Below, in pieces: positions 1 through 64,000 of a DNA stretch of 64,000 nucleotides. The position numbers were made by a program, and so were the translations under genes. Within the stretch, counting starts at the first letter, position 1, and each line of letters opens with the position of its first letter. The DNA is from Endomicrobiia bacterium (GTDB taxonomy: Bacteria > Elusimicrobiota > Endomicrobiia > DTEH01), in assembly GCA_039630545.1 (NCBI GenBank), contig JBCNUU010000005.1:1-64000 (forward strand). The letters are read 5' to 3'. Under the pieces are notes generated by a model, which did no database searches, had not been told where the DNA came from, and saw nothing but the letters and a program-made list of their open reading frames with translations.

Positions 1-182
1 TTAAAAAATCACGAATTATCGTGTATTTTTTGTTGAAATATAAAGTATTAAGTCAAAGAAATAAATTAACATAATATAACTTATAGGAACTTGTTTTAGA
101 GGAGGTAAGAAAAAGTAATGTTTCAAAGTTATATAATTTTTGATTGTTTTTTTAAACTAAAAAATTTGTTTTTAAAAATATT

Positions 183-902
183 TTAGTTTTTATTTTCCAG
201 TCCTAATTTTTTAAGAGAAGATAAAAGTTCAGAAATATCAGGTTGAGTTTTTATTACAGGTTTAGTAAGGGCAGCATAAACTAATGGCATCTCTAAAATA
301 ACTGAAATACATCTTGAAATAGTTGATGTTTTTCCTGTAGTAAAAAAGGTATAGTTTATGTCTTTTAAAATTTTATAGGTTTTTTTTAAAGTTTTAAAAT
401 ACTCTGAAAAATCTGATATTTTTGCTACAACTTTTACTATATAGTTTTTTATTCTTTTGTCCTTTATATAGTTTTTAATTTGTAAAAGCTCTTTATAGAG
501 AGTGTTTTCTTTATACTTTTTAAGAAAATGAATAGAAAAAATTATATTTTTTTTGTTTTTCTTTAAAAATTCATAAATTTCGTATTTGATAGGAGATTTA
601 AATTCAATATCTACAAAATTGAATAAATTTTTAAAGGTTTTTAAGAAGTTTAGTATTGTTTCTTTTCTTTTTTCTTCACTTATTTTAATTTTTCCCCCTT
701 CTTCAAATTTACGAAAAGTCAGAATTAATTGAATGTCAGGGAATTTTTTTTTAAGAATGGTTGCTATAGATGCGATTTTTTGAAGATCTGGATAAAATGT
801 ATCTACTCTAATTTCTATTGCATAGATAAATTTGTAGTATTTTTTTATTTTTAAGAATTGATTATAAAAACGGTCATTTATTAAAACGCAAGCTATTTTC
901 AT
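183..902 (-). CDS. aroD: Type I 3-dehydroquinate dehydratase (divergent)
   Basis: Motifs EIRVD, TFRxxxEGG, VDIE, SxH and the Schiff-base Lys (IVKVV). Start moved from 929 to the ATG at 902, which forms an ATGA overlap with the queH stop. Confidence 0.75.
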   Translation of the reverse strand: MKIACVLINDRFYNQFLKIKKYYKFIYAIEIRVDTFYPDLQKIASIATILKKKFPDIQLILTFRKFEEGGKIKISEEKRKETILNFLKTFKNLFNFVDIEFKSPIKYEIYEFLKKNKKNIIFSIHFLKKYKENTLYKELLQIKNYIKDKRIKNYIVKVVAKISDFSEYFKTLKKTYKILKDINYTFFTTGKTSTISRCISVILEMPLVYAALTKPVIKTQPDISELLSSLKKLGLENKN

Positions 903-1432
903 TTTTTTATGTTGTAAATGCAGCCACAATAATTTTGAATATAAAAATCGTTTTTTTTGGCAAATTCTATTGTTTTTTTAAATCCGTCCTTTTTCTTAAA
1001 ATCAATTTTTAAAAACTTTTCTTTATTTATACTTTCAGCAATTTCAAAAATAATCTTTGAGTTTTTATGAGGGCTAATTGTTAAAGTGGTAGTAAATAAT
1101 TCACAATTTAGTTTAGAAATGTTATTGAAGGTTTCTTGTAAACGAATTTTATAACATAAATGACATCTTTTGCCTCTTTCTGGTTCATCTTTTAGATCTT
1201 CACATAGTTTTATCCATAAAGATGGATCATAGGTAGGAAAGATTATATTTATTTTATAAAGTTGCTGAAGTTTTTCAACAACTTTTTTTCTTCTTAAAAA
1301 TTCTTCCTCAGGGTGTATATTAGGGTTAAAAAAAAATCCTGTAACTTCAAAATTTTCTTCTATAAGTTTTTCTATGCAATAACTTCCACATACCCCACAG
1401 CATATATGAAGAAGAACTCTCTTTTTTACCAT
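899..1432 (-). CDS. queH: Epoxyqueuosine reductase QueH
   Basis: LLHICCGxC, FFNPNIHP, RCxxCY, FTTTLxISPHK and QNYCGC motifs. Confidence 0.92.
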   Translation of the reverse strand: MVKKRVLLHICCGVCGSYCIEKLIEENFEVTGFFFNPNIHPEEEFLRRKKVVEKLQQLYKINIIFPTYDPSLWIKLCEDLKDEPERGKRCHLCYKIRLQETFNNISKLNCELFTTTLTISPHKNSKIIFEIAESINKEKFLKIDFKKKDGFKKTIEFAKKNDFYIQNYCGCIYNIKK

Positions 1433-2172
1433 TCTTTACTTCCATAAATGATGGTGCCGGGTTTATCTACTAAGCTGGATTTTACTTCTAATTTTACATT
1501 GTATTTTTTGGCTACTTCAATTGATCTTGCCATCATCACCTGAGCACCAGTTCCTGCCATTTCTAACATTTCTTCATAAGTTAGATAGTCAATTTTTTTT
1601 GCTTCTGGAACAATTCTTGGATCTGTCGTGAATACACCTTCCACATCAGTATATATTTCACAAATTGGACTTTTTAATTTTGCAGCTAAAGCAATCGCTG
1701 TAAGATCTGAACCACCTCTTCCTAATGTGGTAATATCCTCATTAGGATTTATTCCCTGAAAACCAGCTACTATTACAACTTTTCCTTGTTTTAGATATCT
1801 TTTTATTCTTCTTGTATCAATATCAATAATTCTCGCCTTTGTATGAAATTCATCAGCGTATATTCCAGCTTGTGGTCCTGTTAGAGAAATTGCTTCACAG
1901 CCCATCTTATGTAGCGCCATAGCTACTAAAGCAATTGACATTTGTTCTCCGGTGGATAATAACATATCTAGTTCTCTTTTATCCGGATTATCTGTTATTT
2001 GATAAGCTTTTTCTATAAGTTCATCAGTAGTATCTCCAGGAGCAGATACTACTACCACTACATGTTTATATTGTTTTTTTCTTTCAATAATAATCCTTGC
2101 AGCATTTTTTATTCTATCTACATTTGCTACAGAAGTTCCTCCGAATTTCATTACTATGGGTTTTATTTTCAT
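1426..2172 (-). CDS. lysC: Aspartate kinase, catalytic domain only (no ACT domains)
   Basis: KFGGTSV, VVVSA, TTLGRGGSD and YTDVEGVFTTDPR motifs. Ends at 248 aa. Confidence 0.88.
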   Translation of the reverse strand: MKIKPIVMKFGGTSVANVDRIKNAARIIIERKKQYKHVVVVVSAPGDTTDELIEKAYQITDNPDKRELDMLLSTGEQMSIALVAMALHKMGCEAISLTGPQAGIYADEFHTKARIIDIDTRRIKRYLKQGKVVIVAGFQGINPNEDITTLGRGGSDLTAIALAAKLKSPICEIYTDVEGVFTTDPRIVPEAKKIDYLTYEEMLEMAGTGAQVMMARSIEVAKKYNVKLEVKSSLVDKPGTIIYGSKEW

Positions 2173-2254
2173 TTTTTGTCCCCTTTAAAATTTTTGATAA
2201 TTTTTATAAAAAAATATCTTGAAATTCAATAATTTGTTAAATTAAAAATAACTT

Positions 2255-2659
2255 ATGAAACATACACTAAAAACAAAAATTTACTATGAAGATACCGATG
2301 CCGGTGGTGTAGTGTATTATGCAAATTATCTAAGATATTTTGAACGTGCAAGAACAGAGTTATTGGAATCCTGCGAAATTAAAATTTCAGAATTTGCTAA
2401 AGAAGGGTTTAATTTTGTAGTGGTAAAAGCAGAAATAGACTATATCTCAGCAGCAAAACTTGGTGATGTTCTAGAGATACAGACAAAACTTATAGAACTT
2501 AAAAAAGCTTCGTTAACTTTTGAATATAATGTTATAAGAGAATCTGATAAAAAAATTATTGCAAAAGGTATAACAAAACTCGCTTGTGTAGATAAAAACT
2601 TCCGTCCTACAAAGATACCTGAAGAAATTCAACTAAAACTTTTAACTTACAAAGAGTAA
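2255..2659 (+). CDS. ybgC: YbgC/FadM family acyl-CoA thioesterase
   Basis: YEDTDAGGVVYYANYLRYFERARTE hot-dog fold signature. Confidence 0.88.
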   Translation: MKHTLKTKIYYEDTDAGGVVYYANYLRYFERARTELLESCEIKISEFAKEGFNFVVVKAEIDYISAAKLGDVLEIQTKLIELKKASLTFEYNVIRESDKKIIAKGITKLACVDKNFRPTKIPEEIQLKLLTYKE

Positions 2660-2663
2660 AAGT

Positions 2664-3329
2664 TTAAAAAATTTTGTTTTGTTTAAAACTATAATACCCT
2701 TCTTTAGAAATTATAATATGATCTAATACTTCTATTCCCAGAATTTCACCTGCTTTTATTAATCTTTCTGTAAGTTTAAGATCTTCTTCTGAAGGTTCTA
2801 AACTACCAGAAGGATGATTGTGTGCAATGATAATCTGACAGGCAAGATTTTTTATTGCAGGCTCAAAAACTTCTCTTGGATGCACTAAGCTTGCATTTAT
2901 TGTACCTATACTGATTATTTCAAAGTTTATTTCCTGATTTTTAGTATCAAGATAAAATACGAAAAAATGTTCTTTTTTGGCAGTCCTGTAATCAGATAAT
3001 CTCTCATATACATCCTGGGGTTTAAGATAAAGATAAGTTTTTTTTCCATTTAAAAATCTCTTTCCTAATTCAAACGCTGCAACAATGCTACACGCACGTG
3101 CCTTTCCTAAATTTAAAAAATTTTTTAACTCATTAACTGAAACGAAGGGTAGATCTTTTCCATATTGTTTTATTAATTTTTTAGCTAATTCTATAACATT
3201 GTTACTTTTAGTTCCGGTGCGAAGAATAATTGCTAAAAGTTCTTCATCTTTTAGTTTATCTGGAGAATTATATTTTATAAGTTTTTCTCTTGGTAAAATT
3301 CTTTCTAATAATTTTTCTTTATTTTTCAT
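2664..3329 (-). CDS. radC: RadC family JAB-domain protein
   Basis: LPREKL, ELLAIILRTG, VHPREVF, HNHPSG..SEED and LDHIII motifs. Confidence 0.93.
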   Translation of the reverse strand: MKNKEKLLERILPREKLIKYNSPDKLKDEELLAIILRTGTKSNNVIELAKKLIKQYGKDLPFVSVNELKNFLNLGKARACSIVAAFELGKRFLNGKKTYLYLKPQDVYERLSDYRTAKKEHFFVFYLDTKNQEINFEIISIGTINASLVHPREVFEPAIKNLACQIIIAHNHPSGSLEPSEEDLKLTERLIKAGEILGIEVLDHIIISKEGYYSFKQNKIF

Positions 3330-3370
3330 GAATAAAATGTTTTAATATAAAAATTTATTTATAAGATTTT

Positions 3371-3690
3371 ATTTATATTCAATAATGTAAATTTTGCAGT
3401 TCATAACTAAATGTCTTTAATAATTTTTTAGAAACTTCCATTATATTGTTAGCACTAAGATTTTCTTCAAAAAAATAGTTTGTATTGTTAATTTTAATAG
3501 GAACAAATAACTCATCTTTATTGTGGGTTCCCAGAAGTCCAGTATTTGAGCTTCTAGAATTACTTCTTTTTGTGCTGTCTTAATAATGTGGGATATTCTT
3601 TGTTTGGCCTATTTTTACATTAATTACTTTTATTCCTGTAGAAATCAATTCAAAAATTTTTATAGCATACAATAACTTGTTTTTTGACAT
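3371..3690 (-). pseudogene. Decayed ORF remnant, possibly GIY-YIG/T5orf172-like or restriction-associated
   Basis: Manual translation: MSKNKLLYAIKIFELISTGIKVINVKIGQTKNI, then frame-broken segments EAQILDFWEP and KDELFVPIKINNTNYFFEENLSANNIMEVSKKLLKTF. Family assignment is from recall only. Confidence 0.45.
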
Positions 3691-3705
3691 TTTTAGTTAA
3701 GTTTA

Positions 3706-3783
3706 TGGTCGGGGGTGGCGGATTTGAACCGCCGACCTCACGGTCCCAAGCCGTGCGCTCTAATCCAGCTGAGCTAACCCCCG
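3706..3783 (-). tRNA. tRNA-Pro (UGG), CCA encoded
   Basis: Cloverleaf: CGGGGGT/ACCCCCG acceptor stem, CACGG-CT TGG GA-CCGTG anticodon arm, GGCGG-TTCAAAT-CCGCC T arm, ends ACCA. Confidence 0.97.
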
Positions 3784-4568
3784 GTGTAGATGGTTTCTTT
3801 TATAATTTTAATCATCTGATTATGAATTTTTTTGTTTGATGCAACAATAGTTTTTCCAAATAAATAGTTTTTCCCACCAGTATAGTCTGTAATTTTCCCA
3901 CCAGCTTCTTGAACTATCAAAGAACCCGCTGCGACATCCCATACCTGTAGGTTCTCTTCCCAGAAGCCGTCAAAAATTCCCTCTGCTACCATACATAAAT
4001 CTAAAGCAGCAGAACCTAACCTTCTTACTGCTTGCGCTGTTATTGCAAATTTGTTAAATAGCTTGAATAATCTTTTTGGATTTTTATGTGTATAATAAGG
4101 AAAACCTGTTACTAATAGGGAATTATATAAATTTTTTACTTTAGAAACAAGTATTTTTTTGTTATTTTTATATGCCCCTTTTCCTTTTTTTGCATAGTAG
4201 AAATCTTCAGTTATTGGATTGTAGATTATTCCTTCTGTAATTTCTTTATTTTGCATTATTGCTACAGAAATACAAAATATTGGGAGTTTATGAGTGAAAT
4301 TTACTGTACCATCTAAGGGGTCAATTATCCAGTATCTTATTTCTGGATTAATTTCTTCTTCCAACATGGGACAGCTTTCTTCACATATAATTTTATCATT
4401 TGGAAAATTTTTCAAAATTATATTTTTAATTGTGTTTTCTGACTCCTTGTCAGCTTTTGTTACAGGATTGTTTTTTGATTTAAATTCTATTGGTATATTT
4501 TTACAATAAAAATATTTTTTCAAAATTTCCCCAGAAGTTTTTACTATTTTTATTAAAAACTCTTTCAT
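3774..4568 (-). CDS. suhB: Inositol monophosphatase family protein
   Basis: VTKAD, EE, WIIDPLDGTVNF, RRLGSAALDL and WDVAAG motifs. Confidence 0.9.
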   Translation of the reverse strand: MKEFLIKIVKTSGEILKKYFYCKNIPIEFKSKNNPVTKADKESENTIKNIILKNFPNDKIICEESCPMLEEEINPEIRYWIIDPLDGTVNFTHKLPIFCISVAIMQNKEITEGIIYNPITEDFYYAKKGKGAYKNNKKILVSKVKNLYNSLLVTGFPYYTHKNPKRLFKLFNKFAITAQAVRRLGSAALDLCMVAEGIFDGFWEENLQVWDVAAGSLIVQEAGGKITDYTGGKNYLFGKTIVASNKKIHNQMIKIIKETIYTGG

Positions 4569-5098
4569 TGTAAAAAATCAGTTATCTTTAAAAGTATCTT
4601 TTTAAATGAAGAAAGATTATTGATTTTTTCTTCAGTATTTTTATCCATAAGAATTATATAGAAATTTTTAAATTTCCCTTTTTCAGTTACACGGATATAT
4701 GTATGTTTTGTATATTTATCTTCCCAGATGTAATATTCATATAAAAAATTTTCTTTTGTTTCTATTAAAATATTTGGTTTTCCGTAGTTTATTAAAGCCT
4801 GATTGTATATATTTGACCAGTCATCTTCATTTATAAAATTTTCGTTATATATAATTGTAATTTTAAAAACTTTGTTATTAAAAAATGAGATTAAGGTATT
4901 TAAATTATAATTTTCTGTATAAATTATTTCGTAAGTTTTAAAAATCTCTTTATCTGAAACACTTCTTTTAAGTTGATATTTTTGTTTTAGATTTTTATAA
5001 TCTTGACCAAGAAAAATATCCATTAAACCTCTTGGCAATTCAGAAGAATCTACTAATGTATATAGTAAAAGAACAACGTTTACATATTTTTTAAGCAT
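4565..5098 (-). CDS. Hypothetical protein, possibly exported
   Basis: 177-aa ORF coupled to suhB by an ATGA overlap. Short hydrophobic N-terminus, no family recognised. Confidence 0.65.
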   Translation of the reverse strand: MLKKYVNVVLLLYTLVDSSELPRGLMDIFLGQDYKNLKQKYQLKRSVSDKEIFKTYEIIYTENYNLNTLISFFNNKVFKITIIYNENFINEDDWSNIYNQALINYGKPNILIETKENFLYEYYIWEDKYTKHTYIRVTEKGKFKNFYIILMDKNTEEKINNLSSFKKILLKITDFLQ

Positions 5099-5111
5099 CT
5101 TGATAATTTTA

Positions 5112-6680
5112 TTAGTGTTTAAAATGTCTTATTCCTGTAAATACCATAGCGATATTATATTGGTCAGCTGCTTTTATGGAATCTTCGTCTCTTAAAGAGC
5201 CTCCTGGTTGAATTATAGCAGTAACGCCTATCTTTGCTGCTTCCTCTACTACATCTCTAAACGGAAAAAACGCATCAGAAGCTAGCACTAAAGGAAGACT
5301 TTTAAGTTCTTCTAAAACTTCTTTGTTGATTTGATTCATTTTTATAGCAGCTATTTTTAACGCATCGATTCGCGACATTTGTCCTGCTCCTATTCCTACT
5401 GTTTGAGTACCTTTTGCTAAAACGATTGTGTTGGATTTTACATATTTTGCTACTTTATATGCAAAGATTAAACTTTTTAACTCTTCATCAGTTGGTTTTC
5501 TTTTTGTTACAATTTTGAAGTTTGTTTCATCAAATAATATTAAATCTTTATTTTGTAGTAATAAGCCGCCATCAATTTGTCTTATTTCTTCTTGTTCTGT
5601 TTTCGTTTTTAGAAGTTCAGGTAAAACTAATAACCTTAAATCTTTTTTCTTTAAAAAACATTCTTTTGCTTTTTGAGTATATTCAGGTGCAATTATGCAC
5701 TCTGTAAACAATTTTGTAACTTCATAAGCAGTATCATAGTCTACTTGATAGTTAAAAGCTATGATTCCTCCAAATGCTGATACAGGATCGCATGCTAAAG
5801 ATTTTTTATAAGCTTCAACTAAACTGTTTGCTTCTGCAACACCACATGGATTGTTGTGTTTTATTATTACACATGCTGGGTTTGAAAATTCTTTTATTAA
5901 ATTTAAAGCCGAATCAAGATCAAGATAATTGTTGTAAGACAATTCTTTGCCTTGAATTTTTTCTGCTTCTACTAAACTTTTTGATGAGTTATCATATCTG
6001 GTGAACTTATAAACCGCAGCTTTTTGGTGTGGATTCTCTCCATATCTTAAATCTGATACTTTTTTAGCACTAATTACTAATTCGTTAAACTCAAAAATCT
6101 CTTTTGATGACGACTTTATAAACCAATTAGAAATTATACTATCATATCTTGATGTATGAAGAAAAGCTTTAGCAGCTAAATATTTACGGAAGTCAATATC
6201 TATATTTGAATTTTTTAATCTATTTATTATTTCATTATAATCTTTAATATCAACCACTACTATAACATCTTTGTAATTTTTAGCAGCTGCACGGATAAGA
6301 GATACACCTCCAATATCAATATTTTCAATAATTTCTTCTTCATCAAGAGTTTTTGTAACAGTTTCTTCAAAAGGGTAAAGGTTTACTACAACTATATCAA
6401 AAAATGAAATTCCGTAATTTTTAACTTCTTGAAGATGAGTGTCGTTGTTTCTTTTTGCTAAAATTCCTCCAAATATTTTAGGATGTAGTGTTTTTACTCT
6501 TCCATCTAAAATTTCTGGAAATTCTGTATAACTTGAAATTTCAGATACATTGATATTATTTTGTTTTAAAGTTTTAGCAGTGCCACCTGTGGAATAAATC
6601 TTGAATCCTATTTTTGTTAGTTCATCTGCAAATTCTACTATTCCTGTTTTGTCAGATACACTTATTATAGCGTTTTTCAT
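5112..6680 (-). CDS. purH: Bifunctional AICAR transformylase / IMP cyclohydrolase
   Basis: SVSDKTG, STGGT, GRVKTLHP, LRYGENPHQ, KHNNPCG, SDAFFPF and FTGIRHFKH motifs. Confidence 0.97.
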   Translation of the reverse strand: MKNAIISVSDKTGIVEFADELTKIGFKIYSTGGTAKTLKQNNINVSEISSYTEFPEILDGRVKTLHPKIFGGILAKRNNDTHLQEVKNYGISFFDIVVVNLYPFEETVTKTLDEEEIIENIDIGGVSLIRAAAKNYKDVIVVVDIKDYNEIINRLKNSNIDIDFRKYLAAKAFLHTSRYDSIISNWFIKSSSKEIFEFNELVISAKKVSDLRYGENPHQKAAVYKFTRYDNSSKSLVEAEKIQGKELSYNNYLDLDSALNLIKEFSNPACVIIKHNNPCGVAEANSLVEAYKKSLACDPVSAFGGIIAFNYQVDYDTAYEVTKLFTECIIAPEYTQKAKECFLKKKDLRLLVLPELLKTKTEQEEIRQIDGGLLLQNKDLILFDETNFKIVTKRKPTDEELKSLIFAYKVAKYVKSNTIVLAKGTQTVGIGAGQMSRIDALKIAAIKMNQINKEVLEELKSLPLVLASDAFFPFRDVVEEAAKIGVTAIIQPGGSLRDEDSIKAADQYNIAMVFTGIRHFKH

Positions 6681-6768
6681 AATGTAATGTTTTTCTCCTT
6701 TTTAACAAAATTTAATTAGAGAACTGATGTAAGAAGAGAAATTGCTTTATAATTTTTAAATATTTTAC

Positions 6769-6797
6769 TTGATTTTTTTAGAATAATTTATTATAAT
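6769..6797 (+). promoter_or_regulatory. Sigma70-type promoter for tRNA-Gly
   Basis: TTGATT (6769-6774), 17-nt spacer, TATAAT (6792-6797), 33 nt upstream of the tRNA. Confidence 0.7.
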
Positions 6798-6830
6798 TTT
6801 AAAAAATTCATTTCAACACATGGAAAATTT

Positions 6831-6905
6831 GCGGGCGTAGTTCAGTTGGTTAAGAACGTCTGCTTGCCAAGCAGAAGGTCGTGGGTTCGAATCCCATCGC
6901 CCGCT
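6831..6905 (+). tRNA. tRNA-Gly (GCC), CCA not encoded
   Basis: GCGGGCG/CGCCCGC acceptor stem, TCTGC-TT GCC AA-GCAGA anticodon arm, GTGGG-TTCGAAT-CCCAT T arm, discriminator U at 6905. Confidence 0.97.
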
Positions 6906-7408
6906 TATTTTGCTACCAACATAATAATTTCTTTTATTCCCACGGTAGAAGTTATTACTATTATTCCTGCAAAAAGTATTCCCAAAAAAATTGCAATTGT
7001 AGATTTCCATAAATTAAGACCAAGTATATAGCTTGCTAAACACCCACTCCATGCACCTGTCATTGGAAGAGGTATTCCTACAAATAGAGTTAAACCTATG
7101 TATTCATATTTTTCAATATTTTTTGCTTTTGTTTTTACTTTACTTAACCACCAATTAAAAAAATTTCTATACCAGGAAATTTTCATAAAATATTTATGAA
7201 GAGTATTCAAAAATAAAAGAAAAGGAATTACAAAAGAAAAATTGCCAATTATGGCTATCAAAAATGTTTTAGTGATACTTAATTTATATATACCTACTCC
7301 TACAGGAATTGCTCCTCTTAGTTCACTTACAGGCAAAATGGATAATATAAATACTATGATTTCTGAAGGTAAATTTAATTTTGATAACGTATCTATTATT
7401 GTGTTCAT
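6905..7408 (-). CDS. Small multi-drug export family membrane protein (COG2426-like)
   Basis: LPVSELRGAIP and LFVGIPLPMTGAWSG motifs, several transmembrane segments. Confidence 0.85.
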   Translation of the reverse strand: MNTIIDTLSKLNLPSEIIVFILSILPVSELRGAIPVGVGIYKLSITKTFLIAIIGNFSFVIPFLLFLNTLHKYFMKISWYRNFFNWWLSKVKTKAKNIEKYEYIGLTLFVGIPLPMTGAWSGCLASYILGLNLWKSTIAIFLGILFAGIIVITSTVGIKEIIMLVAK

Positions 7409-7416
7409 AAGTTTAA

Positions 7417-7776
7417 CTATTCTTCTAAGATTTTAATTATTTCCTCTAGCGCATTTTTTATTTCTTTCAATATCTGTTTTGTATTTGCTGTTTCAAAATC
7501 TAAATTTAAAGTATATTCTTTTGCTTTTTTATTTTTGCCAAAAAATTCTTTTAGAGCTTTCTTTGCGCCCTCTATTGTGTATTTTTTTTCCCACATAAGT
7601 TCCTTGATTTTGTTAACAATAGGGATATGTTCATCTGTATACCTTCTGTGACCTTTTTCTGTTTTCAAAGGTTTAAGATGGTTAAATACACTTTCCCAAT
7701 ACCTTAGCACATACTCTTCTACTCCGGTTTTTAAAGAAAACTCTTTGATGGTATAGTATTTTTTGTTTTGTGTCAT
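7417..7776 (-). CDS. MerR-family HTH regulator
   Basis: YYTIKE...GVEEYVLRYWESVF..LKP.K..GHRRY and YTIEGAKK. Adjacent to an HU/IHF gene. Confidence 0.88.
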   Translation of the reverse strand: MTQNKKYYTIKEFSLKTGVEEYVLRYWESVFNHLKPLKTEKGHRRYTDEHIPIVNKIKELMWEKKYTIEGAKKALKEFFGKNKKAKEYTLNLDFETANTKQILKEIKNALEEIIKILEE

Positions 7777-8060
7777 TTCTTGATCTGTTTTGTGTTTAGT
7801 AAGTTTATTAAAGTTTTAGAAGGAACAAATTTAATCCTTTTTCGTGGCTCTATTGGAATATATTTTTTCTTTCTGGGATCATACATTTTTTTTGATTTAT
7901 AAAATTTAGGAATAAAACTTCCAAAATTCTGAATCGTAACTTTCTCTCCAGAAATCAAACAATCTTTTATATTTTCAAAAATTAAATTAACAATTTTGTT
8001 TGCTTGTTGTTTGGTAAGAGTAAATCTTGATATTAGCTTTACTAAGTTATTTTTGTTCAT
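7773..8060 (-). CDS. HU/IHF family DNA-binding protein (divergent)
   Basis: MNKxxL start, GEKVTIQNFGSF, arm DP, KFVPSKTL. Confidence 0.85.
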   Translation of the reverse strand: MNKNNLVKLISRFTLTKQQANKIVNLIFENIKDCLISGEKVTIQNFGSFIPKFYKSKKMYDPRKKKYIPIEPRKRIKFVPSKTLINLLNTKQIKK

Positions 8061-9064
8061 ATTAAATATCCTTCAAATTCAGATTTTAAACTTCTGGATA
8101 ACAAAGTTTTTATTGAGTTGTAAGGATCTTTATTTTTATATACTATCTTATAAAGCTCCTCTGCAATTGGAAGTTCTATAGATTGTTTTTTGGAGAATTT
8201 ATATATAGCTTCCAGAGTAGATAAACCTTCTATAGTAGTTTTTACTTTTTGCTTTGCTTTTTTTATATTTTTATATATTGTTAAATATTCTCCAAAGTTT
8301 CTATTTCTTGAAAACTTAGAGTAAGCTGTAGTTAAAAGATCACCTAAACCAGCTAAACCAAAAAAAGTCTTGGGGTTGCCACCTAAAGCTTTTCCAACAA
8401 TTAGCATTTCTTTCAAAGCTCTAGTAAGTAAAGCAGATTTTGCGTTATTGCCAAGTTTTAGTCCATCACATATTCCTGCTGCTATTGCGTATATGTTTTT
8501 TATAGAAGCGGCTATTTCTACGCCAATTATATCTGAATTGGTATAAATTCTTAAAAATTCAGTAGATAATAATTTTTGTAACTTTTCTGCCAGTTTGAGA
8601 TTGGTGGAGGCAAGGATTACTGCTGTAGGTTTTTTAAGTGCTACTTCTTCAGCATGCGATGGACCACTTAATGCAAGTATTTGGTCATAGTTTATAGATA
8701 AAATTTCATTTATTAGTTGAGACTGTGTTTTTAAAGTACCGATTTCAAGGCCTTTAGTGCATGAAATAAAAATTTTATTTTTTATATTTATAGATTTAAT
8801 TTTTTCTAATGTGCTTCTTACATGTATAGATGGAATAACTAACATTATAATATTACATAACTGGATTTCTTTTAAGTTGTTTGTTATGTTAATTTTTTTG
8901 GATAATTTTACTAAATTATAATATTTAGGATGACGATGTTTTATTAAATAATTGAATCGTAATTCATCTGGCTCCCAAAGATATATTTTAAATCCTTTTT
9001 TAGAATATATTGCTGCCAGGGTACTTCCCCAGCATCCTGCGCCAAGAATAAATATTTTTTCCAT
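8057..9064 (-). CDS. gpsA: NAD(P)H-dependent glycerol-3-phosphate dehydrogenase
   Basis: GAGCWG, TKGLE, LSGPSHAEEV, KNIYAIAAG, GLAGLGDL and SRN motifs. Confidence 0.95.
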   Translation of the reverse strand: MEKIFILGAGCWGSTLAAIYSKKGFKIYLWEPDELRFNYLIKHRHPKYYNLVKLSKKINITNNLKEIQLCNIIMLVIPSIHVRSTLEKIKSINIKNKIFISCTKGLEIGTLKTQSQLINEILSINYDQILALSGPSHAEEVALKKPTAVILASTNLKLAEKLQKLLSTEFLRIYTNSDIIGVEIAASIKNIYAIAAGICDGLKLGNNAKSALLTRALKEMLIVGKALGGNPKTFFGLAGLGDLLTTAYSKFSRNRNFGEYLTIYKNIKKAKQKVKTTIEGLSTLEAIYKFSKKQSIELPIAEELYKIVYKNKDPYNSIKTLLSRSLKSEFEGYLI

Positions 9065-9068
9065 AAAA

Positions 9069-9647
9069 TTAAAAGATTCTATTTTCTTGTTTATGTATCA
9101 GTCTTATTATGTTTTCTCTGTGTCTTATTGTTATTAAAGCTGCTATGAGTATAAATATTAATTTTGAAATAAAATTAAAATTTTTGCTAAATATAACTAA
9201 AAATGTACTAAAACATATAGATGTTAGCGAAGAAATAGAAACTATATGAGTTGTTAACAGAGTTATAATAAAAACTACACAGGTAACAAAAAATAATTCT
9301 TGTGAAATTACAAAAATTGTTCCGAAAAAAGTTGCTACACCTTTTCCTCCGTTAAATTTTAAAAATATAGATTTTGTATGTCCTAATACCGCAAAAAATC
9401 CAATTAAAGAAAGATACTGAGAATAGTGATGTCTTGTAATTAAAACTGGTATGCATCCTTTTAGAAAATCTACTACGAAAGTTATTATACCAAGCCATAT
9501 GTTTGTTGTTCTTATTACATTTGTGGTTCCAGGATTACCTGAGCCAATTTTTCTTATATCTTTGCCTTCGAAAATTTTTACTAAAATAAAAGCAGTTGGA
9601 ATACTGCCTATCAAGTAAGAAAATAAAGTAAAAAAAATCAGTTTCAT
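9069..9647 (-). CDS. plsY: Glycerol-3-phosphate acyltransferase PlsY
   Basis: YLIGSIP, GSGNPGTTN, DFLKG, GGKGVAT and HRENI motifs. Start reassigned to the ATG at 9647. Confidence 0.93.
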   Translation of the reverse strand: MKLIFFTLFSYLIGSIPTAFILVKIFEGKDIRKIGSGNPGTTNVIRTTNIWLGIITFVVDFLKGCIPVLITRHHYSQYLSLIGFFAVLGHTKSIFLKFNGGKGVATFFGTIFVISQELFFVTCVVFIITLLTTHIVSISSLTSICFSTFLVIFSKNFNFISKLIFILIAALITIRHRENIIRLIHKQENRIF

Positions 9648-9648
9648 T

Positions 9649-10188
9649 TCAGGAAACTCTTCTTGCAAAAATTATATAGTCAATGAATGACCCTATAACG
9701 AACAAAGCAGTGATAAAAAACATTTCATTTAACATATCAAATATTATTTTCTCTTTTAGATGAACATTTAAAATTACAATAGTCATAGTTATTGTCTCTA
9801 AAACTATAGAAACTTTTCCTAAAAATCGAGGTTTAACTGAAAATGAAAGTTTTCTTTGATAAGTAATTATCCAACCTGCAGAAACTAAAGTTTCACGTGC
9901 AATTATAATAGTAAAAAACCACAACGGAATTAGATTTTTTGATGCTAATGCAATAATTGTTGTGATTATTAACATTTTATCAACAAAAGCATCTAAAAAA
10001 CTACCAATAGCAGTCTTTTGTTTTAAAATCCTGGCCAAAAAGCCATCTAAAAAGTCAGTAATTGATGAAATAGCTAATATGATAGAGGCTAATAAGAATT
10101 TGTTTTTTAAAAATAGTATTAAAAATTCAATTGTAAGAATAAATCGTAAAATAGTAAAAAAATTTGGTAAACTTAATAGATTTTTCAT
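9649..10188 (-). CDS. pgsA: CDP-alcohol phosphatidyltransferase (PgsA-like)
   Basis: PNxxTxxR and DFLDGFLAR..G..LD..VDK motifs. Confidence 0.85.
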   Translation of the reverse strand: MKNLLSLPNFFTILRFILTIEFLILFLKNKFLLASIILAISSITDFLDGFLARILKQKTAIGSFLDAFVDKMLIITTIIALASKNLIPLWFFTIIIARETLVSAGWIITYQRKLSFSVKPRFLGKVSIVLETITMTIVILNVHLKEKIIFDMLNEMFFITALFVIGSFIDYIIFARRVS

Positions 10189-11450
10189 TTTTGTTTTTTT
10201 AACTTTTCTTTGATAATGTTGTATATTTTATCGTTTGAAATTATTTTTAAGACTAGTAATTCATTTTTTACATTATTAGAGATTATTTTACAATGTTTAT
10301 ATATAAAATCTAAAATTTCATATTTTTGTGGTGGTATTTTTATAGTTTTTATGAAATTTTTTGAATTTATAAATTTTTCAATTTTCTTTATTAATGTATC
10401 TAAATTAGTTGAATATTTGGCAGAAATGAATACAGCATTTTCTTTATTTAACTTTTTAAAAATAAAGTTTTTTTCAGAATTTTCAAGAAGGTCTATTTTA
10501 TTGTAGACTTTTAATATTGGTATCTCTGAAGCTCCTAACTCTTCTAATATTTTTTTAACAAGATTTTCTTTTTCTTTTATTTCTTGTGATGTGATGTCAA
10601 TTACTTCTAATAATAATGAAGCATCTTTTACAATTTCTAATGTAGACTTAAAACTTTCTATAAGGTGGTGTGGTAATCTGTCTATAAATCCTACTGTATC
10701 AATAAGTAGTATTTCTACTCCATTTGGCAAGGTAAGTTTTCTAGTTAAAGGATCCAATGTTGCAAAAAGTTTGTCGTCTGCGTATGCATAATTTTGCTTT
10801 AGAAGTGTATTAAACAGTGTAGATTTCCCTGAGTTAGTATATCCTATCAGTGCTACAGTTGGGATTTGTGATTCTTTTCTTAATTTTTTTTGTTCTTCTC
10901 TTGCAGTGACAATTTTTTTTAATTCTTCTTTTATTTTTTCGATTCTTTGCATAATTTTTCTTCTATCATACTCCAATTTTGTCTCTCCAGGACCTCTTGT
11001 TCCTATACCACCGACTTGATTGTCCATGTATATACCCTTTTTTGTTAGTCTTGGTAGAAGATATTCAAGTTGTGCTAATTCGACCTGAAGTTTTGCTTCT
11101 TTGGTGTGTGCTCTTTGCGCGAAAATGTCTAAAATTAGTCTTGTTCTATCAATGATTTTAGCTTCTATTTTTTTTTCAAGATTTTTAATCTGTGCTGGTG
11201 TTAGTTCGTTATTAAATACTACTGTTTTTATTTTATTTTCAGCAACATATTTTCCTATCTCATCAGCCTTGCCGCTGCCAATGTAATAAGCAGGATCTAT
11301 TTTATCTCTTTTTACTATAAAAGATTTTTCAACTACACCATTAGCTGTATATACTAAACTTGATAATTCCATTAAAGATTTGTAATCTTTGTCATGATTT
11401 TTTTCGGATTTCAAAATAGTCCCCACTATTACTACTTTTTCCGCCATCAT
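10185..11450 (-). CDS. hflX: GTPase HflX
   Basis: EAKLQVELAQL, RGPGETKLE, GYTNSGKS, LFATLD, DTVGF and NKID motifs. Confidence 0.96.
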   Translation of the reverse strand: MMAEKVVIVGTILKSEKNHDKDYKSLMELSSLVYTANGVVEKSFIVKRDKIDPAYYIGSGKADEIGKYVAENKIKTVVFNNELTPAQIKNLEKKIEAKIIDRTRLILDIFAQRAHTKEAKLQVELAQLEYLLPRLTKKGIYMDNQVGGIGTRGPGETKLEYDRRKIMQRIEKIKEELKKIVTAREEQKKLRKESQIPTVALIGYTNSGKSTLFNTLLKQNYAYADDKLFATLDPLTRKLTLPNGVEILLIDTVGFIDRLPHHLIESFKSTLEIVKDASLLLEVIDITSQEIKEKENLVKKILEELGASEIPILKVYNKIDLLENSEKNFIFKKLNKENAVFISAKYSTNLDTLIKKIEKFINSKNFIKTIKIPPQKYEILDFIYKHCKIISNNVKNELLVLKIISNDKIYNIIKEKLKKQK

Positions 11451-11467
11451 ATCAGATGCTTTTATAG

Positions 11468-12424
11468 TTAATTCAAGAATTTTACTATTTCTGTGTAGAT
11501 ATTTTCTACAATTTTTTCTTTGTCTAAATTGTCACAATATATCCATTTTATACGAGTGTTTTTCCTAAACCATGTAAGTTGTCGTTTAATATAATTTAAA
11601 GTGTCAAAAATAAATTTTTTTTTAGTTGTCTCTAAATCTATTTCATTTTTTATAAACTTTATAATCCATTTGTATCCAATAGAAGTGAATGCAGGAATGT
11701 TTTCGTTTTTATATTTGTTTAATACATAAAGCGTTTCTTCTATTAATCCGTTTCTAAACATCCATTCCGTTCTTTCATAAATTCTTTTTTTTAAATTTTC
11801 TTTACTATAGATAATTCCTAAAATCAAGCTATCATACATAGGATTTTTTTTATTTTCTTTAATAACTTCACTGAATGGTTTACCGGTTTGAAATATAACT
11901 TCTAAAGATCTAATTATTCTAGTTATGTTATTAGGATGAATTTCTTCTGCTCTAATGGGATCCAACTTTAAAAGTAAATCATATAAATAACGACTACCGT
12001 GTAGATTTTTAAGTTGAATAAGATGTTCTCTTATTTCTGTTTTTCTTTTAGGAAGGTCAGATATTCCATCTGTGATTGTTTTGATATAAAGACCAGTACC
12101 GCCTGCTATTATTGGTATTTTGTTTTTTAGAAAAATTTTTTCTATAATTTTCTTCGCATCTTCATAAAAACTACCAGCATCGTAGTATAAGGTTGGTTCA
12201 AGAAAATCTACTAAATAATGAATAGTATTGTTGTAGATAAATAACTTTTCGTTATTGATTTTTTCCCATTTACCTTGAGGTTTGTTGGTCCCTATTGATA
12301 AGTACCTATAAACCTGACGAGAGTCTGCTGAGATTACTTCTAAAGGTAATTTTTGATTAAGTAATACCGTAATTTCAGTTTTTCCTGTTCCAGTAGGGCC
12401 TAATAGCACAACGATTTTTTTCAT
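11468..12424 (-). CDS. miaA: tRNA dimethylallyltransferase
   Basis: GPTGTGKT, SADSRQVY, GGTGLY and KRQLTWF motifs. Confidence 0.96.
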   Translation of the reverse strand: MKKIVVLLGPTGTGKTEITVLLNQKLPLEVISADSRQVYRYLSIGTNKPQGKWEKINNEKLFIYNNTIHYLVDFLEPTLYYDAGSFYEDAKKIIEKIFLKNKIPIIAGGTGLYIKTITDGISDLPKRKTEIREHLIQLKNLHGSRYLYDLLLKLDPIRAEEIHPNNITRIIRSLEVIFQTGKPFSEVIKENKKNPMYDSLILGIIYSKENLKKRIYERTEWMFRNGLIEETLYVLNKYKNENIPAFTSIGYKWIIKFIKNEIDLETTKKKFIFDTLNYIKRQLTWFRKNTRIKWIYCDNLDKEKIVENIYTEIVKFLN

Positions 12425-14154
12425 TTTTTTCTTAAAAAAAATTTTTCAATTTCAGAAATCTCAATGTTTATTATAGTTGGACGTCCATGAGGACAAAAAA
12501 ATGGTTGTTCACAATCTGAAAGATCCTTTAGTAGGTTTTCAACCTGAGATAAACTAAGGAGTTGATTCGCTTTTATTGCAGCTCTGCATGCACTTCTTAT
12601 AATTTTATCTTTGATTGTTATATCGTTAGTTTCACTTCTTATATCCGATATTAAATTTTCTATAAATTTTGAAATGAAATCTTTTATATCGTCTATTTCA
12701 AACACAGAAGGTATACTATAAAAACCTAAAGAAGATTTCCCGGAAATAATTGCTTCAAATCCTAATTTGTTAAGTTCTTCAATATAAGGTTTTATTGTTT
12801 CAAAATCTGAAAGTTTTAACTCTATATTAACTGGAAAAAGTAGTCTTTGAGTTTGTAAAGAAGATTTAAGGTTTTCATTTGTAAATCTTTCAAAAAGTAT
12901 CCGCTCACTTGCTGCATGCTGGTCCAAAATTGTTAGACCATTATTTGTTTCAAATAGTAAATAAGTTCTGTTGAGTTGTCCTAAGTAAATATATCTATGT
13001 ATTCCTATTTTTTTGTAATTCTCATATATTAAATTTTGCGAATAATCTGTTGGTAGATAAGATGTATAGATGCTTAAAGGTTTTTGTGATGTATTTAAGT
13101 TTTTTTCAGATACATAGTTTACTTTTGAATAGCTATCAATAGATATAGGTTTTTTTGAATCTAAATTATATTTTATTTTTTCAGAAAGCAGAGTTTTTAT
13201 CTTATTATATATTGCTTCTTCATCAAAAAATTTTATAATTCTTTTTTTTGGATGAATATTTACATCTATTTTATTTGGATGTATTTCTATAAAAATTATT
13301 CCCACAGGATGTCTTCCAGTAGGTAAGGTATCCTTATAGGCATCATATAAAGACTGTGTTAAAATTTTTGAACTTACCGGTCTTTTGTTTACATAAAACA
13401 TTTGCAAAGACTTATTGATCTGTGTATGTTCTAAAGGAGATATAAATCCATATATTTTTATTTCTTCATCTTTGTGTTCAAAATATATTAAATTTTGAAC
13501 TATTTCTTTTTTGAATACATCATTTATTCTTTTTACAACTGAGATTGAAGGATTAAAAGAAAGAATTAGTTCGTTGTCTGAAAAAAGTTTAAATTCTATG
13601 TCATTATATGCAACCGCGTACTCCTCAACAGTTTTTATTATGTGTATTTTTTCTGTATAAGTTGATTTTAAAGATTTTAACCTGGCAGGTACATTATAAA
13701 ATAAATCTCTTACTTCTACTATTGTGCCTTCATTAGCTGCACATTCTTCAAAAGAAATTATTTCACCTCCATGAATAACCAGTTCATAGCCTATTTTTTC
13801 TTCTTTAATTTTTGAAATGATTTTAGTTTTGGATACATTTACTATAGAAGCCAAAGCTTCACCTCTGAAGCCTAAAGTGGAAAGATTATAAATGTCTTCA
13901 AAATTTTCTATTTTACTTGTAGCATGTGGTTTCACACATAAAGTTAAATCTTCTTTTGACATCCCACATCCGTTATCAGTTATTCTAATAAGCTTTTTAC
14001 CAGCAGAAATTACTTCTATTGTTATTTTAGTTGCTTTAGCATCAATGCTATTTTCTAAAAGTTCTTTTACTACATTAGATGGTCTCTCAATTATTTCCCC
14101 AGCTGCTATGCGGGTATAAATTTCAGGAGGTAAAATTTTAATCCTGTTCATCAA
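12421..14154 (-). CDS. mutL: DNA mismatch repair endonuclease MutL
   Basis: IAAGE, KELLENSIDA and GFRGEAL motifs. Endonuclease motifs DQHAASERILFE, ACR and CPHGRP indicate the MutH-independent type. Confidence 0.96.
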   Translation of the reverse strand: MMNRIKILPPEIYTRIAAGEIIERPSNVVKELLENSIDAKATKITIEVISAGKKLIRITDNGCGMSKEDLTLCVKPHATSKIENFEDIYNLSTLGFRGEALASIVNVSKTKIISKIKEEKIGYELVIHGGEIISFEECAANEGTIVEVRDLFYNVPARLKSLKSTYTEKIHIIKTVEEYAVAYNDIEFKLFSDNELILSFNPSISVVKRINDVFKKEIVQNLIYFEHKDEEIKIYGFISPLEHTQINKSLQMFYVNKRPVSSKILTQSLYDAYKDTLPTGRHPVGIIFIEIHPNKIDVNIHPKKRIIKFFDEEAIYNKIKTLLSEKIKYNLDSKKPISIDSYSKVNYVSEKNLNTSQKPLSIYTSYLPTDYSQNLIYENYKKIGIHRYIYLGQLNRTYLLFETNNGLTILDQHAASERILFERFTNENLKSSLQTQRLLFPVNIELKLSDFETIKPYIEELNKLGFEAIISGKSSLGFYSIPSVFEIDDIKDFISKFIENLISDIRSETNDITIKDKIIRSACRAAIKANQLLSLSQVENLLKDLSDCEQPFFCPHGRPTIINIEISEIEKFFLRKK

Positions 14155-14520
14155 TTACATGTCTTCTTCCAAGTGGGAGTTTACAAAGTTGGCAATTTTA
14201 ATAAAATCTTCTTTAGAAATTTCTATAAATTGTAATCCAATTCTATAAGTTTTATCTTGTGATTTTATCCAAACAACTTTTGCTTTTATTGGCCCGGTTT
14301 TTATGTTATGTAAGTTTAAAGACAGCTCTATAATACAATCTACAGGAACTTCTTTAAAACTTAATATACCAATTCCTCCAGCTGAAATGTCTAAAAGGAT
14401 TCCAGCAACAGATACGTTATCTTTAGAGGTTCTTATTTGAATTGGAAGTGTAAGATGGAATACATTTAATCTTTTGTGTTTTCTTTTTTCAATTCCTGTG
14501 TAGCTATTACTTTTTTCCAT
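14155..14520 (-). CDS. Stand-alone PilZ domain protein (c-di-GMP receptor)
   Basis: RxxxR (EKRKHKR) and DxSxxG (DISAGG) motifs, then KVVW...IGLQF. Confidence 0.85.
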   Translation of the reverse strand: MEKSNSYTGIEKRKHKRLNVFHLTLPIQIRTSKDNVSVAGILLDISAGGIGILSFKEVPVDCIIELSLNLHNIKTGPIKAKVVWIKSQDKTYRIGLQFIEISKEDFIKIANFVNSHLEEDM

Positions 14521-17162
14521 TTTAGTATAATATTAAATGCTTCTAATGGTGTCAAATTATTTATATCAATTTTTTTAATTTCTTCCAATAGTTGTTCTAA
14601 AATTTTTTTATGAAGTATTGTAGTGTCTATAATATCAAATAAATCTAGTTGAAGTTGGTTGGATTTATGAATGTTTTCAATATTTATTTTTGAAGTTGAA
14701 TTTTGAAGTTGTTTTAATAAAGTATAAGATCTTTTTATAACCTTTTCAGGTATACCAGCAAGCTTTGCTACATGTATTCCATAAGATTTATCTGAACATC
14801 CTTCAATTACTTTATATAAAAAAACAATTTCATCTTTGAATTCTTTTACTGCCACATTATAGTTTTTTATTCCATTATATTTTGCTTCAAGTTCAGTAAG
14901 TTCAAAATAATGTGTTGCAAAAAGAGTCCTTGGTGAGTAGACTTTGTCCCAATTTTGGCTGTCTATCAGGTATTCTATTGTTGACCAGGCGATTGAAATT
15001 CCGTCATAAGTAGAGGTACCTCTTCCTATTTCATCTAAAATGATAAGACTTCTTGCTGTAGCATTATGAAGAATATTGGCTGTTTCCTGCATTTCAACCA
15101 TGAAAGTAGAAAGACCTTTTGAGAGGTAATCAGCAGCTCCTATTCGTGCAAAAATTTTGTCTACTATGCCTATTCTTGCATACTCGGCAGGAACAAAACT
15201 TCCTATTTGAGCTAATATAACACATAAGGCTACCTGTCTTATATAAGTAGATTTTCCAGCCATGTTAGGACCTGTTAAAATTATAAGTTTAACTTTTTCA
15301 GCATCTAAATACACATCATTTGGAATAAATTTTCCAGCTGGTAAAATTCTTTCCAGGACTGGATGTCTTGAAGATTTAAGTTCTAATATATATGAATCTT
15401 CTATAACAGGTTTTGTGTAATTATATCTTCTTGCTATTTCTGCTAAGTCTGTTAATACATCAATAAGTGCTATTTTTGAACTTATTTCATAAAGATAGTT
15501 GGTGTATTCACTTATTTTTTCTATAATTTGGTTGTAAATAAACTCTTCAAGCTGTAATATCCGTTCTTCTGCAGATATTATTTTATCTTCAAATTCTTTA
15601 AGTTCAGGAGTTATAAACCTTTCTGCGTTTTTTAAAGTTTGTTTTCTTATGTATTCCTTAGGTATAAGATGAAGATTAGGTTTCGTAACTTCTATATAGT
15701 AACCAAAAACAGATGTATATCCTATTTTTAATGATGTAATACCTGTTTTTTGTCTTTGTTCTTCTTGATATTTTAACAACCATTCTTTTGAAGAAGAATA
15801 TAGCTGTCTTAAATCGTCCAGTTCTTTATTGTAACCTGCTTTTATCACGTTTCCTTTTTTTATATCTACAGGTGCTTCAGGGTTGATACTGTTTTCAATT
15901 AAATCAACAACTTCCTTTAATTCGTTTAATGATAATATTCCTAAATGATCTATAAAATCTAAATTAAGTTGAGAGTTATATATTATCTGGTTTATTAAAT
16001 GTTTTATTTCTGGGACAACACTTAAAGAATCTTTCAAGTTAATAAGATCTTTAGGATTTGCATTTTTAGAAGAAATTTTATTAGTTATTCGCTCTATATC
16101 AGATATAGATTTCATCTTCTCAATGATTTTTTGTCTTAAATAGTCATCCCTATAGAAGATCTCTACATAAAACTGTCTAATTTTTATTTCTTGTATGTTT
16201 AATAAAGGTTTTAAGATCCAATTCCTTAAAAGTCTTGCACCCATTGGCGTTTGTGTTAGATCAATTACATCTAATAGAGAGTTTTTTGATGTTCTGTCAT
16301 ACAAGTTTTCTATGAGTTCCAAGTTTCTCACACAAGCTGTATTAAGAAACATATAATTCTCTAATGAATATACTTTAATACCTTTTAATTTTGGAATCAA
16401 TGTTTTTTGGGTTCTTTCAAGATATTCATATAACCCACCTATAGAAGATAATATAGCATAATGTGAAGAAGAAATACCGAATGTTTCTAAAGAGTAAACT
16501 TTATAGAACTGTTTTATTTTTTCTTCCGCTGTTGAGGGATCAAAATACCAGTCTTCTAAAAATTCAATGTGTATATCCTTATACTGTTTTATTATGTGAA
16601 GAATTTGTTCTTTCTGGGTTTCTTTTGCTACAATTTCTGAAGGAGAAATTCTATTGATTTCATCAATGGTTTTTGTGAAGTCTTTATCTTCAAACTGAGT
16701 AGCTAAAAAATCGCCTGTAGAAATATCTACATAGACAATTCCTACTAAGTAGTTATCCTTTGCAGGTATTATATTTATGGAAGTTAAAAAATTATTTTTT
16801 TTTGCTTCTAAAAGATTTTCCTCTATTATTGTACCCGGTGTGATTACTCTTACGACTTCTCTTTTTACTACACCTTTGGCTAGTTTTGGATCCTCAACTT
16901 GCTCACAGATAGCGACTTTGAATCCATGGTTTAGTAATTTTGATATGTAATTGTTTAAACTATGAAAAGGAACACCACACATTGGGATATCTTGTCTTTT
17001 GGTGAGTACTATACCTAATATAGGAGAAGATTTTATTGCATCTTCTCCAAACATCTCATAAAAGTCACCCAGGCGGAACATTAAAATGCAGTCTTTGTAT
17101 TGTTGTTTTATCTGGTGATACTGCCGCATTAATGGTGTTAAATTAACTTCTAATTCGTTCAT
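14466..17162 (-). CDS. mutS: DNA mismatch repair protein MutS
   Basis: TPLMRQY, GDFYE, TGPNMAGKST, STFMVEM, DEIGRGTS, ATHY and SYGIHVA motifs. Confidence 0.97.
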   Translation of the reverse strand: MNELEVNLTPLMRQYHQIKQQYKDCILMFRLGDFYEMFGEDAIKSSPILGIVLTKRQDIPMCGVPFHSLNNYISKLLNHGFKVAICEQVEDPKLAKGVVKREVVRVITPGTIIEENLLEAKKNNFLTSINIIPAKDNYLVGIVYVDISTGDFLATQFEDKDFTKTIDEINRISPSEIVAKETQKEQILHIIKQYKDIHIEFLEDWYFDPSTAEEKIKQFYKVYSLETFGISSSHYAILSSIGGLYEYLERTQKTLIPKLKGIKVYSLENYMFLNTACVRNLELIENLYDRTSKNSLLDVIDLTQTPMGARLLRNWILKPLLNIQEIKIRQFYVEIFYRDDYLRQKIIEKMKSISDIERITNKISSKNANPKDLINLKDSLSVVPEIKHLINQIIYNSQLNLDFIDHLGILSLNELKEVVDLIENSINPEAPVDIKKGNVIKAGYNKELDDLRQLYSSSKEWLLKYQEEQRQKTGITSLKIGYTSVFGYYIEVTKPNLHLIPKEYIRKQTLKNAERFITPELKEFEDKIISAEERILQLEEFIYNQIIEKISEYTNYLYEISSKIALIDVLTDLAEIARRYNYTKPVIEDSYILELKSSRHPVLERILPAGKFIPNDVYLDAEKVKLIILTGPNMAGKSTYIRQVALCVILAQIGSFVPAEYARIGIVDKIFARIGAADYLSKGLSTFMVEMQETANILHNATARSLIILDEIGRGTSTYDGISIAWSTIEYLIDSQNWDKVYSPRTLFATHYFELTELEAKYNGIKNYNVAVKEFKDEIVFLYKVIEGCSDKSYGIHVAKLAGIPEKVIKRSYTLLKQLQNSTSKINIENIHKSNQLQLDLFDIIDTTILHKKILEQLLEEIKKIDINNLTPLEAFNIILKWKKVIATQELKKENTKD

Positions 17163-17244
17163 TTTCAGACTATTGTATTGGTTTTTGAAATAATTAAGAT
17201 AATAAATATAAAAATTTCAAAATTATATCAACAGAAAAGTCGTT

Positions 17245-18558
17245 TTATACTACAGGGTAGCTAATAAGTGTCTGATGTTTCAAGTTAAAAATTTTTACAA
17301 TCACAAAACTACCGTAAATAAGACTATGTTTATTGTTAGTTATTACTTCTACAGTTTTATTAGTTAGTGTTTTGCCTATGTAGTATATTTTGTCCTTTTT
17401 TTTATTTTGCGAGATAATTAAAACTTCAACTTCTGTGTTGAGTAATTTTTTATTTTTTTGATGAGATAATTCATTACAAAGTTTTAATAGTTGATAATGT
17501 CTTGTTTCTTTTATGTTTTGTGGAACATCATCAGAAAGTTCTGCTGCTTTGGTTCCTTTTCTTGGTGAATACTTGAATACAAAAGCAGAATCAAATTGTA
17601 TTTCTAATACCGTTTTCAATGTTGCTTGGTAATCTTCTTCTGTTTCGGTAGGAAAACCGACAATAAGGTCTGTGGTGATACAGATCTCCGGTATTTCTTG
17701 ACGGATCATCTGAATAATTTCTTTGTATTTTTCCACGGTGTAGTTTCTATTCATAAGTTGAAGGATTCTATTAGAACCTGACTGCAGAGGTAGATGTATA
17801 TGTCGTGAAATGTTTGGGTATTTTTTAATAATTTTAACTATATCATAATTCATATCTTTTGGATGATTTGTTAAAAATCTAACCCAGTATTTTTTGTTGG
17901 TGTCTAGATTTGCCACCATTTCTAATAGTTCAGCAAAAGTAATTTGCTTTTCTTCATTCTTTGTAAATGATTTATAAGAGTTTACATTTTGTCCTATTAG
18001 AGTAACTTCTTTAACACCCTTTTCAAGTAGTGCTTTAATTTCATTTAAAACCTCTTCATAATTTCGAGACTTTTCAGTACCTCTTACATAAGGAACAATA
18101 CAATATGAGCAAAAATTGTTGCAGCCAGTCATTATAGGAACAAAAGTTGAGACTTTATTAAAAATGTTTAGATGTTGATTTTTAGATGACAGAGTAATAT
18201 CAAAAGTATTTTGCAATATTTCTGGTAGATACTCATACTCAAGTGGTCCTGCAATTATATCTATAAATGGGAACTTTTTTTGTAATTCAAACTTAGCCCG
18301 TTGTGCAAAACATCCTAGTACGATAATTTTTAATTTTTTATTTTTAATTTTGAGTTTTTTTAGTCTCCCAATAAATGATTCTGCTTTATCTTCTGCATGT
18401 TTGCGAACAGAACATGTGTTTACAATTATAACATCTGCAGTGTTTATATCTTCTGTTAATTCAAAATTCCTGTTTGTTATTAACATAGAAGCTACATACT
18501 CAGAATCTGCAACATTCATTTGACAACCGAAAGTTTGAATAAATAATTTATAATTCAT
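17245..18558 (-). CDS. miaB: tRNA methylthiotransferase MiaB
   Basis: TFGCQMN, NTCSVR, CNNFCSYC radical SAM motif, HLPLQSGS, C-terminal TRAM-like region. Confidence 0.95.
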   Translation of the reverse strand: MNYKLFIQTFGCQMNVADSEYVASMLITNRNFELTEDINTADVIIVNTCSVRKHAEDKAESFIGRLKKLKIKNKKLKIIVLGCFAQRAKFELQKKFPFIDIIAGPLEYEYLPEILQNTFDITLSSKNQHLNIFNKVSTFVPIMTGCNNFCSYCIVPYVRGTEKSRNYEEVLNEIKALLEKGVKEVTLIGQNVNSYKSFTKNEEKQITFAELLEMVANLDTNKKYWVRFLTNHPKDMNYDIVKIIKKYPNISRHIHLPLQSGSNRILQLMNRNYTVEKYKEIIQMIRQEIPEICITTDLIVGFPTETEEDYQATLKTVLEIQFDSAFVFKYSPRKGTKAAELSDDVPQNIKETRHYQLLKLCNELSHQKNKKLLNTEVEVLIISQNKKKDKIYYIGKTLTNKTVEVITNNKHSLIYGSFVIVKIFNLKHQTLISYPVV

Positions 18559-18585
18559 ACAAATTACAATTTGTTATAGATAATT

Positions 18586-19104
18586 TTAGTATTCTATGCT
18601 ATAGATTTGTTTTCTACTTATAAAATCCACAATTTCTATTTTTCTTAGGTCAAAATCTATAATAGCAAAACTCGGTGGATATCCTTTTTTGTCTTCTTTT
18701 TTAAGATGACCTGGATTTACCCAGATTATATCAGATTTTATTTCTATGCTTGGTATGTGTGTATGTCCGTATAATACAATATCAACTTGTTGTTTACTGA
18801 CCTGTTCTGGTTTGATATCATTTGGATAATCATTTATATGTGAGGTTGGTGTGTGTGTAATTAGAACTCTGGTATTGTTAAACTCTTTTATTATTCTGTG
18901 AGGTATATTTTTATCTTTATAGTGGTCACAATAAACACCAGGCACCCAGATAACTTCCTGGAATAGATGTTTTACAGGTTCAATATCCTCACATTCATCA
19001 CCTAAAAATATTAAAATAAATACTTTGTTATAAATTAAATAATCTGTCAACTGAGTAAGATATTCTAAATTGTTATGTGTATCACTTATTACAGCAGCTT
19101 TCAT
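18586..19104 (-). CDS. YfcE/MJ0936-family metallophosphoesterase
   Basis: SDTH, LGD, ITH, YGHTH and NPG motifs. Confidence 0.85.
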   Translation of the reverse strand: MKAAVISDTHNNLEYLTQLTDYLIYNKVFILIFLGDECEDIEPVKHLFQEVIWVPGVYCDHYKDKNIPHRIIKEFNNTRVLITHTPTSHINDYPNDIKPEQVSKQQVDIVLYGHTHIPSIEIKSDIIWVNPGHLKKEDKKGYPPSFAIIDFDLRKIEIVDFISRKQIYSIEY

Positions 19105-19506
19105 TATCTTTTAATGTGAAATTTTTTTAAAATAATTTATATTAAAAAATACCTTCCAGAATCAATGCTAACAGTTTTAAGTCGATATGGAAGGATATGT
19201 TCTAAGTTGTAAAAGTTTACTCGTTTCATTAATTTAGTTTGCGGTACTTTTTATATGTTGAAGTTTAATTTCTAATAATTTTTTAAGCAATACTATTACT
19301 TTTTATAACCTTTAGAGTTAAAATTCTCTATTTTTCTTTTAAAAAATATATTCCTTTTAGTTCTGGGATGATTTTCTAAAAGTAGAACTGTTAGATTATT
19401 ATCCTTCATGGGAACTTATGTTTTTAAGGTTTCTAATAAATAGATTCAAAGAAAAAGTGATTCAACTTTTTAAATGTATTTTACAAATATCAGATAATAA
19501 AAGAAA

Positions 19507-21240
19507 CTACAATAGAAAAGCAATTTTTAAAAGTTGATTAATTACAAAACTTATCAATAAGCCCCAAATTAACATAAAAAAAGTAATTTTTAATGACAAC
19601 AATATGCCGTGTTCTTTTACTATTAAAAAAAAAGTAGAAATGCAAGGTAAATACAACACCATAAAAATAGATGCTACTATAAGTTGATGTACTGTGAGAT
19701 TAAAAGGTGCAAGTAATGCTATGGAAACATCCTTTCTTAAAAATCCAAGAAGCAAAACAGAGGCAACATCTTTTGGTAAGTTTAATAGTTTAGTGAATAC
19801 TTCTCCAAAATTGTTGATTATAAAATTGTTTATACCGGAAACTTCCATAACATTTATTAAAATTATACCAACAAATATAAGTGGAACAGCGTCTAAAAAA
19901 AAGTCTTTTATTCTTATGTAAAGTTTCTTAAGTAATGTTGGGATGTGTATCATTCTATAGGGTGGTATTTCTAAAAACAGTTCTGATATTTCTGTTTTTG
20001 GTAATAATTTATTTAGTAAAAATCCAGTAAATATAGCATTTAAAAAAATTATAGTGAATGGTAATAACAAATATTTTATTCCATAGGGTGAAACTAAGCT
20101 TATAATCATAGCAGTTTGCGGCATACATGGTGCAAGGATTAAAGCCAGCATTACAGCTATAATTTTTTCTCGGTTTGTTTCAAGAATTCTTGTGGCTAAT
20201 ACTGCTGGAACTTTACAGCCAAATCCTAAAAGTATAGGAATAGCACTATGCCCATGTAATCCTAATTTATGCAATAAATTATCAAGCATTATTGAGAGTC
20301 GTGAAAGATAACCAATGTCTTCTAATATTCCTAACATAAAATAAAATGTTAAAATATATGGAAATACCACTACAAGTGGTATATAAATTCCTGTCGTTAA
20401 AACTCCAAAAGATTCCATAGGTGTCGGATTTTTACCAAGAAGAATTTCCTTTAAGAAGTCTGAAGTTATTATTTTATTAAGGATATTTTTCAAAAATTGT
20501 AAGTAAACAGTATTAAAAAATGGATCTAAAATATAGCTTATAAGCGCTTCGGAGATAGTTCTTGTAATAATAAAAATTAGAATTAAAATACCAAAAGCTA
20601 TAGGTAAACCGCTGTATGGATTTATAGAGATTTCTGAAATTCTATCAAGAAATGTGTGATGTTTATGAGTAATTTGTTGAACTTCATGTAGAATTTCTCC
20701 TATTTTTTCCCATTTTTTATGAGATTCAAAGTTAAAGTTGGATATATTTGCTTCTTTTAATCTATCTATTATTTCCTTAATACCTTCAGCACTTCTTGCA
20801 CAAGTTGAAATTACAGGGACATTTAAAATTTTTTGTAGTTTTTGATAGTTAATAGTGATTCCTTTATGTTTTACCTCATCACAAAAGTTCAGAACTACAA
20901 CTAAAGGAAGCTTTTTTTTGATAAGTTGAAGTGTAAGATTTAAATTTCTTTCAAGATTTGTTGCGTCTAATATATTTAAAAGTATAATTTTGTCATTTGA
21001 GTTTGAAAATTCTTCTAAAAGTTTTATTGCAATTTCTTCTGCTTTTGTAGTTGGTTCTAATGAGTAGATCCCAGGAAGGTCTATTACTTCATAAATTTCG
21101 CCGTTATGTTTTAGAAATCCTTTTGTGAACTCTACCGTAGTTCCTGGATAGTTTGAGGATATTACATTTATTCCTGTTAGACGTGAGAAAATCACACTTT
21201 TTCCTACATTTGGGTTTCCTATCAGCAATATTTTTTTCAT
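19507..21240 (-). CDS. feoB: Ferrous iron transporter FeoB
   Basis: GNPNVGKS, NYPGTTVE, DLPG, DATNLERNL, LGFGC and YLPC motifs. Confidence 0.95.
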   Translation of the reverse strand: MKKILLIGNPNVGKSVIFSRLTGINVISSNYPGTTVEFTKGFLKHNGEIYEVIDLPGIYSLEPTTKAEEIAIKLLEEFSNSNDKIILLNILDATNLERNLNLTLQLIKKKLPLVVVLNFCDEVKHKGITINYQKLQKILNVPVISTCARSAEGIKEIIDRLKEANISNFNFESHKKWEKIGEILHEVQQITHKHHTFLDRISEISINPYSGLPIAFGILILIFIITRTISEALISYILDPFFNTVYLQFLKNILNKIITSDFLKEILLGKNPTPMESFGVLTTGIYIPLVVVFPYILTFYFMLGILEDIGYLSRLSIMLDNLLHKLGLHGHSAIPILLGFGCKVPAVLATRILETNREKIIAVMLALILAPCMPQTAMIISLVSPYGIKYLLLPFTIIFLNAIFTGFLLNKLLPKTEISELFLEIPPYRMIHIPTLLKKLYIRIKDFFLDAVPLIFVGIILINVMEVSGINNFIINNFGEVFTKLLNLPKDVASVLLLGFLRKDVSIALLAPFNLTVHQLIVASIFMVLYLPCISTFFLIVKEHGILLSLKITFFMLIWGLLISFVINQLLKIAFLL

Positions 21241-21262
21241 TTTTAAAAATAAAAAGATGTTT

Positions 21263-21502
21263 TTAGTGAATTTCTACTTTTATTTTTTTGGCTATATTAT
21301 GACTTAGTGCGATTTGTGTGTTTCCTATCTGAATTATCACAGGGCCTTTAGGAAAAATAGAAGAAAGTTTTAGAACCTCTATACCAACCCTTATTCCTAA
21401 AGCATCTAATTTTTTAAGTGTTTTAGAATCATTAGGAATTTCTATAATTTTTCCTTTTTGTTTGGATTCAAGTTGAGTGAGATCTTTTATCATATATAAC
21501 AA
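21263..21502 (-). CDS. feoA: FeoA family protein
   Basis: KLxxLGIRVG...GPVII..G...IAL...A..I.V pattern, directly upstream of feoB. Confidence 0.9.
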   Translation of the reverse strand: MLYMIKDLTQLESKQKGKIIEIPNDSKTLKKLDALGIRVGIEVLKLSSIFPKGPVIIQIGNTQIALSHNIAKKIKVEIH

Positions 21503-21510
21503 ATAAATTG

Positions 21511-21951
21511 TTATTTTTTACAATTTTTACAGATACCATAGATTATAAGTTTGTGATCTATAATTTGAAAATCGAAATTCTTTGCTAATTTTTTCTGTAG
21601 AATTTCTAGTTCATCTGAAGTTATTTCAATAAATTCTTTGCATTCAATACAGATGAGATGATCATGATGTTTATGAGCATATTTATGTTCATAAAGTTTT
21701 TTTTTATTTCCTATTTTTACACTTTCAGCTATTCCTAACTCATCAAAAAGCTGTAGTGTCCTGTGAACAGTAGCATACCCTATTTGAGGATTTATTTTTT
21801 TCATTAACACATAAAATTCATCAACACTAATGTGACCATCAGTTGAAAAAAATGCTTCTAATATCTGTTTTCTTTGTTTAGTGTTTCTTAGTTTTTTTTG
21901 TTTGAGAATACTATTGAAATCTTTTTCTATGTTTTTTATATGAAGTTTCAT
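21511..21951 (-). CDS. fur: Fur family transcriptional regulator
   Basis: TKQR, ATVHRTL, HHDHLICIEC and C-terminal CKNC motifs. Confidence 0.92.
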   Translation of the reverse strand: MKLHIKNIEKDFNSILKQKKLRNTKQRKQILEAFFSTDGHISVDEFYVLMKKINPQIGYATVHRTLQLFDELGIAESVKIGNKKKLYEHKYAHKHHDHLICIECKEFIEITSDELEILQKKLAKNFDFQIIDHKLIIYGICKNCKK

Positions 21952-21960
21952 TGTCTAACT

Positions 21961-21983
21961 GATATTGATAATCTTTATCAATA
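21961..21983. promoter_or_regulatory. Fur box upstream of fur-feoA-feoB
   Basis: GATATTGATAATCTTTATC (21961-21979) matches the classical GATAATGATAATCATTATC at 17/19 positions. Palindrome TATTGATAA-TCT-TTATCAATA. Confidence 0.88.
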
Positions 21984-22055
21984 ATAAACTTACTAACAAC
22001 AAAACTTGCCAAACATTTGAGACATTTTTAGTTATTGATTAAATTTTTCCAGATA

Positions 22056-22394
22056 TTATTCTGCACCTTCAACTTCTACTGTCCAGGTAGCAATTGTTGT
22101 TGGAATAAATAAGTTTAAAGCAGACGAAATTAACCAGTCAACCAATGTCATTTTTGTGGTGATTCTTACTTTTTTAATTTTTGTTTGTTGTAGTATTTTG
22201 TTTGTTGTGTTGTCAGAGATAGGAACTAATCCCCATAAAGCATACCATACCCTGTAGGTTTCTTTGTATGGTAAGTTTTCTGTTCTTGAAGCTAAAGTGA
22301 TTGGTCTGTCTGTGTCTGATAGAATCTTTACCGTGTAGCAGCTTGTTGTAAAAAGTAGTGCCACTATACACAGTATTATTGTTAAGTTTCTCAT
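22056..22394 (-). CDS. Bor/Iss-like lipoprotein
   Basis: Signal peptide with lipobox TTSC, WYALWGLVP motif, strong SD (AGGAGG). Confidence 0.7.
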   Translation of the reverse strand: MRNLTIILCIVALLFTTSCYTVKILSDTDRPITLASRTENLPYKETYRVWYALWGLVPISDNTTNKILQQTKIKKVRITTKMTLVDWLISSALNLFIPTTIATWTVEVEGAE

Positions 22395-22480
22395 AAAAAC
22401 ACCTCCTTTTGTTTTTAATTAAAAGTTTTTTTATTTTTTAACAAATTAGAATTTTCAAGTCAATATTTTTAAATATAAAA

Positions 22481-23239
22481 TTATTTTAAAATATCTCTTG
22501 CTAAAACCAATCCAAAAACTAAGTTTGCTTTTGCCTCTTTTAATATTTTAGCACATTGATTGATAGTTTCTGTGGTGGTGGCTACATCATCTATAATCAA
22601 GATATTTTTACCTTTTATAAATTCTTTATATTTTTTGTTAACCTTAAATGCATTTTGAATATTTAATGTTCTTTGTTCCTTAGATAATTTAGACTGCGAA
22701 GGTGTAAGTTTTTTTCTTAATAAGATGTCTGGAAAAAAATTTAAGTTTAATTTCTTAGAAAACTCAAAAGCCAGAAGATAGGATTGGTTGTAGCCTCTTA
22801 AGATTTGCTTTAAAATATGCATCGGCACACAACATACAAAATCTATTTCTGGAAAAATGTTTTTATTTTTTAACCACCAATTTATTAAAAATTTTTCTGT
22901 AATGTAATTTTTAAGGTAATACTTCTGTTTATACTTAAATTCATGAATTAATGTTTTGATGGGTTCGTTATATTCTACAGTTCCACGTATAAAATCAAAG
23001 TAAATTTTTCTTTTTGAATTTTTGCAGTTGTAACAATGTTCTCCTCCGCTTTCTAAAGGTAAACCGCATTTTTTGCAGACTAACCCATCTATTAGTTTAG
23101 CTTTACTAAAACAACTTTTACATAAAAATTCAGATGAGTGGTATTCCAAAGGTTTTTCACAATGAAAACAGATTTTTGGAAATAACACATATAAAATAAT
23201 TTCAATACAACTTTTTAAAATTTTTAAAATTTTTTTCAT
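22481..23239 (-). CDS. comF: ComF family protein (zinc ribbon + PRTase domain)
   Basis: Four CxxC motifs, FKY, VPMH..RGYNQ and IIDDVATT. Confidence 0.9.
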   Translation of the reverse strand: MKKILKILKSCIEIILYVLFPKICFHCEKPLEYHSSEFLCKSCFSKAKLIDGLVCKKCGLPLESGGEHCYNCKNSKRKIYFDFIRGTVEYNEPIKTLIHEFKYKQKYYLKNYITEKFLINWWLKNKNIFPEIDFVCCVPMHILKQILRGYNQSYLLAFEFSKKLNLNFFPDILLRKKLTPSQSKLSKEQRTLNIQNAFKVNKKYKEFIKGKNILIIDDVATTTETINQCAKILKEAKANLVFGLVLARDILK

Positions 23240-23337
23240 ATTAATTTTTCATCATAATTTATTGAAATAAAAATGAAGAAATTTATATATATTTTAACAA
23301 TATTTTAATAATTGAATTCAAGGAGGCAAAAATTCTT

Positions 23338-23664
23338 ATGGTAAAAGAAATAAATGAAGAAAATTTTGAAAAGGAAGTATTAGAGTCTCAAGTTCCTGTA
23401 TTGGTAGACTTTTGGGCAGAGTGGTGTGGTCCCTGTAGAATGTTAGGTAAGATTATTGATGAGTTGTCTGAAATTTATTCTGATGAACAAATAAAAATTT
23501 TGAAACTTAATGTTGATAATAACCCAAAATTAGCTGCAAAGTATGGTATTATGGCTATTCCTACAGTTATCATCTTTAAAGATGGAAAACCATTTGAGCA
23601 GATTACAGGTTTAAGAAGTAAACAAGAACTTCAAAAAGTTATTGATAACATAATTAAAAAATGA
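23338..23664 (+). CDS. trxA: Thioredoxin
   Basis: VLVDFWAEWCGPC and IPT motifs, SD AAGGAGG. Confidence 0.96.
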   Translation: MVKEINEENFEKEVLESQVPVLVDFWAEWCGPCRMLGKIIDELSEIYSDEQIKILKLNVDNNPKLAAKYGIMAIPTVIIFKDGKPFEQITGLRSKQELQKVIDNIIKK

Positions 23665-24539
23665 TGAAAGTTATAAGAAAAATTTCATTAATGCAAAATA
23701 TAGTAAATAACCTAAGAGCACAAAACAAAAGTATTGGTTTTGTCCCTACAATGGGTGCATTACATGAAGCTCATATTAAACTGATTCAAAAAGCAAGAAA
23801 AGAAAACGATATAGTTGTAGTTTCTATTTTTGTAAATCCTTTGCAATTTGGACCTACTGAGGATTATAAAGAATATCCCCGCCCTATAAAGCAAGATTTA
23901 AAAATATGTAAGAAAGAAAACGTGGATTTTGTATTTAATCCATCGGTAAATGAAATGTATCCTGAAAAAGAAATCCTTACCTATGTAGAGGTACAAAAAC
24001 TTCAAGATATCCTTTGTGGAAAATACAGACCAGGACATTTTCGTGGAGTTGCTACTGTAGTTGCTAAATTGTTTAATATTGTTAAACCTCATAAGGCTTA
24101 TTTTGGAGAAAAAGATTATCAACAGTTAAAAATAATTCTTCGTATGGTTAAAGATTTAAACTATGATGTGAAGATAATTCCTGTAAGCACAGTTCGCGAG
24201 AAAGATGGTTTGGCTTATTCAAGTAGAAATTTATATCTTTCAGAAAAAGAACGAAAAGTTGCTGGCAGTATATATAAATCTCTTTTGTTTTGTAAAGAGT
24301 TAATTCTTAACAAAAAATACAATAGTATAAAAAAATGCATACAAAAAGCAAAAAACTTTCTTGAAAAACTTTTAAGTAATGTAAAATATGAAATTCAATA
24401 TTTTGAAATTTATGATGACAATTTAAAGCCTGTAAATGATGAAATTTCTTCCCTTCGCAAAAATCAAAAACTAAGAATTTTTGCTGCTGTATATATAGGA
24501 AATACTAGATTAATTGATAATATAGGATTTAAATTATAA
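23661..24539 (+). CDS. panC: Pantoate--beta-alanine ligase
   Basis: PTMGALH..H, SIFVNPLQF, RPGHF.GV, FGEKDYQQ, DGLAYSSRN and RLIDN motifs. Confidence 0.96.
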   Translation: MMKVIRKISLMQNIVNNLRAQNKSIGFVPTMGALHEAHIKLIQKARKENDIVVVSIFVNPLQFGPTEDYKEYPRPIKQDLKICKKENVDFVFNPSVNEMYPEKEILTYVEVQKLQDILCGKYRPGHFRGVATVVAKLFNIVKPHKAYFGEKDYQQLKIILRMVKDLNYDVKIIPVSTVREKDGLAYSSRNLYLSEKERKVAGSIYKSLLFCKELILNKKYNSIKKCIQKAKNFLEKLLSNVKYEIQYFEIYDDNLKPVNDEISSLRKNQKLRIFAAVYIGNTRLIDNIGFKL

Positions 24540-24549
24540 TATAACTTCT

Positions 24550-26271
24550 TCAACTGAAGTCAACATAGTTATAAAATAAAGGTAAGATAACTTTTCTTCC
24601 TGTATAACTTTTAGGTTTAATTTTTTCCTTTAAAGAAAGATAAAAATTTAATTTTTCTGTTTGATTTGTAGTTTTGTAATATTTAAGTCTTATGTTTATG
24701 CCTGCAAGAATATAAAATTTTTGATAATCTTCTAAAATTAATGATTCTTCAAAAATTTCTTTTTTGTAAGTAATTCTGTTAAATAAGCCTGCTTTTATTA
24801 AGCTATAATTAAAAAATATCAGATATATCACTAAACTAACACACAATAAATTTATATTCTGTAATCTCAAGATGGTGTTATAGAAAATACTTGCTGAAAA
24901 TTTTGTAACCAGTAGAATAAATAATAAAAATAAATATATTTCAAATTCTGCTATATATCTGGGTTTTAAAGTAACATTTAAATTTTTAAAGCCTGTAGAA
25001 ATATTAATAAAAAAATTTTTTAAACTATAAACTTCCAATAAATCAATTTGATTTGTTAAAGATAAAATAAATAATATAAATGTCCATAAACTACATAATA
25101 TTGACAAAACAATAAAATAAAATTTGTATTTTTTTGAGATAAATAAGAAATACAAACCCATTGCAAATATAAATATTAAGTCAGTATAGTATCTTATTCC
25201 AAAAGAAGCTCCCCCTCCCGGTGATATTACTAAAGAGATAATAAAAGTTTCTATTAAAAAAACTAAAATTAAGCTTAAAGAGATTAAAAAATTGTATTTT
25301 AAACCTCTTATTAGGCCCAAAATTGATAACAGAATCAATGGTGTCCATAGAATCACAGAATGATAAGATGAAAATAGGACTTCAAAAATATGTGAGATAA
25401 TAAATCGATTTAAAGAGATAGTGTACAACTTAGGTATCATAAGTTGAGAAAATATAATTTTTGAATTTACTAAGCTTGGAGAAAATCCAACAAAAAATCC
25501 TGTTATTAGTACAATTAAACATAAAAAATATTTTTTTATTTTTTGAACTTCTAAATTTCTATTTGCTATTTTTAGAATAAATTCCAGAATTATAGGTATA
25601 ATTAGAATTATTCTTTGTAAGCGAACACAAGAAATGATCCCAAGTAATATTCCTAATGTTAAAAATCTTCTAAATGTAAATTCATTTATTGTGTTAAACC
25701 AAAAAATAAAAAATAAACTACATAAAAATGCAGCTGTGGTATGAGCATTTTGAGGTATAGCATAAGAATAAAACAAAAGAGGTGTTCCAAGAAATACACA
25801 TATACATATAAAAAAAGAAATCCTTTTATTTATCTTTAATTTCTCTTTAGCAAATTTCAGGAAAATCCATAGACTTCCTAAACCAAGTAAAGAAGAAAAA
25901 AAGTTGGTGAATAAAATTGATATTTTTTCATTTTCAAATAAACTGGCTAAAAAATATACTGGAAGCCACACTATGCTACATCCAATATCAAAATCATTTA
26001 TTACAAAACCACTTTTTGTTGTGCCTATTATGTTGGGTGTATATGTTTTTATTATTTTATAAAAATCATAATTTTTATATTTAAAAACCGCTGGAAGGTA
26101 TGAATAATATCCTATACCGTCAGGAAAATGCCATAGTGATGAAGGAAAGTAAGTTAAAACTAATAAAACCAAAATAAACAAAGTTATGTATTTGCAAAAA
26201 AGTTTAGATATAAAAATATGAAAACTATTTTTTAGACTTTTGCTTTTTTTGTTTCTTTTTAGTTGAGACAT
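24550..26271 (-). CDS. Multi-pass membrane protein, putative GT-C glycosyltransferase
   Basis: DGIGYYSYL after the first helix, many transmembrane segments, GGASFGIRY and WTPL motifs. Confidence 0.65.
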   Translation of the reverse strand: MSQLKRNKKSKSLKNSFHIFISKLFCKYITLFILVLLVLTYFPSSLWHFPDGIGYYSYLPAVFKYKNYDFYKIIKTYTPNIIGTTKSGFVINDFDIGCSIVWLPVYFLASLFENEKISILFTNFFSSLLGLGSLWIFLKFAKEKLKINKRISFFICICVFLGTPLLFYSYAIPQNAHTTAAFLCSLFFIFWFNTINEFTFRRFLTLGILLGIISCVRLQRIILIIPIILEFILKIANRNLEVQKIKKYFLCLIVLITGFFVGFSPSLVNSKIIFSQLMIPKLYTISLNRFIISHIFEVLFSSYHSVILWTPLILLSILGLIRGLKYNFLISLSLILVFLIETFIISLVISPGGGASFGIRYYTDLIFIFAMGLYFLFISKKYKFYFIVLSILCSLWTFILFILSLTNQIDLLEVYSLKNFFINISTGFKNLNVTLKPRYIAEFEIYLFLLFILLVTKFSASIFYNTILRLQNINLLCVSLVIYLIFFNYSLIKAGLFNRITYKKEIFEESLILEDYQKFYILAGINIRLKYYKTTNQTEKLNFYLSLKEKIKPKSYTGRKVILPLFYNYVDFS

Positions 26272-26770
26272 TTCCAGTTTTTTTAGGGTATAACTGAGAT
26301 AAATATTTTTCTATTTCTTCTTTTGAAGGTAAGATATGTCCTTTAAACACTATTTTCCCATTTATGTCTATCATAAAATTTGTAGGTATTTTTCTTATAT
26401 AATATCTTTTTGCTACCTCTGCGTTTAAATCCAGAGCAACTTTGTATTGAATATTTTTTTTCTTTACGAATTCACTTACAATTTTTTGTGGTTCTGATAT
26501 ATTTATAGATATGATCTCTAACCCTTTATCCTTATAAGTTTCATGTAAGTTTATTACTTCTGGAACTTCATTTATACAAAAGGGGCACCAGGTTGTCCAG
26601 AAAATGAGCAATATTATTTTTTTACCTACTATGTTTGATAGTTTTATAGGTTCTGTAGAATTTAATAAGATAAGTTCAAAATCAATGTATTTGTTTTTTT
26701 GTTCTTGTTGTGTATAGATTGGTAGCAAACTCCTCAATAGAAAGAAGAAGATGATAAGAAAAATTTTCAT
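26225..26770 (-). CDS. TlpA/ResA-type thiol-disulfide oxidoreductase
   Basis: N-terminal membrane anchor, FWTTWCPFC..E.P and IPT..ID..G motifs. Confidence 0.88.
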   Translation of the reverse strand: MKIFLIIFFFLLRSLLPIYTQQEQKNKYIDFELILLNSTEPIKLSNIVGKKIILLIFWTTWCPFCINEVPEVINLHETYKDKGLEIISINISEPQKIVSEFVKKKNIQYKVALDLNAEVAKRYYIRKIPTNFMIDINGKIVFKGHILPSKEEIEKYLSQLYPKKTGNVSTKKKQKKQKSKK

Positions 26771-28977
26771 GTTTTGTCAAGAATTTCTTTTGCTATGTTT
26801 GAAAGACCCGGTTCTTTTTTGTTTTTTAGTAATTTATAAAAGAAAATTTTTACTTCAGGTAAAGTAGAAAAATTTCCTAACGCCCAAGCAGCTGTAATTC
26901 TTATATCGTAATCTTCACCCTTTAGAAGTCCTCCAAACTTTTTTTTAGAAAGAATAATTTTTTTAAGTTTGGGAATAGCTTTAGGTTCTTTCATTATTCC
27001 TAAGGCTATACATACACGTTTTTTGAGATCTTTGTTTTTAGTGTTGATAAGTTTTAATATATTTTCCGATGCTTTTTTATACTCCAGGTTTGTAAGAATT
27101 TCAATTATATATTCTATTACTTGTTCTTCTTCTTTATTAAGTAACGAAGATAACCAGCTTAAATTTTCTTCTTTATTTTTTTGTTGAATATAATTAATAA
27201 TTGCAATTTTGTTTGCGTATCCCATATAAGGATATATCTGTTTTAAAGTTTCTGAGAAATCAAAACTTATTTTTTCAGCTAAGGCTATAATTTTTGAAAT
27301 TTTATGCTGAGAAGTTTTAGGAGAAAGATACTTTAAAATATACTCTATTACTTCTTGCTGATTTTTTAAAGAAACAATTAAATCAGTGAGTTTAAATATA
27401 ATTTCTTGATTAGTGGTAGTCAAAATTGTCTCTATCAAGGTCTCACAGGCTCGTTCACCAATATAGGTAAGAAACCATATAATGTTGTCTATTGTTTTTT
27501 TATCTATTTCTTCAACTAGATGATTTAAAATTTTTTCTTTTGTGTTATTGTAAATTTTATCTATTAAAGAATAAATAAGTTTAGACTTATAAGGTTCTAT
27601 TTTCTGAGTTTCTTCAGCAAATAACAAAAGATGTTTTGTATATTCAGTAAATGATTCGTAATCTTTAGAGTTAATCAAGCAAATAAGCGAGTTCTCTAAA
27701 GAAAAGAAATACTGGTTAAGAACGGTTTCTTCTTTTTCTTTTAATAAAAATTCTAAAATTTTTTTTGTGAGATTTTTTGCTAACTTGGTTTTGTTATTTT
27801 TTGCTATTTGTACAGAAATATCATTAAATGAAGAGGCAGCAAGTTGTCTTAGTTTTACGATTGGATTTGATAAATTTTCAGACATTAGGTTAATTATATT
27901 TTCTAATTTATCATCTAAGCTAAGGATACATAATTTTTCAATGTTTTCTTGCAGATTCGAAAGGAATTTTTCTTGAAGAAGTTTTACTGGTTCTTTAATC
28001 TGAAGAAATTCATCTAATTGGGCAATCCACGATTTTTGTTCTTCTTTTTTTTGTTTTATTGCTTCTGGAAGGGCGTCTATTAGTCCAATTTTAAATATTT
28101 CTTCAAAAATTTCTACAGGTACAAGTTCACTTATCGGAGAGTTTATTACAAGTTTTATAAATTCTTTAAAGTTTTGGAGTTGTTTTATATATTCTGTTTC
28201 ATTTTCTGTTTGACTGCGAAGTTTTTTACACCAGGTTATAATTTCATTAAAGATTTCTTCCATGTTTTGTTTTGTTAAATAGTTAACAATGTTTTGTTTA
28301 AGACCCAATTCTTCAAATTTAGGAGGTAACGGATTAACAAGAAGATCAAAAAGTAAATGAGAATTTAATCCAGAAAGTTGTTTAGCAACTGCAGATGTTA
28401 TCTTTTTTTTGGTTTCTTCATCCTGAAGTTTGCTTATTTCAGAAAATACGCTATTTAAAACATTCATTAAATCTGTAAAATTTGAAATAGGTTGGGAGAT
28501 AGTTCGGAAAATATTTTTTATAGTTTTGTCAGATTTTAAAACTGAGATATATTCTACCTCATCTATTGTTATATTTTTTATATTTTGTTGTTCAATGGTT
28601 TGTGTTATGATTTCTTTTGTGGAAATACCAGGTTTTTTTACTGTAAAAGCAATAATAAAATTTTTAAGTTCTTCAAAAAGTAATTCTTTTTTTAAAGTTA
28701 TGCTTTTTATACCTGTTTGTATAAAAAATTGTACCAGATAGTTAACATTAGAAATAGAAACAGGATCTTTACTGTAGTATTCTTTATCGTTTATAAAAAT
28801 TTTTCCATCTAATTCAGAAATAGTAATGAAGGTTTGTTCTTTTAAAATTTCTTTTAATAAACCATATAATTCATTTATCTGATTTTCAACAATAGGACTT
28901 GTTGGAGGATAAATTTTTATATTAGTTAAGGAAAGACGAAAAGACTTTAGTAAATTGTTTATCTCTAATTCATTCAT
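26767..28977 (-). CDS. HEAT-repeat protein
   Basis: C-terminal HEAT/PBS-like repeats (RVCIALGIMKEPKAIP, RITAAWALG). N-terminal IYPPTSP...GIKSITL region. Confidence 0.7.
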   Translation of the reverse strand: MNELEINNLLKSFRLSLTNIKIYPPTSPIVENQINELYGLLKEILKEQTFITISELDGKIFINDKEYYSKDPVSISNVNYLVQFFIQTGIKSITLKKELLFEELKNFIIAFTVKKPGISTKEIITQTIEQQNIKNITIDEVEYISVLKSDKTIKNIFRTISQPISNFTDLMNVLNSVFSEISKLQDEETKKKITSAVAKQLSGLNSHLLFDLLVNPLPPKFEELGLKQNIVNYLTKQNMEEIFNEIITWCKKLRSQTENETEYIKQLQNFKEFIKLVINSPISELVPVEIFEEIFKIGLIDALPEAIKQKKEEQKSWIAQLDEFLQIKEPVKLLQEKFLSNLQENIEKLCILSLDDKLENIINLMSENLSNPIVKLRQLAASSFNDISVQIAKNNKTKLAKNLTKKILEFLLKEKEETVLNQYFFSLENSLICLINSKDYESFTEYTKHLLLFAEETQKIEPYKSKLIYSLIDKIYNNTKEKILNHLVEEIDKKTIDNIIWFLTYIGERACETLIETILTTTNQEIIFKLTDLIVSLKNQQEVIEYILKYLSPKTSQHKISKIIALAEKISFDFSETLKQIYPYMGYANKIAIINYIQQKNKEENLSWLSSLLNKEEEQVIEYIIEILTNLEYKKASENILKLINTKNKDLKKRVCIALGIMKEPKAIPKLKKIILSKKKFGGLLKGEDYDIRITAAWALGNFSTLPEVKIFFYKLLKNKKEPGLSNIAKEILDKT

Positions 28978-29014
28978 TGTTTTTTAATTATTATTTCTTA
29001 TTTTCTTATATTTC

Positions 29015-30010
29015 TTATATTTCTTTCAAAAATTTTGCTGCTTCTTCTGGAGGTATAGGATTTATGTAAAAACCACTTCCCCACTCAAATCCACCAACTC
29101 CAGAAAGTTGTGGCATAATCTCTATATGCCAGTGATAATGTGATAAGTTAGAATGTTTTAATGGAGATGTATGAAGTATGTAATTATAAGGTGGTTTCTC
29201 TAAAGCCAGATTTAACTTTTTATTTATAATTTGCATAATTAAAGATAAATTGGAAATTTCTTTATCATTAATATCTTCATACATTGGGTCGTGTCGTTTG
29301 GGTAATATCCATATTTCAAAAGGAAACCTGCTTGCATAGGGACATATGGCTATAAAGTCATCATTTTCTGTTATAACTCTGGTGGTTTTATTTAATTCTT
29401 CATTTATTATATCACAATATACACATCTCTCCTTAAATAAAAAGTAATTTTCTGCTCCTATTAATTCCTGTTGTATTATAATTGGAATCATAGGTAACGC
29501 AATTAACTGAGAATGCGGATGAGATAGTGTAGCACCTGCTTGTTTACCACAGTTTTTAAAAATTAAAATGTACTCAAATCTTATATCATTTTTTAAGTCT
29601 AAAATTCTTTCACGATATATTCTAAAGATGTTTTCAACATGTTTTTTTTGTAATTGATATAAATCAGAGAAATGTTGCGGTGTTTCTATAATTACTTCGT
29701 GTGCTCCTATTCCTGTGATTTTGTCATATATCCCGTCTGCAGATTTTATTATTTCACCTTCAACTTTTAAAGCAGGATATTTATTCGGTATTACTCTTAT
29801 ACTCCAACCTGGAGAATTTTTTGGAGAGTTGTCTTCTCTAACAGCAGTAATTTCGGGTGGTGTAAATTTTTCATTCCCCCAGCAAAAAGGGCATGTATTT
29901 TGATTGTTTTCTTCTCTTTCTACTTTTGTAAATGCAAAAGGACGTTGAGCTCTTTCTGAAGATATTATTACCCATCTACCTACTATTGGATCTCGTCTAA
30001 ATTCTCTCAT
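29015..30010 (-). CDS. galT: Galactose-1-phosphate uridylyltransferase
   Basis: RAQRP, CPFC.GNE, NKYPAL, HEVIIETP, catalytic HPHSQ and GFEWGSG motifs. Start reassigned to 30010. Confidence 0.93.
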   Translation of the reverse strand: MREFRRDPIVGRWVIISSERAQRPFAFTKVEREENNQNTCPFCWGNEKFTPPEITAVREDNSPKNSPGWSIRVIPNKYPALKVEGEIIKSADGIYDKITGIGAHEVIIETPQHFSDLYQLQKKHVENIFRIYRERILDLKNDIRFEYILIFKNCGKQAGATLSHPHSQLIALPMIPIIIQQELIGAENYFLFKERCVYCDIINEELNKTTRVITENDDFIAICPYASRFPFEIWILPKRHDPMYEDINDKEISNLSLIMQIINKKLNLALEKPPYNYILHTSPLKHSNLSHYHWHIEIMPQLSGVGGFEWGSGFYINPIPPEEAAKFLKEI

Positions 30011-30950
30011 AGTTTTTTTGTTTTTCTGCAAGGATTAATTTTATAAATTTTATACCTTCTTTTAGACTGTTAAAATCTTCTTTACCATGAACTTCTAAAA
30101 TATATATTTTGTCTTCATGATATTCAAGTAATTGATTAAAATCAATTTCCCCCTTTATAGGACTACGATGATCATGGAAATTTAAGATGTTATGAATGTG
30201 ATAACCTATTAGTTCTTTATTGTATACTTTAAAATACTTCTTGTGTGTTTCAACAAACCCAAGTTTTATTTGCACTTCTGCATGTCCAAAGTCATGCCAG
30301 TAGTATAGATATTTACTTTTGTAATACTGTAAAATTTCTTTTATTTCTTCAAAATTTGGTATTTCATGAGGAAAAAATCTTGTTTCCATGGCTAGAAATA
30401 CTTTTTTTTCTTCAGCATAAGGAATAATTTGATCTAACGAATCATATAAAAGTTCGAAGTATTTTTGTTTATTTGAGTTACGAGTAGTAAGCAGATCGGT
30501 TTTATATTTTGAAAACATTTGAGATTCAACACCAAATTCTACAGCAAATTTATAGAATTCAATCCCACTGGGTTGTGTGGGTATTTCACCTAAATGTAAA
30601 ATTACAACTTTTGCATTAAGATAATTTGCATAGTCTATTGTTCTTAAAGTATACTTTATGGCTAATTTTCTTTCATCTTCGTCTGTAGAAGTTAAAGAAA
30701 AAACATTAAAACCATATTTTCCATCAGGAATGTTTTCTACAGCAGGACAGAAATTATGAAGAGTTAGGATTTTTATTTCCTGGTTTTTTATATCTTCATA
30801 TATATCATTTACCCATTCCTTTGGTATGTCTGCATTTAATTCAAAGAAATTGACACCTAATTTTAATACATCCAATTTTAATTCCTTCCAAGAAATTTCT
30901 CTATTTATTATTTTTTTTGAAAAATAAGCAGTTGATATACCTAAATTCAT
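29997..30950 (-). CDS. Sugar phosphate isomerase/epimerase (xylose isomerase-like TIM barrel)
   Basis: LHNFCP, VILHLG, ETR...EIP, WHDFGH, HIHN...DH and LEVH motifs. Confidence 0.75.
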   Translation of the reverse strand: MNLGISTAYFSKKIINREISWKELKLDVLKLGVNFFELNADIPKEWVNDIYEDIKNQEIKILTLHNFCPAVENIPDGKYGFNVFSLTSTDEDERKLAIKYTLRTIDYANYLNAKVVILHLGEIPTQPSGIEFYKFAVEFGVESQMFSKYKTDLLTTRNSNKQKYFELLYDSLDQIIPYAEEKKVFLAMETRFFPHEIPNFEEIKEILQYYKSKYLYYWHDFGHAEVQIKLGFVETHKKYFKVYNKELIGYHIHNILNFHDHRSPIKGEIDFNQLLEYHEDKIYILEVHGKEDFNSLKEGIKFIKLILAEKQKNYERI

Positions 30951-30978
30951 ATGTTTTTAGGGATGTATATATTGGTTA

Positions 30979-31605
30979 TTAGTTTTTTTCTTCTATTTGT
31001 TGCTCTTCATTAGACTGAGAGTGCTTTTCATGTTTTACTTCTTCTGAAAAATTTTCAGTTTGCTTTGTCTCTTCAAAATTTTCTTCAACAAATTGTTCTA
31101 TAGGAGGTAAATCAGACAAAGAACTAAGGCCAAAGTATTTAAGAAACTCATTAGTTGTACCATAAAGCAAAGGTCTTCCTGGTACTTCTTTTCTTCCTAT
31201 AATTTTAATAAGTTTTCTTTCCAGAAGTGTTTCTATTACAGCTGTACAGTCAACACCTCGAGTTTCTTCTATTTCAGCTTTTGTAATGGGCTGTCTGTAT
31301 GCAATAATAGATAAAGTTTCAACTGCTGCTGGTGAAAGTCTTAGGAGAGTTCTATCTCTGTAAAGTCGGCGTACATATTCAGCGTATATGGGTTTTGTTG
31401 CCATCTGATAACCTTCTGCTATTTTTCTGATTTCTATTGCTGAATTTTTAAGATAATAAATTGTAAGCTCAGCAATTATTTCCTCTACCAACTCTTCGTT
31501 GACTTCTTGTTCACCTATAAGTTCTACAATCTTTTTGCTACTTAATGGCTTATCCGTAATAAATATCAATGTCTCTATAATTCCTTTTAGAAAATCTCTT
31601 TCCAT
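30979..31605 (-). CDS. scpB: SMC-Scp complex subunit ScpB
   Basis: IETLIF, LSPAAVETLSIIAYRQP, RGVD and GRPLLYGTT..FL..FGL motifs. Confidence 0.95.
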   Translation of the reverse strand: MERDFLKGIIETLIFITDKPLSSKKIVELIGEQEVNEELVEEIIAELTIYYLKNSAIEIRKIAEGYQMATKPIYAEYVRRLYRDRTLLRLSPAAVETLSIIAYRQPITKAEIEETRGVDCTAVIETLLERKLIKIIGRKEVPGRPLLYGTTNEFLKYFGLSSLSDLPPIEQFVEENFEETKQTENFSEEVKHEKHSQSNEEQQIEEKN

Positions 31606-31619
31606 AATAAAAATTACTT

Positions 31620-32570
31620 CTATTTTTTAAGAATATCTTTTAAAAATTTAATTGTATCTGGATGAGCTACAACTACAATATCACATCCAGCTTGTAAGTA
31701 CCCCAACGAAGTAGATATTTCCCAAATTTTTGCTCTCTCTTTTGTATCTTTTCCCCAGTTTGGCTCTTCCTCAGGAGTTGCTTTAGCTTCTTTTGTTTTC
31801 CATGTTTCTTCAGCAATTAAGTTTATTACAGGTGTTGCCATTACTTTATCACCCTGTAAGCCAGCAAGGCGACATCTTTCAATAATTGAATATGAGTATT
31901 CAAAACCATATCCCAGTCCTCCCGTAGTATGATGCATTACAATTCTGTCAAGTGGTATGCCTGTATCGTTAATCAAAATATTGAGTTGCTTAGCTAAGTT
32001 TATATCTAATGGCGTTTCTGCTATTATTGAGTGTCCACAAGAAAATGCAGATAAAGAAATTGTTTTGTAATTTTCTTTTACAGCCATACCCACAAGTATT
32101 TTTTCGTTTTTTGTCAATTCGCATACTAAAGGTAGAATTTCCATGTCTTTTTCTATATGATTACAACCTAAAATTATTAAAGGTAATTGAGTTGTGTTTA
32201 AAACTTCTGGAATGAAGTTTATTAAATATTCTCTGGAGTTATTTTTTGTGTCAGGATGGCAAGAAAACAATCTTATGCATATAGCATCTGGTTCGGTTTT
32301 TTCTATTTCTTTTATCCATTTTAGAGGGTCTGTGACTATATCTTTAAATTCTTCATAAAATGTAGGCCATAGATCTTCAGGTAAATAATCCAGAACTTCA
32401 GCTGCTATTATGGGTTTGTTAGGAATGTTTCCTTCAAATTCTAGAAAAGGTAGAGTTTTTTGTCCTCCAACTTTGATGACTTTGTTGCGACTTCCTCCTT
32501 CTTCTTTTGTAGCACCAATTGTAACTGTGAATATTTCTGATGAGTACTTTTCTATCAAGTATTCCACCAT
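31620..32570 (-). CDS. acsD: Corrinoid iron-sulfur protein small subunit (CoFeSP delta)
   Basis: VGG..TLPFLEFEG, DINLAKQLN, GLGYGFEYSYS..ER.RLAGL.GD, KEA and WE motifs. Confidence 0.93.
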   Translation of the reverse strand: MVEYLIEKYSSEIFTVTIGATKEEGGSRNKVIKVGGQKTLPFLEFEGNIPNKPIIAAEVLDYLPEDLWPTFYEEFKDIVTDPLKWIKEIEKTEPDAICIRLFSCHPDTKNNSREYLINFIPEVLNTTQLPLIILGCNHIEKDMEILPLVCELTKNEKILVGMAVKENYKTISLSAFSCGHSIIAETPLDINLAKQLNILINDTGIPLDRIVMHHTTGGLGYGFEYSYSIIERCRLAGLQGDKVMATPVINLIAEETWKTKEAKATPEEEPNWGKDTKERAKIWEISTSLGYLQAGCDIVVVAHPDTIKFLKDILKK

Positions 32571-32592
32571 ACAATTTAAATTCTACTTTTTG

Positions 32593-33543
32593 TTAACTAA
32601 AAATTTTATATCCTTCTATATGAAACCCAAGTTGAATTTTTAATAGATGTAGTAAATTTTTTGCTAAAATGCAAGTTGTTACAGAACCTACTCCCCCCGG
32701 AACTGGTGTAATAAAAGATGCTTTCTTAGAAACATTTTCAAAATCAACATCTCCTACAATTTTAGTTTTTGGTTTACCTGATTTTTCATCAATGATTTCT
32801 TTACCATTTTCATCTAAAACTTTTATTTTATTTATCCCCACATCTATAACTACAGCTCCATCTTTTACCATATCAGCAGTAATAAAGTTTGGTTTTCCCA
32901 CTGCTACAATTAGAATTTCAGCACGTCTTGTGTGTTCTTGTAGATTTTTGGTTGCAATGTGGCATACAGTTGGAGTTGCTGAACTTAAAAGTGAAGACAG
33001 TAACATAAGCAAAATCGGTTTTCCAACTATTTCTGAATGGCCAACAATTACAGTTTCTTTACCTTTAAGTTCGATACCCGTTTCTTTTAAACATTCTATT
33101 ACTGATAGTGCAGTACACGGCGCAACAGTTAATGGTACTTCTGCATAAAAAAGTTTACCTAAGTTTTCTGCTGTAATTCCTTCTATGTCTTTGATTGGAG
33201 ATATTTTGTTTTGAAGATGTCTTTGATTAAGATGTTGTGGTAAAGGTAAATTTAACATTATAGCGTTAGTGGTAGGATCTAAATTGAGATTTGTTATTAA
33301 TTGTTCTATTTCTTGTTGAGTCGCATTTTCTTTAAGTTGGATAATTTCAATTTTTATTCCCAATTCTTCAAATATTTTGCATTGGTTGTTAACATATACT
33401 TTTGTTGCAGGATTTTCTCCTACAATTATAGAAGCTACTTTGGGAGTAAACTTAGATTTGTTTTTTATTTCTTCTATTCCAGATTTTACTTCTAATTTTA
33501 TTTTTTCTGCAATTTTTACTCCGTCTATAATTTTTGCTAGCAT
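32593..33543 (-). CDS. folD: Methylene-THF dehydrogenase FolD (probably monofunctional)
   Basis: PCT, G.S.IVGKP, VIDVGIN, GDVDF and TPVPGGVG motifs. Cyclohydrolase residues are substituted (Q54, N98). Confidence 0.93.
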   Translation of the reverse strand: MLAKIIDGVKIAEKIKLEVKSGIEEIKNKSKFTPKVASIIVGENPATKVYVNNQCKIFEELGIKIEIIQLKENATQQEIEQLITNLNLDPTTNAIMLNLPLPQHLNQRHLQNKISPIKDIEGITAENLGKLFYAEVPLTVAPCTALSVIECLKETGIELKGKETVIVGHSEIVGKPILLMLLSSLLSSATPTVCHIATKNLQEHTRRAEILIVAVGKPNFITADMVKDGAVVIDVGINKIKVLDENGKEIIDEKSGKPKTKIVGDVDFENVSKKASFITPVPGGVGSVTTCILAKNLLHLLKIQLGFHIEGYKIFS

Positions 33544-33577
33544 ATTTTTTCCTTAATTATTATTTTATTAAATTACC

Positions 33578-34444
33578 TTATTTTCTAGGCTCAACATGTA
33601 CGGTTATTTCTTTGATCTGTGGGTTAAAACTTTTTAATATCTTTTTTACTTCTTCGGCTATATTATGAGCTTCTTCTAAAGTTAAATCTTTGTCTACTTC
33701 TATTTCTGTTTCAATAAAAAAGTGTCTTCCAACTCGATGAATTCTTGTAGAATAAGAATTTTCTACACCATTTACAGAAGCTATTAGATTATCAATTTCA
33801 GTTTTCATTTTTTCAGATGGTAAAGTATCCATAATTATTAGCATATTTTCTTTCAATATATCTATGCCCATTTTAAAAATAAAAATAGAAATTATAATAC
33901 TTCCTATGGCATCCATTGCTAAAACTCCAGATTTTGTGGCGATTATTGCAAATAAAGCACCTACTGAAGAAAAAGCATCAGACCTGTGATGATATGCATT
34001 TGCTGTTATTACAGGTGAATTTAATTTTTTGCCTACCAGAAATGTGTATCTGAAAAGTAATTCTTTTACGATTATAGAAATGATGGCTGCATATATTGTT
34101 ATAGTTTTAGGAATGCTGTAGTGTTTATGGATTAATATATGTATTGCAGAGTAGCCAAGAAATATTCCTGTAATAAGAATCAAAAAAGAAACAAAAATTG
34201 CGGATATAACTTCTATATTACCATGACCATAAGGATGATTCTTGTCAGCCGGCTTTTGTGAAAGATGAAGTGATAAATATACAATTATCGTTGCTATTTC
34301 ATCAGATAGTGAATGAAGTGCATCGGCGATTAGTGTCTGACTTTTACCTAAAATTCCTACTAAAAACTTTCCAACAGTAAGAAAAAAATTAACTATTAAT
34401 CCTATTGTTGTGCAAGTCTTATCGTTAGAAAAATTTATTTTCAT
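33578..34444 (-). CDS. Cation diffusion facilitator family transporter (FieF-like)
   Basis: ADALHSLSD, HPYGHG, HHRSD and C-terminal HVEP motifs. Confidence 0.92.
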   Translation of the reverse strand: MKINFSNDKTCTTIGLIVNFFLTVGKFLVGILGKSQTLIADALHSLSDEIATIIVYLSLHLSQKPADKNHPYGHGNIEVISAIFVSFLILITGIFLGYSAIHILIHKHYSIPKTITIYAAIISIIVKELLFRYTFLVGKKLNSPVITANAYHHRSDAFSSVGALFAIIATKSGVLAMDAIGSIIISIFIFKMGIDILKENMLIIMDTLPSEKMKTEIDNLIASVNGVENSYSTRIHRVGRHFFIETEIEVDKDLTLEEAHNIAEEVKKILKSFNPQIKEITVHVEPRK

Positions 34445-34710
34445 CCAAGGTTGTATCTTTTTCTAATTGGTTCTTTTACATCCCATACACATTTAAGTCC
34501 CTTCGGGAAACTTACAAGATCACCTTTTTTAATTTCGTATTTCCCATTTTCCGTTTCAACAATTACTTTTCCCTCTAATATATAACAAGTTTCATCTTCA
34601 TCATATTCCCAATTAAACTTTGATATTTCACATTCCCATATTGGCCAGCTATTGACTTTTAGTTTTTCAAGTTCTTCTTTTGTAGGTTGTTTTATTTTTA
34701 TTTCTTTCAT
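34441..34710 (-). CDS. Small cupin domain protein (DUF861-like)
   Basis: WPIWECE.S.F.W.Y...ETCYILEG...GDLV.FPKG..C.W.V pattern. Confidence 0.88.
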   Translation of the reverse strand: MKEIKIKQPTKEELEKLKVNSWPIWECEISKFNWEYDEDETCYILEGKVIVETENGKYEIKKGDLVSFPKGLKCVWDVKEPIRKRYNLG

Positions 34711-34750
34711 AAAAATAACTCCTTTTAAAATGATTCCCCTATATTTAGAT

Positions 34751-36049
34751 TTATTTTCCTATTAGAAGATAAACAATAAAGATACTACTTAAAATCCACA
34801 TCGTTGGACTTATTTCTTTGAATTTACCGGAAAATATTTTTAATAAGGTGTAGCTTAAAATACCAAATATTAAACCGTTTGCTATACTATAAGTAAATGG
34901 CATTATAATCATGGTTAAAAATGCTGGAAGAACCTCAGTAATATCCTCAAAGTTTATTTTTAAAACAGGTTCAAGCATCATAAGTCCAACAATCACTAAA
35001 GCAGGAGCTGTTGCTTCCTTTGGTATAGCGCTAGCTAATGGCCAGAAAAATAAGGATAACAAAAATAAAATGCCTACAGTAACAGCAGTAACACCTGTTT
35101 TCCCACCTTCTGAGATACCAGCAGCACTTTCTATGTAAGTAGTCACAGTTGAAGTGCCAAATATAGCACCTAACATTGTAGCTATAGAGTCACATATTAA
35201 AACTCGTCCTACTCTTGGGAAACTTCCATCTTTTTGTATTATTCCAAGTTTTGCAGCAAGCCCAACAATTGTTCCTAAAGTATCAAACATATCTACAAAG
35301 GTAAATGTAAAAATTACAGCTATAAGTCCGAGTTTTATTGCTTCCAGAATTTTAAGTTTAAATAAAGTGTAAGAAAATACTTCTAAAGAAGGAAATGCTA
35401 AAAATTTCTCTGGTAATTTCGTAAGTTTACTTCCATCAGGTAGTTTTATAAATATTCCTATAAAAGTAAGAATAAGTATTGTCCATAAAAGTGCTCCTTT
35501 TACTTTCTTTGCTATTAAAAATCCTGCTAAAAGTATACCCAAAGTTGCTAGCATTACTGAACCTAATTTTATATCACCAAAAGTTATCATGGTATCCTTA
35601 GAAGCTACCACAATTCCTGCATGTTGAAGTCCTATTAGTGCTATAAACAGACCAATTCCAGCACTCACAGCATATTTAAGATTTAAAGGAATACCTTTTA
35701 CAATTTCTTGTCTTACAGGAAGAACAGAAAGAATAAAAAACAAAGCTCCGTCTAAAAAAACAGCTCCTAAAGCCACCTCCCATGGTAATTTCATGCCAAT
35801 ACATACACTATATGCAAAATATGCATTTAATCCCATACCTGGTGCTAAAGCAAACGGATGCTTTGCATAAAGTCCCATAAGTATACAGGCTAACCCACTG
35901 GACAACGCAGTTGCCATCATTACGGCGTGTCTGTCCATTCCGCAGTCAAAAAGGATAGCAGAGTTGACAAATAAAATATATGACATGGTCATAAAAGTAG
36001 TTACACCTGCGATTATTTCTGTTTTTAGTTGTTCTGTTATTATTTTCAT
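34751..36049 (-). CDS. NCS2/AzgA family purine permease
   Basis: AGVTTFMTMSYI, APGMGLNAYF, FDTLGT, TTYIESAAG and PFTYSIANG motifs. Confidence 0.93.
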   Translation of the reverse strand: MKIITEQLKTEIIAGVTTFMTMSYILFVNSAILFDCGMDRHAVMMATALSSGLACILMGLYAKHPFALAPGMGLNAYFAYSVCIGMKLPWEVALGAVFLDGALFFILSVLPVRQEIVKGIPLNLKYAVSAGIGLFIALIGLQHAGIVVASKDTMITFGDIKLGSVMLATLGILLAGFLIAKKVKGALLWTILILTFIGIFIKLPDGSKLTKLPEKFLAFPSLEVFSYTLFKLKILEAIKLGLIAVIFTFTFVDMFDTLGTIVGLAAKLGIIQKDGSFPRVGRVLICDSIATMLGAIFGTSTVTTYIESAAGISEGGKTGVTAVTVGILFLLSLFFWPLASAIPKEATAPALVIVGLMMLEPVLKINFEDITEVLPAFLTMIIMPFTYSIANGLIFGILSYTLLKIFSGKFKEISPTMWILSSIFIVYLLIGK

Positions 36050-36675
36050 ATCTTTATTTTTTGTAAAACTTTTTTTGTGATTATTTTTGCGTCGGTTATT
36101 ATTCTTTTAATTTGTTTTTTCTTTTCAACTACAAAAGATGTTTTCGGAAGATTTTTTAGGTTAATTACCACATTATACTTTGCAGCCTGTATTCCTGCAA
36201 GTAAAAATATAACTCCACAAGCAATGTCTGTTATTAAATTTTGATTTCCTATTTTTAGTAATCTTTCTGAATAGGAAATACATTTATGTGATAAATCCAT
36301 AACATCAAATGCAACTTTTGCTGCTTCTTCACATGCTAATTTTATTTGTTTGTTTCTTATTTCAATATCCAGTGGTGTATTTTTGGGCAGTTTATATGCT
36401 TTTGAGACTTCTAGGTAAGCTTGTACATCTTTGTCAACATATTGTTGAAGTTCTTTTTTAAGTTGATTTAGTTCTTCAATGATTTTTTTTATTTCCTGTT
36501 GGTGTTGTTCATAACCTTTTTTATTAACAGTAAAATTTGCCACCATTAAAAGACAACTAACTCCTGCAGATGCTACTAAAGCTGCAGCTGAACCACCGCC
36601 AGGTGCCGGAAGGTTGGATGCAAGGTCATTTAAGTAGTTTTCTATTGTATTAAGAATATATTGTGATTTTTCCAT
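36046..36675 (-). CDS. fchA: Methenyl-THF cyclohydrolase (cyclodeaminase/cyclohydrolase family)
   Basis: LAS..PAPGGGSAAA, D.D..AY, GN.NLITD and NV.INL motifs, next to metF. Confidence 0.88.
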   Translation of the reverse strand: MEKSQYILNTIENYLNDLASNLPAPGGGSAAALVASAGVSCLLMVANFTVNKKGYEQHQQEIKKIIEELNQLKKELQQYVDKDVQAYLEVSKAYKLPKNTPLDIEIRNKQIKLACEEAAKVAFDVMDLSHKCISYSERLLKIGNQNLITDIACGVIFLLAGIQAAKYNVVINLKNLPKTSFVVEKKKQIKRIITDAKIITKKVLQKIKI

Positions 36676-36687
36676 ATAAGTTTTTTT

Positions 36688-37572
36688 CTACAGTCCACAT
36701 AAATTCAGTAAATTAGGAACTTTATCATTCCACCCAAGTGGCATTATATGGATTCCGTTACAATATGATTTTATATCTTTTATTATTTTTGCTGCAATTT
36801 CTATACCTGTTTGTCCTGATTTTGTTTTTTCTTTGTCTTTTTTTAGTTCTTCAATTAGGTATTCTGGAACATTTACCCCTGCAAGATTTTCATTCATAAA
36901 TTTTGCCATGCCAGCAGATTTAAGGATGGTTATTCCAGCCATTATAGGTATTTCCCCAAAATTTTTTCTTACAATTTCCATAAACTTAATAAATTTATCC
37001 GGGTTAAATATAAGCTGAGTTTGAAAAAATTCAGCGCCTGCTTTTATTTTTTTTTCCATCTTAAATAATTGGGGGTCGAGTGGTTCTGCTTCTGGAGAAA
37101 CCACAGCACCTATACAGAAACTCGGAGGATCGCCTTCAAGTTTATTGCCAGCAATATCATATCCTTCCATTAAACGTTTTACTGTGTAAATTAATGATAC
37201 GCTATCTAAATCAAACACAGGTTTGGCATCTTTATGGTCACCTAATACTACATGATCTCCTGTAAGCAACAAAAGATTTTCTATTCCAAAATAGGCAGCG
37301 TTGAGAATATCTGATTGAAGAGCTAGTCTGTTTCTATCACGACAGGTAAGCTGATATATTGGCTCAAAGCCGTGTTGTTTAAGTGTAATACACATACCAA
37401 GAGAACCAAATTTCATAACTGAAGATTGGTTGTCTGTTACATTTATAGCATCAACTTTATCCTTTAGATATTTTTTTATCTCTTCAATTAGGTGCCCAAT
37501 TTGCCATCCTTTAGGGGGACCGATTTCAGAAGTGATTACAAATTTTTTCAAAAATAAATCTTTTAATTTCAT
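36688..37572 (-). CDS. metF: Methylene-THF reductase catalytic subunit
   Basis: EIGPPKG, NVTDNQ, QLTCRDRNRLALQSD, LTGDH, FDLDS and FFQTQ motifs. Confidence 0.94.
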   Translation of the reverse strand: MKLKDLFLKKFVITSEIGPPKGWQIGHLIEEIKKYLKDKVDAINVTDNQSSVMKFGSLGMCITLKQHGFEPIYQLTCRDRNRLALQSDILNAAYFGIENLLLLTGDHVVLGDHKDAKPVFDLDSVSLIYTVKRLMEGYDIAGNKLEGDPPSFCIGAVVSPEAEPLDPQLFKMEKKIKAGAEFFQTQLIFNPDKFIKFMEIVRKNFGEIPIMAGITILKSAGMAKFMNENLAGVNVPEYLIEELKKDKEKTKSGQTGIEIAAKIIKDIKSYCNGIHIMPLGWNDKVPNLLNLCGL

Positions 37573-37588
37573 TTGTGTTTATATTTTA

Positions 37589-38188
37589 TTATATAAAAAT
37601 TTGTTTATTAAGTAAATCTAATTTATTTAAATTTTTCAATTTTAAAATAATTTTCTCCCAGCCACAATCTTTTGTTTTGTCAACTTCACATTTTCCATTT
37701 TTTGCACCACCACATGGTCCGTTAAGTAAAGATTTAGAACAGCTTGTAATGGGACATATAGTGCCTGTGTAGTTAAGATAACAGCTGCCACACAAAGCAC
37801 AATCAAATTTTCCCTCATATGGAAGATTGTATCCCTTGTATCCTGTAAGATAAAAAGTATTACAAATCCCAAATACTTTCTTTTCAGATACTAAAGAAGA
37901 TAAAGTTGCCACACCTATGCCGCATGAAAATATAATTAAAGCATCCTGGTTTTCTATTTCTTTAGATAGAAAAGATAGGTATTTGTTTACATAATCTATG
38001 TTACATATATAATCTAAAATTTCCACAGTAACTTTATGCTTTTTTTCCAAGATTTTAGAGTAATTCAGAGCATCTTTAATTGAAACATATACCTCATTGC
38101 AACCATTACATATAAGATAAAACAATTTTTCGTAAGGCTGAACAATATCTAAAATTTCTTTTTCCGGTTTAGGTTTTGTTATAAACAT
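37589..38188 (-). CDS. metV: MTHFR small Fe-S subunit MetV
   Basis: CxGC, SCGIG, CxxCGxC..TGxICP..CSKSLLNGPCGG...CE...CGW motifs. Confidence 0.9.
   Translation of the reverse strand: MFITKPKPEKEILDIVQPYEKLFYLICNGCNEVYVSIKDALNYSKILEKKHKVTVEILDYICNIDYVNKYLSFLSKEIENQDALIIFSCGIGVATLSSLVSEKKVFGICNTFYLTGYKGYNLPYEGKFDCALCGSCYLNYTGTICPITSCSKSLLNGPCGGAKNGKCEVDKTKDCGWEKIILKLKNLNKLDLLNKQIFI
37649..37741. repeat. 93-bp perfect direct repeat, copy 1 (in metV)
   Basis: Identical base for base to 39616-39708. Confidence 0.93.
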
Positions 38189-38196
38189 AGTTAGTT

Positions 38197-40194
38197 TTAT
38201 TCCATAATAGATTTTTCTTTTTTAATGATGTCTACTATTGGAATTTTAGAAGAACATACATATTGACAACATCCACACTCTATGCATGTTTTTATATTGT
38301 ACCTATTAGCTTCTGATAAACTGCCCTTTTGGTAGCACTTTACAAACTCTAAAGGTTCAAGTTCCATAGGACATACATCCACACATCTTCCACATTTAAT
38401 GCATTTGTTTTGGTGGTTTTCTTCTATATATTTTTTTATTATTAAAATACCATTACACCCTTTAATTATAGAAGTAGTAAAGTCTTCTATCTCAGTTCCT
38501 GTCATATACCCTCCATATTTTATTTTAAACTCATCTGTTAAAAATTCTTTATTGTAGCATTTTTGCAAAATGTCTTTAAGCACGGTTCCTATTTTGATTT
38601 TGTAGTTGCCATATTCTTTTTTTATTTTTTCTTCTCCTGAGATGGTGACTATTCTTTCTATAAGTGGCAATCCTTTTACTACAGCATTATATATCGCAAA
38701 TACTGTTGATACATTCTGGACAAGAAATCCAAAATCCAATGGTATTTTATCATACGGTATATAAACATTAAAGAGTTTTTTTATTAAGATTTTCTCAGCG
38801 CCGTGAGGATATTTTGTTTTGAGTACAACTATTTCAACTCCTTCAGGTTTTATCTCGTTTAATTTCTGTATTGCCTGGGGTTTGTTGTCTTCTATAACAA
38901 GCAGAATTTTTTTTGGTTCAATAAGATATTTTATTATTTTAACACCTTCAAAAACTTCTTCTGAGTGTTCTATCATAATTCTATTATCAGCGTTTAAGTA
39001 AGGTTCACATTCACAACCATTTATTATTAGAGTATGTATAGGTTTTGGAGGCTGCAATTTTACATGGGTAGGAAACACGGCTCCACCTAATCCTACAATA
39101 CCTGCTTCTGAAATTGCTTCTATTATTTGTTGTTTTGGAAGTTTTGTCCACTCAGAGCATGGTTTTATTTCATCTGTTATGTTTTCTTTGAAGTCGTTTT
39201 CTATCACTACAGCAGGCAGTTTTTTTTGTAGTTTAGGATGGAGTACTTCTTTAAATCCTAAAACTTTTCCACTTACAGGAGAGTGTAAGTTTGAAGAAAT
39301 AAGTCCATCTTTTTTTGCGATTTTTTGTCCGATTTTTACATAATCGCCTTCTTTGACTAGAGGAATAGATGGTTTTCCTGTGTGTTGTAAAAGAAATAAA
39401 GTTAAAAATTGTGTTTCTGGGAATTTCTTAATTGCGATGTCTTCTGTAATTTCTTTTTTTTCAACAGGGTGAACCCCACCATAAAAATTATTTATTCTTA
39501 TTTCTAAATTGTTATCTACATTTTGTTTATGTTGAGAATAATTCATTATATTATGGTTTCTTATCAGCACACTATTCATAAAAGAAGTTAAATCTTCATT
39601 TTCTAATTTTTTGCAAATTTTCTCCCAGCCACAATCTTTTGTTTTGTCAACTTCACATTTTCCATTTTTTGCACCACCACATGGTCCGTTAAGTAAAGAT
39701 TTAGAACAATAAACTATAGGACAGATACCTTTCGTATAATTAAGATAACATTCACCACAGGTTGCACAAAAGGTTAAATTGTTTAGGTTTATGCCATGCT
39801 GAATTACTCCAGCAGTAGAGTTATAGGAGGGCTGAACTGAATCTGTAAAGGATATGGTTTCTTTTGGAACAATATCAGCTACAAACTGTACACCAATTCC
39901 ACAACTTACTACACCAACAACCTCTACATAAGGATAATCGTTGTAAGCAGTAATGATTTTCTGTTTGTTAAAATAAGAATTGCATAAAAAATTTAGTTTA
40001 AGACAAAACAATAAATTCTTATTACGAGTAGTCAGAAGGTTGATGATTTCTTTACATTGGTAAGAAAAATTTTCTAATGATAACTTCTCATAGCATCCAT
40101 TACAAATAACTATTCCGATATTATTTTTATCTTTTATAAGTTCTAAAATTTCATTTTCTGGTTTAGTTTTAAATTTTATAAAATTTACCCTCAT
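38197..40194 (-). CDS. rnfC2: RnfC2-type subunit: N-terminal MetV-like domain plus RnfC (NADH/FMN, two 4Fe-4S)
   Basis: First ~220 aa carry MetV Cys motifs. Then GGVHP, HSPVSG, GLGGAVFPTHVK, INGCECEPYL, YPHG.EK, CIKCGRC..VCP and CIECGCC..VC. Confidence 0.88.
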   Translation of the reverse strand: MRVNFIKFKTKPENEILELIKDKNNIGIVICNGCYEKLSLENFSYQCKEIINLLTTRNKNLLFCLKLNFLCNSYFNKQKIITAYNDYPYVEVVGVVSCGIGVQFVADIVPKETISFTDSVQPSYNSTAGVIQHGINLNNLTFCATCGECYLNYTKGICPIVYCSKSLLNGPCGGAKNGKCEVDKTKDCGWEKICKKLENEDLTSFMNSVLIRNHNIMNYSQHKQNVDNNLEIRINNFYGGVHPVEKKEITEDIAIKKFPETQFLTLFLLQHTGKPSIPLVKEGDYVKIGQKIAKKDGLISSNLHSPVSGKVLGFKEVLHPKLQKKLPAVVIENDFKENITDEIKPCSEWTKLPKQQIIEAISEAGIVGLGGAVFPTHVKLQPPKPIHTLIINGCECEPYLNADNRIMIEHSEEVFEGVKIIKYLIEPKKILLVIEDNKPQAIQKLNEIKPEGVEIVVLKTKYPHGAEKILIKKLFNVYIPYDKIPLDFGFLVQNVSTVFAIYNAVVKGLPLIERIVTISGEEKIKKEYGNYKIKIGTVLKDILQKCYNKEFLTDEFKIKYGGYMTGTEIEDFTTSIIKGCNGILIIKKYIEENHQNKCIKCGRCVDVCPMELEPLEFVKCYQKGSLSEANRYNIKTCIECGCCQYVCSSKIPIVDIIKKEKSIME
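39616..39708. repeat. 93-bp perfect direct repeat, copy 2 (in the MetV-like domain of rnfC2)
   Basis: Identical to 37649-37741. Encodes CSKSLLNGPCGGAKNGKCEVDKTKDCGWEKI. Confidence 0.93.
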
Positions 40195-40242
40195 TTCAGT
40201 TATTCAAAATTTATGCGAACCAATATCCAGCTTTAAGATAAA

Positions 40243-42459
40243 TCACATCAAAGGTGGTAAAGATAAGGCTGGATGATTGACTTTTGTTAAGTGTTCAAGC
40301 AACTGCTGTGGATCTGTAGTTATTGTTTCATCTGCTATTTTTTCTAACAAATCTGGTTCTCCTATTTCTTCACAGCGTTTTTTGAGTTTTTCATATAACA
40401 TATCTTTTAATTCTTTAGTCATCCAGACAATTCGTTTAAGTCCACCTTCTGGAAGTAAAAACTTTTTGCTTACTAAATATAATCTTCCCACACCTAAAAA
40501 CCCTGGAATCTGATTTCCGCCACCTACAGAACCTGCTAAAGTTGAAAATGTCATTCCACAGGGCGTCATACCAGTATATCCTCGGTTTACTACCATAAAA
40601 CCATTACATTCTGGAAGAATAGCTATGATACACTCAAAGCATCCACAGGATGTAGTTGGATATTCCATGATAGAATAATTCAAAAACCTTTCAACTGCAC
40701 CATGTGATGCTTCGTGGACAAATTTATTAACCCCTTCCCATTCTCCTTTTAAAGGATCAATACATCTTCCTTTTATAATAGGTTGGTTCATCCCTTTAGG
40801 ATTAATTTCATAAGCTGCTTTTCCATCAATCCAGTTATATGCTCCACAAAGACCAATCTTTTCTGGAGTAATTACACAAACATGGTTTGGCGCATAACTC
40901 TGACATAAGGTGCATGAATAAAAAGTATCCACAGCTTCATCAGTTAATCCAGCAAGACGAGTATCACGTTCATCATAAATTTTTAATATCTGTGGCAACA
41001 ATTCCTTAATTTTTGTTTCGTCAGTATAAATTTTAACCTGAACTTTATCTACCAGTGCAGGAAAATCTTCTAAAAATTTTGCAACTAAAATTTTACCAAA
41101 ATGTTTTAGTCTAAATCCTGAATTATATGCTTCTTTTGAAATTCTTATCCAGTTTTGATTTCTTTGTCCCATATGAAATATACCTTTTGCAAAGCTTATA
41201 TAGTGGTGGATTTGTCTTTCTAAAATAGATTCAAAGTCTTTTTGCATTTTTCTTCCTGCTACTTCTACAACTATACCTAGAGGCATTGCAAAAGGTAACT
41301 TGTCGGATTCAACTTTTACTTCGTCTATATCATGACCAACAACTTCTATTTTTCCATTTTCAATTTCCTCAAAGGATCTCATTAAAACTACTTCAAAAGA
41401 TGTGGAGTATTTGCCTCCAAATTCTACATAAGTTTCTTCTTTTCTTACTCGTTCTCCTTCAAAAGCAGCCCCAAATGCTACCGGGATATCTATTTTTGAA
41501 ATTTTAATTTTAAGACCGCGAATTTCTATAGCTTTGTTTACAATTTCTTCTTGAGGTACAGGAGAAACTACATATTCATAAGTACCAACTCCACTTGAAA
41601 GTATCTGACCAATATCTGTATCTGCAACTACAGGAAAACCAAAGTTTATAGCACCCGCAGCTGTTGCAAATTTTTCTTCATCTACTTCTCCTAAGGCAAT
41701 AATAAACGCAAATACTCGTTCTTTGTTGTATAAAAGTATATCTTTTGCTTTGCCAGGTTGAATTCCTCCAAAAGACATTGCTGCTCTTGTTGCAAAATTT
41801 AAAGCATAAACTGTGGATGTTATATCGGTCCCGTGAGGAACCAAAAATACATCCCAGCCCATCTGAATTCCTTCCTGAGCAAGTTGTTGTGCTATACAGA
41901 TCTTTTTTCCGTTTACAAGAGAAGTGGCTGACATAAATACGAGTATATTTCTTTCTTGCAACTGAGTTATTATTTTTTTTGCAGTGTCAACATCAGAAGG
42001 AGCACCTACTATTGTTGCAAAACCAGGCATTCTTCCATCTACAAGTTTAATGCCCTGTTCTCTTAAAATCATATCATTTGTAAAACCTACCCAGAAATCA
42101 TGGTTAGGTTTGGGATGATAGTCTGGTAATGAATATTTAAGTGCTTCAATAATTTCTTCAGCAAATAAAGTAGCTATACCAGCGTCAAGGGTATCACCTA
42201 AATAGGTTAACCAAAGTTCTTCCGAAGGAAGCACTGGCAGCAATTTTTTTGTATATTCAATCATAGGGAACAAATCACCCAATTTTTGAATTTTTTCTGC
42301 AGTCATAGCATATATAAAAGGTAAATAATAAGCAGTGTCTGGAAAACCAACCGGCAGTTCTTTGCCATATTTTTCAATTGCTTTATTTAGCATCTCTTCT
42401 GCACGAGCTACAATTTTGTGTGCTCCCAAAATTGCTTTTGTAGCAATCATCTTTGACAT
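40243..42459 (-). CDS. acsB: Acetyl-CoA synthase (bacterial-type ACS), intact
   Basis: FPDTAYYLP motif. All six A-cluster Cys are present (FYSCTLCQSYAPNHVC, GLCGA, TSCGCFE). SD AAGGAG. Confidence 0.96.
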   Translation of the reverse strand: MSKMIATKAILGAHKIVARAEEMLNKAIEKYGKELPVGFPDTAYYLPFIYAMTAEKIQKLGDLFPMIEYTKKLLPVLPSEELWLTYLGDTLDAGIATLFAEEIIEALKYSLPDYHPKPNHDFWVGFTNDMILREQGIKLVDGRMPGFATIVGAPSDVDTAKKIITQLQERNILVFMSATSLVNGKKICIAQQLAQEGIQMGWDVFLVPHGTDITSTVYALNFATRAAMSFGGIQPGKAKDILLYNKERVFAFIIALGEVDEEKFATAAGAINFGFPVVADTDIGQILSSGVGTYEYVVSPVPQEEIVNKAIEIRGLKIKISKIDIPVAFGAAFEGERVRKEETYVEFGGKYSTSFEVVLMRSFEEIENGKIEVVGHDIDEVKVESDKLPFAMPLGIVVEVAGRKMQKDFESILERQIHHYISFAKGIFHMGQRNQNWIRISKEAYNSGFRLKHFGKILVAKFLEDFPALVDKVQVKIYTDETKIKELLPQILKIYDERDTRLAGLTDEAVDTFYSCTLCQSYAPNHVCVITPEKIGLCGAYNWIDGKAAYEINPKGMNQPIIKGRCIDPLKGEWEGVNKFVHEASHGAVERFLNYSIMEYPTTSCGCFECIIAILPECNGFMVVNRGYTGMTPCGMTFSTLAGSVGGGNQIPGFLGVGRLYLVSKKFLLPEGGLKRIVWMTKELKDMLYEKLKKRCEEIGEPDLLEKIADETITTDPQQLLEHLTKVNHPALSLPPLM

Positions 42460-43082
42460 AGTTTTTTTCTCCTTTTTTAATTTCAGTGCTTCTCGTTTTT
42501 TATTTTAAAGGATCTGGTTTAAATACATATTTTCTTCTAATAATTTTTTCAACTTCTTGAGTGCAAAATTTTACAACATTTTATGCTTCTGTTACATGAT
42601 ATGGAGTTCCAAAAAATACAAGTACTCAAGAAGCTACAAAGTAGCATCCTATTGTTATTGCCTTATTGTTATTGCCTTTTCTGAATACCATTAAAACACA
42701 GCACCTGCTATTGGCATTCGTCTAACGAGTTACAAATGTCTTCTTCTTTCAACATAGCATAACATGCAATAAGAATTCTTGAGTTGTCAACACAAGAATC
42801 AAAATGTAACACAGGTGGCATCCCTACTGCTTTGCAGATCTCCTGCAGCCCTTTACCTGCGTATTCAAAAGCAACTTCTGATTTCATCAAACCTTCTTTT
42901 GGGCACTCAATAGCAACACAGTCTGTTTCTACAACTAACACATCATGTTTTAAAAGTTCATTGGGCGTTATTACATGCTAATGTCCACTTAATAATTTTG
43001 GATTGCTATACCTTACAAGTCCTACAACACCGCAAATTCTTCCATCGCAAATAGCATCATTTTTTATGCTATATTTAGCCAT
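42460..43082 (-). pseudogene. cooS: Ni,Fe CO dehydrogenase pseudogene
   Basis: Manual translation: MAKYSIK|NDAICDGRICGVVGLVRYSNPK...*...DVLVVETDC...GMPPVLHFDSCVDNSRI, then a frameshift to PIAGA..WYSEKAITI-GCYFVAS*...PDP..KKREALKL. Large N-terminal deletion, stops and frameshifts. Confidence 0.9.
42651..42678. repeat. 14-bp tandem duplication (ATTGTTATTGCCTT x2) frameshifting cooS
   Basis: Directly visible in the sequence. Confidence 0.9.
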
Positions 43083-43389
43083 AGGTTATTTTCATAGCAA
43101 ATCTTTTTTATTTTTCAGGGAATTTTGTGGGAATAGAAAAAATCACCTTTTTATTTCTCAAATTCTTTAGGTATTTTGTGAACAAACTTTTTTGCTATTA
43201 AATTTTTTAGATTTGGTGTCTGTTTGAAAATCAAATTCTTTGGTTATAATTTTGAGTTTTTTATAGTTCTACTAGTTTCAAGATTTAATTCTTCTATGAT
43301 TTGTTTTACTTTTAGTGTGGTTTGATTCTGTGTTTTAACTTCTGATGAAATAGAATAACTCCTTTTTATATGTTAATGAAAATTGACTT

Positions 43390-44030
43390 TACTTTTTGGA
43401 AAAAACTGAAGAAGATAATTTTATTTTGCTTTCTTCAAATTTTTGCAAAGGTTTATTAAAATTTATATAATTTTATATTTTTTTTCAACTGTTGTTAAAT
43501 GAAAATTAGATCAGGTTGTGTAGTGATTTTTTTTGCAATAATGTTTACTTTTTTAATTTTTAATTCTTCTGCTAGATTTAAAATTCTTTGTGTAGTTTGT
43601 ATACTTTTTAATGTAGGTTCTGTCAAAATAAAAAGTGTATAATATATTTCTTGTTGTTTTTCGTGTTAGTACTTCTATTTCCTGCAAGGAGGTTTATAAT
43701 TATGACTTCATCTGTGTTTAAAATTAAATGTGTAAGTAAACTTTTAAGAAAAGCATTTTCAGGGCAATAACAGCCACTATCTGCTTTCTTTATTATAAGT
43801 AAGTATAAATTTTCTCTTTTAAAAGAATACTTTTCAGAAACATCGCTTACTTTCGTATTAAGTATATAGAACCCAGTTTTAAGTTTTAAGGTTTAAGTTT
43901 TAAGGTTTGACTTGGTTCTTTCTTCTATTAAATGCTTAAGTTCAGATATAAGGGTAATATTTTTAAGCTCTTTAGGAAATTCTAATGTAAAACCTAAATT
44001 TCCATTAGGGTTTGCATCTGTAGCATTATA
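43390..44030 (-). pseudogene. cooC: CooC1-type CODH nickel-insertion ATPase pseudogene
   Basis: Manual translation: ATDANPNGNLGFTL..ITLISELKHLIEERT..GFYILNTKVSDVSEKY..SGCYCPENAFLKSLLTHLIL..AG/IEVLTR../TEPTLKSIQT..LAEELKIK. Walker A region missing, several frameshifts. Confidence 0.88.
43881..43908. repeat. 14-bp tandem duplication (AAGTTTTAAGGTTT x2) disrupting cooC
   Basis: Directly visible in the sequence. Confidence 0.9.
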
Positions 44031-44039
44031 TATTCTATT

Positions 44040-44250
44040 ATCCAATGGACATACATTTACATAAATTCCACAGCGACTAGATATTAAAATTTCTTTTTCT
44101 TTGTTTTAAAAATCTCCACGGTTAAAAAAGCAAAAATCCTGAAGTACAGACAAATTATCATTAATCGGTATAAAAAAACTCATGATAACTAAAAATATGA
44201 AAGATGAACTAATTGTTGTAAAGATGCTATAATCTATCTAAAGGAATAAA
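44040..44250 (-). pseudogene. Remnant of a 4Fe-4S-binding, possibly membrane-bound protein
   Basis: Eroded ferredoxin motif SSRCGIYVNVCPLD (CxxCxxCxxxCP-like) running directly into the cooC remnant. Hydrophobic FIFLVIMSFFIP upstream. Confidence 0.4.
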
Positions 44251-44410
44251 TTTATATAACTATCAATTATCCTTTCGAATATAAGAAAAAGTATATCGTG
44301 ATAGACACATCTTGCATATGGATTTCACACCACATTCTTTCAAACAGTTAAAATTAAAAATAAAAAAATACGAGGAAACAAAACTTTATTGTTTGTAAAC
44401 TTTATTGACT

Positions 44411-44712
44411 CTAAAAGAAAATGCATAAAACATATTCTAAATTGCCTTCAGGTATTTCAGTATAAAATTTTTTATTAAAACCTTTTAAATCCACAGTAAC
44501 TGCGTCTGCATATTTTATTAACTCTTTTAAAGGAATAGGATTAACAGAACCATTTGTATGAAACAGCACTTTTAATCCTTTTTGTTTTGCTAATTTAGCA
44601 ATATCATATATATATTCATAAAAAATTGTTGGTTCATTTATATTGTGAGAAATTGATTTGCAGTTATTTCTTATTGCTTCTTTAATTACTTGTTGTGGTG
44701 TATAATTATTAT
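44411..44712 (-). pseudogene. Internal fragment of an AmmeMemoRadiSam-type radical SAM enzyme
   Basis: TPQQVIKEAIRNNCKSISHNINEPTIFYEYIYDIAKLAKQKGLKVLFHTNGSVNP.PLKEL...DAVTVDLKGF..KFY. No start, no CxxxCxxC motif, truncated C-terminus. Confidence 0.8.
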
Positions 44713-44834
44713 ATGGAAAAATTGCTATGTATGAATGTAGTTATTCATTAAAATAATATGTAATGTTATAGCGAAATAATTGCCACTTTTTTGAAAAGAA
44801 ACTGTAACTTTATTGCTATTTTTTAATCGTTATT

Positions 44835-46544
44835 TTAAAATAATCCTATAACTTTTCCATTTTCATCAATATCAACTTTTGTACCAGCAGGAACCGAAGG
44901 AAGGCCTGGCATAGTTCTTATTTCTCCACACAATGGAGACAAAAATCCAGCACCAATAGATGCTCTAATATCTTTTATTGGCAACACAAAATCTTTTGGT
45001 CTTCCTTTCCAGGAAGGTTCATGAGAAATTGAAAGATGTGTTTTAGCCATACAAATAGGAAGTTTATCCCAACCAAGTTCTGTATATAATTTTATTTTTT
45101 CCTCTGCAACAGAAGAATATTGAACCTCTTTTGCACCGTAAATTTTTGTAGCTATAATGTGAATTTTATCTTTAATAGGGATATCTAATGGATAAAGAAA
45201 TTTAAAATTATTAGGTTTATTAGCTGTTTTAATTACTGCAAAAGCAAGATCTTTGCCTCCCTCTCCACCTTTTGCCCATACTTCAGAGACTACTGCTTCT
45301 TCTGCACCAAAATCTTTTGCACGCTTTTGTATTAAAGAAATTTCTTTGTCTGTGTCGGTTGTAAATCTATTTATTGCTACCACTACTGGAACTCCGTGAA
45401 TTAGAACATTTTCTATTTGTTTTTCTAAATTACATAACCCTTCTTCTAATAGTTGTAAATTTTCTTTTGTTAACTCTTCAGGTAAAGGTTTTCCTGGAAG
45501 AACATTGATTTTTCCAGAATGCATCTTCAAAGCTCTCACTGTAGCTACCATTACTACACAGTGTGGTGTAAGTCCTGAATAACGGCATTTTATATTCATA
45601 AATTTTTCCATACCACAGTCTGCACCAAATCCGCTTTCTGTAACGACATATTCTGCAAGTTTGGTAGCAATAAGATCAGCAAGTATTGAACTATTTCCAT
45701 GAGCAATGTTAGCAAAAGGTCCTGTATGAACAAACACTGGGGTGTATTCTGTTGTTTGTAGAAGGTTTGGTTTTATAGCATCCTTAAGTAATACAGTCAT
45801 TGCTCCAGCAACTTTAATATCTTCTGCTGTTACGGGTTTATTATCGTAAGTAAATGCTACTACTACTTTAGAAAGACGTTTCCTGAGATCTTGTAAGGAA
45901 TTAGTTAACGCAAGAATCGCCATAAGTTCTGATGTACCAGAAATATCAAAACCACTACTCAAAGGCATTCCGTCATCACTTACAGGACCTAATCCAATTA
46001 TAATATTTCTTAAAAAACGTTCTGAAACATCCATTACATACCGCCATAAGATTTTTTTGGGGTCAATTGGAATTTGTCGTCTATAGAGTGCATTATTTAA
46101 AAATGCCATACATAAATTATGGGCTATAGAAACCGCATGTGTATCACCTGTAAGATGGAGATTGAAATCCTCCATGGGAAGAACTTGTGAATAGCCACCT
46201 CCTGCAGCTCCACCTTTTATACCAAACACTGGTCCCAAAGATGGTTGTCTTATACAGGTAAAAACTTTTTTTCCTAACTTTGCCAGTCCTAAAGAAAGTC
46301 CAATTGTAGTAATGGTTTTCCCTTCTCCAAGAGGAGTAGGTGTTATCGCCGTTACATCAATATATTTTGCTTGAGGGTTATTTTTAATTCTTTCTAAAAT
46401 TTCAAGTTTCACTTTAGCTTTATAGTCTCCATAGAGCTCCAATTCAGAAGGTAGTATTCCCGCCAGTTTAGCAATTTCAGTTATAGGTTTTAGTTTTATA
46501 CTCTGTGCTATTTCTATATCTGATGGAACTTCATAGTATGCCAT
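44835..46544 (-). CDS. fhs: Formate--tetrahydrofolate ligase
   Basis: TPTPLGEGKT, IKGGAAGGGYSQV, LHLTGD, GPFANIAHG, CMAKTHLS and TMPGLP motifs. Confidence 0.97.
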   Translation of the reverse strand: MAYYEVPSDIEIAQSIKLKPITEIAKLAGILPSELELYGDYKAKVKLEILERIKNNPQAKYIDVTAITPTPLGEGKTITTIGLSLGLAKLGKKVFTCIRQPSLGPVFGIKGGAAGGGYSQVLPMEDFNLHLTGDTHAVSIAHNLCMAFLNNALYRRQIPIDPKKILWRYVMDVSERFLRNIIIGLGPVSDDGMPLSSGFDISGTSELMAILALTNSLQDLRKRLSKVVVAFTYDNKPVTAEDIKVAGAMTVLLKDAIKPNLLQTTEYTPVFVHTGPFANIAHGNSSILADLIATKLAEYVVTESGFGADCGMEKFMNIKCRYSGLTPHCVVMVATVRALKMHSGKINVLPGKPLPEELTKENLQLLEEGLCNLEKQIENVLIHGVPVVVAINRFTTDTDKEISLIQKRAKDFGAEEAVVSEVWAKGGEGGKDLAFAVIKTANKPNNFKFLYPLDIPIKDKIHIIATKIYGAKEVQYSSVAEEKIKLYTELGWDKLPICMAKTHLSISHEPSWKGRPKDFVLPIKDIRASIGAGFLSPLCGEIRTMPGLPSVPAGTKVDIDENGKVIGLF

Positions 46545-46560
46545 AAGTTTTCACCTCCTT

Positions 46561-47355
46561 TTATTTTTTACGATAAGCCTCTAAGAACGACTCACAATAT
46601 AATTGTTTACCCAAAAGGAGTTCCGCAGTGATTATTGCATCCATAAGTTCTTTATCTAACGGATTTAAAATTGCACTATCTAAACCAGAAGCCAATGCTA
46701 ACACTACATAAGTTCGGTCAATTAAATTTCTATATTTTGTTCCTTGAGAAACATTAGATAATCCTAATAGAGTTTTAGGAGGTGGATCTGATACAAGTTT
46801 TATTTGCTGGATTACTTCTAATACGGCAGTAGCATTCTGTTGTGATACATTAATTGGTAGGATTACAGGATCTATAAATAAATTTTCTACATCATATTCG
46901 TACTCAACACATTTTTGAATAATGTTTGTTACTAACTCCATTTTACCTTGAACATCCTGTGGAACACCTGACTTTGAAATAGTTAGTGCTATAAGTTTCG
47001 CATTATATTTTTTTGCCATTGGGATGTAGATATCTAACTTTTCAAAGTCAGCATGTGTAGAATTTATGAAACATCCTTCTCCTTTGCTTGCTGTTTTGAG
47101 ACCTTCTTGCATTATTTCAGGTTTAGTAGTATCAATTGCTAAAGGTGCATCAGTTATTTCTCTAATAGTATTAATAAGCCACAACATATCTTCTAACGGA
47201 TTTATAGATTCAGGTCCTACATTTACATCCAGCGCATTAGCTCCTGCCTCAAGCTGTTGTTTAGCAAGCTCTTTAATAAACTCCGAGTTACGTTCTTTTA
47301 TTGCCTGGTTTACTTTTTTAAACATTCCGTTTATTTTTTCTCCTATGATATACAT
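46561..47355 (-). CDS. acsE: Methyl-THF:CoFeSP methyltransferase
   Basis: IIGEKINGMF, LDVNVG, LAIDTT, INS, IDP and GLSNVSQ pterin-binding barrel motifs, adjacent to fhs. Confidence 0.9.
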   Translation of the reverse strand: MYIIGEKINGMFKKVNQAIKERNSEFIKELAKQQLEAGANALDVNVGPESINPLEDMLWLINTIREITDAPLAIDTTKPEIMQEGLKTASKGEGCFINSTHADFEKLDIYIPMAKKYNAKLIALTISKSGVPQDVQGKMELVTNIIQKCVEYEYDVENLFIDPVILPINVSQQNATAVLEVIQQIKLVSDPPPKTLLGLSNVSQGTKYRNLIDRTYVVLALASGLDSAILNPLDKELMDAIITAELLLGKQLYCESFLEAYRKK

Positions 47356-47394
47356 TTTGATTGTTCCTCCGTAGTCCGTGAGGATATTATAATA

Positions 47395-47925
47395 TTATAA
47401 TGAATCTAAAAACTTACAATAAATTTGATAATCTTTGTAATCAAACAAAACAAATCTAACAATTTTAATGCTATTTAATTCTTTTGAAATAGATTTTATA
47501 GTGTCAAATACAACTTTTGTTGCTTCCTCTATAGGATATCCAAATGCTCCTGTGGAGATAGCAGGAAATGCAATAGAGGTTATTTTATTTTTTTCAGCAA
47601 CTTTTAAGACATTAATGTAACATTTTGCTAAAAGTTTATCCTCCGGTTTATCAATACCATATCTAGGACCTAGACAATGGATAATATATTTATTTGGTAA
47701 GTTATAAGCTTTGGTAATAACTGCTTCAGTGGGTTTTATTGGAGCATATTTTTTAGTTTCTTTTTCAAGTTCACTTCCAGCAGCTCGATGTATTGCACCA
47801 GCTACTCCTCCACCGGGTTTAAGCCATGCGTTTGCAGCATTTACAATTGCTTCAATATCAGGTTGTTTTGTAATGTCACCTTGGACACATTGGATTTTTA
47901 TTTTTTCTATTTGTTTTTCTTTCAT
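47395..47925 (-). CDS. Macro domain protein (YmdB-like ADP-ribose hydrolase)
   Basis: GDIT, AIVNAAN..L.PGGGVAGAIHRAAG and SIAFPAISTGAFGYP motifs. Confidence 0.93.
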   Translation of the reverse strand: MKEKQIEKIKIQCVQGDITKQPDIEAIVNAANAWLKPGGGVAGAIHRAAGSELEKETKKYAPIKPTEAVITKAYNLPNKYIIHCLGPRYGIDKPEDKLLAKCYINVLKVAEKNKITSIAFPAISTGAFGYPIEEATKVVFDTIKSISKELNSIKIVRFVLFDYKDYQIYCKFLDSL

Positions 47926-48484
47926 TGTTTTTTGTTGCTAAAATATTTTTGTAAATATTGATAGTATTAAGGTCTTAAAAAATTTAAAATTATTAACATT
48001 ACTCTTTTTAAAATTACAAGTGAATGATAAAATTAGAATAACTCCTATGTCAAAGATAATCCAATCAAAATTATCTTGATTTTTGGTGGCAATCTGTAAT
48101 TAACAACACATATGAGAGGTGTTAACACAAGACTACCCATATTGTGGGTAAAATAAACAGTACATCCCAACTTTACAAATTTTCAGGCCAGTTAATAAAG
48201 AATTTTAATCCTATGTAATAAATTATATCCCATGTCCCAAAGCTAAACAGAAAGTAACAAAATCTTTCAATAAAAGTTTTTCCATATAGTAAACTGATGG
48301 ATATTAAAATTATGATTGTAGAGACTTCTTTTAAAATTTCGATTCTAAATAATTTTGGTAAAATGTTCAAATTTAACGGAAAAAATCCAAAAGGGTAATA
48401 AATTTCTCTTACATAAACTTCAACGGCTGCTTCTAATACTCCCATTGTGACAGCAAATATAAATAGTACAATAAGTTTTTTCAT
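47923..48484 (-). pseudogene. Integral membrane protein pseudogene (ORF 48173-48484 is only its 5' part)
   Basis: Reading continues past the in-frame TAA as WPENL*SWDVLFILPTIWV, then frameshifted SLVLTPLICVV and FDWIIFDIGVILILSF. Confidence 0.7.
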
Positions 48485-49851
48485 TGTTGTTTATTAATTG
48501 GAAATTTTTTGATTTCTTCTAAGGACTTTTTAATTTCGTCTTCAGGATAAGCATAGTCTTCAAGTTTTCCTTCGAAAAATTGATCATATGCAGCAAGATC
48601 AAAATGTCCATGACCACTAAAATTAAACACTATGCATTTTTCTTGTTTTGTTTCTTTACATTTTAAAGCTTCATCAATTGTTGCTTTTATAGCATGTGCG
48701 GTTTCAGGTGCAGGTAAAAATCCTTCTGTTTTTGCGAAAGTTACTGCAGCTTCAAATACTGCTTTTTGAGGATAAGCTACAGCATCGATGAGTTTTTTAT
48801 TTACAAGATAACATAAAATCGGCGCGTCTCCATGATATCTTAATCCTCCTGCATGAATTTTAGGAGGTACAAATTTATGTCCTAAAGTGTACATTTTAAG
48901 AAGTGGAGTAAGTCCTACAGTGTCTCCATAGTCATAAAGATATAACCCTTTTGTAAGTGAAGGACAAGCTGTGGGTTCCACTGCTAAGAATTTAGTGTTA
49001 GTTTTTCCTTTAATTTTATCAGCCACAAAAGGTAAAACAAATCCAGCAAAATTACTTCCACCACCTACACATCCTATCATAATATCTGGCTTTTCGTTAA
49101 TCATCTCAAGTTGTTTTTTTGTTTCGAGTCCTATTATTGTCTGATGAAGTAACACATGGTTTAATACACTTCCTAAGGAATACTTTGTATCTTCATGAGT
49201 AACAGCATCTTCTACGGCCTCTGAAATAGCTATTCCTAAAGAGCCAGGAGAATTCGGGTTCTCAGATAAGACTTTTTTTCCAGAACTAGTAAAGTTTGTA
49301 GGTGAAGAATAAACATCAGCACCCCATGCATGCATTAATGATTTTCTGAATGGTTTTTGTTCATAACTAATTTTTACCATATAGATTGTACATTTTAGAC
49401 CAAAAATATTACAGGCAAATGCTAAAGCAGACCCCCACTGTCCAGCTCCAGTTTCTGTGGTAAGCCTTTTTACTCCTTCTATTTTATTATAGTAGGCTTG
49501 TGCTACTGCTGTGTTAGGTTTATGACTTCCTGCAGGTGATACGCTTTCATTTTTATAATAGATCCTAGCAGGTGTTTTAAGATATTTTTCCAGTTCGTAA
49601 GCACGAACTAAAGGTGTTGGTCTCCACATTTTATATACATTGATGACTTCATCAGGAATTGGGATCCATCTTTCCTGTGAAACTTCTTGCTGAATTAATC
49701 CCATAGGGAAAATAGGAATAAGCTCTTCTAAACTTACAGGTTTTCCTGTTTTGGGATTTATAGGCGGAGGAAGTGGTTCAGGAAGATCAGGTAGTATGTT
49801 ATACCATTCTTTGGGTATGTCTTTTTCTTGTAGGATTATTTTTTTGTCCAT
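48481..49851 (-). CDS. trpB2: TrpB2 (tryptophan synthase beta-like PLP enzyme)
   Basis: [40 protein letters not shown] and SGHG motifs. Start reassigned to 49851 (SD GAAGGAG). Confidence 0.93.
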
Positions 49852-49879
49852 AATTATAACTCCTTCTACATAAGTTTTT

Positions 49880-50602
49880 TTAAACAATTTTTTCTAAAAA
49901 TTTTTTTAAATCCGAATAAAAATTTGTGTTGTGTAAATTGTTTAACAAATGAATTCCACTTTCTGAATAATTATATATTATTTCATCTTTGTTAATTATC
50001 CCGTCAACTTTTATGTCAAATTCATTTTTGTTGTTATCAAAGAAGTTTAATAATACTTTAGTCGTAGCAATTTTAAGTTTCAATTTTGGTATCATTTCTA
50101 AAATTTTTTTGGCAGTTTGTATTGAGACTTTCGCAGGATTAATTACAATAATTAATATATCAATATTATCTGTAGTTCTTCTGGAAAAATGTTCCATTCC
50201 AGCTTCCGTATCAATTAATATGTATTTGTAGTTTTTACTTATATTAGAAAGAAAAGTTCTTAATAATTCATTTACGAAACAATAACATTCTTTACCTTCT
50301 GGTCTTCCCATGACAATTAAATCAAACCCTTTTTTTTCTACTATAGCTTCTTGAAGACGCATAGTTATATAATCTGCTTTTGAGATATGTTGAGGAATTT
50401 CTAAACTTCTTAATTCTTCCCTTATGTCAGCAATTGTTAGGTTATACTCTATGCCTAAATTCTCGGCAAGATTGGAGTTTGGGTCAGCATCTACTACTAA
50501 AACAGGTGTAAGGTTTAAATCCAGTAAGTAATTTAAAATTCCACAAGTAATAGTAGTTTTACCTACTCCTCCTTTACCACACACAGCAATTTTTTTATTC
50601 AT
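49880..50602 (-). CDS. acsF: AcsF/CooC2-type nickel-insertion ATPase, intact
   Basis: [16 protein letters not shown], MGRPEGxxCYCxVN and [13 protein letters not shown] motifs. Subtype inferred from the GRPEG..CYC motif. Confidence 0.8.
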
Positions 50603-51839
50603 TTATTTTTTTATTCTTTATTAAAGAAAAGACTTTATATTGCAATCCAAAAAGATTTATAAAACCCTCTGCATCTTTTTGATCGTAGGCCAAGATGCCT
50701 TTAGAGGATTCATCAAAAGAAGCTAAGTCTAAATTGTATAAAGAATATTTGGATTCTCTAAAACTTACAAAAATGTTACCTTTGTACAGTTTCAAACCAA
50801 TTTTGCCTGTGACATATTTCTGGGTTTCATCTATAAATTTATCCATTGCTTCTCGTTTTGGTGTAAACCATTCTCCATTATATATTAGCCTTGAATATTC
50901 TAAAGCAATATGCTCTTTAAAATGAAAAGTTTCTTTATCCAATACTAAAGATTCTAATTCCCTGTGTGCAAAGTATAGAATTGTTGCTGCAGGTGCTTCA
51001 TATACGCCTCTGGATTTTATACCTACAAGCCTGTTTTCTACTATATCTGTTCTTCCTATTGCATTTCTTCCTCCTATTTTATTTAAAATTTGGATAAGTG
51101 ATACCGCTCCGTCACGTTTCAATGTGAATATTTCTTTATTTTGTGTAATAATTTTTGTAGGAATTCCTTGATTAAATTCTATTTCTAATGATTCTGTTTT
51201 ATCAGGAGCTGAAAAGGCAGAGGTGGTTAACTGGAAGATATTTTCATCTGGTTCATTTTTTAGGTTTTCTAATTTCCCGCCTTCATAGCTTATATGCCAA
51301 AGGTTAGCATCAGAAGAATAAGGTTTTTCTTCTGAAACTTCTATTGGGATGTTATATTTTTTAGCATATTCTATTTCTTCTTTGCGAGAAGAAATTTTCC
51401 ATATTCTCCATGGAGCTATGATTTTTGCTTCTGGATATAAAAACTTAAAAGCCAGTTCAAATCTTACTTGATCATTTCCTTTACCTGTTGCTCCATGTGC
51501 TAAAATTTTAGCATTTTCCTTTTTAGCAACCTCTACTATTTTTTTAGCAATTAAAGGTCTTGCAATAGAAGTACCAAGCAAATATTTACCTTCATATATA
51601 GCATTAGCCTTTAATGCTTTAAATATATAATCTTCTACGAATTCTTTTTTGGCATCAATTATGTATACTTTTTTTGCTCCAATTTTTATAGCTCTTTTTT
51701 TAATTACTTCAAAATTCTCCTGTTGACCTACATCTACCACGCATGCTAAAACATCAGCTTTATACTGGTTTTTTAACCAGTGTAGTATAACAGAAGTATC
51801 CAAACCTCCAGAATATGCGAGTACAATTTTTTGTTTCAT
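50595..51839 (-). CDS. argG: Argininosuccinate synthase
   Basis: AYSGGLDTS, HGATGKGNDQVRFE and ENRLVGIKSRGVYE motifs. Confidence 0.97.
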   Translation of the reverse strand: MKQKIVLAYSGGLDTSVILHWLKNQYKADVLACVVDVGQQENFEVIKKRAIKIGAKKVYIIDAKKEFVEDYIFKALKANAIYEGKYLLGTSIARPLIAKKIVEVAKKENAKILAHGATGKGNDQVRFELAFKFLYPEAKIIAPWRIWKISSRKEEIEYAKKYNIPIEVSEEKPYSSDANLWHISYEGGKLENLKNEPDENIFQLTTSAFSAPDKTESLEIEFNQGIPTKIITQNKEIFTLKRDGAVSLIQILNKIGGRNAIGRTDIVENRLVGIKSRGVYEAPAATILYFAHRELESLVLDKETFHFKEHIALEYSRLIYNGEWFTPKREAMDKFIDETQKYVTGKIGLKLYKGNIFVSFRESKYSLYNLDLASFDESSKGILAYDQKDAEGFINLFGLQYKVFSLIKNKKINE

Positions 51840-51875
51840 AGAATTTCTCCATATTAAATTTTATAAATTAACTAA

Positions 51876-52709
51876 CTATCTGTTTTTATTTTTATAACAT
51901 CTTAACCTATTATTTAAACATAATTTTAACAAGTTAGAAATAACACTTTTTAAATCTTTCCTTTGAACTACAATATCCACAAATCCATGCTCTAATAAAA
52001 ATTCCGCTGATTGGAACCCTTCAGGAAGTTTTTGTTTAATAGTTTGTTCTATTACTCTAGGACCAGCAAAACCTATAAGAGCTTTAGTTTCTGCAATTAT
52101 TATATCTCCCAGCATTGCGAATGAAGCTGTTACTCCGCCTGTTGTGGGATCTGTTAATACAGATATATATGGTAGATTCGTTTTTTTAAACTCTGCACAT
52201 GCTGCAGATGTTTTAGCCATTTGCATTAAAGAAATTACCCCTTCTTGCATTCTAGCGCCTCCGCTGGCTGATACAATTACTATAGGTATCTTAAGTGACT
52301 TTGCTTTTTCAAAACTTAAAGCAATTTTTTCTCCAACTACACTTCCCATGCTTCCTCCAAGAAAATTAAAATCTAACACACTAAGTACAGTTTTAATTCC
52401 ACCAATTTTACAGATTCCACTTATACAAGCTTCCTGCAACTTAGTTTTATTTTTAGATTCTTCTAGTTTTGAGTCGTATTCTGGAAAGTTTAAAATATTT
52501 TCCGAAGAATAATTTTTAAAAAGTTCTTTAAAAGAACCTTTATCAGCTAACATCTCAATTCTTTCATGAGTTGTCATTCTAAAAATATAACCACATTTTT
52601 TGCATATTTTAAAATTTTCATAAAGTTCTTTTTTTATCAAAATAGCATTACACCCTGGACAATTTTCAAAAATTTCTTTTGGTACTTGTAACTGAGGTTT
52701 ATTTTTCAT
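51876..52709 (-). CDS. accD: Acetyl-CoA carboxylase carboxyltransferase beta subunit
   Basis: Zinc finger CxxC/CxxC, GGSMGSVVGEK, SGGARMQEG, PTTGGVTASFA and GFAGPRVI motifs. Confidence 0.96.
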   Translation of the reverse strand: MKNKPQLQVPKEIFENCPGCNAILIKKELYENFKICKKCGYIFRMTTHERIEMLADKGSFKELFKNYSSENILNFPEYDSKLEESKNKTKLQEACISGICKIGGIKTVLSVLDFNFLGGSMGSVVGEKIALSFEKAKSLKIPIVIVSASGGARMQEGVISLMQMAKTSAACAEFKKTNLPYISVLTDPTTGGVTASFAMLGDIIIAETKALIGFAGPRVIEQTIKQKLPEGFQSAEFLLEHGFVDIVVQRKDLKSVISNLLKLCLNNRLRCYKNKNR

Positions 52710-53463
52710 AGTTTCTCTCTTTTTTTAAGATTAAAGTTTTAAGTTGCAAAATTTGAAATTTTGCTCTTTCTACATATTCTGGGTCACCGCTTTTTAGTAG
52801 TTCTTTCCAGATGAATAAAGCTTCTTTATAAAAACCATACTTTTTATATAAATTTGCTAAAATCGCTTTAACCATATGAGGTGCTTTACCTTTTTCTATA
52901 ATTGATTTTAATTCGTCAAGCATTTCTTTATATTTTCCACCTAGTTTATAATAGATTGCCTGTTGATATTTGACTAGCTGCCAGTAGTCACTTTCTGGAT
53001 TATTTTTTTGGAATTCAAGATTTTTTAAACCTTCATTAAGATATTCTAAAGCTTCATCGGGACGTTCTAGATTCCATGCCAACACTCCTGTGCCATAAAA
53101 ATATGCAAAGCTATACAGTGGGTCTAATATGGTTACTCTTCTTACATATTTTAGAAAATCTAAATATTTACCAGGTTGGATTTTAGTAATATGTTCTAAA
53201 AAAGTTTCTTCTTCTGATTCAGGTGGTTTTCCCCCGTAATATTGAAGTAGTTGAATCCATGCTATGTCACTTACAACTTTTCTTAAACCAATTATTATTC
53301 CAACGCTGTCCAATATAAAAAATTTTTCTAAAGGAAGTTTTATTTGAAACATTTTTGGGATATAAGAATAAAAGCTTTTTTTGTAAATCTCATTTAATAA
53401 AAAAGTTGTAAAAATTAAATGAGTTATAAGAACAAACAATATAAATACTTTAGACATTTTCAT
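52699..53463 (-). CDS. Membrane-anchored TPR-like protein (PilG-like)
   Basis: N-terminal TM segment, SDIAWIQLLQYYG, LDP.Y..AY and a helical C-terminus, next to an ABC permease. Confidence 0.55.
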   Translation of the reverse strand: MKMSKVFILFVLITHLIFTTFLLNEIYKKSFYSYIPKMFQIKLPLEKFFILDSVGIIIGLRKVVSDIAWIQLLQYYGGKPPESEEETFLEHITKIQPGKYLDFLKYVRRVTILDPLYSFAYFYGTGVLAWNLERPDEALEYLNEGLKNLEFQKNNPESDYWQLVKYQQAIYYKLGGKYKEMLDELKSIIEKGKAPHMVKAILANLYKKYGFYKEALFIWKELLKSGDPEYVERAKFQILQLKTLILKKERNYEK

Positions 53464-54233
53464 AGATCTTTCTTCTTAAATAAGATACAACTTAACGATA
53501 AACATATGAGTGTATAACTCAGACAGTACAAAATTCCTTTTATTAAATTAAACTTCGATACAAAATCTGGGCTATCAAAGAAATCTTTAATATTAAAATA
53601 TTGAAAATTTGGGATTAAATAATAGGTTATTTTTAAAAATACCTGTAAAAATTTAATTTTAATTTTTCCAACTATAAACATAAACTCAGAAGTAAAATGT
53701 CCTGCAATCCATAAAAGCAAAGATATAATCGCAGCAGATAAGTGAGAAGTTGTAAGTAAAGTAGCCAATAACGCAACAGAAGTTATAAGTGTACTTTTAA
53801 AGAAAATTGTAAAAAGAGTAAGAAAATATTCCTTGTTTATGTTCCATTTTACTATTTTAAGAAATACTATATGGACACAGCACATTATAAAGATGCTTAA
53901 TATTATTACTACTAAAAATCCAATATATCTTCCTAAGATATATTTGTTTCTTGAAATAGGTTTAGAAAGCAAAATATATATATTTTTAGTATCTACTTCT
54001 TGCAAAAATAATCCAACAGAATTTAAAAGTATTAAAATCAAACAAAAAATTTCTATCATAGCAATTCCTGTATTTACAAGAACTCTTTGAGGCTGTTCAA
54101 ATCCGCTTAGTCCTGTAAGAAGAAAACCTATAAAGATAAGAACCATAGAAAACAACACTACTGTTACGTATATTTTTGTTTTAAAATTTTCTTTTACTGA
54201 ATAAAAAATTATATTAAATAAAGAATTCATCAT
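53460..54233 (-). CDS. ABC transporter permease (ABC-2/PilI-like)
   Basis: EVDTKNIY.LLSKPISR..YILGRYIG, LIPNF and FKKKDL terminus. Confidence 0.85.
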   Translation of the reverse strand: MMNSLFNIIFYSVKENFKTKIYVTVVLFSMVLIFIGFLLTGLSGFEQPQRVLVNTGIAMIEIFCLILILLNSVGLFLQEVDTKNIYILLSKPISRNKYILGRYIGFLVVIILSIFIMCCVHIVFLKIVKWNINKEYFLTLFTIFFKSTLITSVALLATLLTTSHLSAAIISLLLWIAGHFTSEFMFIVGKIKIKFLQVFLKITYYLIPNFQYFNIKDFFDSPDFVSKFNLIKGILYCLSYTLICLSLSCILFKKKDL

Positions 54234-54919
54234 TAGTTATTAATTATATATATAATAAATCCTAAAAAATAGGGCATTATTAAATTAATCCAGAAACTTA
54301 CCAAAGAAAGTTTTTTTAACCTTCTGTAAATAAAAAAATTCACAGGAATAAACAAAAAAGATATAAAGATCAAATAATTTGGTAATAAAAATGTTAATAT
54401 AATTAAAAGCCGTAAAAATATATAAATATACTTATTTTGGAAATTTTTGTAAGCAATCTCTTCTTTACAAAATAAAGTATCAAAATAAAAAAGTATTACA
54501 CTTAACACATGAGTACCAACTATTAAAATACATAAAATTATCACCCATTTTTCAAAGCTAAGTTCTCTATAAGGTGAAAAGATATATAAAAATGTTATAT
54601 GGATAAATTGGTCCCAGATAAAAAATAAAAGATTATCCTGTATATGATAATTTCTTACAGTGTATGCGCGATATTCATCTTCTATAATATGTAAAATAAA
54701 TAAAATTATTAAACATACAAAACCACTAAGTTGAAAAGGATAATCAAACCAGATTTTATTAATGTCTTCCCATGTAAGAATTAATCCCAGAATAAAAAAT
54801 ATAAAAGAATGTACTATTACTCCTGTAAAGTTTTTCCTTTTCCACTTTGCTATAAAATTTGTTTGTAATGTAAAATCTGTCAGCAGATGTGCTAATAATA
54901 ATCTGAAGAATATTTTCAT
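54233..54919 (-). CDS. DUF3307-like membrane protein
   Basis: LLAHLLTDFTLQ, H, HIIED and WDQFIH motifs. Confidence 0.75.
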   Translation of the reverse strand: MKIFFRLLLAHLLTDFTLQTNFIAKWKRKNFTGVIVHSFIFFILGLILTWEDINKIWFDYPFQLSGFVCLIILFILHIIEDEYRAYTVRNYHIQDNLLFFIWDQFIHITFLYIFSPYRELSFEKWVIILCILIVGTHVLSVILFYFDTLFCKEEIAYKNFQNKYIYIFLRLLIILTFLLPNYLIFISFLFIPVNFFIYRRLKKLSLVSFWINLIMPYFLGFIIYIINN

Positions 54920-54965
54920 AAATTAAAATAGTATAAAATTATTTATGTCAAATCAACGATTTTTG

Positions 54966-56786
54966 TTAATAATAAGTAAAATCTCCAACTTTATATATTC
55001 CTATTTCCTGTTGTTTACCGCGAAGGAGTATCTTGCCTAAAAATTTTGTAGGTATTCTATTGTTTAGTTTTCTGTTTACACTTTCAGAAATTATTATAGG
55101 AGAATTAAATTCTTTTGTTAAACTTTGTAGTCTAGAGGCTGTGTTTACTGTATCTCCTACAGCAGTATAATTCATAAGGTGTATTGAACCGATATTTCCT
55201 ACTATAGCTTCTCCTGTATTTATTCCTGCTCCTATTTTTATTTTGAAACCTTTTAAAATAGTTTCCGATTCATTAAGTCTCTCCAATTCATAAATCATTT
55301 CCATTACACATTTTACTGCTAAATATGCATGATCTGGTTGATTAAGAGGAGCATTCCAGAAACACATTATGCAGTCACCTATATATTTATCTATAGTACC
55401 ATTGTATTTAAAGATAATGTTATTCATTACCTGAAAATATCTATTTAAAAAAGTAACTATTTCTTCCGCTGGTAGTTTTTCTGAGATACTGGTGAATGCC
55501 CTAATGTCAGTAAAAACAACTGTAATTTCTTTTTTTTCTCCACCCAATCCACTTAAACTTCCTGTGGGATTTTTTAGTAGTTCCTCCATTACATATGGAT
55601 TAATATATTTTGAAAATGTCTTCTTTATTATTTTTTTTTCTTTTTGCTCAAAAATTAATTTATGTAAGATACAACTAAAACCAGCTAATATAGCGGAAGC
55701 GCTATAAGGTACAAATTCTAAAATATAGAAATGTTTTATAAAGAGATAATAGGTAATCAAATAATATCCTGAAGTATATAGAAAAATAAAAAGTACTATC
55801 AAGACTGGACTGATATTATAAAAAAATATACTTAAAAGAATAGTTGTAAATGTAATAAACAATATGTTATGTATCTTATCAAATTTCTTTCTAAGATATG
55901 TTTTAAAAAGTAAATTTTCTATTACTGTAGCGTTTAACTCAACACCTGGATAAGTTTTAATAAATGGTGTTGGGTAATGATCATAACTACCAGTAGCTGT
56001 TGCTCCTATAAGAACTATTTTGTCTTTTATCCATATAGGTGGTATAAGGTTATTATAAATATCTATAAAGGAATAACCTATAAAAGTTGTTTCAATTTTA
56101 TTTTCTTTTTTATTAAAGTATTCGGATGGCCCATAAAAATTTATAAAAATTTTTGAAGGTAAATTACTCAGTAATTTTTCTGAAACTTTTCCTAAAAATT
56201 CCTTAGCTATTATGTAATTAAAAGAGTAGTATGTTTTTTGGTTAAATTGTTTAGTTAAAAATACACTTCTTACAACACCATCTTCATCTGGTTCTATATT
56301 AGTAAAACCAACTTTGCAGACACGGTTAAATAATTCAATAGGTTCAATTATTTTTTCTATCAGTACTTTTTGAATGGTGTTATCCTTTAGTACATTTTCA
56401 TAGAAACTCTCAAAATGTGAAGCAATAACTGAATTTCCTTTTTTTAAAGCATTGTGTAGAGCTAAATCTGAAGATTCATTACTTTTTTCAGGGTATAATA
56501 TATCTAAAGCGACTATCTTCGCTCCACAATTAAATAAATTTTCAACTGCTTTAGCTACAATTTTTCTGTCCCATGGCCATCTGCCTAAATAAGAAAGAGA
56601 ATTTTCATCTATTTTAACAATTATTATATTGTTGGATGGACTTATAGGTCCACGGAGTTTAAATCTTAAATCATAAAATATATTTTCTACAGGTACAAAC
56701 AAATCAAACCAATATAATAAAATTACTAAAAAATTAATAAAAAAGCTCCACGATAACCATCCTATAGTTTTTTTTAAAACAGTCAT
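54966..56786 (-). CDS. CHASE2-domain class III adenylate cyclase
   Basis: IDENSL..LGRWPW.R, DEDGVVR and PGVE motifs, three TM segments, then FTDIRAFT, DKYIGD and YTAVGDTVNTASRL. Confidence 0.93.
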   Translation of the reverse strand: MTVLKKTIGWLSWSFFINFLVILLYWFDLFVPVENIFYDLRFKLRGPISPSNNIIIVKIDENSLSYLGRWPWDRKIVAKAVENLFNCGAKIVALDILYPEKSNESSDLALHNALKKGNSVIASHFESFYENVLKDNTIQKVLIEKIIEPIELFNRVCKVGFTNIEPDEDGVVRSVFLTKQFNQKTYYSFNYIIAKEFLGKVSEKLLSNLPSKIFINFYGPSEYFNKKENKIETTFIGYSFIDIYNNLIPPIWIKDKIVLIGATATGSYDHYPTPFIKTYPGVELNATVIENLLFKTYLRKKFDKIHNILFITFTTILLSIFFYNISPVLIVLFIFLYTSGYYLITYYLFIKHFYILEFVPYSASAILAGFSCILHKLIFEQKEKKIIKKTFSKYINPYVMEELLKNPTGSLSGLGGEKKEITVVFTDIRAFTSISEKLPAEEIVTFLNRYFQVMNNIIFKYNGTIDKYIGDCIMCFWNAPLNQPDHAYLAVKCVMEMIYELERLNESETILKGFKIKIGAGINTGEAIVGNIGSIHLMNYTAVGDTVNTASRLQSLTKEFNSPIIISESVNRKLNNRIPTKFLGKILLRGKQQEIGIYKVGDFTYY

Positions 56787-57937
56787 TTTACAATCTTTGT
56801 TTTGAATACTTCTGTAGTTGTGATATTTCCAGCTATATCTGAAACTTGTATATAGAAGCTGTAATAATCTTTTTTAGTTATCTTTGAAGTAGTAAAACTG
56901 TACAGTCCAAGTAATTTGTTGCCTGCTATAAGTGCCATATAATTTTCTTTTTTAGTTTTCCTTTTATCATCTACTTCTATAAATTTTACTTCATTTATTC
57001 CTCTGTCATCTTCGACCTCTATAAGAATGGTGTTAGTAGAATTATACTTTATAATCGGTTGTTCCTGAAAGATAATTTTTGGTGGGATATCTTTTATTAA
57101 AAATTTTTCAGTTGTTGTTTTTATTTTTTTCTTCAAGTATAAGAAAATTATTTCTATAAAATACTTCCCCGGGGTTATTGAAGGTATTATGTCAAAATTT
57201 ATAGAAATTGCTTGAGTGGTTTGTGGAGATATTTTTAAAGATAAAGTTCTTGATGATACAATAATTTCTTCTTCATTTTTAAAATTCGCTTCTATATTTA
57301 AAGGTAAAGTTTGTAGAGATTTATTTGTTAGTTTTAAAGGAATACTTAGTGTAGAGTTATAATAGTATTGAGGTTTTATCATATGAGAATCTATATGTAT
57401 TTCAAAATTTTGTTCTATTTCTTTTGCAATTTCAGATTTAGTTTTTACATCAATTTTAGGTTCTGGTTTAGGTGATAATTGAGGTTGTATGGTTTCTTTT
57501 TTAGATATAAAAGTTAAAGATGCAGTAGAAATTGAAACTTTAGTTTTTTCCTCAGAAGGGATTTTTATTAATAGTTTCTTATACAATATATTTTTTTTAG
57601 TTATGAGATCTTTGCTTACAAGATATAAATATGTGGATGTTTCATTAAAGAAATTTTTATCTAACTTATATTCAAAAAAATATCTTTGACCTTTTCTTAA
57701 CAGAATTGTATAACTTTCTGGGTAAAAAATTTTTTTATTTTTTTCCTTCCTGAAAGAAAATATTTCATATACTCCATCTTTATAAGAAATAACTTCAATT
57801 GGAATCTTTATGGTTTCTTTTTGAAAAAATTCTAACTTATTAATTTTTATTTTGGCTTTTGGTAGAAGGTAAAATTGGACTAAAAAATAAATTGTTATGC
57901 AAAATATAACTATATATTCAATCTTTAAATATTTCAT
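56783..57937 (-). CDS. Hypothetical membrane-anchored protein with probable Ig-like domains
   Basis: N-terminal TM segment, Pro-rich linker, beta-rich region with D..P.I and DIAGN motifs. Confidence 0.6.
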   Translation of the reverse strand: MKYLKIEYIVIFCITIYFLVQFYLLPKAKIKINKLEFFQKETIKIPIEVISYKDGVYEIFSFRKEKNKKIFYPESYTILLRKGQRYFFEYKLDKNFFNETSTYLYLVSKDLITKKNILYKKLLIKIPSEEKTKVSISTASLTFISKKETIQPQLSPKPEPKIDVKTKSEIAKEIEQNFEIHIDSHMIKPQYYYNSTLSIPLKLTNKSLQTLPLNIEANFKNEEEIIVSSRTLSLKISPQTTQAISINFDIIPSITPGKYFIEIIFLYLKKKIKTTTEKFLIKDIPPKIIFQEQPIIKYNSTNTILIEVEDDRGINEVKFIEVDDKRKTKKENYMALIAGNKLLGLYSFTTSKITKKDYYSFYIQVSDIAGNITTTEVFKTKIVK

Positions 57938-59216
57938 CGAATTTGTTTTCTAAATGTTTCAGTAAGAATTTTGTATTACAAATTTTTTTAATATATTTTG
58001 GCTTTATGATTTTTGTTAAGTTTTTATTTTTACAACAAATTTCTATAAAATCTTTCTTTTTCAAAAATGCCTCCTGGGCAAGGGGTTGTATAATGTTGTA
58101 TGCATGTTGTCTACTTAATCCTTTTTTTATTAGCTCAGTTAATAATGTTTGTGAATAGAAAGAGTTATGAGAAATTTGGATATTTTTGAGCATATTTTCT
58201 GGATAAACTATAATATTTTTTATAAGGTTTGTGAATCTATAAAGTATAAAATCCAACGCTATAGAAGCATCTGGTAAAATTATTCTTTCTGCCGAAGAAT
58301 GAGATATGTCTCTTTCATGCCATAACGCTACATTTTCATATCCAGCAACAACATAAGATCTTATTAATCTAGCTAATCCACATATGTTTTCAGATAACAC
58401 CGGATTTCTTTTATGCGGCATAGCAGAGGAACCTTTCTGTCCCTTGGAAAACGATTCTTCTACCTCTAGTACCTCTGTCCTTTGTAGATGTCTTATTTCG
58501 GTAGCGAATTTTTCTAATGAAGCAGCAATATTTGCTAATGTAGTGAGATAATAAGAATATCTATATCTAGGAATTACTTGTGTAGAAATTGGTTCTGGTT
58601 TTAAACCTAATTTTTTTAATACCTTTTTTTCTATTTCTGGAGAAAGCTGAGAGTAAGTTCCAACTACTCCTGAAATTTTTCCAACTGCTACAATTTCTTT
58701 TATATAATTTAATACTTCATAATGTTGTTTAACTTCACAATACCAACCAGCAAGTTTATATCCAAAGGTTATTGGTTCAGCATGTACTCCATGTGTTCTT
58801 CCCATCATTAAAGTGGATTTGTAGTTTAAAGCTTGAATTTTAAGTACCTCTAACAGTTCGTTTAATCTTTTTGAAATTTGTTGACAGCTTTGTTTTAACT
58901 GCAAAGCTGAAGCAGTATCTAAAACATCAGAAGAAGTAAGACCAAAGTGTATCCATTTTGCTGCTTCTGTATTTACTGATTCACTTAGTTGATCTACAAA
59001 TGCAGCTACATCGTGTTTTGTGATTTTTTCAATTTCTTTTATTCTTTCTATGTTTAATTTTACTTTGTTTTTAATTTCTTCATAGTGGTTTTTAGGAATG
59101 ATTTTTTCTTCTGCTAATGTTTCTAATACCTTAAGTTCTACTTCTAACATTAGTTTGAATCTATTTTCTTCCGACCAAATACTTGACATTTCAGGTAAAG
59201 AATATCTGTCAATCAT
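57918..59216 (-). CDS. purB: Adenylosuccinate lyase
   Basis: MIDRY, HDV.AF, HFGLTSSD, GRTHGVHAEP, GSSAMPHKRNP and ERDISHSS motifs. Confidence 0.97.
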   Translation of the reverse strand: MIDRYSLPEMSSIWSEENRFKLMLEVELKVLETLAEEKIIPKNHYEEIKNKVKLNIERIKEIEKITKHDVAAFVDQLSESVNTEAAKWIHFGLTSSDVLDTASALQLKQSCQQISKRLNELLEVLKIQALNYKSTLMMGRTHGVHAEPITFGYKLAGWYCEVKQHYEVLNYIKEIVAVGKISGVVGTYSQLSPEIEKKVLKKLGLKPEPISTQVIPRYRYSYYLTTLANIAASLEKFATEIRHLQRTEVLEVEESFSKGQKGSSAMPHKRNPVLSENICGLARLIRSYVVAGYENVALWHERDISHSSAERIILPDASIALDFILYRFTNLIKNIIVYPENMLKNIQISHNSFYSQTLLTELIKKGLSRQHAYNIIQPLAQEAFLKKKDFIEICCKNKNLTKIIKPKYIKKICNTKFLLKHLENKFDEIFKD

Positions 59217-59257
59217 AATAAAAATTTCCTCCTTTTAAAAAAATTTCTAAAATTTGA

Positions 59258-59539
59258 TTATTTTTTCCTTTTTAGTTGAAGATTTTCACCAGTTTTTTGA
59301 TTGTATGCCTCTAATACTTTTTGTTCAATTTTTTGCCTTAACTCATTTGAAATTGGATGAGCCACATCTTTATGAGAACCATTACTTGTTTTTCTAGATG
59401 GCATGAAAATTTTAACTCCATCATCAAACGCAACAATCCTCAAGTTATGAACAACAAAAACATCATCCAGAGTAATTGTAGCGTATGCTTTTAATTTTTT
59501 TTCTTTTTGGGGGTATATTCTTACTTCTGTTATTTCCAT
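59258..59539 (-). CDS. spoVG: SpoVG family nucleic-acid-binding protein
   Basis: MEITEVRI, LKAYATIT.D..FVVH, MPSRK and DVAHPI motifs. Confidence 0.93.
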   Translation of the reverse strand: MEITEVRIYPQKEKKLKAYATITLDDVFVVHNLRIVAFDDGVKIFMPSRKTSNGSHKDVAHPISNELRQKIEQKVLEAYNQKTGENLQLKRKK

Positions 59540-59560
59540 AAAATAAATAAAACCTCCTTT

Positions 59561-60436
59561 TTATTTAGTTATACTTTTTAAAATATAAATTTTACAATTT
59601 TTGAGCTTTTTTTCAACAATTTTTTTAAAAAACTCTGCTTCTTTTTTGTTTTTAAATACAGAAAAAAAACAAGATCCTGAGCCGCTCATAGAGACATTTT
59701 CAGAAAATCTATTCATGATTTGTTTTATTTTTTTTAATTCAGGAAAAACTTTAAAAGCAGCTTTTTCAAGGTCATTTATGAGTAAAGTTTTTAGATTTAT
59801 TTTCTTTATTGAGTCTAAAATTTTGTTTTCATCAAATTTATAGAAAGAATTTTTGGTTATTTTATCATAAGTTTCGTATACTTTTTTTGTGGAAAGAATT
59901 ACATTTGGATAAACTAATACGAACCAAAGAGGTTTCTGTGTCCATGGAGGAATAATTTTTTTAATTTTTTCACCTGCAGATTTTACTATACAACAACCTT
60001 GAAACAAAAAAAAGGGGATATCTTTACCTAACTTTGCAAGGATCTTTATAAGTTTTTCCTTTGTTATTTTAATTTTAAATAACTTAACTAAAGCCAGTGC
60101 TACACAAGCAGCATCTGAAGAGGCTCCCCCTAATCCTCCACCAATTGGGATATTTTTTTCTATATCTATCTTTATAAAATAATTTTCAATCTTAAACTTT
60201 TTTAAAATGGTTTCAGCTACTTTATAGCACAAATTATTTTCATTTTTTAATTCAGGAATATTGCAGTTGATGATTAATTTGTTTTCTGAGACATTTTTTT
60301 TCAACTTTATACTAATTTTTATTTTGTCAAACAAAGAAACTGTCTGGATAATAGAAAATATATTATGATATCCATCTTTTCTTTTGTTTAATATTTTTAA
60401 AGTCAAATTTACCTTTGCAGGCGCAAGGATTTGCAT
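59561..60436 (-). CDS. ispE: 4-diphosphocytidyl-2-C-methyl-D-erythritol kinase
   Basis: APAKVNL, DGYH, KNIP.GGGLGGASSDAA, NDLE and MSGSGS motifs. Confidence 0.94.
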   Translation of the reverse strand: MQILAPAKVNLTLKILNKRKDGYHNIFSIIQTVSLFDKIKISIKLKKNVSENKLIINCNIPELKNENNLCYKVAETILKKFKIENYFIKIDIEKNIPIGGGLGGASSDAACVALALVKLFKIKITKEKLIKILAKLGKDIPFFLFQGCCIVKSAGEKIKKIIPPWTQKPLWFVLVYPNVILSTKKVYETYDKITKNSFYKFDENKILDSIKKINLKTLLINDLEKAAFKVFPELKKIKQIMNRFSENVSMSGSGSCFFSVFKNKKEAEFFKKIVEKKLKNCKIYILKSITK

Positions 60437-61971
60437 TTAGATTTAATTTTTAAAATTTTATTCTTTAAATCTTTGTTTTTATTGTTAAGTTTTAAAGATT
60501 TCTTGTAAAAAATCAATGCTTCTTCAAATTTATTAAGAGAAGCTTTAACATCCCCTATATGTTCATAAATAATAGGATCTGAATAATTTTTAATTTGTTC
60601 AAATAATTCTTCTGCTTTTTTGTAATCTTCTTTCTTATAATAAACCCAAGCAAGAGAATCTATATAGGCATAATTAGTGGGTTCTACTTCTAAAGCCTTT
60701 TTTATTAGCTGTTCTGCTTCATTTAGGTTGATTCCTCTGTCTGCATAAAGATATCCTAAATAATTTAGTGCTTCATGGTCCTCAGGATTTTTGGCTATTG
60801 CTTCTTTTAGATATTTTATAGAATTTTCAATATCACCTAGTTGCTCATAACACATCCCTATATAGAAATCGATTCTTTCAAATGAAGAAGATGATGATTT
60901 TAATTCAAATAATATCTCTAATGCTTTGTTATAGTTCTTTTTTTCTATATATGCATATAAAAGCATGATTTTGATTTCTTCTTCATTAAATTTTTGTTTA
61001 GCAGTTTCTAACAAACTAAAAGTTTTTTTATAATTCTTTATTGAATAGTAATAATATATCAATTTTAAATAAGGTAAAGAATCAGAGACTTCTGTTTTTT
61101 TGATATATTTTTCCATATATTTGATTGCTTTTTTAAATTCCTTTTTATATTCATAAAAAATTGCAATAAGGAAATTATGTACTGGTAAAAATTCTTTTTT
61201 AGGTATTGAAAGTATTTTCGGAAAATACTGTTCTGCCTTTCCTATATCTTGCTGAGAAAGTAACAAAAAAAATAAATTAGTTAAGATTTTGTAATCATTA
61301 GGTTTTTGTTTAAGATAATTTTCATATTGTAAAATTAAAGATGTGTAATCAGTGGTTTTCTCAATAAAGTTATCTGAAAATAAAATAGAAGAAATAATAT
61401 CTTTTTCTTCATTTAAGTTTTTTAAATATTCTTTTGCTTTTTCCGGATTTCCTCTTTTATACTCTAACAGTGCCAACTGAAAATATGCATTAGTATCGTT
61501 AGGGTTTAGTTCAAGGTATTTTTTGTAGTAGTATATAGATTTTTCTTCATCCAGATAAAAATATATCTGTGCTAAAGCAAAAATTACATCTAGATTGTTA
61601 GGAGTTATTGAGAGAATTTTTTCAAATATCTTTGCAGCTTCTTTTGTATATCCCCCAATCCATAGTATATTACCTATATTAGATAGTGTCGCTGTATCTA
61701 CTTCTATTTTTTCTATTTCTTTGATTAAGTAGGTAAGTTTATTTTCTTGTTTTTCTAATACATATAAGTATATAAGCTGAGGATAAACATCTAAAGCTTC
61801 TGGATCTAGCTTTATGACTTTTTCAAGTTTTTCTATAGCTGAACTATAATTTTTTTGATGAATGTCTAATAATGCTTGAGAATAATAATAGTAAGAATAT
61901 TTAAAACTAAATAAATATGTTCTAAAAATTAAAGTAGTTATTATCAAATACCAAAAATTTTTATTCCACAT
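60409..61971 (-). CDS. Tetratricopeptide repeat protein, probably exported
   Basis: Multiple TPRs, including ALNYLGYLYAD and YIDSLAWVYY. Confidence 0.88.
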   Translation of the reverse strand: MWNKNFWYLIITTLIFRTYLFSFKYSYYYYSQALLDIHQKNYSSAIEKLEKVIKLDPEALDVYPQLIYLYVLEKQENKLTYLIKEIEKIEVDTATLSNIGNILWIGGYTKEAAKIFEKILSITPNNLDVIFALAQIYFYLDEEKSIYYYKKYLELNPNDTNAYFQLALLEYKRGNPEKAKEYLKNLNEEKDIISSILFSDNFIEKTTDYTSLILQYENYLKQKPNDYKILTNLFFLLLSQQDIGKAEQYFPKILSIPKKEFLPVHNFLIAIFYEYKKEFKKAIKYMEKYIKKTEVSDSLPYLKLIYYYYSIKNYKKTFSLLETAKQKFNEEEIKIMLLYAYIEKKNYNKALEILFELKSSSSSFERIDFYIGMCYEQLGDIENSIKYLKEAIAKNPEDHEALNYLGYLYADRGINLNEAEQLIKKALEVEPTNYAYIDSLAWVYYKKEDYKKAEELFEQIKNYSDPIIYEHIGDVKASLNKFEEALIFYKKSLKLNNKNKDLKNKILKIKSKCKSLRLQR

Positions 61972-62743
61972 AATTAGTTAGTTCTCCTATGTTTTCTATT
62001 CTTATCGTAATACAATCACCTCTCTTCATTTCCCCTACACCTGCTGGTGTTCCTAAAGTTATAATATCCTGTGGATAAAGAGTCATTATTTTTGATATAA
62101 AACTTACTACATATTCCATTTTGAAAATTAAATTTTTAGTAGATGAGTTTTGCATGATTTTCCCATTTAAAATAGATTGAATTTTTAAATTAGTTATATC
62201 TAATTCCTTTGAAACTATCCATGGACCTACTGGTGCAAAAGTATCAAAAGATTTTGCTCTTGTCCACTGGCCATCTTTTTTTTGGATATCTCTGGCAGTT
62301 ACATCATTAAAGCAACTAAAACCTAATATATAATCTTTCACTTGAGAAGGTTTAATATTCTTAGCTTTTCTTTTAATAATAACAGCTAACTCAGCTTCAT
62401 AGTGAAGCTGTTTTGTAGTTTTTGGATATATTATTTTATCTTTATGTCCGATAATTGCTGAAGGTGGTTTAAGAAAAATAATAGGGTATTTAGGCAATGG
62501 CATATTGAGCTCTTTTGCGTGGTCTGTAAAGTTTAAACCAACGCATACTATTTTTGTCGGACAGCACGGAGGAAGAAATTTTATTGTTTTGTTTTTTTCT
62601 AGTTTTATTACAGTATCGGTAAGTTTCCAGTTAGATTCAAAATAAGAAGAGCTTATCACATAAAACAGTTTTTTTTGTTTATCAACAATTCCAAAAAATT
62701 GTTTTCCATTGATAGCAATTTTTGCATAAATTCTTAAATTCAT
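61961..62743 (-). CDS. Fumarylacetoacetate hydrolase family protein
   Basis: KIVCVGLN, FLKP, YEAEL, NDVTARD, RAKSFDTF and GTPAGVG motifs. Confidence 0.93.
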   Translation of the reverse strand: MNLRIYAKIAINGKQFFGIVDKQKKLFYVISSSYFESNWKLTDTVIKLEKNKTIKFLPPCCPTKIVCVGLNFTDHAKELNMPLPKYPIIFLKPPSAIIGHKDKIIYPKTTKQLHYEAELAVIIKRKAKNIKPSQVKDYILGFSCFNDVTARDIQKKDGQWTRAKSFDTFAPVGPWIVSKELDITNLKIQSILNGKIMQNSSTKNLIFKMEYVVSFISKIMTLYPQDIITLGTPAGVGEMKRGDCITIRIENIGELTNYVE

Positions 62744-62762
62744 TTATAAAAAGCACCAAAAC

Positions 62763-63536
62763 CTATATATTTAGCACATCATACATAGTATATAATCCTG
62801 CTTTTTGATTTTTAACAAGCCACTTGGCAGCAAGTAGAGCACCTTTAGCAAATGTTTGTCTTGAGGTTGCTGTGTGTTTTATTTCTAATCTTTCTCCATA
62901 GGTAGAATAAAGCACAAGATGTTCTCCTACAATATCGCCTGCTCTAATAACACTTATACCAACCTCGTTAGGTTTCCTTTCGCCAATAATTCCGTTTCTT
63001 CCAAACACAAAGTTAGTTTCAGGTTGTATTTGTTTTATTATTTCCATTATTTTTTTAGCAGTGCCAGATGGTGCATCTTTTTTCTTGTTATGGTGTGCTT
63101 CTACAATTTCAATATCATAATTTTCATTTTTTAAGGTTTTAGTAGTAAGTTCTATTAATTTAAACATTAAATTTACTCCCAGACTCATATTAGGAGAAAG
63201 TAAAACTGGAATCTCTTGAGAAGCTTCTTTAATTTTTTTTACTTGATCTTCAGAGTGTCCAGTTGTTCCTATTACTATTGGTTTTTTGTAAGTTTTACAT
63301 AAAATAAGAACTTGCTGTGTCCCTTCTGGTGAAGAGAAGTCCACAACTACGTCTGTATTTTCTATGTATTTTTCTAAAGTTTTTTCTACAGCTGGTAAAT
63401 CATGGTTATCATAAATTTTTTTAACAGGTGAGATATCTGCTAATCCCACTATTTTTATTTCTTTATCCAGAAGACATAGTTCTAATATAGTTGTTCCCAT
63501 TCTTCCCAGTGCGCCATTTAATGATAATTTTATCAT
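62763..63536 (-). CDS. dapB: 4-hydroxy-tetrahydrodipicolinate reductase
   Basis: GALGRMG, DFS, GTTG, NMSLG, EAHH..KKDAPSGTA and R.GDIVGEH motifs. Start reassigned to 63536. Confidence 0.96.
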   Translation of the reverse strand: MIKLSLNGALGRMGTTILELCLLDKEIKIVGLADISPVKKIYDNHDLPAVEKTLEKYIENTDVVVDFSSPEGTQQVLILCKTYKKPIVIGTTGHSEDQVKKIKEASQEIPVLLSPNMSLGVNLMFKLIELTTKTLKNENYDIEIVEAHHNKKKDAPSGTAKKIMEIIKQIQPETNFVFGRNGIIGERKPNEVGISVIRAGDIVGEHLVLYSTYGERLEIKHTATSRQTFAKGALLAAKWLVKNQKAGLYTMYDVLNI

Positions 63537-63540
63537 TTTT

Positions 63541-63861
63541 TTATTTGGTTTCTTCAATTGGTTTTGTTTCAATTGGAATTATAATTCTTATAGCATTTTT
63601 GTTTACTACAAGTCTTTTAACCTGAGTTCTTATTATTTCTTTTGTTTCCAAATCTTGAATGTCTGCATTTATTACTTCCAAAAACTGTTTTTCACCTACT
63701 TTTTCCATTCTTTCACCAGCTACATCTATAATTTCAGAAATTCGTTGTGTGAGATATTTTTTAAAGATATATTTAAGCTTTGGCCTAATTTTTACAAACC
63801 CTGTAATTAAAAATTTGTCTGTATAAATAGTTAAAGGAACATTTATAGTTTTTTTAGCCAA
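63541..63861 (-). CDS. Hypothetical small beta-rich protein (possibly DUF6812-like)
   Basis: TTG start with SD AAGGAG. IYT..FLITG...RISE...FL.V..A...LVVNKNAI..I.P pattern. Confidence 0.6.
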   Translation of the reverse strand: MAKKTINVPLTIYTDKFLITGFVKIRPKLKYIFKKYLTQRISEIIDVAGERMEKVGEKQFLEVINADIQDLETKEIIRTQVKRLVVNKNAIRIIIPIETKPIEETK

Positions 63862-64000
63862 TTTTTTTACTCCTTAAAAAGTTGTTAAAGTATAATTTAA
63901 AATACTAAATTTGGATTGAAAACTCAAGATGTTAAAAGATTCTAAGAATTTAATGAACAGAATAGGAAAGATTTATTTTTTATTATTAAATTATTATTAA

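Follow-up and report, generated by a model that had tools for sequence, protein, structure and literature searches.

The window, the whole stretch of 64,000 nt that was analysed, belongs to a draft genome of the class Endomicrobiia, phylum Elusimicrobiota (G000; assembly about 95.5% complete), and holds a Wood-Ljungdahl gene cluster with a broken member (Table 1). The full-length open reading frames that a sequence-only reading had assigned to acsD, folD, fchA, metF, metV, acsB, fhs, acsE and an AcsF-type ATPase are all in place; the PF04961 cyclohydrolase is named FchA by analogy with known Wood-Ljungdahl clusters. The frame first called rnfC2 is also full-length, but its identity has been corrected to a fusion of MetV and RnfC. 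A separate rnfCDGEAB-like cluster, read from ORF starts, lies on contig C34. acsC, which that reading had placed outside the window, was located intact, together with acsV, on contig C5.

Table 1. Features of the locus, in window positions.
Feature	Position	Strand	Evidence
acsD, CoFeSP small subunit, 316 aa	31620..32570	-	NF003376 above cut-off; 0/50 invariant columns changed
folD	32593..33543	-	PF00763+PF02882; 0/103 invariant columns changed
fchA-type cyclohydrolase (FTCD_C family)	36046..36675	-	PF04961
metF, methylene-THF reductase	36688..37572	-	PF02219
metV	37589..38188	-	PF12225
MetV-RnfC2 fusion, 665 aa	38197..40194	-	PF12225 residues 141-206, RnfC domains 236-663
acsB, acetyl-CoA synthase, 738 aa	40243..42459	-	NF040764 1040 bits, cut-off 800
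AcsB loop 2, residues 282-296, P-T-G-I-C-T-Y-E-H type	41572..41616	-	six derived changes
AcsB loop 1, residues 83-88, W-L-P-Y-L-G type	42196..42213	-	P85 -> T
cooS remnant, residues 424-611	42503..43079	-	4 internal stops, 2 frameshifts, C447 -> Y
cooS remnant, residues 120-180, broken	43082..43259	-	sequence match
cooS remnant, residues 3-25	43274..43342	-	sequence match
cooC pseudogene (CODH nickel insertase)	43381..44039	-	44-59% to CooC of G009 and G005
AmmeMemoRadiSam-type radical-SAM gene, middle fragment	44417..44719	-	74-75% to G003 and G006 orthologs
fhs, formate-THF ligase	44835..46544	-	PF01268
acsE, methyl-THF:CoFeSP methyltransferase	46561..47355	-	NF005719 above cut-off; 1/93 invariant columns changed
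AcsF-type ATPase, likely ACS nickel insertase	49880..50602	-	0/57 invariant columns changed

All three AcsB domains (PF18537, PF03598 and PF19436) are present, and the early claim that every A-cluster cysteine survives is borne out: C516, C519, C528, C538, C605 and C607 align with the motifs of solved ACS. The CO-alcove residues R133, G136, I137, V140 and F230 are retained (positions from PMC11474084 and PMC11321310), and Y522 replaces Moorella F512, as it does in the CODH-bearing G009. In its three domains, A-cluster cysteines and alcove residues the protein resembles the CODH/ACS enzymes of Moorella, Carboxydothermus and Clostridium autoethanogenum.

The CODH scar

Directly upstream of acsB the cooS wreck described by the sequence-only reading is real and larger than first claimed, comprising three pieces. 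The longest shares 64-72% identity with CooS of G009 and G005 and is interrupted by stops at 42980 (TAG), 42693 (TAA), 42628 (TGA) and 42583 (TAA), by a 1-nt deletion near 42717 and by a 14-nt duplication near 42680; a stop at 42502 removes about 24 residues from the end. The two shorter pieces match with E values of 2e-7 to 3e-5, and 0 of 200 shuffles reached 1e-4. Because TAG, TAA and TGA all occur, together with frameshifts, a recoded genetic code is ruled out. In cooC the P-loop region is unmatched and the remainder carries stops and a frameshift. We conclude that cooS and cooC are pseudogenes in this genome. The wrecked cooC and the radical-SAM fragment, both missed at first, share the scar gap, which at 2376 bp exceeds every other ORF-free gap on contigs of at least 20 kb. 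The radical-SAM family was assigned through the G006 ortholog, a partial protein that matches TIGR04337 below cut-off. General genome erosion is ruled out by a coding fraction of 94.8%.

It is hardly conceivable that the remnant is expressed as a metal-free structural partner of ACS. Its frame is broken by two frameshifts, two extensive deletions and four internal stops, and no stop-free run reaches 90 codons, which excludes the idea; moreover, second codon positions have changed at 20/172 sites in the remnant versus 14/631 in acsB. The lesions also stand in other assemblies, since matching contigs from three sequencing runs, all labelled hot springs metagenome, share the scar. Strain differences fall almost entirely within the dead 2.4 kb of the 8 kb compared (9 of 10), with none in acsB or fhs. 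The listed sequencing runs carrying the sequence include 0 RNA runs, and a metagenome scan for a scar-bearing close relative found none, the best match being 74%.

Could an intact cooS have escaped assembly or binning, the scar being a spare copy? We consider this very improbable. The assembly has gaps, as rpoB is absent from it, so that gene absence there is no proof; cooS is not always adjacent to acsB (G001 and G019), and completeness reaches only 88-89% for G003 and G017. Against a hidden copy, the remnant is a syntenic ortholog, with the order cooC-cooS-acsB of G009, and the early claim that CODH is lost holds across the assembly: the scar is the sole match both to the PF03063 profile and in tblastn with seven CooS queries. 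Orthologs of the other cooS flankers of G009, namely cooF, an NAD oxidoreductase and formate dehydrogenase (FDH), were not found either; PF00384 has no match in G000, and the FDH of G009 matches just the N-terminus of a hydrogenase. In the three runs no second contig is at least 90% like the remnant. Moreover, the CODH family is present in 50/50 further draft genomes that carry acsB of this type, some of them below 1 Mb, and the loop erosion described below fits a lost partner. The genome encodes an A-cluster AcsB, AcsC, AcsD, AcsE, Fhs, FolD/FchA and MetF; neither an intact Ni-CODH (AcsA/CooS) nor FDH was found, and this separates it from a complete Wood-Ljungdahl pathway.

Constraint on ACS after the loss

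A further possibility is stepwise decay, in which CODH goes first and ACS follows, CoFeSP survives for the sake of methionine and acsB is a leftover still awaiting its first lesion. Members of the family have reached this end point, as acsB is a pseudogene in G008 and was not found in G002, G004 and G007, and in G000 FDH, cooC, cooF and the radical-SAM gene have gone together with cooS. The acsB dN/dS of 0.079 between G000 and G003 reflects mainly the period that preceded the scar and is weak evidence of constraint. We nevertheless regard decay as improbable. Only 1/202 invariant AcsB positions has changed, and none of 132 conserved columns in the middle and catalytic domains, against about 32 expected at the rate of the remnant, in which 16-19 of 66-69 invariant columns have changed (0-3 in intact relatives). 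Had acsB gathered lesions as fast as the remnant, 23.7 would be expected in it; 0 are seen. The proposal that acsB has been constrained since cooS died is upheld by these comparisons. AcsC, AcsD and AcsE are conserved as well. AcsV and the AcsF-type ATPase are likewise unchanged at invariant columns; the latter shares 45-53% identity with ATPases of acsC/acsV/acsD clusters and 28-32% with those beside or near cooS, and no AcsF ortholog was found in the acsB-less G002, G004, G007 and G008. A five-genome CODH-less clade has held on to acsB along extended branches (dN/dS 0.065 and 0.060 within the clade), and the high coding density also speaks against decay. We infer from these patterns that ACS in G000 is still under selection.

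Erosion of two loops in the CODH-binding domain

The N-terminal A1 domain of AcsB is the CODH-binding domain (PMC11474084), and two of its loops are predicted to join ACS and CODH. In loop 1 (compared over residues 78-92), position 85 is proline in 75/75 CODH-bearing homologs and threonine in G000; the CODH-positive set comprises loci of determined status, 10/79 genome loci of unknown status being set apart, and motif counts leave out G016, whose AcsB is partial. Loop 2 of G000 carries D284G, P288S, T289S, I291V, C292G and H296Y, of which P288 alone is not diagnostic, being alanine in 2/75 CODH-bearing proteins and valine in several of unknown status. In a monomer model of the G009 AcsB, loop 1 has lowered confidence and loop 2 is the sole segment with pLDDT below 50. 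All eight CODH-less Elusimicrobiota genomes have altered loops in this domain, apparently these two in each case, and among 14 held-out genomes loop alteration singled out exactly the two without CODH. The N-terminal domain of G000 as a whole is not accelerated (branch ratio 1.15), and its seven unusual changes barely exceed the CODH-bearing maximum of six; both observations count against the cleavage reading proposed below.

Unlike the bifunctional CODH/ACS enzymes, G000 has no CODH, and an alignment to all solved ACS chains compared shows both eroding loops as inserted or divergent segments. For this reason CODH docking in this ACS subfamily probably involves an interface that has yet to be characterised. 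The loops would have been released because the CODH partner was gone. Three of the putative docking-loop changes are common to G000 and its sister G003, and uncoupling of ACS from CODH may therefore be older than the scar; upstream of G003 acsB a cooS trace reaches an E value of 0.85 only and is given no weight. The initial view of a recent, still readable loss stands for the scar, which is young (~0.1 substitutions per site), but perhaps not for the uncoupling itself.

Recurrence across Elusimicrobiota

The loss, read at first as an independent event of this lineage, is not confined to it: CODH-less ACS recurs across the phylum. No CODH was found in 8/27 Elusimicrobiota genomes with intact acsB (a count that omits G008, whose acsB is broken), as against 0/50 from other phyla, where 50 of 79 loci were taken into the check. 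CODH loss with ACS kept appears to have at least three origins in Elusimicrobiota, and within one family some genomes are complete, others ACS-only and others CoFeSP-only. G006 was set aside as a CODH-less sister, since a contig break separates its radical-SAM gene from its acsB, and its AcsB groups with loop-intact proteins. FDH was found in 0/7 CODH-less genomes tested. Fhs was not found in the CODH-less G011 (96% complete) and G017 (89%), which would bar synthesis from formate there.

A proposed model for ACS without CODH

What does an ACS do without its partner? Based on gene content and precedent, we propose Dehalococcoides-like acetyl-CoA cleavage, which would supply C1 units to methionine and folate and set CO free, a reading to which we give an even chance. 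Acetyl-CoA from PFOR would be cleaved by the CODH-less ACS. The methyl group would pass from methyl-CoFeSP to MesB, or via AcsE to methyl-THF and MetE; alternatively it might be oxidised by MetV-RnfC2/MetV/MetF, FolD and FchA to methylene- and formyl-THF. Removal of CO would be left to neighbours. Neither pyruvate formate-lyase nor the glycine cleavage P protein was found in G000. A MesB-like protein with the pattern H-x-C...D...C occurs in 33/33 CoFeSP-bearing genomes and 0/3 others; in G000 it has 350 aa, its H-x-C, D and C align to the zinc ligands of MetE, it has no NCBIfam match at 1e-15, and it matches the HCDC pattern given for MesB in the available text of PMC7857596. A full MetE is also encoded.

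The available text of PMC7005905 describes in Dehalococcoides mccartyi an incomplete Wood-Ljungdahl pathway with AcsB, AcsCD and core-MetE/MesB and no CODH, and reports from Zhuang 2014 that the organism cleaves acetyl-CoA and releases CO. G000 is alike in having AcsB, AcsCD and a MesB-like protein with no CODH found, subject to the assembly gaps. It differs in encoding AcsE, MetF, MetE and MetV-RnfC2, the first three of which D. mccartyi lacks according to the available text of PMC7005905 and PMC7857596; with these genes both directions are genetically open. The sequence-only reading had invoked the Dehalococcoides model with methyl-THF as product: for that organism CODH-less cleavage with CO release stands, whereas, as far as the same text goes, the methyl group passes directly from CoFeSP to MesB and bypasses methyl-THF. 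G000 also belongs to a different phylum, carries a readable scar and has sisters in complete, ACS-only and CoFeSP-only states; the supplements of PMC7857596 contain no Elusimicrobia entries.

Several observations weigh against cleavage. SHMT and MetF make methyl-THF possible in G000 without ACS, as G004, G007 and G008 appear to do. All genes needed for synthesis are encoded too. Under standard conditions acetyl-CoA cleavage is endergonic, and CO is an inhibitor of [FeFe]-hydrogenases, one of which is encoded on contig C23. Glycine cleavage is present in the CODH-less G010 and G013, and this, like an assembly lacking rpoB, was counted on the same side.

Running ACS forwards, with CO from the habitat, methyl groups from formate (or serine) and electrons from H2 or fermentation, is the main rival, one that we hold to be doubtful. 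Acetate would exit via an ADP-forming acetyl-CoA synthetase and energy would come from a bifurcating hydrogenase and Rnf. Fhs, FolD, FchA, MetV-RnfC2/MetV/MetF, AcsE, CoFeSP and ACS are all encoded, as are the synthetase (contig C7), a three-gene [FeFe]-hydrogenase (C23), Rnf with an Mbh-type [NiFe]-hydrogenase (C34) and V-ATPase subunits A, B and D; most of these were named on the basis of blast hits, motifs and the starts of ORFs. The conversion of formate, CO and 2 H2 to acetate, calculated from formation energies, yields -118 kJ/mol under standard conditions and, for three example sets of concentrations, -4 to -48 kJ/mol. The retained alcove residues, the hot-spring labels of all three runs and the clustering of acsB with acetate kinase and fhs in G175 fit this direction, and a monomeric ACS of Carboxydothermus is known from the title of a paper cited in PMC9782325. 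Against it, Fhs is missing from the finds in G011 and G017, and free CO must get to the A-cluster without a tunnel. The intact methyl branch, pointed out at the start, is indeed present, but it is not diagnostic of ACS use, as the ACS-less G004 and G007 retain MetV-RnfC/MetV/MetF. Motif searches, a weak test, found neither a formate channel nor the ATPase membrane sector. The monomeric ACS of Carboxydothermus hydrogenoformans, an organism that retains its CODH genes, acts apart from CODH and reportedly uses free CO; here the partner is destroyed. A broader combination is unlikely as a whole: a half-pathway acetogen on H2, formate and scavenged geothermal CO that has discarded both CO2-reducing enzymes and works with free-standing ACS, Rnf and bifurcating hydrogenase, together with many origins of free-standing ACS marked by loop loss (candidate clades P0117/P0118/P0120, P0128 and twelve 724-aa proteins among P0160-P0183).

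Implications

G000 resembles the predicted Rnf-dependent acetogenic Elusimicrobia in phylum, Wood-Ljungdahl genes, Rnf and Mbh-type hydrogenase (available text of 10.1101/765248). That text, by Meheust et al., scores 4/5 subunits as a complete carbonyl branch, and a genome lacking only CODH would therefore pass. Surveys with such scoring would call these organisms autotrophic acetogens despite both CO2-reducing enzymes being missing, and some presumed CO2-fixers of Elusimicrobiota are probably unable to fix CO2 by this route.

CODH and ACS are regarded as an inseparable ancient pair, with D. mccartyi as the standard exception; here the two can be watched coming apart inside a single family, and the phylum appears to have seen at least three such events. 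The eroding loops may help to map the CODH-ACS interface, so far unsolved, of a very large ACS subfamily from uncultured organisms. They also offer a candidate marker for partner-free ACS that is independent of assembly completeness. Naturally CODH-free ACS enzymes would be ready test cases for CO handling without a tunnel.

Results

The CODH-less ACS locus is a real feature of this Endomicrobiia genome (G000), in which the window makes up the initial 64 kb of contig C45. The sequence-only reading had described the named cluster genes as full-length and cooS as a wreck; each of those genes proved full-length, and cooS lies in three pieces with internal stops and frameshift lesions. Between fhs and acsB stretches an ORF-free gap of 2376 bp, the biggest on the long contigs of a genome that is 94.8% coding, holding in reading order a radical-SAM gene fragment (100 codons), a broken cooC and the cooS pieces. 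These correspond to residues 3-25, 120-180 and 424-611 of the 635-residue CooS of G009, a CODH-bearing relative, and the last carries four internal stops, a 1-nt deletion and a 14-nt duplication. Lost are all the cysteines that we take to serve the B and D clusters and three presumed C-cluster ligands, at columns invariant in the alignment; C447, presumably the fourth, reads Y in the remnant although its column is invariant, and two presumed C-cluster ligands are still present. Because the order in G009 is fhs, an FDH module, cooC, cooS, cooF, an NAD oxidoreductase and acsB, the scar is the orthologous cooS copy.

Are the lesions real, and might a working copy lie elsewhere? Three public runs, labelled ‘hot springs metagenome’ and drawn from two samples of one study that is possibly the source of the assembly, contain the stretch. 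Contigs of all three cross the scar with even coverage (depths of 125, 17 and about 85); a single contig spans acsB to fhs in two, and the third breaks near 43400. These contigs, as distinct from raw reads, bear out the lesions, with no alternative letter at any named stop or frameshift. They differ from the window at 10 positions, 9 of which fall inside the 2.4 kb of dead sequence (p about 1e-4). The assembly comprises 1.60 Mb in 82 contigs (completeness 95.5%, contamination 0.17%); labels on close protein matches are Endomicrobia/Elusimicrobiota, and within the genome collection the nearest acsB locus, L085, is at 83%. The only PF03063 match in G000 is the scar, so a second CODH was not found there, while acsC, missing from the window, is intact on contig C5, as is an AcsV-like activase. 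A cooS hidden outside the assembled genome could occupy real holes, as the failure to find rpoB in G000 attests, and we consider it very improbable.

Is ACS still under selection? The cooS remnant has 16-19 changes at 66-69 otherwise invariant CooS columns, against 0-3 in intact relatives; the corresponding G000 counts are 1/202 for AcsB, 1/83 for AcsC, 0/50 for AcsD, 1/93 for AcsE, 0/57 for AcsF and 0/61 for AcsV. At second codon positions the remnant shows changes at 20 of 172 sites and acsB at 14 of 631, which places the scar at about 0.1 neutral substitutions per site; dS between G000 and its sister G003 is about 1 to 1.6. Neutral evolution of acsB over the same span should have left about 24 stops or frameshifts; none is observed, which argues that ACS remained under constraint for most of the period after cooS was inactivated. 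Stepwise decay of the pathway is thus unlikely, although acsB may have been released very recently. The intact methyl branch is without value as a sign of ACS use, since G004 and G007 lack acsB and yet retain acsC, acsD, acsE, mesB and metF with metV and metV-rnfC. The acsB of G008 is a pseudogene, and an acsF ortholog was not found in G002, G004, G007 or G008; what is specific to ACS is the presence of acsB together with acsF.

The ACS C-terminal family matched in 29 of 401 sampled Elusimicrobiota genomes. With G008 (acsB broken) and G006 (locus interrupted by a contig break) set aside, CODH was seen in 19 of 27 and not in eight: G000, G003 (completeness 88%), G010 (97%), G011 (96%), G013 (98%), G017 (89%), G172 (99%) and G175 (96%). 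In acsB-bearing genomes of other phyla, picked by likeness to G000 AcsB and hence favouring intact proteins, the CODH family matched in 50 of 50, in almost every case with a frame of CODH size. Three groups account for the eight on the AcsB tree: G000 with G003, a five-genome clade that spans three families, and G175, which is placed inside a set of CODH-bearing kin. Since related genomes are not independent, this is evidence for three origins rather than eight.

Changes in two loops of the N-terminal domain of AcsB, the domain that binds CODH in solved complexes described in PMC11474084, accompany this loss. Loop 1 (residues 83-88) and loop 2 (282-296) hardly vary among 75 CODH-bearing homologs (P85 in all, P288 in 73), whereas in the first six CODH-less proteins 288 was altered in all and 85 in five, a post hoc count because the loops were spotted by eye in these same sequences. 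Across 87 N-domain columns that are otherwise conserved, these six carry 7-21 unusual changes, versus a mean of 1.0 (maximum 6) in controls; the other two domains of G000 AcsB changed at 0 of 132 conserved columns. In a held-out test of 14 further genomes, with motif scoring and CODH search submitted together, scores were 12 and 17 for CODH-less G172 and G175, neither of which retained P288, against 1-6 in the 12 CODH-bearing genomes, all of them with both prolines (p = 0.011). As G172 falls in a clade that the first count had covered, full independence applies to G175 alone, whose N-domain branch is 6.3 times as long as its catalytic-domain branch. The motifs are kept at 35/35 metagenome loci with cooS in the flank and 33/38 without.

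Both loops are retained in the closest homologs of G000 AcsB (P0122 cluster, 89%), which makes the G000 states derived; of the 50 changes particular to G000 AcsB, 7 sit at the 21 positions of the loops. A monomer model of G009 AcsB (mean pLDDT 87.8) gives neither loop regular structure, and pLDDT drops under 50 only at residues 293-299, the core of loop 2. Conserved yet disordered alone, the loops resemble partner-binding loops, and we infer a putative docking role. Solved ACS chains do not have the loops in the present form. Against a simple loop story, the whole N-domain of G000 AcsB is not accelerated, P288 can read A or V elsewhere, and three loop-2 changes are common to G000 and G003, so that uncoupling of ACS from CODH may be older than the young scar. 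Both loops are also deleted or rewritten in further AcsB groups (P0117, P0118, P0120, P0128, twelve among P0160-P0183, and L389). Homologs of about 1190-1260 residues occur (L164, P0191, P0208, P0232, P0238), the last four with intein-type Pfam domains.

Locations of additional features
Feature	Location	Strand	Observation
RnfC2 with extra N-terminal MetV-like domain	window 38197-40194	-	free metV adjoins; fusion type also in G005, G006; such a gene beside metV-metF in G003, G004, G007
Cation-diffusion facilitator (CDF), cupin, purine-permease-family gene	window 33578-36049	-	within folate cluster; CDF, usually with permease, travels with fchA in G001, G003, G005, G006; CDF could handle Ni or Co
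Membrane-protein gene	window ~48137-48484	-	in-frame TGA where G010 homolog reads on; probably another pseudogene; absent at same place in G003, G006
Full MetE (L218)	G000:C23:63602-65779		among 23 genomes searched, only in G000, G002, G003, G006; suggests later gain in part of genus
mesB-like gene (L217)	G000:C45:129417-131795		linked to hexulose-6-phosphate synthase/RraA fusion (just under NF005442 cut-off), also in G010, G013; possible formaldehyde link to C1 metabolism
Small gene between cooC and cooS in G009	L064:7982-8317		72% to G000 C4:268-507; presumably resembles ribosomal protein S18
V-type ATPase A, B, D subunit genes	G000:C67:74131-75861, C77:12588-13967, C12:200456-201064		scattered; no operon
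Reading frame open for at least 6718 codons	G000:C34:121050-141206		at contig end

Discussion

What can an ACS without CODH do? The G000 genome search found no FDH, pyruvate formate-lyase, MetH or glycine cleavage P protein. With CODH and FDH both absent the pathway cannot fix CO2, which leaves ACS two options, cleavage of acetyl-CoA or use of CO from outside. The genome encodes a full MetE, a MesB-like protein, SHMT, ThyX, PPDK, PFOR adjoining an Rnf cluster, ADP-forming acetyl-CoA synthetase, an [FeFe]-hydrogenase and an Mbh-type [NiFe]-hydrogenase; for several of these the name comes only from motifs or the starts of ORFs. Thermodynamics permits synthesis from outside CO, formate and H2, and G000 encodes the genes for it; we regard it as a tentative alternative, ahead of decay and a hidden cooS, which are less likely than either direction of ACS. 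Cleavage is the mechanism we favour, at about even confidence: ACS would split acetyl-CoA and the MesB-like protein, a candidate acceptor universal in the group, would take the methyl from CoFeSP. In its favour, FDH was not found in 7/7 CODH-less genomes tested nor Fhs in 2/8, other C1 sources in G000 are few, and Dehalococcoides mccartyi offers a precedent, cleaving acetyl-CoA by a CODH-less ACS according to PMC7005905 and PMC7857596.

Among full-text literature search matches no paper reported CODH-less ACS in Elusimicrobiota or these AcsB loops; subscription papers on CODH/ACS evolution lay outside that scope and may mention ACS without CODH. Meheust et al. (10.1101/765248) predicted acetogenesis in Elusimicrobiota, counting four of five subunits as complete, and its supplement may list the CODH absence. 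A term search of PMC11257099, on Endomicrobia, gave no mention of the synthase.

A further state, CoFeSP-only, occurs in G004, G007 and G008 (L078, L079, L070, L310, L325-L332). These genomes keep acsC, acsD, acsV, acsE, metF and a mesB-like gene and are without acsB, acsF and CODH, a gene set that would in effect encode a methionine synthase route of five proteins.
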